A DNA stretch of 20,000 nucleotides from IMG/VR virus record IMGVR_UViG_3300046507_000471. One strand, 5' to 3'. Origin of the DNA: an uncultured virus (IMG/VR IMGVR_UViG_3300046507_000471). Taxonomy: Duplodnaviria > Heunggongvirae > Uroviricota > Caudoviricetes. Of this stretch, positions 1 through 20,000 are shown piece after piece; the first letter of the stretch is position 1; the number at the start of each line of letters is the position of its first letter. A program made the position numbers and the translations under genes. The notes beneath the pieces were generated by a model that was not told where the DNA came from, did no database searches, and worked only from the letters and a program-made list of their open reading frames with translations.

Positions 1-1101
1 CTATCAAGCATCGATGTAGAATCGCAAATTAATGCGCTTAAGGCTGAGATCAAAGAAACTAAGTCTCCGTCTAAGAGAGACGCAATTGTTAAAAAAATCA
101 AGTACTTAGCTGGGCTAAAAAAAGTGGGCTTGAACCCTGAGTCAGCTTATGTGCTTCACAATATTCCAGTAACACCTCCATTAGTTCGTCCTAGTATTCC
201 TATGGGTGGTAATCGTATTGAGTTCGCTGATGTGAATACTCTTTACCGTGACCATATGACCATCAACAATTCTCTAAAGGATATCAAGGATGACCTTACT
301 CATGATCAATTGGTTAATGAACGCAAAGATGCTTATAATGGCGTCAAAGCTATTTTCGGTCTCGGTGATGCCGTATCTGGGAGCGCACGAGGAAAGGAAC
401 TAAAAGGTTACATCCAGCAAATCTCTGGAGATACTGGGCCTAAAGGCGGATTCTTCCACAACAAACTTCTTAAGAAGAAACAAGACTTCTCAGGTAGAGC
501 AACTATTTATGCAGAGCCTAATCTTGGCTTCAACGAAGTTGCTGCACCAAAGGATATGCTGTGGACAATGTATGAGTTCCACATCATTCGTGACTTGGTT
601 CGTAACGGCTATGATTTGATTGCTGCCAGAAAAGCTGTAGAAAATAGGGATGTAGCTGCAACGAACAGCTTTAACAAGATGATTAAGCAGGTTCCTGTTA
701 TTCTTAACCGGGCTCCTACTCTAATGAGAACCAACATTACGGCTCACTTCCCTGTGCCTATTGAGGGCAAGACACTTGGTATCAATCCTCTGCATCTTCC
801 TATGTATGCAGGTGACTTCGATGGCGATGCTTTAACGTTGCACGTACCGATGACCCCAGAAGCAGTTGAAGAAGCTAAACAAAAGCTTCTGCCACAACAA
901 CACATTTACGACTATCGTAAAGGCCAAGGCGCATCAATGGTAGCACCTGGCCACGAAGCCGTTATTGGTTCTATGGCAATTACTGAACCTGATACAACTC
1001 AAGCTCCTCGTGAATTCGCAACAGAAGAAGATGCTCTCGAAGCTCTACGCAAGGGCGAAATCAACGAGAACACTCCGCTAAAAATCACTAGCCACGGCTA
1101 A
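1..1101 (+). CDS. Phage multisubunit RNA polymerase beta' subunit, N-terminal (catalytic) half; 5'-truncated by the window edge
   Basis: The frame is open from base 1 (LSSIDVESQ...), so the ORF-track start at 124 is not the true start. RpoC motifs in order: IPVTPPLVRP, KGGFFHNKLLKKKQDFSGRATI (cf. [22 protein letters not shown]), VILNRAPTL, and catalytic YAGDFDGD at 805-828 followed by LHVPMTPEA. Confidence 0.96.
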   Translation, partial: LSSIDVESQINALKAEIKETKSPSKRDAIVKKIKYLAGLKKVGLNPESAYVLHNIPVTPPLVRPSIPMGGNRIEFADVNTLYRDHMTINNSLKDIKDDLTHDQLVNERKDAYNGVKAIFGLGDAVSGSARGKELKGYIQQISGDTGPKGGFFHNKLLKKKQDFSGRATIYAEPNLGFNEVAAPKDMLWTMYEFHIIRDLVRNGYDLIAARKAVENRDVAATNSFNKMIKQVPVILNRAPTLMRTNITAHFPVPIEGKTLGINPLHLPMYAGDFDGDALTLHVPMTPEAVEEAKQKLLPQQHIYDYRKGQGASMVAPGHEAVIGSMAITEPDTTQAPREFATEEDALEALRKGEINENTPLKITSHG

Positions 1102-1103
1102 TC

Positions 1104-1146
1104 AAAAAAGAGGAGAGACACCCGCAGGGTTGTCCGGTGCTCTCCT
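1104..1146 (-). terminator. Probable intrinsic terminator for the minus-strand gene 1203..1850, between convergent genes
   Basis: Inverted repeat AGGAGAG (1111-1117) / CTCTCCT (1140-1146) enclosing an inner ACCC/GGGT stem; the A6 run at 1104-1109 gives a U-tract on the minus strand. Confidence 0.6.
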
Positions 1147-1202
1147 AAACCTCCCGACCACGCCTACCTGGGGGATAAGCGCAGTCAGTCCTTGCGCTGT
1201 AC

Positions 1203-1850
1203 TTATCCTTCGATCAGTGTCTTCATTTCCTTGAACAGTTTCATGAACTGCTCCGGAGTCAACACAATTCCCTTCTCATCGATGTCGATGAAAATCCCGG
1301 TGATGAGACGTTTCTCTTCTACCTTGGGAGTCTCAGTCGCGACCGGAGCCGGATCCGACTTGGTTGCGTCGAGAATGGTTTTCGCAATCTTTCCGAACTG
1401 AGGATGACCTGCGTCAACCGTTGCAATGCCTTGAACGATATGAAGCTCTGGCGTACGCTTTTCCGGTTTGATTTCATCGATTCTTGGGAGAGAAGGTGCG
1501 TTTTCTGTGACGGGCAGGGGCTTGATCTTCTTCATGATCGCCTTCGGCTTGTACAGCTTATCGGTGACTCGCCAACGGAACTTCAAACGATCATCAGGGT
1601 CATGCATCGCACCCTTAATGTTCGAGTATGCGATGTATCCACCCTTGAAAAGGTCGTTTATTGCTTGATGCAAATTGTTTACAGAGTTACCGAGAGCTTT
1701 CAAAACATTGCGAATCTCGGACTGCTTGAGACCCGGCTCTGCCTCGATGACCAAATAAACAGCATGGGAAAAGTTCTTGGGTTGAACGAGCCACCCTTGA
1801 CCGTCATAGCTTGCTGTAGACTGTTTCGGGGCTGCAAAAAGCTGGTTCAT
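1203..1850 (-). CDS. Hypothetical protein, possible N-terminal winged-helix DNA-binding domain (215 aa)
   Basis: AAGGA SD-like sequence upstream. VYLVIEAEPGLKQSEIRNVL...NLHQAINDLFKGGYI resembles a MarR-type wHTH pattern. Has its own promoter-like motif and terminator. Confidence 0.6.
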   Translation of the reverse strand: MNQLFAAPKQSTASYDGQGWLVQPKNFSHAVYLVIEAEPGLKQSEIRNVLKALGNSVNNLHQAINDLFKGGYIAYSNIKGAMHDPDDRLKFRWRVTDKLYKPKAIMKKIKPLPVTENAPSLPRIDEIKPEKRTPELHIVQGIATVDAGHPQFGKIAKTILDATKSDPAPVATETPKVEEKRLITGIFIDIDEKGIVLTPEQFMKLFKEMKTLIEG

Positions 1851-1910
1851 GGTACTGGTCCTTACGAAGTAGAATTGTTTTTAGTAGAGATGAATTTCCT
1901 CTACATTATT

Positions 1911-1920
1911 CTTATACCAA
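1911..1920 (-). promoter_or_regulatory. Candidate promoter motif TTGGTATAAG (extended -10-like)
   Basis: The same 10-mer occurs at 7606-7615; both copies are intergenic and just upstream of minus-strand genes. Confidence 0.6.
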
Positions 1921-1942
1921 TTCGAAGGACCAATTGTGGATT

Positions 1943-3307
1943 TTAGAGATTTACTCGGTCAAGGTCCCCATCAGAAAACCCATTGTAAACTGGGAATCTG
2001 ATTTGACCACCTGGAACGCTAGGAGGATACGCTTTTACTTGAATTAGCTTCTCATTAAACATGGCTGGATTCTTCCAGGCTTGGATTCTAGTGTCTCTAT
2101 CAAACCCAGTTCCAACCTTTCCTACCATACGTCCTGAGGCATCAGCCAAAATCAATGCACCCATACTATCTTTTGGGTTGCCCTTGATGTCGATTTCTTG
2201 TTGCTGGCCAATAACCTTCAGATTATACGTTACGTAGTTCTTTACTTTGTATCGTACTGATTCTGTCTCAGGCTTAGCGTAGTCCGCAACTATTAAGCCT
2301 TCGCCTTTCTGGCTCTTGATAGTATCTAGGTATTTGTTGATCGCATCTACCCCGTACTCTAAGTGAGGTGCAAACATCAAATCAGAATTTCCGTAGTCCT
2401 TTTCGAACTTTTGAAGATACTCAACTTTATCTTTGTATGTTGCGAGATTCGGATTCTTAACGTCAATTAGCACAGCACGTACTGGGCCTTTCTCAGCTTG
2501 AGTTGCAATAGATCTCGGAGGTAGAGAATTAAGAATACCTGAAACTGTAGGGTGCGACTCGGTTTCAGACTTTGCAAGTCCGGTGTGTACAAGCTCTACC
2601 GCAAACTGGTTACCAACGTATTCTGGCATTGGTTTAGCCAGATGTGGAAGCTGTGCTGAACGCTCTGGGAATCCACCTTTTACACTTGGCCTACGTGAAT
2701 GGTAAGTTAAAGAGCCATCAGGCTGTACGGTAAGCACAAAGTGGGCCCCGTCCCATTTCTTTGATGCAACTGGATGTTCGAGTGCTGTCCAATCGCCTTC
2801 TACGTATTTGTGTCTGACGTATGTGTCGATTGAAGCTTGCTTCTGAATTTGACTAAGGTACGGATTGATACCTTCTACAAACAACTGACTCCCCAAAGGA
2901 CCAATACCTCTGAAGGACTGAATCTCAGCACGAATTTCTTCAGGAGTATGATTATCTATCAGATTATTAATAGTCCCGTACTTCTCTCTCAGGTGTTTGG
3001 CCTGAGCAAGCATCGTAGTAGCTGTTGACTCATCGAAACGTCCGTAATGGCCTTGAACTAATGCATCACGTAGATTTTCCCAGCCTGCAGACTCAACAGC
3101 TTCCGGGGAATAAAACCCCTTCGAAGCCATGTGTTTAGCAGCTAAAGATGCGACTGAACGTTGAATAGGCCTAGAGAAAAGAGTGACGGCTGTCATCCAC
3201 TTGTACAGTTCTTTCTCATCACCTTTTGACAAGTCAAAGCCTAGACTTTCCGGACTTGCCGGTTCTTTAAGCTGAGCTGCCATTTTCTCTAGGTACTTGT
3301 TAGTCAT
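1943..3307 (-). CDS. Fusion: NKYLEKMA tag + HhH-GPD/glycosylase-like domain + ATP-dependent DNA ligase (454 aa)
   Basis: Ligase motifs: I KKWDG, III AVELV, IIIa VLIDV, IV EGLIV, V YKVK, OB-fold KVGTGFD, VI IRFPVY. The N-terminal ~150 aa (LGFDL..ELYKW..GHYGRFDESTA..FRGIGP) match small bacterial HhH-superfamily proteins. QKQAS lies between the domains (2831-2845). Confidence 0.9.
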   Translation of the reverse strand: MTNKYLEKMAAQLKEPASPESLGFDLSKGDEKELYKWMTAVTLFSRPIQRSVASLAAKHMASKGFYSPEAVESAGWENLRDALVQGHYGRFDESTATTMLAQAKHLREKYGTINNLIDNHTPEEIRAEIQSFRGIGPLGSQLFVEGINPYLSQIQKQASIDTYVRHKYVEGDWTALEHPVASKKWDGAHFVLTVQPDGSLTYHSRRPSVKGGFPERSAQLPHLAKPMPEYVGNQFAVELVHTGLAKSETESHPTVSGILNSLPPRSIATQAEKGPVRAVLIDVKNPNLATYKDKVEYLQKFEKDYGNSDLMFAPHLEYGVDAINKYLDTIKSQKGEGLIVADYAKPETESVRYKVKNYVTYNLKVIGQQQEIDIKGNPKDSMGALILADASGRMVGKVGTGFDRDTRIQAWKNPAMFNEKLIQVKAYPPSVPGGQIRFPVYNGFSDGDLDRVNL

Positions 3308-5234
3308 TTTTCATTAGTCCTTTTACTTCATCAAACAGTTCTTCTTTAGTATCTGAATTCTCTGACAAATACTTATCAATCGAATACGGAGTCTTGCCCC
3401 ACATAGGCTTCGGATGTACGCTGTGGAAATGCTCGACTAGCACATTGCGCTCCGCTTCTGGCAGATGTTCGTGTGAACCAAATCGTACAGCACGCCCAAC
3501 TACCTGGTTGATTTTACTGGGGTTGAAGTGAGGTTCTAGCACTTGCACTCGCTTTGTCCCCTTGGAATCCAACCCCTCTGAACCTGAAGATGAAATCAGC
3601 AGAACCTTCTTCTTACCTGAGTTGTATTCTTTGACCAAGTGATCCTTCTCTGCTCTTGACAGTGACCCATCATAGATAGCATGGTCAATCTTGGCTTCTT
3701 TCAGTTTTCTAGAATAGTCTCGCAGGCCAGCATCGAGGTAGTTCGAATATACAAGTGCCTTGAAGTTCTTATCCTCTGCCATACCCTTCTGTAAGCTCTC
3801 TACGGCCTTCAGGATCTTAGGTGAGTACTCAGCCTTACCGTCTAACGTCAAGTGCCTGTGACCGTTAGAAACCTGTCTTACGCCAGCAGAGAATGAATTA
3901 AGACTTGCCATTTCTTTCTTGTCCATAGGCATATTGTGCCTCAATTTCATCCGTAATAGAAATGGTAATTTCCCTTCAGCAAACTTGTAATACTTCTGCT
4001 GTTCCTTAGACATTTCCACTTCTACTATCTTTTCAGTCTTCTTCGGGAAGTGCTTTGCAGCTGCAGGGTCATCCTGACTGTCATAGAAACTTACGTATTG
4101 ATTGAGAATTTCCTTAAGCTCTTTCCTACGGTCGAGTCTACGCACTGCTTCAGGCTTGGCTCCAAGAAGTCTATCTTTGAAACCTGGCTTAATGATTTCT
4201 TCTTTCGTGTAACGATCTTCCATCTTCTTGGCTTCTTCCGGAAGAACATTATCATTTGCAGCAATGTTTACAAGAGCTGATATATCAGAGAGCTTATTGT
4301 AATTGCCAGTAGCAGTTGCAAGTAAACGACGATCAGCACCGCTGATAATGTCTCGGAGTTCTCTAGTACGTTTAGTGTTCGTGTTACGGAGCCTGTGAGC
4401 TTCGTCAGCAACTGCGATGGAGTAATCATTTTTACGTAGTTTGTGTGCATCGTTAACAGCTTTTTCGTAGGACATTACATCCAGTCGATTTCTGTCCAAG
4501 TTAATCTTGTGCTTCTTAAGTTCTTTATCAACGTTCGTGACGAGACTGGCAGGAGCAATGACCAGCGCCCTCTTTTTAGGGTACTGTTCTTGATACTTCT
4601 GTACTGCCTTAAGAAACGTCTTTGTCTTGCCGCTGCCAAGGCTGTGATGAAGGACAACGCCTTTTTCTTTATCCAAATGGTCAAGAGCGTCAATTTGGTG
4701 AGGCTGTAGGTCACTTTTCTGTTCCTGTTTCTTCTTGGCAATCTTTTCTAGATATACGTTACCACCAGCATAATCGTCAAGCGCCCAAGCCTTCTTTTCG
4801 AGAGAAGTCTTACGTGTGAGATATGGACTTTGACTCTTACCCATTCCGGTAATGTTTCGAAATATCCAAGAAGTAGGGGCATCTTTCGTAGGGGACTTCT
4901 TCAACAAAAACTTCTCACCGTCTTTGGTGAAGATTACCAGCATAGTCTCTGTGCTGTGTGGTGCTACAATCGCCTTACGAACCCAATCTAGATACGTAGT
5001 TCCAGCGCCATATTGGCCTTTTGGAATTACAACCTTTTTACTCAATGCGTATGCACGGTCATGGACCGGCTGTTCAAATACGCCAATGATTTCACCCGGC
5101 TTTGGCATATCTTTAAGCGTTGCAAAAGAATAAGCTTTGTCTCCATGAACAAGTCTTAGATCGTAGTGAGTGCCCATTACGTCGGCTTCGTGCCGCTGAC
5201 GGGTGAAGAGGAATTCGTCGTTTGGTTGTAACAT
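3300..5234 (-). CDS. Fusion: LigD-type 3'-phosphoesterase (PE) domain + SNF2-family (D6/D11-like) helicase/ATPase (644 aa)
   Basis: PE signature QRHEA..THYDLRL..SFA..PVHDRAY..IPKGQYGAGT. SF2 motifs LQPHQ, HSLGSGKT, VIAPASL, DEAHRLRN, ATAT, LVYS, SGSEGLD, QVVGRAVRFGSH. The linker contains NVYLEKIA. Confidence 0.92.
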   Translation of the reverse strand: MLQPNDEFLFTRQRHEADVMGTHYDLRLVHGDKAYSFATLKDMPKPGEIIGVFEQPVHDRAYALSKKVVIPKGQYGAGTTYLDWVRKAIVAPHSTETMLVIFTKDGEKFLLKKSPTKDAPTSWIFRNITGMGKSQSPYLTRKTSLEKKAWALDDYAGGNVYLEKIAKKKQEQKSDLQPHQIDALDHLDKEKGVVLHHSLGSGKTKTFLKAVQKYQEQYPKKRALVIAPASLVTNVDKELKKHKINLDRNRLDVMSYEKAVNDAHKLRKNDYSIAVADEAHRLRNTNTKRTRELRDIISGADRRLLATATGNYNKLSDISALVNIAANDNVLPEEAKKMEDRYTKEEIIKPGFKDRLLGAKPEAVRRLDRRKELKEILNQYVSFYDSQDDPAAAKHFPKKTEKIVEVEMSKEQQKYYKFAEGKLPFLLRMKLRHNMPMDKKEMASLNSFSAGVRQVSNGHRHLTLDGKAEYSPKILKAVESLQKGMAEDKNFKALVYSNYLDAGLRDYSRKLKEAKIDHAIYDGSLSRAEKDHLVKEYNSGKKKVLLISSSGSEGLDSKGTKRVQVLEPHFNPSKINQVVGRAVRFGSHEHLPEAERNVLVEHFHSVHPKPMWGKTPYSIDKYLSENSDTKEELFDEVKGLMKND

Positions 5235-5260
5235 TCTTGTAGTGACGCCTTTGAAAAGCT

Positions 5261-5296
5261 AAAAAAAGCCTAGACACATTATAACATGTCTAAGCT
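5261..5296 (-). terminator. Intrinsic terminator downstream of 5307..6446, with TGTTATAAT in its loop region
   Basis: Minus-strand RNA AGCUUAGACAUG-UUAUAA-UGUGUCUAGGCU followed by a U run, starting about 10 nt after the stop codon. Confidence 0.75.
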
Positions 5297-5306
5297 ATTT
5301 TAAAAC

Positions 5307-6446
5307 TTAAGCCGTAAGTCTCTGGTACGTCTCTTGGATTTTGCTTTTAATAGTTTCTTCGGAAGAACTCAGCAAGAAGAACTCGAAGTCTTGCTTTGCA
5401 GAAATCTCTGCTTCGAATGCAGGTTTGAACGTCTTGAACGGGATAGTATCAGAGTCTAGTCCTGTCACTTCTTGAATCACAGCATCATTGTACTTAGCGC
5501 CGATGAGAGAATACTTTACACGATTCTCGCTCATTGTCGTGTATTCTCTATATGACCCAGGGTTCCAGCCTTCCCACAGTTTAAGTCTGTGTTTATTAGA
5601 AGTCACTGGTAGTGAAGTAGGAGTTGTGAGACTTTCCCAGTCAGCTGTTCTGAGAAACTCTACTGCTTGGCGGAACATGTCGCATCCAAAATAATCATCT
5701 GGACCCGTGTACTGTTTAGCCTCGTTCATGTGGAAATCAGAAAATGAAACGTATTTTCCTTTAAGGATCCACGTTACGATATCTCCGATATTTCTGAAGT
5801 TTGCGTAGGTGGCGTCGGAATACGCCCTATTACTCATCCCAAGCAATCTTACTGAACAGTCTCCTGAGGAAGATACAATAAACTCACTTGTGACTCCGTT
5901 TCCATTGTCCCCAGCATATTTGACACAAACGTCCTCGGAAAGATAAAAGCCCGATTCCTTAAGTACAATATTCAGAAGTTTATACAAACCTCCGTAACCG
6001 AAAAATAAAATCTGAGCTTGGGCATCTAAGTATCCGCCTGCTCTACTATTTGTAGCATGCCTGCCATCAGTTACGTGCCATAACGTTACCTTAACCCCAT
6101 CGAACATAAAGGTAGTATAGTTTTGAGTTTTCTCGTTACGCTCAGAATTTTGTGCTCCTATATGTACGAGAAACGCATTGATAACATCTTCGTTATTGCT
6201 ACGGTTATATGAGTAGTTATCCATTGTCATTTCTATGGATTCTACATAAGCTTGCTCGTTAGGCTTATAATACGATTTAAGTTCACGAACATTTCCACTT
6301 AACTTGACTTGGGTCAAACAGTCTCGAAAAGCTCTGGCAAGACGGGTCTTGATTTGTCTGCGTTCGTCGTAAGTCTTAGGGATTTGCGTCCAGTATTCGT
6401 CAGATGCAGAACTTACTGGTGTTACAGTTGAAGAAAGATTAACCAT
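5307..6446 (-). CDS. Hypothetical protein, possibly a divergent phage Pol-beta/PolX-like nucleotidyltransferase-family member (379 aa)
   Basis: Long ORF followed by a terminator. Segments YGGLYKLLNIVLKESGF, FRNIGDIVTWILKGKY and KYNDAVIQEVTGL recall a phage nucleotidyltransferase-like family from memory; no GDxD motif is visible. Confidence 0.45.
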   Translation of the reverse strand: MVNLSSTVTPVSSASDEYWTQIPKTYDERRQIKTRLARAFRDCLTQVKLSGNVRELKSYYKPNEQAYVESIEMTMDNYSYNRSNNEDVINAFLVHIGAQNSERNEKTQNYTTFMFDGVKVTLWHVTDGRHATNSRAGGYLDAQAQILFFGYGGLYKLLNIVLKESGFYLSEDVCVKYAGDNGNGVTSEFIVSSSGDCSVRLLGMSNRAYSDATYANFRNIGDIVTWILKGKYVSFSDFHMNEAKQYTGPDDYFGCDMFRQAVEFLRTADWESLTTPTSLPVTSNKHRLKLWEGWNPGSYREYTTMSENRVKYSLIGAKYNDAVIQEVTGLDSDTIPFKTFKPAFEAEISAKQDFEFFLLSSSEETIKSKIQETYQRLTA

Positions 6447-6872
6447 ATGAGTCTACTTATCAAAGATAATGAATTCCTTAGAGATTGGGCGAAGCTTGCC
6501 AATACGTCGATAGAATTCAAAGATGCAACGATGCTGCCAGGAACAGCTTGGATAGCTGGAATCCCAATCGACATTGCTATTTATAAAGGATACCTTGTAT
6601 TAAACGCTGTTGGAGAGTTTGGCGGAACTGCAAAAAGTCTTGCAAAGAGTAAAAATAAAGGTAAGGGGATATTTAAGTCTTTATACCAACACCTTCCAGT
6701 TTTACTGAAAAAGTACGGGCTGGGGGATCGTGTGTATCTGACCCCGCTCAGCCCTGCCTGGGAAAAGAACTACAAGCTATGTGAAGCTACAGAACCGGTG
6801 AAAGGACATTGGTATTTCTTGCACGTTGAGCAGCCGTGCGAGAAACCTTATAAAGGCTTTGTGCTGCTTTGA
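6447..6872 (+). CDS. Hypothetical protein, possible GNAT-like acetyltransferase (141 aa)
   Basis: KNKGKGIFKSLY resembles the GNAT acetyl-CoA-binding motif A, followed by a beta-strand VYLTP. Confidence 0.45.
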   Translation: MSLLIKDNEFLRDWAKLANTSIEFKDATMLPGTAWIAGIPIDIAIYKGYLVLNAVGEFGGTAKSLAKSKNKGKGIFKSLYQHLPVLLKKYGLGDRVYLTPLSPAWEKNYKLCEATEPVKGHWYFLHVEQPCEKPYKGFVLL

Positions 6873-7155
6873 CTTTGGCCGTGTGTTCGCTCAACAGACC
6901 TTGATCTGCGGGATGCGGACCCTTCATAGTGGAAAGAATGGGATGAACGTGAAGATCCCGCAAAAACGATTCGTGGACGATTACGATTTCGGCAATGCTT
7001 CCATGAGCGTTACCGGACTCTTGATAGAAGAGATTCTTGCGACGATCACGCTCTTGTTCTACCACATGTTCCTGCGTGGAATAAATGCATCCGTCATCGA
7101 CCCAACCTACGCCGGGAATGTACTCTTTCATGCAAACACGGTAAACTGCGTACAT
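6787..7155 (-). CDS. Hypothetical protein (122 aa), paralog of 7178..7450
   Basis: AGGGA upstream; N-terminus MYAVYRVCMKEYIPGVGWVDDGCIYS aligns without gaps with that of the neighbouring gene. Confidence 0.75.
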   Translation of the reverse strand: MYAVYRVCMKEYIPGVGWVDDGCIYSTQEHVVEQERDRRKNLFYQESGNAHGSIAEIVIVHESFLRDLHVHPILSTMKGPHPADQGLLSEHTAKVKAAQSLYKVSRTAAQRARNTNVLSPVL

Positions 7156-7177
7156 AGCTTGTCCCTATGATGTGAAG

Positions 7178-7450
7178 TTACTTGCGGGTGAGGTCGCCAG
7201 CGTGCTTGCCGACAGGGGTCCAATACGGATCTTTATCTCCGAGTTCCAAAAACTCTTGAAATTCAGGGGTGATTTCGACAAGAACTACGTCGCTGGAAGG
7301 GAACGAGTACTCTTCGTACTCTTTTGCTGCATCGATCTCTTTCAGTCTCACTTGAAGCTTTTCTTTCGACAGACTATAGATATAGCCATCCGGACGCTGA
7401 CCCCATCCAGCTTCAGACTCTGTCATTTCAACTCTGTATGCTGCCAACAT
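7178..7450 (-). CDS. Hypothetical small phage protein (90 aa)
   Basis: Strong SD GGAGGAG upstream; N-terminus MLAAYRVEMTESEAGWGQRPDGYIYS. Confidence 0.8.
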   Translation of the reverse strand: MLAAYRVEMTESEAGWGQRPDGYIYSLSKEKLQVRLKEIDAAKEYEEYSFPSSDVVLVEITPEFQEFLELGDKDPYWTPVGKHAGDLTRK

Positions 7451-7565
7451 TTTTCAGCTCCTCCATGTGATCTTCAGCTTCTTTAAAGGAAGTGAAAGGT
7501 TTGGGAAGACGCTTCCCGCGTTTGTACACAAAAAAGTTTCCAAACTCATAATCCACTTTGTACAT
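7428..7565 (-). CDS. Small hypothetical protein, 45 aa (MYKVDYEFGNFFVYKRGKRLPKPFTSFKEAEDHMEELKNVGSIQS); not in ORF track
   Basis: AGGAG SD at 7572-7576, 6 nt before the ATG; lies directly downstream of the TTGGTATAAG motif; overlaps the start of the next gene. Confidence 0.7.
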   Translation of the reverse strand: MYKVDYEFGNFFVYKRGKRLPKPFTSFKEAEDHMEELKNVGSIQS

Positions 7566-7605
7566 GCTCGGCTCCTAAAAGTACAGAACTGTGTTCCATA
7601 CTTTA

Positions 7606-7632
7606 CTTATACCAAGGTTATAGCTAAAATAG
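7606..7632. promoter_or_regulatory. Divergent promoter region: TTGGTATAAG (minus, 7606-7615) and TAAAATAG (plus, 7625-7632)
   Basis: Both motifs recur upstream of other genes in the window and here sit back to back between divergent genes. Confidence 0.55.
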
Positions 7633-7657
7633 GAATTGAATTTTAACCTCTAAATCC

Positions 7658-9484
7658 ATGTCAGAAAAATACACAACAGCCGGGGCACTAAAGCTAAAAA
7701 GCGAACTGCCAACCAAAGAAGCTAGAGACAACTACGACCTATATAGGCCTCTAGATAAGAAAGGTATTTCAGATCTAGTAAATGTGCTTCTGAAACACGG
7801 TGGCGAAAATAGTCACGAGGTTATTAATGATCTCGGCAAGAAGTTCTTTAACAAGGCTACTGAAATTGGCGCTACTACACCGTTAACTGACTACATTAAC
7901 GAAAGCGACGACAGACAAGCTATTATCGATGAATTTGAAACAAAGGTTCATCAAATTTTTGCAAAGAAACTTCCGAAAACTAAAGAAAATGATGAGCTTG
8001 GTGCATTGACCGGGGAATACAACGGTAAGATAGAAAAGCAAAATCTGGAACATCTTTTGTCCAAAGGATCGACTGCAGCCAAGATGGCTCGTACAGGCGC
8101 TCGTGGTAATCCTACACAGCTTGCTACTGGTACTTCAACGCCGCTAATGTCAATTAACTTGAAGGGCGAGCTAGTCCCATACGTAATTAAGTCATCATTT
8201 GCAAAAGGCATGTCTCCTGCTGAGATGCTCGCAATGAGTTACATGGGAAGAGGTAGTACTGTGCTTTCACAGCTTTCAACTGCGCTTCCAGGTGCTCTGT
8301 TCAAGGAACTTTCCCCAACGGTATTCCACGAAACTATCACGATTGATGACTGCGGAACTACCAATGGTATTCTGCTTCCCATCGTTGATAAGAAGGGTGC
8401 TGTTGGAAGATACGAGGCAGGTACAAATCATCTCATCGATGAAGCCTATTATAAGGAACTGGTTAGCTCAGGTCATAAAAACATAAAGGTTCGCAGCGCA
8501 CTTACATGTGAAGCTCACCAAGGTGTTTGCAAGAAATGTTATGGTCTAATGGGAAATGGTAAGCCAGCTGAGATAGGTGAAAATGTGGGCGTAATCGCTG
8601 CCCAATCTGTTTCTGAAGTTCTGACTCAGTCAATGCTTTCAACGAAGCACAAGGCATCAGTTGGTGCTCGTAAGGGTAACTCATACGAACAGGCTTCAAA
8701 CCTGCTCCGTAACCCAGCTGAGAACTTTAAAGATGAAGCCACGATTACTGGTATCAATGGCGTAGTTTCAGCAATTAAGCAAACGCCTCTTGGTGACCAT
8801 CAGGTATTTGTTAATGAACAAATGCACTTCGTCCCACGAGTTCAAAATCTTAAAGTAGCTGTTGGGGACAACGTTCTTAAGGGCGATACTCTTTCAACTG
8901 GAGTTGTAAATCCACGTAAGTTAGTTGCATTGAAAGGCCTTGGTGCCGGTCGCATTCACATGGCCCACGAACTTCGTGGTATCTATGGTTCTGACCTTGA
9001 TCCCCGTCACTTCGAAATGATTGCTAAGAATCTTATTAAGCACGTAGAAGTTCAAGATCCAGGTGAGACAGGCTTTCTACCGGGCCAGAAGGTTGATGTA
9101 AACACTATTCAAAAATACCTGACAAATACGGCTGGTGAAGTGCCTCTTGAAAAGGCTGAAGGTAAGTTACTCGCAAAGGGTGTGTTAGAACTTACAGCAG
9201 GTACTCTTCTTGATGGCAACCACATCAATGAACTTAAGGGTCACGGCGTTAAGACAGTTCACGTAGCTAATACTGGACTCACAGTAACTCCGATCGTTCC
9301 AGGTCTTAAGACAGCCAAGCTACTTGATGAAAACTGGGTTTCAAAGCTTTCCTTCTCAGGTCTTAAGAATACAATTCGTGAAAGTGCTGCAGTAGGTGCT
9401 GAATCAGACGTACACAGTACAGAGCCTATCACTCCGTACATTCTCGGTAGTGAATTCGGTGAAGGTCCTGGAGGACAGTATTAA
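7658..9484 (+). CDS. Phage multisubunit RNA polymerase beta' subunit, C-terminal half (608 aa)
   Basis: RpoC motifs: MARTGARGN; IKSSFAKGM plus bridge helix (..STALPGALFKEL); ITIDDCGT; Zn site VRSALTC..GVCKKCYG; trigger-loop region GENVGVIAAQSVSEVLTQSMLSTKH; RHFEMI; WVSKLSF. Confidence 0.95.
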   Translation: MSEKYTTAGALKLKSELPTKEARDNYDLYRPLDKKGISDLVNVLLKHGGENSHEVINDLGKKFFNKATEIGATTPLTDYINESDDRQAIIDEFETKVHQIFAKKLPKTKENDELGALTGEYNGKIEKQNLEHLLSKGSTAAKMARTGARGNPTQLATGTSTPLMSINLKGELVPYVIKSSFAKGMSPAEMLAMSYMGRGSTVLSQLSTALPGALFKELSPTVFHETITIDDCGTTNGILLPIVDKKGAVGRYEAGTNHLIDEAYYKELVSSGHKNIKVRSALTCEAHQGVCKKCYGLMGNGKPAEIGENVGVIAAQSVSEVLTQSMLSTKHKASVGARKGNSYEQASNLLRNPAENFKDEATITGINGVVSAIKQTPLGDHQVFVNEQMHFVPRVQNLKVAVGDNVLKGDTLSTGVVNPRKLVALKGLGAGRIHMAHELRGIYGSDLDPRHFEMIAKNLIKHVEVQDPGETGFLPGQKVDVNTIQKYLTNTAGEVPLEKAEGKLLAKGVLELTAGTLLDGNHINELKGHGVKTVHVANTGLTVTPIVPGLKTAKLLDENWVSKLSFSGLKNTIRESAAVGAESDVHSTEPITPYILGSEFGEGPGGQY

Positions 9485-10269
9485 TGGCATCAGCTACAGG
9501 ATCAGTTATCGATACGTCGATTAAACAGATTTGTAGCACTACGCTTAGCAATTTACTGAACCAGTTTTTTGCTAATACCTTGGGTAAAGAAACAGACATT
9601 GTTAAGTTGCTAATGGCTCAAATCCAGCATGAGAGCCATTTCAACGTTAATGCCCAAGGCCCTGCTCTAAAACCCATTAATTCATCTGGAGCAAGGGATT
9701 ATATCAACGCTAGTGCTGTGCAATCTGTATTAGGGAAAGGTATTGGCCAACAATCTATTAACGTTGATCAGGGCTTACGGGCTTGGGGCGTTATGCAGAG
9801 TATGGGTTGGAATCATGTAAAGGGTGGATCTCAAAAACTCGGTAAGTGCGTAATTGAAATAGCAAGGCCAGACTTGGTTTCAAGACTTTGCGTAAACCCT
9901 GGTGAGAGCTTGTCAGCTAAGTTCAATGGTCAAAACACTGTCGAAGATCAAATTCTTGCTGGACTAGTTATTCTTGAACAGAAATACAAGCTTGTAAAGC
10001 AAGCAGGAAACAAGTTTACGATCGGACAATTTACGTATGATAGTCGTATGCAAGCAACATTCAGAGGCTATATTGGTCTAGCTTCTAATGATAAGGGTAA
10101 TGGTAGTTCTGCAGAGGCTTACGTAGCTGCTGTTTATTACGGTTCATCCTTCACCAGCGCTAATGGTCCAGGCGGAGTAGCAGTTGCAAACAAGGACGCT
10201 AATGGTGCAGCAGCTGGCCCGACAATTACCGTAGCTTCAGGTGACAATCAGCATCCACCTGGGTGCTAA
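9484..10269 (+). CDS. Lytic transglycosylase (SLT/lysozyme-like) domain protein (261 aa)
   Basis: Motif I AQIQHESHFNVNA with the catalytic Glu; motif II AWGVMQ; C-terminal YIG...AYVAAVY. Start overlaps the upstream stop (TAATG). Confidence 0.75.
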   Translation: MASATGSVIDTSIKQICSTTLSNLLNQFFANTLGKETDIVKLLMAQIQHESHFNVNAQGPALKPINSSGARDYINASAVQSVLGKGIGQQSINVDQGLRAWGVMQSMGWNHVKGGSQKLGKCVIEIARPDLVSRLCVNPGESLSAKFNGQNTVEDQILAGLVILEQKYKLVKQAGNKFTIGQFTYDSRMQATFRGYIGLASNDKGNGSSAEAYVAAVYYGSSFTSANGPGGVAVANKDANGAAAGPTITVASGDNQHPPGC

Positions 10270-10348
10270 AATCAAACGTAGACTAAATGCAGCTTATTCT
10301 GTTAAAATATCTGCATAATTGAGCTTATATTTCAAAGGACTGTTATAA

Positions 10349-12316
10349 ATGGATTTCTCCGACATCGCTCTCGCCAAACTGCTTCAAACTGTTCCGGAGC
10401 TAGGAAATTACATTATTACGTTTAAGGATGTTTCTGATGAACTTCAAGACGACACCGGCATTCAAGTCGGCGTTTTCGTATTGAGAGTCGGAACCGAAAT
10501 CTTCTTCATCCCAGTTGTAGCTAAAAACGATAACGTATTCCCTATTGATTCAATCTTCTTTGATACAGACAAGAAATTCTTCCCTCTGACAAAGAAGACG
10601 GTAACGCTTGTCGTTGCCTCAAGCCAACTCGAACAAGGCAAGCCTACGGAGATTCCGAAGACTGTCGTTGGTAATCCTAGTGTTGCGGACATGATTAATC
10701 CCCCGCGCACTGGTAAACATGTTTATGCTAGTACCAGTCGTCTGACTGAGTTTCTAGCCAGTATGCCTGACTATCTAAAGCAGGTTACTATGGAAAAGAT
10801 CGCAGCAGAAAAGTCAGTATACGACTCGCTCGATCAGATGTATGGACTGAAGGCGATCTTTGATGTTCTAAAGAAAAAGCCGGAAAGTATGGCTGCTGCT
10901 ACTAACGAGGTTCCGATCTCAGTAGTAACAGATGCAAACCCAAGCATGACCCCAGATCAGATCTCCTCAATCCTGAACGACGGTTATCATATCTCTGGTG
11001 AGCAACCTTCTTCACGCGTGGCTGTATGTATCCATGATTTCAATTCTTCAGGGACCTTCCGTAACATCACAAATCTTGACGGAGATAAAGATTTTGAAAT
11101 TATGCTTACTAATGGCTCGTCTCGTGATGCGTACGTTCCGAAAATGTATACTGTGGGTTCTAGCCCAAGAGGTGTAAGTACAAGTTATGGTCGCAGTTAC
11201 GAGGATCCTACTTCGTCACTAGCAATTTTTACATCAGGCGACTATGCACTTTCAGGTAGCTTTATTACGGTAGGCGACAATCTTGACAGGAAAGAAGTCT
11301 TAAAAACTCTTTTCGAATATAATCCACCAGTAATGTTGAAAGATGTAGAATCTGGTGATAAAATCGCAATCGTGCTTAACTCAGGTAAGTTCCTGGGTCC
11401 GATTTCTATTAACCGTGTGGCTCTGAGTAGCCTAGGCGTAGAAGCAACTGGTTCTTCATACCAAACAGGGTATGGTGCAGTAACTGTGTACGGCTATCGT
11501 AATGTTGCAGGTGAAATTAGTATTTGCGGTAAGGGCTCTAAGCATGAGATCTTTATTCCGCATAATTCGGTTATTCTCAAACTGCGTAGAGACATTACTG
11601 GTGAGCTAGAAGTAAACGTAAACGCAGCAGCTCACAAACGTAAGCTTACAGATATTCAGTGGCTTGGCGAAGAGATGAATCTCGGCTATGATGGCATCGA
11701 ATTTGCTATCAACGGTAAGACTGCTGGTTTCGAAGCTGATGTAATGAAGCGCCTAGTAGTAGGGGAGGGTATTGATCCGGAACATGCTGCATCATTTGTA
11801 AAGCAGGCTAAGGAAGTCAAGTTCACAAAGATCTACATGACTAAGCGTGCTGGTTTCACGACTGATTCAGCAGACGGCAATATTCCTAACTACGGCGAAG
11901 AAGACCTAACAGGTATCGAGCCAGATGAAGTTACGATGAACGGTGCTTACAAGCCAAATGGCAGCATGGTTTCTAACGTTCAAGAGTCTCTGAAAGCTGG
12001 AGATGCTCAGGTAACTGAAGCTACGATTATTTCTGAGCTTCTACAAGCGCCTGACATGTTCGAACAGATTTCAGAATATCTGCCAGACATTGAAGAAGCG
12101 ATTGATAAGCTTGGTCGTACTCTATTCATGGCCCGTGTACACATCAGTCGTCTTGCAGAGGCAAATGATGCAGATCAGGTTTATGCATTCTTGGCTTCAC
12201 TTAAGACCGTATACCGCTTACTTGGCGATAACTTCATTAAACTGAAGGAACTAGCTGCTGTCAGCGATTCTATCGATACGGAAGCACCCGGCAAACAAAT
12301 GTCGGTAAAAGAGTAA
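10349..12316 (+). CDS. Hypothetical, probable virion/head-associated protein (655 aa)
   Basis: AAGGA SD; long ORF in the structural cluster; contains MEKIAA and VKQA motifs. No family recognised. Confidence 0.7.
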   Translation: MDFSDIALAKLLQTVPELGNYIITFKDVSDELQDDTGIQVGVFVLRVGTEIFFIPVVAKNDNVFPIDSIFFDTDKKFFPLTKKTVTLVVASSQLEQGKPTEIPKTVVGNPSVADMINPPRTGKHVYASTSRLTEFLASMPDYLKQVTMEKIAAEKSVYDSLDQMYGLKAIFDVLKKKPESMAAATNEVPISVVTDANPSMTPDQISSILNDGYHISGEQPSSRVAVCIHDFNSSGTFRNITNLDGDKDFEIMLTNGSSRDAYVPKMYTVGSSPRGVSTSYGRSYEDPTSSLAIFTSGDYALSGSFITVGDNLDRKEVLKTLFEYNPPVMLKDVESGDKIAIVLNSGKFLGPISINRVALSSLGVEATGSSYQTGYGAVTVYGYRNVAGEISICGKGSKHEIFIPHNSVILKLRRDITGELEVNVNAAAHKRKLTDIQWLGEEMNLGYDGIEFAINGKTAGFEADVMKRLVVGEGIDPEHAASFVKQAKEVKFTKIYMTKRAGFTTDSADGNIPNYGEEDLTGIEPDEVTMNGAYKPNGSMVSNVQESLKAGDAQVTEATIISELLQAPDMFEQISEYLPDIEEAIDKLGRTLFMARVHISRLAEANDADQVYAFLASLKTVYRLLGDNFIKLKELAAVSDSIDTEAPGKQMSVKE

Positions 12317-12326
12317 ACATGAAGAT

Positions 12327-13016
12327 ATGCGCGTTAATCAGAGAGAATTACACATCCGTAACGAAGTTAGCGGGGCTGACCCGCTAGTTGACAAGATACT
12401 ATCCGGAGAAGATTGTCCGGAGCGTACCGCCTATCTGAAAGCCATACCTTTAAAAGAATCGAAGCTAAAAAAGGGTTACGTCGAAGCTAGTCTTCTTTGC
12501 AGCAACGACGTAAACGCTATTTCCCACATCCTTGAAATTCCAGCGGAAGTTATCCAAATGTACAACGACATCTTTTATGATGTTATGGAACTGGATAAGC
12601 TAAGTAAGATGGAACTCTTGGATGTGCGTGACAAAACAGAAGCTGCTCTTAAAACTTGGGCGCTCAGTCAAGGTTTACCATTCATCTCATGGAGAATGGG
12701 TAAACAAGTAACTATTTCTCCTGTTGAAGGTTTGGTCGATCTCTTCACGACATGCGTGTACAAGAGCCGTGAGGCCATGTTCAGCCAAAACGCATCGGAA
12801 TCTAGTCGAGAAGCTACTAAGTGGACGAAGCTGTCAATGGACATAGCACGTCTTCTTAAGATTTGGACAACGGATGCTGGCGCAGCTAAGAAAGATCTTG
12901 AAATCGCTATTAGAGAAGTGGTACCTGATTTCGAGGGTTTTGAGAGTCTGGAAGGTTTTAGTATGGCAGAGTTGAATGGCGATCTATATAAGGTTGACTC
13001 AGATAGTAACGACTAA
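12327..13016 (+). CDS. Hypothetical protein (229 aa)
   Basis: ORF tightly packed and co-oriented with its neighbours; no motif recognised. Confidence 0.75.
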   Translation: MRVNQRELHIRNEVSGADPLVDKILSGEDCPERTAYLKAIPLKESKLKKGYVEASLLCSNDVNAISHILEIPAEVIQMYNDIFYDVMELDKLSKMELLDVRDKTEAALKTWALSQGLPFISWRMGKQVTISPVEGLVDLFTTCVYKSREAMFSQNASESSREATKWTKLSMDIARLLKIWTTDAGAAKKDLEIAIREVVPDFEGFESLEGFSMAELNGDLYKVDSDSND

Positions 13017-13018
13017 TT

Positions 13019-13189
13019 ATGAATAAGTATCTAGAAAAAATCGCATCAAAGAAGAAGAGTGGTCAGCTTACTATGCGTGCTGGTCAAAAGCCTATTAAGC
13101 ACCCTAAGAAGCCTTTTGTCTCCTTGTCTGCCAAGGTTAAAATAAAGTCACAGAAACATGGAGCCAAAAATGGCAAACGTAACCCCTGA
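13019..13189 (+). CDS. Tagged, highly basic 56-aa peptide (MNKYLEKIASKKKSGQLTMRAGQKPIKHPKKPFVSLSAKVKIKSQKHGAKNGKRNP); not in ORF track
   Basis: Begins with the exact MNKYLEKIAS tag, 2 nt after the upstream stop, and fills the apparent intergenic gap. Confidence 0.85.
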   Translation: MNKYLEKIASKKKSGQLTMRAGQKPIKHPKKPFVSLSAKVKIKSQKHGAKNGKRNP

Positions 13190-14252
13190 ACTTCTTCGGG
13201 ATATCTCAGTTCAAGCAGTTGAAGATTTCCTGAATAACAAAGTTCCTCTGAGCAAAGGTCTAGCTAAACAAGCAGCCGCTTATGAACTGAATGTAGAACA
13301 AGTAAAGCGGGCAGTAGAATCAACGAATAATATTGCTTATTTGAAAATTCTTCAGCACGCAGAAGATCGTACAGTAGAATTCCCACTAGCTAAGTTTGCA
13401 GAAGTTATGTCAGCCGCTACTATTCCTGATAATTTCCAGGAGAAGGTTGCCCAAGTAACTACCGAAGAACTGAAGGCAGAACTAGAAAAAGAAGCATCGG
13501 CAACAGACCTTCAATTGGTCGAAGCAGAACAGCTTACATACCTCATCAAGTCGGCTTCAGCTAACAAAGAAGCTCTTGAACGTATTGAAATGGATAGTAT
13601 TGTAGTAGCGGATATGCTTGTGAAGGCCGCAAAGGCTCTTGGTAAGGATGACGCTTGGATGGATAAGCTGGCATGTGTCACGGATGAGAAGACCTTCTCA
13701 GAGCTTTCTATCCTCGTTTCTGGCGAGGTTAAGGGATACCGTGAACTTGGAGAGCTTGGACTGTTTAAAGTTGCACAACTTAAAGAAGCTACTGGATTTG
13801 CAGAACTGTACAAACAGGCTCGTGCACTGGTCCGTGAACAACGTGAACGTTCAGAGCTTCAGAAACGTGCAGCAGATGCTGCTCAAGGTGTAAAATCTAA
13901 TATCTTCAATAAGGCGATGCAAGGTGGTGCTAAGTCTGCAATGAATGCAGCTCAAAAAGCAAACCCTGCTTATGTAGCTGGTAAGGCTATTGGTGTTGCA
14001 GCGTCTACACCATTCAGAGCAGCGGCAGCAGCTGGAAAGGCAATTAACAACTCTGTTAAGAATAACATTGCAGCTCTAGGTAAGCCAACAGCTAAGAACA
14101 CAGCAAAGGCTATCGGTAGAACTTCAGCAAGCGCTGTATCGGGTGTTATCAGAGCAGGTGGCCCAGTTTTAGATGCAGCATTCTACGATCCAGGCACAGA
14201 TAAAACAACTGGAAGAAGTAACGATGTCTGGAGCGCTCTCCAGCGTGATTAA
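13170..14252 (+). CDS. Hypothetical Ala/Lys-rich helical, probable head core protein
   Basis: GGAG at 13160-13163 favours ATG 13170 over 13158. Many K-x-A motifs (AKQAA, EKVAQ, EKEAS, IKSAS, DKLAC, YKQAR, QKRAA). Confidence 0.75.
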   Translation: MANVTPELLRDISVQAVEDFLNNKVPLSKGLAKQAAAYELNVEQVKRAVESTNNIAYLKILQHAEDRTVEFPLAKFAEVMSAATIPDNFQEKVAQVTTEELKAELEKEASATDLQLVEAEQLTYLIKSASANKEALERIEMDSIVVADMLVKAAKALGKDDAWMDKLACVTDEKTFSELSILVSGEVKGYRELGELGLFKVAQLKEATGFAELYKQARALVREQRERSELQKRAADAAQGVKSNIFNKAMQGGAKSAMNAAQKANPAYVAGKAIGVAASTPFRAAAAAGKAINNSVKNNIAALGKPTAKNTAKAIGRTSASAVSGVIRAGGPVLDAAFYDPGTDKTTGRSNDVWSALQRD

Positions 14253-14279
14253 TAAGATTGATTAAAGGAACAACATAAA

Positions 14280-14807
14280 ATGTTAAACGAAGTTAAACAA
14301 CTGGGTCTTGAGAAGTTTGCTGGAGACGAAGATCTAGCTGAGCAATTTGTAGCGGGTTTCGTTACACAAGTATTGCTAGAAAAAGAAGCTGCTGATAAAA
14401 CAGACAAGAATGTATTTGATCCAAAACACGAAGTTGCACAAAGTTTCTTTCGTGAGGCTGGTAAAGCAACTGGTGGTCTCGCAGTAGGCGGCGGGCTTTG
14501 GATGTTGGCTAATACAGGTAAGTACGTAGTTGACCATTTCCGCTACAATCGTTTTCTACAATCCCTACACCAAGCAATTAATAGCTCACATATTCTTCAA
14601 TCTGCGCCTCGTGCCAAGGTTGAAAATTATGCTAACACGATTTATCAATTTGCACCTATGGTTGCAACTGATCCGAATCTGCTACAATCTGTTCTCACCA
14701 ATGCCGTTCACGGCGATGGCGTAGATATTATGACTATCAAGAGCCTTACGGATCTAGAAGGTCGTTGGAAAGATAACACTTCATTCTCACCTAAGTCGTT
14801 TGTATAA
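14280..14807 (+). CDS. Hypothetical probable virion protein (175 aa)
   Basis: AAGGA upstream; LEKFAG and LEKEAA motifs; Gly-rich hydrophobic stretch GGLAVGGGLWMLA. Confidence 0.75.
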   Translation: MLNEVKQLGLEKFAGDEDLAEQFVAGFVTQVLLEKEAADKTDKNVFDPKHEVAQSFFREAGKATGGLAVGGGLWMLANTGKYVVDHFRYNRFLQSLHQAINSSHILQSAPRAKVENYANTIYQFAPMVATDPNLLQSVLTNAVHGDGVDIMTIKSLTDLEGRWKDNTSFSPKSFV

Positions 14808-14809
14808 AC

Positions 14810-15592
14810 ATGAATAAGTATTTAGAAAAAATAGCCGCTGATAAAGAGCATTTTTCTAAAAAGCAGAAAACAGCAGCTGGTGGTGGAGCTGCTGTTCTCG
14901 GTGCGTCTGTAGTTAATAAGCAGTACCACGGTGGCCATATAACTGGCCGTGAGACTCTTTACCACGGAACCTCTGCTGCTAATAAAGAACAAATTCTTAA
15001 AGACGGTCTTAAACCAAGAGCGAAGAAAGGTATTATCGATATCGCTCAAGATGCGACAGGCCAAAATTTAAAGTCAGACAACTTAACGTTTATGACTAGA
15101 AGTAAAATGCAAGCACACAGCTATGCGAATCAAGCATCACGTATTGAGAATGGTACTTTTAACATACACGATATGGTGGGACGTCTTAAAGATGCTATTC
15201 CTGGTAAAGAAAGTTCTAAGGGTGTAATTAATATCAACGCTCCTACTTGGAAAAAAGACGAATTTCGTAAGGTACGGAACCCTGAAGTAAAAACAAGTTT
15301 CAAAACGGTAAACGAAGACGCCTTCTCTCCCAAGTTTGCAAAAACTCAACAGAAGCGCACTATATACTCAACACTTGAAAAAGAAGTCTTTACCAATAAA
15401 GGCAACGTTTCAAACAAGTATATGGAGGGTTCTAAGGCGTATCAGAAGAATTCTCTTGGTGAAATTAGAGAATTTGCGAAAGCGAATACTAAACGTTTCT
15501 TGAAGGGTACTGGTAAGGCTGCAATGGGCGCTGCAATGATCGGTGGAGGTTTAGCCTACGCCGCTAACCAATTTAAAAAACATGGAAAATAA
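14810..15592 (+). CDS. Tagged protein with an ADP-ribosyltransferase/Tpt1-like fold motif (260 aa)
   Basis: MNKYLEKIAA start; LYHGTS..EQILKDGLKP followed by TFMT...AHSYA, the pattern seen in H-type ART-fold and KptA-like domains. Confidence 0.6.
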   Translation: MNKYLEKIAADKEHFSKKQKTAAGGGAAVLGASVVNKQYHGGHITGRETLYHGTSAANKEQILKDGLKPRAKKGIIDIAQDATGQNLKSDNLTFMTRSKMQAHSYANQASRIENGTFNIHDMVGRLKDAIPGKESSKGVININAPTWKKDEFRKVRNPEVKTSFKTVNEDAFSPKFAKTQQKRTIYSTLEKEVFTNKGNVSNKYMEGSKAYQKNSLGEIREFAKANTKRFLKGTGKAAMGAAMIGGGLAYAANQFKKHGK

Positions 15593-16112
15593 GTACCTAG
15601 AAAAAATCGCCTCTATCTCCAATTTCGGAAAGAGCTTCGCAAAAGGTTGGAACAGAAGCTCTACCACTTCAAAAATTGGTCTAGGCATGTCTGCTACTGG
15701 TCTTACTCTTGGTGCTGCTAATTATGCAAATAGTCTAGAGAATAAGCAAGATAATAAACATCGCAGTGTAATAGAAGCTCAGTCTTTGAATGAACTTAAG
15801 GGTATCTCAGAAGCGCTGAAAAAGAAACCTAAGGTAACTGTAAACCTTAAACTTACTCCTTCTCAAGAAAAACAAGCCAGCGTTGCACGAGCTGCTAGAG
15901 ATGCGTTGCATTTTGCAAAACAGCGCCCCATTGTTTCAGTAGGTACGGCAGCAGGTGCGTTAGAGGGCGTCAATAAGACTACTCGTAAAAATAATGAATC
16001 TTTAGTTGGAGTTGGTCTTAGAGGCGTTAAGAACACTATCGTTGGCGGTGTCGCTGGAGCAGCAGTAGGGACAGTATTAGAACACGGTTATAACAAATAC
16101 ATTCGTAATTAA
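15582..16112 (+). CDS. Tagged Gly-rich basic protein (176 aa)
   Basis: MENKYLEKIAS start; internal EKQAS; GxxxG-rich hydrophobic segments. Confidence 0.8.
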   Translation: MENKYLEKIASISNFGKSFAKGWNRSSTTSKIGLGMSATGLTLGAANYANSLENKQDNKHRSVIEAQSLNELKGISEALKKKPKVTVNLKLTPSQEKQASVARAARDALHFAKQRPIVSVGTAAGALEGVNKTTRKNNESLVGVGLRGVKNTIVGGVAGAAVGTVLEHGYNKYIRN

Positions 16113-16136
16113 ACGCACTGCCTGTAAAATAGAATT

Positions 16137-17651
16137 ATGCTAACAAAACTAATCGATACGTCTTCTTTTTACCGTGACGAACCACAGGTAACTATTCTCG
16201 ATCCTAAGGATCTTACAGGCAGTCTTATCAAACAGGCTACGGATTCTCGCATCCAAGAATTCGCTTCCAAAATTACCCCAGTACAGGGTAAGACGTATCT
16301 TCACATTCTTGCTATGGGCGCAGGAGAGTATTACGGTGCCAATCGTAATGCCGACTACTTTCCAGAAAGCAACCTCATTGATTATCACAATACCTTTGAG
16401 ACGGCTCCTGCCCATATTTTCCGTAACCACGTAAACAAAAATCCAGAAATCGCCATAGGTCAAGTTGTGTACTCTGTCTATAACGATAGAATGCACCGTG
16501 TTGAACTTATCGCTGAACTATGGAATGACAAAGCCCCTGACATCGTTGATCGTATCGAGAGCGGGGACTGGCCTAAGACTTCAATGGCTTGCCGTACTCC
16601 ATTCGACGTATGCTCTATTTGCGGTAACAAGGCAAAGACTCGTGAACAGTATTGTGAACACTTGAGCGAACAGCTTGGTAAGGTATTCCCTGATGGTCGT
16701 AAGGTCATGGCTCTAAACCTGGCTCCATTACGATTTTTCGACATTTCTATTGTGTTTCGTCCAGCTGACGTAACTAGCGCCGTTCTACAAAAAATAGCAT
16801 CTGAAAGCGCAGTTGTTGGATCTGTTGATGAAGCACTCATGGCTGGTCTTAACGATCTGCCTCTTCAAAAGAGCGCTACTCTCAAAAAGCTTTCAGAATT
16901 AACGAAGGAGATTGACGGCGATGTTGTATCTATCGATCCTAGTCTTGATAATCTTGTATCACGAGTTAGTGATCCGCAAGGTGACGTCATTGACGTTCTC
17001 CGAAATTATAAGCTTAATGAAACTTTTAGTACCTTTGCTCATCTTGGTATTAGCCCTTCGATTGGTTTTCTTGCTGAACTAATTGGACGTAAACTAATGG
17101 GTGAAGAGGGACGTGGTATTGGCCCAATGGCTGCTGCGTACTTTGACCGTGCTGGTATTAGCTCACTCCCCGAATTCGACCGTGATTTTGGCGAAATAAC
17201 AGAACCAAATATCGGTATCGTTCACGCTATGCTTCCTCATATGCAGGATTCCTCGTATCTACCTCAGTATGTGGAAGAGCGTGTATCGTTGAACAAACAA
17301 GCTTCGACTTATGGATTTATGCAAGGAACTAATGTAGGTTATGTAGGCAATGGCCCACACATTGAACCTACTATGTATGAGAAGTTCCGTGAACAAAACC
17401 TGAAGTCAGAAGAAGAGAACAAGTCAGGTCTAATGAAGGTTCTTTCTGCCATTGCTGCCATCGGTGGCGCTGCCCTCGCAGCAAAGTGGTATATTACGCA
17501 AGTTATCGAACGTAAAATGAAAGAACAAGAATTGAACAAGACTTCAGATGGTGTTAAAATAGTTTTAGTTAAATCTGCTTCTGACTATAAGCTAACTTAC
17601 AAACTCGCAAAAACAGCGATGCTTAAGTTGGTTCAGAAGAAAAAGAATTGA
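16137..17651 (+). CDS. Prohead (maturation) protease, HK97/assemblin-like fold with Zn-finger insert and long C-terminal extension (504 aa)
   Basis: Ordered motifs NRNADYF, IFRNH (His), TSMAC (Ser) and FFDISIVFRPAD (cf. EISxVxxPA); Cys/His cluster CSIC..YCEHL; located just before the scaffold-like gene. Confidence 0.75.
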   Translation: MLTKLIDTSSFYRDEPQVTILDPKDLTGSLIKQATDSRIQEFASKITPVQGKTYLHILAMGAGEYYGANRNADYFPESNLIDYHNTFETAPAHIFRNHVNKNPEIAIGQVVYSVYNDRMHRVELIAELWNDKAPDIVDRIESGDWPKTSMACRTPFDVCSICGNKAKTREQYCEHLSEQLGKVFPDGRKVMALNLAPLRFFDISIVFRPADVTSAVLQKIASESAVVGSVDEALMAGLNDLPLQKSATLKKLSELTKEIDGDVVSIDPSLDNLVSRVSDPQGDVIDVLRNYKLNETFSTFAHLGISPSIGFLAELIGRKLMGEEGRGIGPMAAAYFDRAGISSLPEFDRDFGEITEPNIGIVHAMLPHMQDSSYLPQYVEERVSLNKQASTYGFMQGTNVGYVGNGPHIEPTMYEKFREQNLKSEEENKSGLMKVLSAIAAIGGAALAAKWYITQVIERKMKEQELNKTSDGVKIVLVKSASDYKLTYKLAKTAMLKLVQKKKN

Positions 17652-17707
17652 CCTAAGATTTTCAAAAGGCTACAATCCACGTAGCCTCGTTAAAAAGGAT
17701 ATTAGTC

Positions 17708-18568
17708 ATGATGAGTTTCACTCTAGACGGTCTTCTTAAAGATCTGGAAACTGAAGCTGGTCTACATAAAGTAGCTAGTGAAGATACAGAGAAAGAAGAA
17801 AAGAAAGATGAAGATAAGGCTGAAAAGGCTATCGACAAAGCTGACAAAGATGTAAAGGAAGCTAAGGAAGAAGTCAAGGACGCTAAAGAGAAGAACGATG
17901 CTGATGAACGTGTCAAAGAAGCTGCGGCTAAAGGCGCTGACTTAGCAAAAGAAGTAATGCAAAAAGTTGCATCCATTAAACTTGATCAAGTAAAACCAGA
18001 GGATACTATGAACAAACAAGCTGCTGACGCAGGCAAGGCACTAGCCGAAGCTCTTCTTGAGAAGCTGGCTTCAGTAGGTGACCAAAATACCATGAATGGT
18101 ATTGGCAATGCTGTACCCAACAAGACTCAAATTGATCTTGCAGCTCAAGTAGCTGAACAAGATGCTGTCATTCAGAACCAACCCGGCACAGACGGTAAGG
18201 GCAATGGCGGTACTATCAACCAAATTTTCGACGCAATCGTTGCTGACGCAATGGCTCGCGGCGCTGCTCCCGTTGATCAAAACCCTGCTCCTGGCGTTGC
18301 TAAAGACGAAGGCGCTATCAATGATCAAGCTCCTAACCAAGTTCAAACTGGTGGTTGGGTAACGGCTGGCCAAGAAAAGGCTGCTGCAGTTTCAGAACTC
18401 GTAGGCCAAGGCTTCGACTTCGAAGACGCAGTAAACATGGTCAAGGAAGCTGCTGCTGAGATCGAACGTGAAGAAGCTTCACAAATTAAGCAAGCTGCTC
18501 TTTCGCACTTCATCGGTGCTGGTTTCGATTTTGAAACGGCAGTAAACTTGGTAAAAAAGCTGGGCTAA
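17708..18568 (+). CDS. Probable scaffold/core protein, short form (286 aa)
   Basis: AAGGA SD; acidic, charged and Ala-rich; follows the protease; repeated KVAS/KQAA/KLAS; two C-terminal GFDFExAVNxV repeats. Confidence 0.7.
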   Translation: MMSFTLDGLLKDLETEAGLHKVASEDTEKEEKKDEDKAEKAIDKADKDVKEAKEEVKDAKEKNDADERVKEAAAKGADLAKEVMQKVASIKLDQVKPEDTMNKQAADAGKALAEALLEKLASVGDQNTMNGIGNAVPNKTQIDLAAQVAEQDAVIQNQPGTDGKGNGGTINQIFDAIVADAMARGAAPVDQNPAPGVAKDEGAINDQAPNQVQTGGWVTAGQEKAAAVSELVGQGFDFEDAVNMVKEAAAEIEREEASQIKQAALSHFIGAGFDFETAVNLVKKLG

Positions 18569-18625
18569 CGAAAGAAGCGGGTGTCTTGCAACTGGCAGGT
18601 AAAGTAGCAGGCACTTCGTTAGCTC
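18553..18625 (+). other. Programmed -1 ribosomal frameshift cassette (A_AAA_AAG plus 3' stem-loop)
   Basis: In-frame heptamer GT-A AAA AAG at 18553-18559. Stem GGGCTAACGAA (18562-18572) pairs with TTCGTTAGCTC (18615-18625). The -1 frame is open from 18535 to 18882. Confidence 0.85.
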
Positions 18626-18882
18626 CTAAGGTAACACGTATCCCAGGTACGGGTGGCGCAACAAAGAATATTCTTGGCGAAACCCGTTCACTTAATAAGA
18701 CCAGAGTTGCTGCAGGCGTAGCAGGTGCAGCAGCAGTTGGTGCTGGTATGGGCGTGTTGGCCGCAAAAGGTAAGAGCAAAGATCAAGAGAAACAAGCCGC
18801 TGTCGGACTTCTAGTCGAAGCTGGTGTTGACTTTGATAACGCTGTTGATCTAGTAGAAAAGAAAGCCGCTGAACTAGCGTAA
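18559..18882 (+). CDS. -1-frame C-terminal extension of the scaffold-like protein (long form about 391 aa); listed in the ORF track as 18586..18882
   Basis: Only a TTG start without a clear SD; carries a third copy of the repeat (EKQAAVGLLVEAGVDFDNAVDLV). Confidence 0.8.
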   Translation, partial: AGLTKEAGVLQLAGKVAGTSLAPKVTRIPGTGGATKNILGETRSLNKTRVAAGVAGAAAVGAGMGVLAAKGKSKDQEKQAAVGLLVEAGVDFDNAVDLVEKKAAELA

Positions 18883-18898
18883 ATTTTTTATAAAGAAC

Positions 18899-18933
18899 AA
18901 ACCCCTCTGTATCCTCGATGTAGAGGGGTTTTT
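18899..18933 (+). terminator. Intrinsic terminator after the scaffold-like gene
   Basis: AAACCCCTCT (18899-18908) / AGAGGGGTTT (18922-18931) stem followed by a T run. Confidence 0.9.
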
Positions 18934-18945
18934 GCATATTAGGCT

Positions 18946-19371
18946 ATGAATAAATATCTTGAAAAAATCGCTAGTCTGAATTTTGATGTAGATAGTCAAG
19001 GTCGAATCAAATCGGCTAGTATGACTGTCAAGCAAGATGTAAGCCTAGGGAAGGTAAAAGAGCCTGCGCCAATCACGGCTCCGGGTTCAAAACTGGTCAG
19101 AGGAGCGAAGTCTCTCTTTGCCAGAGCGTTGCATAAAGCTGCGCAAGATTTAACGCATAAACAAGAATTGATCAATACTGGTGTCATTGCAGGGCTAGGT
19201 ACAGCAACCGGCTTCGCTGCCCATAAAGCCATGAACTCGGCACCGAAAATGTTTGGTCAAGGAGCTAAGTTCCACAATGCTAAAATTATGGCATTGAGCG
19301 GGGCAGCTGGACTAGCGGCAGATTATGCCGGTGTTAAACTAAATAAACAGATTAACAAACATGTCCAATAA
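18946..19371 (+). CDS. Tagged Gly/Ala-rich basic protein (141 aa)
   Basis: MNKYLEKIAS start; IKSAS and HKAAQ motifs; two Gly-rich hydrophobic segments. Confidence 0.8.
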   Translation: MNKYLEKIASLNFDVDSQGRIKSASMTVKQDVSLGKVKEPAPITAPGSKLVRGAKSLFARALHKAAQDLTHKQELINTGVIAGLGTATGFAAHKAMNSAPKMFGQGAKFHNAKIMALSGAAGLAADYAGVKLNKQINKHVQ

Positions 19372-19852
19372 ATACCTAGAGAAAGTTGCTTCTCTATTTC
19401 CGAGTAAAGAGTATAAAAAGACTCTGTCCGGAAAAGAAAGGAGAGACTACGACGTAGAATACGCCACTGCTGGTGGTGCAAGTCTTAAAAATTTTGGAAA
19501 AAGCCTTCTAGGTATAGGTGTAGTAGGCTTAGGTGCTGGATTAGGACATCATGCGGGAGCAACGCTTGGTAGTAAAATCGGAGCAAAGATTGGTGCCAAG
19601 CAAGGTAAGAAGTTCGGTGCAGAGGCGTATAGAACTCTTATGGCAGGTGGTAAAACTCCGGAACGTGAGGCAAAAGGCTTTGCAGTGTATGCTCACGACA
19701 TGATTAAACAGAAAACCCAAAATACAGGTAGAGCTATGGGTGGAGTTGCTGGAGCTGCAGTAGGTATTATTCCAGGCGCAGCTTACGCTGATAACTTCAG
19801 ACACAACCACGCTAAAAGCGTAATCGAGAAAAGACGTAAACAAAATGACTAA
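19361..19852 (+). CDS. Tagged glycine-zipper protein (163 aa)
   Basis: MSNKYLEKVAS start; GIGVVGLGAGLGHHAGATLGSKIGAKIG and GGVAGAAVG segments. Confidence 0.8.
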   Translation: MSNKYLEKVASLFPSKEYKKTLSGKERRDYDVEYATAGGASLKNFGKSLLGIGVVGLGAGLGHHAGATLGSKIGAKIGAKQGKKFGAEAYRTLMAGGKTPEREAKGFAVYAHDMIKQKTQNTGRAMGGVAGAAVGIIPGAAYADNFRHNHAKSVIEKRRKQND

Positions 19853-20000
19853 ACTATCAACAATCCTTAAAGACCACGCTGAAACAGTTCGTCTGGCAAC
19901 TCCTGAAGCTGTCGCAATCGAACACCTTAAGCAAGCTGGTTTTAGCGATGCAGATGCTCGTTATCAAGTAGCTCAACATATCATGGAAAAAGAGGCTACT
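19845..20000 (+). CDS. Hypothetical probable head protein, 3'-truncated (MTKLSTILKDHAETVRLATPEAVAIEHLKQAGFSDADARYQVAQHIMEKEAT...)
   Basis: ATG overlaps the upstream stop (ATGACTAA); open to the window end; contains LKQAG and MEKEAT motifs. Confidence 0.75.
   Translation, partial: MTKLSTILKDHAETVRLATPEAVAIEHLKQAGFSDADARYQVAQHIMEKEAT

Follow-up and report, generated by a model that had tools for sequence, protein, structure and literature searches.

A conserved N-terminal peptide on unrelated proteins of an uncultured Arash-like phage, a putative T4-like leader ending in a predicted head protease site

The window analyzed here, a 20,000-nucleotide stretch of the uncultured virus IMGVR_UViG_3300046507_000471, holds seven matches to N-x-Y-L-E-K-[IMV]-A, six at ORF starts and one within an SNF2 helicase gene, all of which were re-located where the first-pass annotation had placed them. 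On the minus strand, MTNKYLEKMA (positions 3278 to 3307; ORF start MTNKYLEKMAA) opens a 454-amino-acid (aa) ATP-dependent DNA ligase (1943 to 3307; phrog_114, E value of 7.7e-18 over residues 181 to 445), in which an extra N-terminal domain (about residues 11 to 150) precedes the ligase core and a weak match to Pfam DNA_ligase_OB_2 was found. The linker between the two domains carries an I-Q-K-Q-A-S site (residues 154 to 159; positions 2831 to 2848, minus strand), where a second copy resembling the tag, K-N-K-Y-L-Q-K-A-A, is present in the relative G005. Also on the minus strand is a 644-aa SNF2-family helicase with an N-terminal LigD_N-like domain (3300 to 5234; Pfam SNF2-rel_dom, 9.6e-20; Helicase_C, 3.3e-15; LigD_N, 4.6e-07, below the cutoff). 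The internal copy of the tag, NVYLEKIA (4737 to 4760, minus strand), sits between the phosphoesterase-like LigD_N domain and the helicase and has the look of an N-terminal tag that became buried, the helicase of G004 and G005 beginning right at MNKYLEKIA[KR]K.

The remaining tags of the window are on the plus strand. MNKYLEKIA at 13019 to 13045 (ORF start MNKYLEKIAS) begins a very basic 56-aa peptide that is kept in relatives (13019 to 13189; pI of 11.1, 30% K+R), and the same nine residues at 14810 to 14836 (ORF start MNKYLEKIAA) begin a basic protein of 260 aa (14810 to 15592) in which a Y-H-G-T motif is invariant. They are followed by MENKYLEKIA (15582 to 15611; ORF start MENKYLEKIAS) on a 176-aa basic Gly/Ala-rich protein with an internal Q-E-K-Q-A-S (15582 to 16112; pI of 10.2), MNKYLEKIA (18946 to 18972; ORF start MNKYLEKIAS) on a 141-aa basic Gly/Ala-rich protein (18946 to 19371; pI of 10.1) and MSNKYLEKVA (19361 to 19390; ORF start MSNKYLEKVAS) on a 163-aa basic glycine-zipper-like protein (19361 to 19852; pI of 10.0). 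The 260-aa protein had been called ADP-ribosyltransferase (ART)-like, a label that holds only weakly: matches of this kind do exist, namely Pfam PTS_2-RNA (E value of 0.0011, below the cutoff) and Scabin-like, DarT and enterotoxin_a structural neighbors in the Atlas (TM scores of 0.33 to 0.40, all subthreshold), none of them above threshold. Over the complete 56,805-bp contig there are eight copies of the tag, seven of them N-terminal; the eighth, MGNKYLEKIAITN, opens an 85-aa ORF directly beyond the end of the window (20450 to 20707 in its numbering).

The back-translated pattern, TAYYTNGARAARRTNGC, gave its seven window matches against a mean of 0.01 and a maximum of 1 in 200 dinucleotide-preserving shuffles. 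Scanning the relatives brought the number of distinct tagged modules to 60 (window genome plus 17 of 76 related loci), 53 of them with the tag at the N terminus. Every tag position is 80 to 100% conserved in this set (N in 60/60, K in 50/60 and Y in 59/60) with variable codons, six being used for Leu, two each for Tyr, Glu and Lys and four for Ala, which bears out the synonymous variation described earlier for the window. The claim that the proteins are unrelated beyond the tag also held, as the eight tag-stripped proteins showed no significant pairwise similarity by BLASTP; the best E value (0.021) came from short Gly/Ala-rich matches, and a Gly/Ala-rich, basic composition is common to several of them. 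Comparison of the 50 bases upstream of seven tagged starts revealed nothing in common. Taken at the sequence level, the tag appears to be selected as a peptide, and at N termini.

Exact NKYLEKIA was found in 114 stretches from 58 contigs of IMG/VR, with a Met zero to two residues upstream, i.e., at the N terminus, in 83 of 104 distinct contexts. The control search of prokaryotic genomes (596 Gb) returned 115 scattered matches, all single and mostly internal, only 10 of which had a Met within three residues. Contexts were inspected for these 10 and for 25 of the remaining 105; eight of the former and most of the latter lay inside unrelated proteins, e.g., ribonucleotide-reductase-like genes. 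Staphylococcal phage 80alpha and ribosomal protein L27 have a leader in common, for which the host protease is Prp. A host-protease leader of this type was rejected here, as the prokaryotic matches were all single, and no L27-like context was seen among those inspected. A Sec/Tat or lipoprotein signal peptide, which would show a basic N-region, then a hydrophobic core and an A-x-A or lipobox site, was rejected as well from reading the sequence by eye: most of the eight tag residues are polar or charged, and those that follow vary and are often charged too.

The plus strand also encodes a 504-aa head maturation protease (16137 to 17651), identified by phrog_18299, phrog_2774, alignment and an AF2 model, with a catalytic domain at about residues 45 to 222 in which His98 and Ser149 are invariant among the aligned homologues. 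The model matched T4 gp21 (5jbl) with a Z score of 11.4 (root mean square deviation of 2.8 Å, 132 residues aligned) and herpesvirus proteases with Z scores of 7 to 10.4, against at most 6.1 for unrelated entries, and on this prediction the protease has the T4 gp21/herpesvirus assemblin fold. Its catalytic domain is flanked by the K-x-A motifs L-I-K-Q-A-T (about residues 31 to 36) and L-Q-K-I-A-S (217 to 222), and K-x-A brackets the domain in 32 aligned homologues. The same motif recurs in other plus-strand products of the head module. Two untagged proteins of 364 and 175 aa (13158 to 14807) have two strict sites each (hydrophobic-x-K-x-A-[SAG]), and an acidic scaffold-like protein (17708 to 18568; pI of 4.5) has three, G-x-D-F-[DE]-x-A-V-x-L-V-K modules being repeated both in it and in its tail ORF (18586 to 18882). 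A further acidic scaffold-like ORF, which starts at 19845 (19845 to 20000 in the window) and extends to 20444, contains I-E-K-Q-A-S, L-S-K-L-A-S and L-Q-K-V-A-S, and K-x-A is found at about residues 25 to 35 in 56 of 57 distinct capsid-protein orthologues, the 57th being annotated from a start codon further upstream.

In the head-module proteins (4,089 aa), hydrophobic-[EQNDSTK]-K-x-A-[SAG] was counted 20 times (mean of 1.3 and maximum of 7 in 500 shuffles), and in the remaining 14,207 aa twice (1.8 expected), both times in the tagged ligase; in the complete 181-kb relative G001, a single 10-kb bin holds 18 of 32 occurrences. The second half of the tag, L-E-K-I-A, is an instance of the looser motif hydrophobic-x-K-x-A-[SAG] and would be the general, presumed cutting motif of this phage group. 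The three positions upstream of 35 non-tag hydrophobic-x-K-x-A sites carry only 0.6 to 0.95 bits each, and the tag seems to be richer in information than cleavage alone would require. The pIs are 10.0 to 11.1 for the six small tagged proteins and 4.5 to 5.9 for most untagged head-module proteins, a layout reminiscent of T4. All nine tagged genes of G001 lie within 29 to 54 kb, around the head module; on the contigs of two relatives the tagged genes are scattered across about 40 kb, not tight to it.

Our preferred reading, to which we give a probability of about 60%, is that the tag is a leader like the capsid-targeting sequence (CTS) of T4; it would direct cargo to the capsid and, having a Lys-x-Ala protease site at its end, later be removed. 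As a short leader at the N terminus of virion cargo proteins, N-K-Y-L-E-K-[IVM]-A would serve two functions. The five residues at its end (hydrophobic-x-K-x-A) would be the site for the T4-gp21-type head maturation protease of the phage itself, and N-K-Y and the near-invariance of all positions, unneeded for the motif, most likely make it an address. This address may bind a conserved component of the assembling prohead core, be it the protease itself or one of the acidic scaffold-like proteins, and carry the cargo into the prohead. The protease would there remove the leader, probably after Ala, and the freed cargo (basic peptides, glycine-zipper proteins, the ligase, the SNF2 helicase and the possibly ART-like protein) would remain in the head and be ejected with the DNA. 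A T4-like address label was what the first-pass annotation had proposed, and every testable feature fits it (a gp21-fold protease adjoining, basic tagged versus mostly acidic untagged proteins, head-module clustering, and an abundant SNF2 homologue in virions of the cultured relative Arash), but the annotation overlooked that the L-E-K-I-A half is a general motif.

In T4, the prohead protease gp21 cuts after Glu, at L/I-x-E, whereas the presumed rule here is Lys-x-Ala. The account of the T4 CTS in PMC8442874 gives it as MKTYQEFIAE, with internal proteins cut once beside it and CTS-fused foreign proteins packaged, and that in PMC3012670 describes the T-even internal proteins as diverse, the CTS alone being conserved. 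As in such a system, one short peptide of about ten residues stands at the extreme N terminus of several otherwise unrelated, mostly basic proteins (IPI to IPIII in T4, from which gp21 removes it). The phage encodes a prohead protease of predicted gp21/assemblin fold, and the leader ends in a motif that is enriched in head-module proteins, is conserved in capsid-protein and protease orthologues and would be cut there; in both cases the leader contains the motif of a gp21-fold protease adjoining or controlling it. By N-terminal numbering, four of nine residues are identical between tag and CTS (Y4, E6, I8 and A9; P of about 0.001 for one comparison at the composition of this proteome) in a peptide too short to tell homology from convergence, and this match could be due to chance or convergence. 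The two systems differ further in lineage (the present phage is Arash-like and has a multisubunit RNA polymerase), in cargo (large enzymes and glycine-zipper proteins are among it here) and in the targeting itself, demonstrated in T4 with foreign proteins and predicted here from sequence.

Since L-E-K-I-A is a general motif, a role as cleavage site only stays a live, if rather unlikely, rival. The leader would then be an optimal N-terminal substrate of the head protease, removal of nine residues would merely mature or activate the protein, and the cargo would enter the prohead otherwise, e.g., by its basic charge on acidic scaffold or DNA or by intrinsic domains. All of the enrichment evidence fits this role equally well because the tag contains the motif, and the glycine-zipper ORF of Vibrio phage D181 begins with a bare M-D-K-V-A-K. 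The tag was absent from the examined loci of D181 and of Arash, no tag-bearing phage in culture came to light, and homologues from Arash have been reported in virions. The Arash particle data name the SNF2 homologue Gp217 as abundant (38 unique peptides and 1,148 spectra; PMC10585845, Table 2) and the glycine-rich Gp213 and Gp224 as detected in purified particles (PMC10585845), so that, going by these entries, the tag would not be needed for packaging in the Arash lineage. RNA polymerase subunits are given there as the most abundant particle proteins (PMC10585845), and the split beta and beta' subunits encoded by the present genome have neither tag nor strict motif; these subunits and the untagged homologues are the two points that speak against necessity of the tag. 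The same proteome comprises 116 proteins, metabolic enzymes included, and carry-over is raised by its authors (PMC10585845), so that it weighs little either way. Against a cleavage site only, N-K-Y is near-invariant and L, E and I are strict, beyond anything that the 35 ordinary sites call for; proteins as unlike as a ligase, a helicase and membrane-active peptides would hardly all be silenced by nine extra residues; and more than 100 distinct cargo contexts have retained the exact 8-mer, in phages with proteases only 39 to 58% identical.

An address for some other destination or partner (import into a phage-made compartment, chaperone docking or ejection order), with the resemblance to the protease motif secondary, seems improbable. 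Two tagged proteins, the ligase and the SNF2 helicase, act on DNA, the lineage has a phiKZ-like multisubunit RNA polymerase, and the split subunits are encoded in this genome; however, most tagged genes lie inside the head module, with the capsid gene, scaffold, protease and portal-proximal genes around them, most of their products are small and basic or of glycine-zipper type and suggest no evident part in replication, and tagged modules alternate with scaffold fusions. Least probable is that the tag has no function of its own, having been spread as a gene-start cassette through recombination or duplication or reflecting paralogy among small proteins. Tandem duplicated tagged modules, fused with their tags kept, occur in relatives (e.g., L016), and the shared Gly/Ala-rich composition would also fit, but upstream DNA differs among tagged starts, synonymous codons vary at every tag position, the cargo proteins have no detectable similarity, the tag persists on the orthologues of the ligase, SNF2 helicase and basic peptide across divergent genomes, and codon data indicate a dN/dS ratio in the tag below that of flanking codons.

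A capsid-targeting leader with a protease site may also be set beside other cargo systems. Encapsulin cargo-loading peptides, too, are short shared peptides that direct unrelated cargo into an HK97-fold shell, as is predicted here for the tag; they are usually C-terminal, retained and shell-binding, with no protease involved, unlike an N-terminal tag with a putative protease site. In phage P1, an N-terminal signal loads DarB, a large helicase-containing anti-restriction protein, and its first 30 residues suffice for a reporter (PMC9024508). The tagged SNF2 helicase may be analogous cargo, although the Dar proteins are described there as having no consensus N terminus (PMC9024508) and here one exact 8-mer is common to all cargo. 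Head-internal proteins of the giant phiKZ-like phage SPN3US, ejection proteins among them, bear propeptides at their N termini that the gp21-type protease gp245 cuts at the short motif A-x-E; this motif also recurs within the propeptides (PMC10052503). An N-terminal leader with the motif of a gp21-type protease, its processing here predicted, is common to both phages; the SPN3US propeptides are long (20 to 254 residues) and not a shared tag (PMC10052503), whereas here the tag is short and shared and the motif is Lys-x-Ala.

A broader reading, somewhat short of even odds when taken as a whole, is that uncultured Arash-like phages of about 130 to 190 kb, a widespread clade, possess a plug-and-play system for virion cargo. 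Any protein gaining N-K-Y-L-E-K-I-A would be loaded into the prohead and released by the gp21-fold protease, the cutting rule would be Lys-x-Ala in place of the cleavage after Glu seen in T4 and phiKZ, the receptor would be the protease itself or the repeated scaffold modules, and new free-standing cargo would arise by gene fission from the scaffold. If true, the phage would inject a changing arsenal made up of DNA ligase, the SNF2 helicase and its phosphoesterase-like domain, an ART-like enzyme, basic peptides that coat DNA and glycine-zipper proteins that act on membranes. The glycine-zipper module of G001 is joined to a scaffold-like tail via E-L-E-K-E-A, and in the window genome it is a stand-alone gene starting with M-G-N-K-Y-L-E-K-I-A; tag and scaffold fusion appear to be interchangeable.

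The window contains seven copies of the pattern N-x-Y-L-E-K-[IMV]-A on proteins that are otherwise unrelated. As the first-pass annotation had reported, six of them open ORFs (at 3307 on the minus strand and at 13019, 14810, 15582, 18946 and 19361), and the seventh, NVYLEKIA (4737-4760, minus strand), lies inside the ORF of an SNF2 helicase. The back-translated pattern gave these seven matches versus a mean of 0.01 and a maximum of 1 in 200 dinucleotide-preserving shuffles. A six-frame scan of the 56,805-bp single virus contig containing the window brought the number of copies to eight, the additional one starting an 85-aa glycine-zipper ORF just past the window end (20450-20707 in window numbering).

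Once the tag was removed, the eight tagged proteins showed no significant mutual similarity (best E-value of 0.021), in agreement with the earlier claim that they are unrelated beyond it. The 50 bases located 5' of the seven tagged starts had nothing in common, and synonymous codon variation was found at every tag position among 60 distinct tagged modules from this genome and its relatives. The unrelated upstream DNA, the unrelated cargo and the synonymous codons together indicate that the peptide is conserved and not the DNA, as had also been proposed, and a shared promoter or RBS cassette was ruled out because the upstream DNA is unrelated. A double-glycine bacteriocin leader, considered in view of the small glycine-rich cargo, was not retained, since the tag has no GG, GA or GS at its end and a Pfam scan of 20 window proteins gave no C39 peptidase. 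A host-type signal was weighed by searching for the exact form NKYLEKIA in 596 Gb of prokaryote genomes, where it occurred in 115 stretches with one match each and with a nearby Met in only 10; among the contexts listed, 8 of these 10 and most of the others mapped within conserved, unrelated proteins or to DNA not covered by long ORFs. Across all IMG/VR, the same form was found in 114 stretches on 58 contigs, and its 144 matches represent 104 distinct contexts, 83 of them with a Met 0 to 2 residues upstream. Of the other 21, several are immediately preceded by a stop or by what is probably a non-ATG start, several are clipped by the locus edge, and a few fall in apparently unrelated proteins. 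The mostly N-terminal tag of these phages, compared with single scattered matches in prokaryotes, is therefore a feature of the phage clade rather than a signal of host type.

Using the head maturation protease of the window (16137-17651, Pfam/PHROGs) as a query, we recovered 76 loci from IMG/VR on contigs of up to about 190 kb. The tag was present in 17, with proteases 39 to 100% identical to that of the window, and absent from the remaining loci; in 25 tagless loci, no 4-mer was common to at least three ORF N termini above the noise of spurious ORFs. The tag is N-terminal in 53 of the 60 modules, and its positions are nearly fixed (N 60, K 50, Y 59, L 58, E 59, K 60, I 48 with V in 9, and A 59), with a free residue following it (S 18, E 8, A 7, G 6 and others). 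One complete relative (G001; 181,435 bp, direct terminal repeats, CheckV 100%) gave nine tag matches versus none for the reversed pattern, all nine tagged ORFs lying within 29,245-53,729, and in two other contigs the tagged genes were scattered over about 40 kb. An 8.3-kb portion of the head module had no Megablast match in 50,697 phage records. Literature searches gave no paper with the tag sequence; those on cargo with a common leader led to T4, SPN3US, P1 and unrelated work, and to nothing about this lineage.

According to ORF calls across the entire contig, the head module extends from about 9484 to 22158 and includes acidic scaffold-like proteins and a putative major capsid protein of 297 aa (21265-22158, outside the window). 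This protein, like the other ORF names on the contig beyond Pfam/PHROG matches, was assigned by sequence reading and from the annotation of Arash, a cultured Salmonella phage related to this genome. The contig further carries a portal-like ORF, a polymerase beta subunit and a sheath-like ORF. Pfam/PHROGs searches identified an RNA polymerase beta' in two pieces (1-1101 and 7658-9484), a tagged ATP-dependent DNA ligase (1943-3307, minus strand), the ligase previously named as putative cargo, and the SNF2 helicase (3300-5234, minus strand), with the tag between a LigD_N-like N-terminal domain and the helicase domain. The two beta' pieces are 6.5 kb apart and separated mostly by minus-strand genes, the tagged ligase and SNF2 gene included; in Arash, the C-terminal piece of beta' is immediately followed by the SNF2 homologue, encoded in the same orientation. 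The cargo proposed as an ART-like enzyme does carry the tag (14810-15592, plus strand), and its ART identity is only a weak lead, the AF2 model from a three-sequence alignment having a pLDDT of 33 and no usable fold.

The AF2 model of protease residues 1 to 300 (32-sequence alignment) had a mean pLDDT of 68, with ten-residue blocks averaging 75 to 93 over residues 41 to 200. Foldseek placed herpesvirus proteases and T4 gp21 in the top rows with weak E-values (0.007 and above), and the resemblance was clear only after structural re-alignment, with a Z score of 11.4 for T4 gp21 (5jbl_B; rmsd of 2.8 Å over 132 aligned residues), 10.4 for the varicella-zoster virus protease and 10.1 for that of pseudorabies virus, versus 6.1 or less for unrelated MCE-domain proteins. 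A sequence search of the PDB with the protease was negative up to an E-value of 1. The protease alignment shows His98 and Ser149 to be invariant. Three distant homologues (L046, L048 and L070) carry, immediately behind the invariant catalytic Ser (S-M-G-C|...), a large stretch of inserted sequence (alignment columns of about 200 to 480) that looks like an intein.

Untagged head proteins appeared by eye to be rich in L-Q-K-I-A-S, I-E-K-Q-A-S and L-E-K-L-A-S, instances of a K-x-A motif (hydrophobic-x-K-x-A-[SAG]) to which the L-E-K-I-A half of the tag also belongs. Counted in a strict form (hydrophobic-[EQNDSTK]-K-x-A-[SAG]) and compared with 500 shuffles, the motif was observed 20 times in the 4,089 aa of the head module (shuffle mean of 1.3, maximum of 7) and twice in the 14,207 aa of the rest of the contig (mean of 1.8, maximum of 7), both times in the tagged ligase; tag and strict motif are both absent from the RNA polymerase subunits of this genome. 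Similarly, 18 of the 32 strict motifs in G001 fall in the 40-to-50-kb bin (5.85 per 1000 aa), all other bins being at 0.99 or below. Among distinct capsid-protein orthologues, very distant ones included, 56 of 57 have [ETV]-K-x-A at about residues 25 to 35 (for example, G-H-T-K-E-A-S, G-L-V-K-E-A-G, G-L-E-K-M-A-G and G-K-E-K-I-A-E); the ORF call of the 57th begins at an upstream start, and its first 70 residues stop short of the region. In the 32 aligned protease homologues, K-x-A precedes the catalytic domain (about residues 31 to 36) and also directly follows it (V-L-Q-K-V-A-S, residues 217 to 222). Arash and Vibrio phage D181 have the motif all through their head modules and lack the NKYLEKIA tag. 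A 59-aa glycine-zipper ORF of D181 (7506-7685 of locus L322) begins M-D-K-V-A-K, a bare N-terminal K-x-A without the N-K-Y part, perhaps the leader in its minimal form. Well away from the head module, a 295-aa protein of G001 (ORF h97, 69365-70252), also found in locus L080 (ORF around 4688), has three strict sites and looser ones by eye, such as F-V-K-Q-A-S, M-D-K-Q-A-G and H-T-K-E-A-S, and may be a further protease substrate encoded elsewhere in the genome.

The T4 protease cuts after Glu at L/I-x-E, and herpesvirus assemblins cut at hydrophobic-x-A|S. In SPN3US, propeptides of 20 to 254 residues are described as cut at A-x-E (PMC10052503). The Lys and Ala of the motif, both invariant here, are spaced like P3 and P1 in these rules and the residue after Ala is free, from which we infer a cut after Ala that would remove M-N-K-Y-L-E-K-I-A; the cut may instead fall after Lys.

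The tag appears to be more than a cut site. At 35 non-tag hydrophobic-x-K-x-A sites in the head module, each of the three upstream positions holds 0.6 to 0.95 bits; in the tags these positions are the near-invariant N-K-Y, and L, E and I are fixed too. Judging from these patterns, the tag would have two parts, a Lys-x-Ala protease motif found throughout the head module and, in addition, a putative address part that contains N-K-Y. One ORF of G001 (L006:12542-12979) joins what in the window genome are two separate modules: it resembles the scaffold-like tail in its first part (63% identity, E of 4e-24) and the glycine-zipper module in its second (50% identity, E of 1e-16). Its joint, E-L-E-K-E-A, aligns with the L-E-K-I-A of the free-standing gene (M-G-N-K-Y-L-E-K-I-A start), and thus the tag and a covalent scaffold link look like alternative ways to deliver one module. 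In two relatives (G004 and G005), the helicase lacks the phosphoesterase-like domain and begins MNKYLEKIA[KR]K, and that of G003 is also tag-initiated; the internal NVYLEKIA of the window SNF2 gene looks like a buried N-terminal tag. The ligase linker, I-Q-K-Q-A-S in this genome, is K-N-K-Y-L-Q-K-A-A in G005, and three loci (L011, L012 and L016) have ORFs in which two tagged modules are fused one after the other, which would fit a site that also works internally and frees the modules.

T4 combines an acidic scaffold core with basic internal proteins. The likeness here is that the six small tagged proteins have pI values of 10.0 to 11.1 (9.5 for the tagged SNF2 protein and 7.8 for the tagged ligase), compared with 4.5 to 5.9 for seven untagged head-module proteins, the scaffold-like, protease and capsid proteins among them. 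For the T4 precedent on which the first-pass annotation drew, PMC8442874 gives the capsid targeting sequence (CTS) as MKTYQEFIAE, with a single cut beside it in the internal proteins, and describes packaging of foreign proteins joined to it. According to PMC3012670, T-even internal proteins are diverse and only the CTS is conserved. Numbered from the N terminus, the window tag and the CTS are identical at Y4, E6, I8 and A9 (4/9, P of about 0.001), a suggestive likeness that is too short to call homology. In P1, the first 30 residues of DarB are enough for capsid loading, and the Dar proteins have no consensus in common (PMC9024508).

The protease of Arash is 43.6% identical to that of the window. 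The published Arash particle proteome (PMC10585845) has 38 unique peptides and 1148 spectra for the SNF2 homologue Gp217 and also lists the glycine-rich Gp213 and Gp224, the protease and both RNA polymerase subunits, among 116 proteins that include ribonucleotide reductases and for which its authors raised carry-over. This supports the view that such cargo proteins travel in the virion. The Arash homologues of the cargo have no NKYLEKIA tag, and therefore the tag is not the sole route into the particle in this group. The original reading, a targeting label removed by the head protease, comes out strengthened as the best available; its core, tag-dependent encapsidation, stays a candidate, and we place the probability of the putative targeting-plus-cleavage role at roughly 0.6. 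Should this role be true, the T4 arrangement of many cargoes served by a single short leader and a single protease would also apply to an unrelated phage lineage that is common in the environment and has another protease code, and the Lys-x-Ala rule would widen the known specificity range of gp21/assemblin-fold proteases. The injected proteome would be readable directly from sequence, already from 104 distinct tagged contexts on 58 contigs, with the ligase and the SNF2 helicase as likely early-acting injected enzymes and counter-defence candidates. Capsid packaging of proteins would also gain a second tag, one that is very short and sharply defined.

Some other features of the head module were observed. 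Its starts (for example, 13019, 14810, 16137 and 21265) have no Shine-Dalgarno-like purine run in the 50 bases upstream and are preceded by A-rich sequence (aaac or taaa), which may hint at the translation initiation mode of the host. The gap separating ORF 18586-18882 from the tagged ORF at 18946 contains a GC-rich hairpin with a run of T after it (cccctc...gaggggttttt, 18895-18930), which looks like a terminator within the module. The scaffold-like ORF 17708-18568 stops just past an A_AAA_AAG slippery heptamer (18553-18559), and the -1 frame is open from 18535 and continuous into ORF 18586-18882 (..KKAGLTKEAGVLQLAG..), making 18535-18882 a candidate programmed -1 frameshift that would yield a long scaffold isoform.

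Follow-up and report, generated by a model that had tools for sequence, protein, structure and literature searches.

A two-gene cassette encoding a predicted 3'-phosphoesterase (PE), an SNF2-family ATPase, an HhH-fold domain and a DNA ligase carries the same short peptide as several head-module proteins of an uncultured Caudoviricetes virus. Since this peptide is present on cassette enzymes and head proteins alike, the head probably takes the enzymes up and delivers them together with the DNA. We estimate a probability of roughly one half that they are head-loaded cargo that is cut apart, probably by the head protease, and that heals and seals nicks in the phage DNA at entry. Positions count from the first letter of the window, by which we mean the whole 20,000-nt stretch that was analysed; features are collected in Table 1.

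Gene layout and expression signals

Both reading frames of the two overlapping, four-domain genes described in the initial annotation were located exactly, with an overlap of 8 nt (3300-3307). The cassette is flanked by the two halves of a split beta' gene, of which the C-terminal half lies 2.4 kb from the SNF2 gene on the opposite strand. The promoter-like motif TAAAATA precedes gene 1 by 68 nt; of its 17 copies, 13 are found at most 100 nt upstream of where a gene on the same strand starts, in most cases a structural or RNA polymerase gene. Being common to the cassette and the structural genes, the motif was counted as support for their co-expression.

Table 1. Positions of the cassette, its modules and the tagged or motif-bearing head-module genes in the window
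Feature	Position	Strand	Details
Promoter-like motif, then 13-bp hairpin and T-run	5267..5302	-	TAAAATA 5296-5302; hairpin and T-run 5267-5296; upstream of gene 1
Gene 1, PE-linker-SNF2	3300..5234	-	644 aa; ORF, Pfam; PHROG 62 at 3.6e-45
LigD-type 3'-phosphoesterase domain (predicted), residues 6-130	4845..5219	-	profile against PDB 3p43
PE|SNF2 linker, residues 131-175	4710..4844	-	LEKKA 4788-4802; internal tag NVYLEKIA 4737-4760
SNF2-family ATPase, residues 176-640	3315..4709	-	GSGKT 4623-4637; DEAH 4395-4406; Pfam, PDB profile
Gene 2, tag-HhH-joint-ligase	1943..3307	-	454 aa
N-terminal tag NKYLEKMA of gene 2, residues 3-10	3278..3301	-	modelled as a short helix, residues 4-12 or 4-13
HhH-GPD-fold domain, residues 19-150	2858..3253	-	hairpin FRGIGPLGSQ 2885-2914; ends soon after hairpin
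Joint QKQAS, residues 155-159	2831..2845	-	3-4 residues before the starts of stand-alone ligases
Minimal ATP-dependent DNA ligase (predicted), residues 165-450	1958..2815	-	motif I KKWDG 2747-2761
Tagged very basic ORF	13019..13189	+	56 aa; conserved in L027, L057, L080
Tagged protein	14810..15592	+	260 aa
Tagged glycine-rich protein	15582..16112	+	176 aa
Candidate head maturation protease	16137..17651	+	504 aa; phrog_18299 1.2e-7, phrog_2774 2e-17; K-x-A at its own domain borders
Acidic scaffold-like protein	17708..18568	+	286 aa; several K-x-A-[SA] motifs
Tagged protein	18946..19371	+	141 aa
Tagged glycine-rich protein	19361..19852	+	163 aa

The phosphoesterase and SNF2 ATPase of gene 1

By family, the N-terminal domain of gene 1 is a LigD-type 3'-phosphoesterase, with activity predicted from its sequence. 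As a single sequence it is borderline in Pfam PF13298 (30.4 bits, cut-off 31.1), which is present in 77 of 80 short PE homologues. A profile of 25 homologues matched the archaeal PE 3p43 at 3.8e-10, covering positions 4-126, followed by 3p4h (7.9e-7), 5dmp (1.4e-6) and the Pseudomonas LigD PE 3n9b (1.3e-3). Residues H23, D25, R27, H58 and Y62 are invariant across the 25 aligned sequences (alignment A2) and H15 is nearly so; in 3p43 and 3p4h the six align with H..H.D.R and H...Y. These six catalytic residues (His, His, Asp, Arg, His, Tyr) we take to be the essential set in Pseudomonas LigD. The LigD phosphoesterase proposed initially is therefore upheld by a profile match over the whole domain and by the presence of its catalytic residues. 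The PE is here fused to SNF2, and the context of LigD, with ligase and Prim-Pol in one polypeptide and Ku as partner, was not seen; searches of the contig and of a complete 181-kb relative (G001) found neither Ku nor a LigD Prim-Pol, in agreement with the earlier statement for the window.

Both lobes of the annotated SNF2 ATPase score above their Pfam cut-offs (SNF2-rel_dom, 9.6e-20 and 71.3 bits; Helicase_C, 3.3e-15 and 56.7 bits), and the Walker A sequence GSGKT (residues 200-204), the DEAH box (277-280) and motif VI (QVVGRAVRFG, 577-586, of the form Q..GR..R.G) are all present, which bears out that assignment. The best PDB matches are of the Rad54/ISWI type (1z63 at 3.6e-11), with weaker matches to vaccinia NPH-I (3.4e-5, residues 542-603 only) and RapA (about 0.1). 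The linker that precedes the ATPase holds LEKKA at residues 145-149 and NVYLEKIA at residues 159-166, and in this protein K-x-A is followed by W or K in place of S or A. In relatives L005-L008, SNF2 is a separate gene that begins MNKYLEKIA at the linker point.

The HhH-fold domain and ligase of gene 2

The HhH domain has 369 homologues, and its profile matched EndoIII in the PDB at 3e-3; among 50 family members, Ogg-HhH was identified in four and HHH_5 in six. The model of the domain has a pLDDT of 95.5, and all 50 Foldseek matches listed for it are HhH-GPD glycosylases, with weak scores (E 4.7e-3 to 0.2, TMq 0.44-0.58). HhH-GPD glycosylases have a Gly/Pro-rich loop and a catalytic Asp about 20 residues past the hairpin, and a hairpin Lys for lyase activity. 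Here, the hairpin G-I-G (residues 134-136) is followed by P-L with no Lys, and the domain stops about 15-20 residues past the hairpin, where the 50 family members have no conserved Asp column. Asp161, in SIDTY, is part of the variable joint, which reads D/E-x in relatives. The label 'HhH glycosylase-like' in the initial annotation thus holds at the level of the fold only, and base excision by this domain is weakened, as the region for the catalytic Asp and the hairpin Lys are both missing. The best reading of the module is a truncated HhH DNA-binding domain.

For the ligase, a match to PHROG 114 ('ATP-dependent DNA ligase') at 7.7e-18, the fold and intact motifs together sustain the ATP-dependent type that had been annotated. 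The AlphaFold model has pLDDT above 90 over residues 166-454, and the nucleotidyltransferase and OB folds are both present in it by Foldseek, which returned Lig E (6gdr, TMt 0.74) and the Chlorella virus ligase (2q2t, TMt 0.64) with E values down to 1.9e-16. Pfam PF01068 did not exceed its cut-off on this region, the only Pfam match being DNA_ligase_OB_2 at 16.5 bits, below its own cut-off. The motifs KKWDG, EGLIV and RYKVK were located, and 37 aligned sequences all share K184 (the motif I lysine), D186, G187, E238, E336, G337 and K354, so that motif I and motifs III-V are represented. The protein is of the minimal, nick-sealing Chlorella virus/Lig E type, with an activity predicted from the model. 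In the complete 181-kb relative, the tagged ligase is the sole DNA-ligase-like gene found, a search for an NAD ligase found none, and the other PF01068 match is a Pnkp-like RNA repair enzyme; being the only such gene found, it could simply be the replicative ligase. Between HhH domain and ligase, pLDDT falls below 50 at residues 152-156, and K-x-A is present at this joint in 18 of 18 fused forms (alignment A1).

A peptide and a motif shared with the head module

In the window, six genes open with the peptide N-K-Y-L-E-K-[IVM]-A, namely the ligase gene and five of the head module, and a variant lies at the PE|SNF2 joint. When back-translated, this tag gave seven DNA matches in the window against 0.01 expected, a count reached in none of 200 shuffles, so its presence on the cassette genes, noted initially, stands. 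The codons of the tag vary at synonymous sites while the peptide stays conserved, which indicates that selection acts on the peptide. Across IMG/VR, a start codon lies 1-3 codons upstream in 83 of 96 distinct instances, and in the complete 181-kb relative all seven exact tags fall within 23 kb, around the cassette and head genes, with no matches to a reversed control pattern. The tag also occurs internally at joints, and C-terminally on many stand-alone PE proteins and on an X module; the C-terminal copies do not fit a simple removable N-terminal propeptide. Models suggest an amphipathic eight-residue peptide in a helix, and in many tagged proteins glycine-rich hydrophobic stretches follow it.

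There are 19 copies of the core motif [EQ]-K-x-A-[SA] in 16 head-module proteins, the head protease among them, where 0.8 would be expected (none of 200 shuffles reached 19), and two in the ligase protein (0.1 expected), while the other 63 ORFs hold one copy (0.8 expected). Within the candidate protease, K32/A34 and K219/A221, on both sides of the catalytic domain, are invariant in 22 homologues. Of 63 distinct related loci, 49 show enrichment of the strict motif in the neighbourhood of the protease gene, and in the capsid protein residues 27-31 read TKEAS. In a set of 25 related fusion proteins, chosen by hand and in many cases kin to one another, K-x-A stands at 31 of the 32 module joints; at short joints it occurs in 26 of 27 cases against 9.3 +/- 2.3 after shuffling, and inside domains it is about 7-fold rarer than at joints. 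Stand-alone ligases start 3-4 residues past the motif. The motifs reported at both domain junctions (LEKKA, NVYLEKIA and QKQAS) were all located and belong to this strong, head-module-specific signal, and the layout resembles that of a polyprotein, with several independently folding modules per ORF and a conserved motif at each joint.

Module shuffling in relatives and phage Arash

In relatives, the PE, SNF2, HhH and ligase modules, proposed to be linked, are found reshuffled and joined to each other: 41 of 120 SNF2 homologues among the matches listed carry the PE, and PE-ligase, SNF2-ligase and PE-SNF2-ligase fusions occur. One relative (L003) has an extra tagged 128-aa ORF, and genes are split or fused across L003-L008. 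Further modules seen in relatives include a GNAT.

The nearest cultured relative is Salmonella phage Arash, whose Gp217 ('DNA helicase') is 40% identical to SNF2 over residues 176-644. Table 2 of the Arash study (PMC10585845) records Gp217 by LC-MS as abundant in the virion, with 38 unique peptides and 1148 spectra, and the RNA polymerase beta' Gp216 with 40 peptides and 1210 spectra, in a loose net that takes in 116 of 272 proteins as virion-associated. Unlike gene 1, Gp217 has no PE domain, tag or K-x-A motif, and SNF2 can therefore reach the virion without tag or motif; tblastn in Arash found no PE homologue and no match to the gene 2 ligase. The Arash protease is of the same family, and the head module of Arash is likewise enriched in K-x-A: the looser K.A[SA] occurs there 23 times against 4.3 expected, with none in 11 neighbouring proteins. 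Relatives of the protease include Arash gp222, phage G gp19 and the proteases of cluster C mycobacteriophages.

Proposed role and alternative readings

If the enzymes are head cargo, they would be made together with the products of the structural genes, and the peptide would carry the tagged proteins into the assembling head. Cleavage by the head protease, at the K-x-A joints or close to them, would next release the modules, and these would exit the capsid together with the DNA and alongside the virion RNA polymerase. In the cell, the PE would convert 3'-phosphate or 3'-ribonucleotide ends to 3'-OH, the ligase would seal the nick, and the SNF2 motor may track along or clear the incoming DNA. 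Targeting, cleavage, ejection and substrate are steps that we infer. The virion-delivered heal-and-seal kit of the initial annotation gains from the tag and joint statistics, the module shuffling, the Arash SNF2 in the virion and the common promoter-like motif, but its extension to double-strand cuts and circularisation is weakened. As neither Ku nor a LigD polymerase domain was found, end-joining of double-strand breaks by the cassette is unlikely; the minimal nick-sealing type of the ligase and the direct terminal repeats of the complete 181-kb relative further count against repair of restriction or Cas9 double-strand cuts and genome circularisation.

The position of the cassette between the two halves of the beta' gene fits another account, in which SNF2, with or without the PE, is an accessory factor of the virion RNA polymerase, co-packaged with it for RapA-like recycling or termination, and its link to PE and ligase reflects shared packaging, not a shared repair pathway. 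The Arash SNF2 gene comes directly after the C-terminal beta' gene, and both products have matching spectral counts (PMC10585845), the NPH-I and RapA matches point the same way, and Iyer et al. 2021 (PMC7824862) describe a Swi2/Snf2 helicase that tracks RNA polymerase subunits in group 1 jumbo phages and propose a RapA-like role for it. We nevertheless consider this account rather unlikely: the best structural matches are of the Rad54/ISWI type, with NPH-I covering a short segment only, the fusions tie the motor to DNA-end enzymes, and in PA-SR01 the SNF2 homologue lies among head genes, with no polymerase gene annotated in the 19 kb examined.

The restriction of the motif to the head module and the cassette, and its conservation at the protease domain borders and near the capsid protein N-terminus, make it improbable that the enzymes are never packaged and serve replication, recombination or repair within the infected cell only. 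On that view the peptide and K-x-A would be a generic flexible linker, or would be left over from cassettes shuffled by recombination at conserved gene starts, yet the peptide stays constant as its codons vary, and K-x-A is kept at nearly all joints and is rare within domains. Such an in-cell role would suit a ligase that may be the only DNA ligase of the phage, and tagged cassettes that are gained or lost between close relatives, as in L003-L008; the internal protein genes of T4 relatives are likewise variable (PMC9026906). The placement of the tag at N-terminal, internal or C-terminal positions, its modelled amphipathic helix and the glycine-rich hydrophobic stretches after it would also suit a docking signal for a target other than the capsid interior, for example a chaperone, a site on a membrane or a different assembly hub, with K-x-A serving for binding instead of cleavage. 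We give this very little credence, as the head-gene region of the complete genome holds all exact tags, the motif fills the acidic scaffold-like proteins and the protease, and known head proteases undergo self-cleavage at their own motif, past the catalytic domain (SPN3US, PMC5694885).

Comparison with known systems

The proposed loading into the head has its closest parallel in the T4 capsid targeting sequence (CTS; on internal proteins IPI-III and Alt, removed by prohead protease gp21), a short peptide common to unrelated proteins and bearing a protease processing site, whose cargo includes the enzyme Alt and varies between relatives (PMC3012670, PMC9026906). Here, too, one short terminal peptide is found on unrelated proteins in or near the head module, and MKTYQEFIAE, with which T4 IPII and IPIII start, matches MNKYLEKIA at five positions (M1, Y4, E6, I8 and A9); in the T4 CTS, residues 4 and 7 direct targeting, and 8 and 10 processing (PMC9026906). 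The motif here is K-x-A-[SA] as opposed to [LI]-x-E in T4, the internal and C-terminal tags depart from a strictly N-terminal propeptide of the T4 type, and the cargo predicted from the genes, multi-module DNA-repair enzyme fusions, is unlike that of T4. The giant phages phiKZ and SPN3US package a virion RNA polymerase, ejection proteins and many other proteins, with several motifs per propeptide and a protease that auto-cleaves past its catalytic domain, but their prohead protease cuts A-X-E or S-X-E, its lineage differs as well, and the portion of this literature considered here (PMC5694885) reports no PE or ligase cargo.

The locus shares with LigD/Ku end-joining the catalytic residues of the PE and the pairing of PE and ATP-dependent ligase, which in some relatives are fused, but here no Ku or Prim-Pol was found, the ligase is of the minimal Chlorella virus/Lig E type and the PE is fused to SNF2. 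The group 1 jumbo phage Swi2/Snf2 helicase (PMC7824862) and RapA share with our locus an SNF2 gene near the beta' C-terminal gene, directly so in Arash and at 2.4 kb here. Our SNF2 differs in its fusion to the PE (and to the ligase in relatives) and its head tag, and the jumbo phage helicase is described as Rad25-related (PMC7824862).

Implications

To our knowledge, no virion-delivered DNA repair system has been known in a bacteriophage before. Tentatively, and with less confidence than for the head-cargo reading of the cassette, we suggest that an uncultured clade of 130-190-kb phages may load and inject a modular DNA-care kit (PE, ligase, SNF2 and HhH, with GNAT and others in relatives) together with the genome and the virion RNA polymerase, by means of a position-independent eight-residue peptide and a protease that cuts K-x-A joints. 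If this is true, the peptide would be a portable means of loading foreign proteins into these capsids.

Domain composition of the cassette

The two genes lie at the positions proposed in the initial annotation and overlap by 8 nt in the ORF calls of the window (coordinates of the principal features are collected in the table). Gene 1 encodes 644 amino acids, with residues 176–640 comprising the SNF2 ATPase (Pfam 9.6e-20 and 3.3e-15; PDB 1z63 at 3.6e-11) and the GSGKT, DEAH and motif VI sequences all present. The proposal that a LigD-type 3'-phosphoesterase (PE) precedes it held for the N-terminal 130 residues (PF13298): the single-sequence score of 30.4 bits falls slightly below the Pfam cut-off of 31.1, and a profile of 25 sequences matched the archaeal PE structure 3p43 across the full domain at 3.8e-10, and also the Pseudomonas LigD PE. 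PF13298 was recovered in 77 of 80 short PE homologues, and the conserved PE residues are H15, H23, D25, R27, H58 and Y62. No PE homologue was detectable in 50,697 deposited phage genomes. The separate PE gene of the related loci L006–L008 (10001–11269, plus strand) carries an extra C-terminal ~290 residues without a Pfam match.

The C-terminal part of gene 2 (454 amino acids) is a minimal ATP-dependent DNA ligase, in line with the original assignment (PHROG 114 at 7.7e-18). The predicted structure has pLDDT >90 across residues 166–454 and matches Lig E (TMt 0.74) and the Chlorella virus ligase (TMt 0.64), with K184, D186 and G187 invariant. Residues 19–150 belong to a family of 369 proteins, mostly of 140–250 amino acids, that has no Pfam model; built with an alignment of that family, the domain was modelled at pLDDT 95.5. 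The initial annotation had called it HhH glycosylase-like, and the likeness stands at the level of the fold, where the best 50 Foldseek rows are all HhH-GPD glycosylases, albeit weak ones (E 4.7e-3 to 0.19), and the profile finds EndoIII at 3e-3. The features of an active glycosylase do not stand: the domain is truncated, ending 15–20 residues past the G-I-G hairpin, the hairpin lacks lysine, and no aspartate is conserved across the family at the expected catalytic place. D161, in SIDTY, was considered as the missing aspartate and rejected, as the position is variable and part of the joint. We read this domain as a putative DNA-binding HhH module, not an active glycosylase.

Coordinates of the cassette and associated features (window numbering)
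Feature	Position	Strand	Remarks
Gene 1, PE-SNF2	3300–5234	-	
Gene 2, HhH-ligase	1943–3307	-	
TAAAATA copy	5296–5302	-	68 nt upstream of gene 1, then strong hairpin
Split multisubunit RNA polymerase beta'	1–1101 and 7658–9484	+	
Tagged ORF, 49–56 aa	13019–13189	+	very Lys/Arg-rich; conserved, copies in relatives' loci L027, L057, L080
Tagged 260-aa protein	14810–15592	+	weak ADP-ribosyltransferase-like signals
Candidate head maturation protease	16137–17651	+	phrog_18299 at 1.2e-7, phrog_2774 at 2e-17
Tagged 85-aa protein, right of window	20450–20707	+	almost entirely glycine-zipper-like; PHROG long tail/lysin proteins ~1e-5
Major capsid protein, just beyond window	21265–22158		phrog_2522 at 1.7e-12

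A conserved peptide tag

As had been noted, the ligase gene carries an N-terminal tag; the peptide reads N-K-Y-L-E-K-[IVM]-A and comes after the start codon there, in the ORFs at 13019, 14810, 15582, 18946 and 19361, and in a further ORF at 20450, just beyond the window. The variant NVYLEKIA is found between PE and SNF2. The back-translated pattern has 7 matches in the window against 0.01 expected. The tag codons differ at synonymous sites, so conservation is of the peptide. This ground, and copies of the peptide lying within ORFs or at their ends, led to rejection of the idea that the conserved unit is a DNA or RNA element of gene starts. Searching IMG/VR with the pattern returned 116 stretches, and in 83 of 96 distinct instances (from 80 loci fetched) a start codon lies 1–3 codons upstream, a few of the remaining instances being chance matches in unrelated proteins. 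The complete 181-kb relative has all 7 of its exact tags at 30.5–53.5 kb, near the cassette and head genes, and none of the reversed pattern used as a control. The tag is not strictly N-terminal: it forms the C-terminal end of many stand-alone PE proteins and of a stand-alone 'X' module (locus L084), and lies at internal joints in loci L070, L021 and L078. The peptide was not found in the literature searched.

The tagged basic ORF runs into the beginning of the following gene (13158–14252) and may encode an internal head peptide that binds DNA. For the tagged 260-aa protein, Pfam Tpt1/KptA (E 0.0011) is under the cut-off, PDB Tpt1 is at E 0.28, and the Atlas structural neighbours are ART-fold families with TM 0.33–0.40, all below the bar; an ADP-ribosyltransferase identity, if real, would parallel the packaged Alt enzyme of T4. 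The L021 ORF at 3–1886 (minus strand) is long and bears two tags as well as glycine-rich stretches; with HExxH-like and J-domain-like HPD motifs seen by eye near its end, it looks like a further multi-module tagged protein.

Module joints, the core motif and the head protease

Relatives hold the same modules in many orders, with fusions of PE-ligase (P0034, P0076, P0115), tag-SNF2-ligase (P0065), PE-SNF2-ligase (P0389, P0391), tag-HhH-X-ligase (P0003) and tag-X-GNAT-ligase (P0011). The X module (P0012, P0013, P0015, P0386, P0379, P0397; L084 1476–1934, minus strand) is a recurrent unit of ~120 amino acids without a Pfam match that separates tag from ligase or PE from SNF2 and is found alone in L084. 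In the close relatives L005–L008, PE and SNF2 are separate genes and SNF2 begins MNKYLEKIA. One recent accident does not account for the PE-SNF2 fusion, which occurs in 41 of 120 SNF2 homologues among the matches listed, down to 47% identity.

K-x-A was present at 31 of 32 joints in 25 proteins that were hand-picked as multi-module, many of them mutually related. Among short joints it occurs in 26 of 27, against 9.3 +/- 2.3 after shuffling, and its density in joints is ~7 times that in domains. K-x-A is shared by all 18 fused forms in the alignment of ligases, and in 16 it lies 3–6 residues ahead of the point at which stand-alone ligases start. The joint of the window's ligase protein is the sole low-confidence stretch between two well-folded domains of the predicted structure.

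In the 16 head-module proteins the core motif of the tag, [EQ]-K-x-A-[SA], was counted 19 times where 0.8 were expected, a number reached by none of 200 shuffles. The ligase protein has two copies (EKMAA and QKQAS; 0.1 expected), and the remaining 63 ORFs have one between them (0.8 expected). Controls in the head module gave 3 for the reversed motif and 0 with Arg for Lys. Acidic scaffold-like proteins are full of the core motif, and residues 27–31 of the capsid protein read TKEAS. In the candidate protease the core motif lies on both sides of the catalytic domain, with K32/A34 and K219/A221 invariant across 22 homologues (34–94% identity), and additional K-x-A sites at ~251, ~380 and the C-terminus. 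The head proteases of T4, phiKZ and SPN3US are described as cutting head proteins at short motifs and cleaving themselves past the catalytic domain (passages in PMC5694885 and PMC9026906).

The protease family is widespread, with cultured representatives in phage Arash, in three Vibrio phages, in phage G and in cluster C mycobacteriophages. Of 63 distinct loci surrounding protease homologues, 49 are enriched in the strict motif and only 13 contain the full tag. By eye, 13 contigs are common to the contig tables of two of the searches. In the Arash head module the looser K.A[SA] occurs 23 times against 4.3 expected, with none in 11 neighbouring proteins. The protease had no sequence match in the PDB; its invariant C-x2-C ... 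C-x-H cluster (C159, C162, C173, H175) resembles a zinc ribbon within the catalytic domain, and H98, H120 and S149 are also invariant.

Genomic setting and virion association in a relative

The window derives from a 56.8-kb viral contig with a completeness rating of 32%. The beta' halves are 6.5 kb apart, on either side of the cassette (minus strand) and of several small ORFs. The head module, which holds the candidate protease, lies to the right. Uncultured close relatives at 81–92% identity include the complete 181-kb genome, which has direct terminal repeats. Megablast of the cassette found no match among deposited phages, of which the nearest is Salmonella phage Arash (180.8 kb; 40% identity for SNF2 and 44% for the protease). 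In Arash, 4.8 kb of small genes separate the beta' gene gp216 from gp206, which carries a beta-subunit annotation. Pseudanabaena phage PA-SR01 has an SNF2 homologue among its head genes (L002 8575–10371, plus strand), the N-terminus of which looks by eye like a twin-arginine signal.

Table 2 of PMC10585845 reports the Arash SNF2 homologue, Gp217, in virions with 100% coverage, 38 unique peptides and 1148 spectra, alongside beta' Gp216 (40 peptides, 1210 spectra) and the top protein, beta Gp206. Caveats apply: the source counts 116 of 272 proteins as virion-associated, Gp217 lacks the PE domain, the tag and the motif alike, and neither a PE gene nor a relative of the window ligase was found in Arash.

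The word TAAAATA, often extended as TGT(T)AAAATA, has 17 copies in the contig; for 13 of them a gene start on the same strand follows within 100 nt, and most of these genes encode tail, head or RNA polymerase proteins. Other copies lie at 7625, 10303 and 16125 (plus strand), and the contig's leftmost 15 kb, occupied by small genes on the minus strand, has none. The word appears promoter-like and is compatible with co-expression of the cassette and virion genes, with middle or late timing alike.

Proposed role of the enzymes

We propose that the enzymes are loaded into the head as tagged cargo, cut there by the head protease, and act on incoming DNA. Healing of nicks bearing a 3'-phosphate or 3'-ribonucleotide, followed by their sealing, would best fit the parts, and the SNF2 motor may track along or clear the DNA. 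The motor may instead serve the virion RNA polymerase, a rival for which there is a published role for RNA-polymerase-linked Snf2 helicases of jumbo phages (as outlined in PMC7824862). Neither Ku nor a LigD polymerase domain was found in the contig or the complete relative, and a Ku-dependent end-joining system was rejected accordingly. The initial annotation had also suggested end-joining of restriction or Cas cuts and circularisation by the ligase; given these missing domains, the minimal nick-sealing type of the ligase, and a complete relative that has terminal repeats, not cohesive ends, these are the weakest parts of that reading. A PF01068 search of the complete relative missed the tagged ligase and returned a Pnkp-like gene instead. 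That gene lies near 162 kb (L133 1602–4022, minus strand); its 806-aa product resembles the RNA repair enzyme Pnkp and combines a kinase, a metallophosphoesterase and a PNKP-ligase domain (PNKP_ligase at 2.3e-27). Since the tagged enzyme may be the phage's only DNA ligase, it could also have a replicative role.

The tag would follow the same logic as the capsid targeting sequence of T4. The T4 proteins IPII and IPIII start MKTYQEFIAE, which has M1, Y4, E6, I8 and A9 in common with MNKYLEKIA, a likeness that is short and could be chance. In the T4 signal, residues 4 and 7 are assigned to targeting and residues 8 and 10 to processing (in the relevant section of PMC9026906). The window motif is K-x-A-[SA], whereas that of T4 is [LI]-x-E; unlike that of T4, the tag may take any position, and the putative cargo consists of beads-on-a-string fusions of DNA-repair enzymes. 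Relative to T4-like address tags, the cargo, motif and polyprotein design are new. Proteins injected by phages include RNA polymerases, anti-restriction proteins and ADP-ribosyltransferases; we know of none that has been shown to inject a DNA ligase or a 3'-end-healing enzyme.

The K-x-A motif gives a testable cleavage rule for the head-protease family, and the 8-residue tag might serve as a handle by which proteins are loaded into capsids. If the enzymes are capsid-borne, phage DNA would be repaired or protected ahead of any phage gene expression, which, if true, would be a new layer of the phage-defence arms race.

Follow-up and report, generated by a model that had tools for sequence, protein, structure and literature searches.

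NPH-I (D11) of vaccinia virus is the early transcription termination and elongation ATPase of a packaged viral RNA polymerase (RNAP) complex. RapA/HepA and CSB/Rad26 are SNF2 ATPases that likewise act on RNA polymerases, and CSB couples transcription to repair. Among phages, a multisubunit RNAP of the phage's own in the particle is known mainly from the phiKZ-like jumbo phages. An SNF2 helicase of these phages, related to Rad25, has been proposed to be a RapA-like partner of the RNAP, and its distribution and neighbourhood are reported to track the RNAP subunit genes (Iyer et al. 2021, PMC7824862); Goslar gp233 is described as localising with capsid 'bouquets'. In polyvalent proteins, of which P1 DarB is the archetype, SNF2-like modules are reported to be common and pyrophosphatase (InPase) to be virion-packaged cargo (Iyer et al. 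2017, PMC5512222). Purified virions of Salmonella phage Arash are reported to contain gp217, named 'DNA helicase', with 100% coverage, 38 unique peptides and 1148 spectra, next to RNAP beta' (40 unique peptides, 1210 spectra) and the major capsid protein (30 and 1333, respectively) (PMC10585845). A total of 116 proteins was listed for the Arash particle, with ribonucleotide reductases, a DNA ligase and a phosphoesterase among them, and the authors allow for carry-over of abundant enzymes (PMC10585845).

Here we analyse a window of 20,000 nucleotides from an uncultured virus (IMGVR_UViG_3300046507_000471; the whole record spans 56.8 kb), in which the ORF P0001 encodes a homologue of gp217 (Table 1). 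P0001 is, as the preliminary description had proposed, an SNF2/SWI2 family ATPase, and its motifs are intact: Pfam SNF2-rel_dom (9.6e-20) and Helicase_C (3.3e-15) are matched, and Walker A GSGKT (residues 200–204), DEAH (277–280) and motif VI QVVGRAVRFGS (577–587), with its arginines, are all readable. GSGKT, DEAH and QVVGRAVR are invariant in the family alignment. The peptide quoted in that description, SGSEGLDSKGTKRVQVLEPHFNPSKINQVVGRAVRFGSHEHLPEAERNVLV, occurs verbatim as residues 548–598 of P0001 (at about window 3441–3593). The span given there, 3340–4710, does cover the SNF2 core but omits a 130-residue N-terminal domain of predicted LigD phosphoesterase type and the linker that follows it. 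P0001 belongs to a very large phage SNF2 family without a name; 369 relatives were found in a scan of IMG/VR. In the core-profile search for relatives, all 150 matches listed came from P0001's own family (E<1e-150), and the placement relative to NCLDV proteins given below is by search and fold rankings rather than by a tree.

Table 1. Features in the window around P0001, in order of position.
Feature	Position	Strand	Basis and remarks
RNAP beta' N-terminal-half gene, 3' part	1..1101	+	Rpb1 domain 2 5.1e-20, domain 1 2.1e-12, phrog_25354; full genomic ORF 389 aa
ATP-dependent DNA ligase, 454 aa, tag MTNKYLEKMA	1943..3307	-	phrog_114 7.7e-18
P0001, whole ORF, 644 aa	3300..5234	-	predicted LigD-type 3'-phosphoesterase, tagged linker, SNF2 ATPase core, conserved C-terminal tail
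SNF2 ATPase core and tail, aa 174-644	3303..4715	-	Pfam, motifs, fold
NPH-I-like block, aa 542-603	3426..3611	-	motif V, motif VI, then insertion SH-x3-P-x3-R-x-V-x-V
Linker, aa 133-173	4716..4838	-	pLDDT <50 for residues 133-173; variable length across family alignment
Internal tag NVYLEKIA, aa 159-166	4737..4760	-	tag pattern and family alignment
Predicted LigD-type 3'-phosphoesterase domain, aa 1-130	4845..5234	-	Pfam LigD_N, PDB motif matches, fold match
Co-directional upstream gene P0003, 379 aa	5307..6446	-	no family match; same place kept in close relatives, 9/82 loci
RNAP beta' C-terminal-half gene, 608 aa	7658..9484	+	Rpb1 domain 5 4.4e-15, phrog_25354 8.8e-50; Arash gp216 orthologue by synteny
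Small tagged ORF, 56 aa, MNKYLEKIAS...	13019..13189	+	tag pattern
Two tagged ORFs, 14810-15592 and 15582-16112	14810..16112	+	first: weak Tpt1/KptA match, E 0.0011
Head-maturation-protease-like gene	16137..17651		
Two further tagged ORFs, 18946-19371 and 19361-19852	18946..19852	+	tag pattern

The most specific similarity of P0001 is to vaccinia NPH-I. When the last 121 residues were compared with the PDB, NPH-I (6rfl_Y) was the best of 19 matches (E 7.9e-5), with an ungapped alignment over 62 residues that extends beyond motif VI (NPH-I residues 437–497). When the final 150 residues were searched as a profile of 23 sequences, NPH-I again headed the list (202 matches; E 2.9e-12, 49.8 bits), followed by Rad54 at 3.5e-7, with RapA at 3.9e-4. 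The two proteins share motif V, motif VI and an equal-length insertion behind motif VI (S-H ... P ... R-x-V-x-V); residues S587, H588 and L591 of P0001 are invariant across 38 family members. As far as sequence comparison goes, the motif V–VI block with this insertion is specifically NPH-I-like, beyond chance, and the likeness is confined to lobe 2. With a profile of the whole family (144 PDB matches), NPH-I ranked third through a single 64-residue stretch, and that search gave no NPH-I-specific similarity in lobe 1. The overall identity to NPH-I is 21%, and the Pfam scan found no match to NPHI_C (PF08469) in P0001 at E<=0.01. RapA is clearly farther, with weaker scores than many other SNF2 proteins: its fold score is Z 14.5, its single-sequence E value is about 0.1 and gaps are required after motif VI. 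P0001 has no Pfam match to the RapA family and none of the accessory domains of RapA or CSB/Rad26.

By its modelled fold the core of P0001 is a generic SNF2 ATPase. In the AlphaFold2 model (mean pLDDT 85.7), it scores Z 20–22 to many SNF2 ATPases; NPH-I, likewise a two-lobe SNF2-like ATPase, reaches Z 20.0 over 410 residues, tied with chromatin remodellers, and the ties at the top include CSB (Z 21.4), the Zorya ATPase ZorD (Z 20.5) and Rad26 (Z 20.4). The best 50 Foldseek matches listed from the PDB are eukaryotic remodellers, CSB, Mot1, Rad54 and a Sulfolobus enzyme, again as expected of a generic SNF2 fold. RapA, CSB and Rad26 are precedents for the binding of SNF2 motors to multisubunit RNA polymerases.

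Outside the phage family, the closest structural and feature neighbours of P0001 are NCLDV SNF2 proteins, some of them annotated as D6-like. In the BFVD structural ranking, models of the NCLDV 'early transcription factor 70 kDa subunit' stand at ranks 2 and 4 (24% and 21% identity), and the first named ordinary phage SNF2 protein appears only at rank 8. Atlas clusters from Nucleocytoviricota are also among the near neighbours, including one with NPHI_C. Of the two poxvirus resemblances put forward in the preliminary description, that to D11 is borne out in the motif V–VI block, whereas that to D6 of vaccinia virus did not emerge from the sequence searches: no early-transcription-factor chain occurs among the best 60 of 144, the best 60 of 202 or all 19 PDB matches. 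Chain 7amv_W of the poxvirus pre-initiation complex, which from its length of 637 residues is probably D6, has a fold score of Z 18.2, among generic SNF2 matches.

The SNF2 gene lies between the two beta' halves, as had been noted: Rpb1 domains 1–2 are encoded on one side and Rpb1 domain 5 on the other. More generally, members of the family occur in company with genes for phage multisubunit RNAP and for LigD domains. Of 82 loci surveyed, 31 have a beta' piece no farther than 10 kb from the SNF2 gene, and eight have it inside 700 bp; many of the 82 are near-duplicates, and the co-occurrence with RNAP may mirror one phage lineage. The other 51 loci have no beta' gene inside 10 kb; there the SNF2 gene is accompanied by genes for portal-like or structural proteins or DNA polymerase, or by genes of no known family. 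A sigma-like gene is present in 10 of the 82 loci, in two of them directly downstream of the SNF2 gene; none was found in P0001's own record, which, being just 32% complete, tells nothing either way. All of 13 near-complete relatives, picked for the absence of beta' near the SNF2 gene, encode a multisubunit RNAP. Pseudanabaena phage PA-SR01 carries a family member (36% identity), but neither Rpb1 domain 2 nor Rpb2 domain 6 was matched in that phage, so the motor can exist without a phage multisubunit RNAP; the paper on PA-SR01 reports no particle proteomics and names no RNAP. The predicted complex of the beta' N-terminal half with the SNF2 core scored 0.00 with no controls, which speaks neither for nor against binding.

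With the variable upstream genes of other loci, P0003 gives a very heterogeneous alignment (11–19% identity). A gene of ~600 aa directly upstream of SNF2 in 15 distant loci was considered as a piece of RNAP beta and rejected, since PHROGs gave a weak portal match (1.5e-6). Other large ORFs beside SNF2 in distant loci encode DNA polymerase, ribonucleotide reductase, or tail or structural proteins, or had no assignment.

P0001 and Arash gp217 are 40% identical (E 1e-118) across a stretch that starts at the first helicase motif and ends with the final residue; the NPH-I-like block and C-terminal tail both fall within it. The two phages are of the same lineage, with syntenic structural genes. Unlike P0001, gp217 has 472 aa and lacks both the phosphoesterase domain and the NKYLEKIA tag; its gene follows immediately after that for the beta' C-terminal half, on the same strand and overlapping its end, whereas the P0001 gene is on the opposite strand between the halves. 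Both viruses compared here, vaccinia virus and, by way of Arash, the phage, are reported to package a multisubunit RNAP (PMC12618233, PMC10585845). The idea of a phage SNF2 protein tied to RNAP genes is shared with the phiKZ-like jumbo phages, but their protein is of another SNF2 family, and no phiKZ-like phage is present among the best 30 of 74 phage records matched (E<=1e-5) or in the tallied organism names displayed.

These results bear on the proposal of the preliminary description that P0001 is a packaged transcription factor. In its strict form, P0001 would be a dedicated factor of the phage RNAP, acting like NPH-I (transcript release, elongation) or like D6 (early promoter), with the phosphoesterase as a passenger. 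Several observations favour it, namely the NPH-I-like block as top PDB match, the NCLDV neighbours, the co-occurrence with RNAP, the sigma-like neighbours, and the virion abundance of the Arash homologue at about the level of beta', whose gene it overlaps (PMC10585845); a similar role has also been proposed for another SNF2 protein of phiKZ-like phages (PMC7824862). However, NPHI_C and any NPH-I-specific similarity in lobe 1 are missing, vaccinia D6 is absent from the listed sequence matches, and the PA-SR01 motor occurs without a detectable multisubunit RNAP. Unlike NPH-I, P0001 has a predicted LigD-type domain and a putative cargo tag, and no partners of the kind of Rap94, E11 or tRNA are known for it. 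Moreover, among the long family representatives scanned with Pfam (106 of 112), SNF2 is in no case fused to a sigma, RNAP or other transcription domain, whereas LigD-type domains recur. We regard a dedicated transcription factor as rather unlikely.

The N-terminus of P0001 looks like an intact 3'-phosphoesterase of the LigD type, as predicted from its motifs and model. Pfam LigD_N (PF13298) scores E 4.6e-7 and 30.4 bits on P0001, slightly below the cut-off of 31.1, and relatives exceed it (e.g. 34.1, 41.8 and 54.9 bits). The family profile reached 3p43 at E 2.7e-7, and the PDB matches 3p43, 5dmp and 3p4h share with P0001 the motifs Q-x-H, HYD-x-R, H..Y and IPxGxYGAG, which are kept in fused homologues; their His, Asp, Arg and Tyr residues we take to have catalytic roles, as assigned in LigD phosphoesterase. 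The modelled domain matches 3p4h_A with Z 14.8 and rmsd 1.9 over 113 of 118 residues at 28% identity. The fold and motif pattern are those of bacterial LigD and of the archaeal stand-alone homologues (3p43, 3p4h), but here the predicted phosphoesterase is joined to an SNF2 motor, not to ligase and polymerase, and the context is that of a phage particle.

Downstream of the SNF2 gene, with an overlap of 8 nt, is the gene for the tagged ATP-dependent ligase, whose OB domain weakly resembles that of Chlorella virus ligase and whose N-terminal ~175 aa have no assignment. LigD_N is present in 41 of 120 listed close homologues. Among the 82 loci, 20 have a phosphoesterase next to the SNF2 gene or within it, and 20 likewise have a ligase, in arrangements that range from N-terminal fusion and a separate upstream gene to a downstream phosphoesterase–ligase fusion and a triple fusion. 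LigD_N, ligase or LigD primase-polymerase domains were detected by Pfam in 12 of the 106 long representatives, so that the motor's family is also found with the two other LigD domain types.

The predicted phosphoesterase, the overlapping tagged ligase and the recurrent fusions contradict the earlier suggestion that P0001 is something other than a repair enzyme. They could even be taken to mean that it belongs to a DNA repair or end-joining unit independent of the polymerase, a LigD-like kit in the particle, made up of motor, phosphoesterase, ligase and, in relatives, primase-polymerase. Such a kit would mend nicks and ends that are broken or blocked, or would link the termini of the injected genome. 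The translational coupling of ligase and SNF2 genes, the recurrence of all three LigD domain types as fusions or neighbours, the ligase and phosphoesterase reported from Arash virions and the PA-SR01 motor, which needs no phage RNAP, agree with such a unit. Yet 79 of the 120 listed close homologues, and the Arash protein, have no phosphoesterase, and the NPH-I-like block, the RNAP linkage and the beta'-level abundance would be left unexplained. A repair unit of this kind seems to us unlikely.

Fusions in the family extend beyond LigD domains. Among the 106 long representatives, partners include pyrophosphatase (11), C39 and C92 peptidases, GNAT, KTSC, 2H phosphoesterase and domains without assignment; one protein (P0171) combines SNF2 with pyrophosphatase, C92 peptidase and GNAT, and relatives reach four or more domains. 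This is the pattern of co-delivered, functionally unrelated polyvalent cargo, so the phosphoesterase fusion need not mean a single pathway. Polyvalent virion proteins of the P1 DarB type are described as joining SNF2-like modules to assorted enzymes delivered with the DNA (PMC5512222), and P0001 might by analogy be a counter-defence or entry effector whose motor strips or outruns host nucleases and nucleoid proteins or pulls the genome in, the fused enzymes being independent co-delivered weapons. A neighbour gene in one locus (L063) has a domain in common with DarB-like proteins, and the fold tie with ZorD points the same way. On the other hand, P0001 has two enzymatic domains with no methyltransferase seen, no DarB-type methyltransferase partner occurs in the 106 scanned proteins, and this purely inferential reading would leave the RNAP linkage and the NPH-I-like block unexplained; we consider it quite improbable.

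The description of P0001 as tagged is correct. Its internal NVYLEKIA corresponds to NKYLEKIA, which heads seven other ORFs: in a six-frame translation of the 56.8-kb record, the tag pattern occurs eight times, seven of them at ORF N-termini. Short-form homologues begin with the tag (MNKYLEKIA) at the site that is internal in P0001. With a loosened pattern, 71 of 1866 ORF N-termini in the 82 loci match, versus 69 of 17926 internal 25-residue windows, a tenfold N-terminal enrichment. The tag varies by lineage together with the SNF2 protein of the same locus (NKYLEKIA, AF.DELEKIA, AFINGFIKAA), and the AFINGFIKAA variant sits on ORFs flanking the SNF2 gene. In T4, N-terminal capsid targeting sequences of 10–19 residues are reported to serve packaging in a similar manner (PMC9026906, PMC3012670). 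The likeness lies in a short N-terminal peptide common to unrelated proteins of one phage (PMC9026906); targeting and removal by the prohead protease are T4 features, whereas the tag described here is known as a sequence and is internal in P0001. From the abundance of gp217 in Arash virions and the shared tag, packaging of P0001 in the virion is plausible. The opposite reading, of an ordinary phage replication or recombination helicase outside the particle with the Arash virion signal as carry-over, has in its favour the database name 'DNA helicase' and the authors' own mention of carry-over (PMC10585845), but appears highly improbable given a spectral count on par with beta' and the capsid protein, the shared N-terminal tag and the fact that most loci have the SNF2 gene in a structural, portal or RNAP module and not among replication genes.

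The explanation we favour, while holding it tentatively, is that P0001 is an ejected translocase with end-healing activity on the incoming genome, loaded via the shared tag and coupled to early transcription by the co-packaged RNAP. The short tag common to the cargo proteins would load P0001 into the capsid, and the protein would then enter the cell along with the phage DNA and the phage-encoded multisubunit RNAP. The motor would track along the incoming double-stranded genome using ATP; 3' ends that are blocked would be cleaned by the fused 3'-phosphoesterase and sealed by the tagged ligase expressed with it. At obstacles, the motor may push or release the polymerase as NPH-I, CSB or RapA do, and where the template is broken it may supply the healing and sealing of ends. 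In favour of this explanation are the signs of packaging, the links to the polymerase and the links to repair genes set out above. Against it, the explanation draws wholly on a 40%-identical homologue and on context; gp217 itself has neither tag nor phosphoesterase, and the Arash authors allow for carry-over (PMC10585845). The PA-SR01 motor without a detected RNAP, the 51 loci without a nearby beta' gene, the generic SNF2 fold, the LigD_N score slightly below the cut-off, the variety of fusion partners and a co-occurrence with RNAP that may mirror one lineage also count against it.

A broader and more doubtful proposition is that the phage family descends from one specific ancestor in common with the NPH-I/D6-like ATPases of NCLDV, and that the equal-length insertion behind motif VI is the mark of this descent. 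The early-expression unit of packaged multisubunit RNAP and SNF2 motor in poxviruses and giant viruses would then have a true counterpart, possibly a forerunner, in a large, unstudied clade of phages of 170–210 kb, in which the motor would be the hub of tag-addressed cargo for transcription-coupled healing and sealing with LigD-type enzymes.

The findings indicate a second, very large group of RNAP-carrying phages, in which Arash is the sole isolate with particle proteomics. According to the Arash data, the SNF2 motor in this group matches the polymerase in particle abundance. The motor combines an NPH-I-type block with recurrent joining to three LigD enzyme types and with a lineage-specific, putative address tag in common with other cargo proteins. 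If the explanation favoured here is true, Arash in Salmonella would offer a testable system for the start of a packaged polymerase on incoming DNA, and the tag would be a natural means to load proteins into large phage heads. The family may also provide a possible evolutionary bridge from phage to giant-virus transcription factors.

The window derives from a 56.8-kb IMG/VR virus record with an estimated completeness of 32%. In its SNF2 protein, Pfam recognizes an SNF2-related domain (E 9.6e-20) and Helicase_C (E 3.3e-15), PHROGs assigns the protein to phrog_62 'DNA helicase' (E 3.6e-45), and the SNF2 ATPase motifs are intact. The peptide quoted in the preliminary description is present at residues 548–598 of the 644-aa ORF, but the span proposed there left out the N-terminal third, a phosphoesterase. 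Residues 13–81 match LigD_N, the 3'-phosphoesterase domain of ligase D, in Pfam with an E-value of 4.6e-7 (30.4 bits, below the 31.1 cut-off). The AlphaFold2 model (38 homologues, mean pLDDT 85.7) has a beta-rich N-terminal domain (1–130), a low-confidence linker (133–173) and then a two-lobe ATPase. Superposition of the modelled N-terminal domain on the archaeal LigD-type phosphoesterase 3p4h_A gives Z 14.8 and rmsd 1.9 (113/118 residues), and in alignments to 3p43, 5dmp and 3p4h the domain retains the Q-x-H, HYD-x-R, H..Y and IPxGxYGAG pattern. The protein is a fusion of a LigD-type phosphoesterase to an SNF2 ATPase.

Features of the window and of loci of related phages (L-numbers)
Feature	Position	Strand	Remarks
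RNAP beta' piece	1-1101	plus	Rpb1 domains 1-2; Pfam, PHROGs
ATP-dependent DNA ligase, tagged	1943-3307	minus	454 aa; phrog_114 7.7e-18; downstream of SNF2 gene, 8-nt overlap
SNF2 ORF	3300-5234	minus	644 aa
Conserved gene	5307-6446	minus	379 aa; no family match; upstream of SNF2 gene
RNAP beta' piece	7658-9484	plus	Rpb1 domain 5; Pfam, PHROGs
Tagged ORFs	13019-13189, 14810-15592, 15582-16112, 18946-19371, 19361-19852	plus	
Head-maturation-protease-like gene	16137-17651		
Sigma-like gene (L069/L072)	11413-12183		256 aa; Sigma70 region 3
PA-SR01 homologue P0125 (L003)	8575-10371		
Portal-like ORF (L057)	3627-9911		2094 aa

As had been proposed, the SNF2 gene lies between two beta' halves, within a minus-strand island flanked by plus-strand RNAP beta' pieces, and the plus-strand genes from 10349 on are syntenic with structural genes gp218–gp222 of Salmonella phage Arash. 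In both phages, beta' is encoded by two genes 6.5 kb apart. In distant relatives, Rpb1 domains occur in single giant ORFs of about 1500–3060 aa (L083; G003, G004, G008, G009), and one 3058-aa ORF of L083 matches both halves. At 6446/6447, the starts of the minus-strand 379-aa ORF and of a plus-strand 141-aa ORF abut with zero intergenic bases; divergent promoters would not fit there, so one of the starts may be miscalled. The ligase contains a weak Chlorella-virus-ligase-like OB domain. Its first ~175 residues, without a match in Pfam and PDB sequence searches, may form a further DNA-binding or lesion-processing domain. A helix-hairpin-helix-like stretch, RGIGPLGSQLF, lies within this region.

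The resemblance to vaccinia D6 and D11 (NPH-I) that had been suggested holds for NPH-I in the lobe-2 block, and D6 is absent among the matches listed in the whole-protein, C-terminal, family-profile and last-150-residue searches. Against solved structures, the whole protein gives a generic list (Sulfolobus SNF2, 3.6e-11, followed by Rad54, ISW1 and DDM1), with NPH-I matched at residues 542–603 only (E 3.4e-5). When the C-terminal part is the sole query, NPH-I ranks first (E 7.9e-5); no gap interrupts its alignment from motif V through motif VI to the S-H...P...R-x-V-x-V segment behind it, where RapA requires gaps. A family profile places NPH-I third (E 1.8e-13, from a single 64-residue stretch); one built from the final 150 residues places it first (2.9e-12), five orders of magnitude ahead of Rad54 (3.5e-7), Mot1 (1.1e-6), Rad26 (8.5e-6), CSB (4.5e-5) and RapA (3.9e-4). 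Among the matches listed, it is the only SNF2 protein aligned well beyond motif VI, without spanning the whole C-terminal tail. S587, H588 and L591 do not vary within the family. The lobe-2 block is NPH-I-like.

By whole-protein fold, the modelled core is an ordinary SNF2 (Z 21.8 to SWR1, 21.4 to CSB, 21.2 to Ino80, 20.5 to ZorD, 20.0 to NPH-I, 14.5 to RapA), and the Foldseek PDB list is equally generic; in the poxvirus pre-initiation complex, a chain of 637 residues that is presumably D6 scores Z 18.2. Among predicted viral structures, a 598-aa protein, probably the helicase of Pseudanabaena phage PA-SR01, ranks first, followed at ranks 2–5 by NCLDV proteins (20–24% identity), two of which bear the annotation 'early transcription factor 70 kDa subunit'; named ordinary phage SNF2 proteins begin at rank 8 (19%), and variola NPH-I is at rank 46. 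The nearest ESM Atlas clusters include Nucleocytoviricota, one being a 'putative nucleoside triphosphatase I' cluster with NPHI_C. The order among predicted viral structures is more telling than the whole-fold PDB scores; both this order and the Atlas listing are rankings and not a tree.

Close relatives in isolated phages are only two among the matches listed, namely, Arash gp217 (40% identity across residues 176–644, E 1e-118) and the PA-SR01 helicase (36%). The remaining phage SNF2 proteins listed have at most 25% identity, and their alignments end at or just past motif VI. Metagenomes contain many members of the family: the scored candidates include 310 proteins at E<=1e-5, IMG/VR has 369 relatives on contigs of up to ~210 kb, and the 150 best cluster representatives in a 1.84-billion library all have E<1e-150. 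LigD_N is found on 41 of 120 listed metagenome homologues, the remainder being ~485-aa cores with up to 85% identity.

Throughout the family, the SNF2 gene is linked with RNAP genes of the phages and with LigD-type domains. Iterative profile searches place a beta' piece no more than 10 kb from the SNF2 gene in 31 of 82 related loci and no more than 700 bp away in eight, although many loci are near-duplicates and the counts are not independent. Thirteen near-complete genomes chosen for an SNF2 locus without a beta' gene all encode a multisubunit RNAP elsewhere (Rpb1 domain 2 in 9/9, Rpb2 domain 6 in 4/4). A sigma-like gene (Sigma70_r3 5.5e-8; phrog_351 6.1e-8) is near the SNF2 gene in 10 loci, directly downstream in two; besides L069/L072 it occurs in the distant loci L022, L023, L025, L031, L033, L059, L066 and L077. 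The sigma-like protein is a candidate partner of the SNF2 protein, in a pairing that might resemble that of NPH-I with Rap94. A portal-like gene is present in 15 loci, in several directly upstream. In L057, the portal-like ORF adjoining the SNF2 gene carries endonuclease-like and reductase-like inserts (phrog_4645, phrog_26446), and a LAGLIDADG domain splits family member P0214; inteins or homing endonucleases are the probable explanation. That the protein is purely a transcription factor of the NPH-I/D6 kind, as favoured by the lobe-2 block and the polymerase linkage and disfavoured by the recurrence of LigD-type fusions, is a serious but rather unlikely alternative.

In 20 of 82 loci each, a phosphoesterase and a ligase adjoin the SNF2 gene or form part of it, in arrangements that include N-terminal fusion and a separate upstream gene. 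A phosphoesterase-ligase fusion is encoded just downstream in L042 and L048, and L064 combines SNF2, phosphoesterase and ligase in one 1346-aa protein. Repair or end joining independent of the polymerase would fit these arrangements, and PA-SR01, without a match to Rpb1 domain 2 or Rpb2 domain 6, indicates that the motor can exist without a phage multisubunit RNAP; given the family-wide RNAP linkage, we consider such an independent repair role unlikely.

Of 149 family representatives retrieved, 112 were long (>=590 aa), and the domain scan covered 106 of these. LigD-type domains occur in 12 (LigD_N 10, ATP-dependent ligase 3, LigD primase-polymerase 2), other fusions being pyrophosphatase (11), C39 peptidase, GNAT and DUF5661 (5 each), C92 peptidase (3), KTSC (2) and single others; sigma or RNAP domains were found in 0/106. 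This mixed set matches 'polyvalent proteins', described in PMC5512222 as virion-delivered multi-enzyme proteins with frequent SNF2-like modules. That all three types of LigD domain turn up repeatedly looks like something more specific than the polyvalent pattern. A counter-defence or entry effector, which the likeness would suit, is improbable.

Several ORFs share a short peptide tag. Six-frame translation of the whole record yields eight copies of a pattern around NKYLEKIA, seven at ORF N-termini; the eighth is internal to the SNF2 protein (residues 159–166), directly behind the phosphoesterase domain. The ligase starts with MTNKYLEKMA and short-form SNF2 homologues with MNKYLEKIA. A loosened pattern matches 71/1866 ORF N-termini versus 69/17926 internal windows across the 82 loci (tag in L019-L023, L030, L034, L050, L067-L070, L079). 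Variants differ by lineage (NKYLEKIA; AF.DELEKIA; AFINGFIKAA), and in most loci listed the SNF2 protein and other ORFs of its own locus carry the same one. Tagged ORFs of the window mostly cluster round the head-maturation-protease-like gene. T4 capsid targeting sequences are N-terminal peptides of 10–19 residues that bring a variety of proteins into the core of the prohead (PMC9026906, PMC3012670). The phage tag behaves alike, as a short N-terminal peptide on unrelated ORFs, and, read from sequence, looks like a capsid-targeting signal system. The PA-SR01 homologue has two twin-arginine-signal-like repeats (RRNFLKN, RRQFLKN) and no NKYLEKIA tag in its N-terminal extension, and its gene is inside the capsid gene module. 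A weak Tpt1/KptA (RNA 2'-phosphotransferase) match of the tagged 260-aa ORF 14810-15592 (E 0.0011, below cut-off) hints that RNA-repair enzymes are also among the cargo. Two RNA ligases are present in Arash virions.

The Arash helicase gene comes immediately after the gene for the beta' C-half and overlaps it. According to the Arash paper (PMC10585845), LC-MS of purified particles detected 116 proteins, with RNAP beta Gp206 on top (3516 spectra). The 'DNA helicase' Gp217 had 100% coverage (38 unique peptides, 1148 spectra), next to beta' Gp216 (40, 1210) and the major capsid protein (30, 1333). Ribonucleotide reductases are on the list, and its authors caution that enzymes present in abundance might remain in the preparation, making the packaging evidence good but not clean. 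A virion-abundant homologue of the SNF2 protein exists, and an unpackaged helicase, for which that caveat leaves room, is very improbable.

An RNAP-linked SNF2 of another family was already proposed for phiKZ-like phages (PMC7824862). Literature searches by topic and phage name, none aimed specifically at these four points, did not bring up an account of the block resembling NPH-I, the association with LigD domains, the tag or how large this second lineage is, which is not proof of absence. Our tentative preference is for a combined role: the SNF2 protein would be cargo entering the cell with DNA and polymerase, its motor would track the incoming genome, and it would heal 3' ends, sealed afterwards by the tagged ligase, so that end healing and sealing would run in concert with early transcription.
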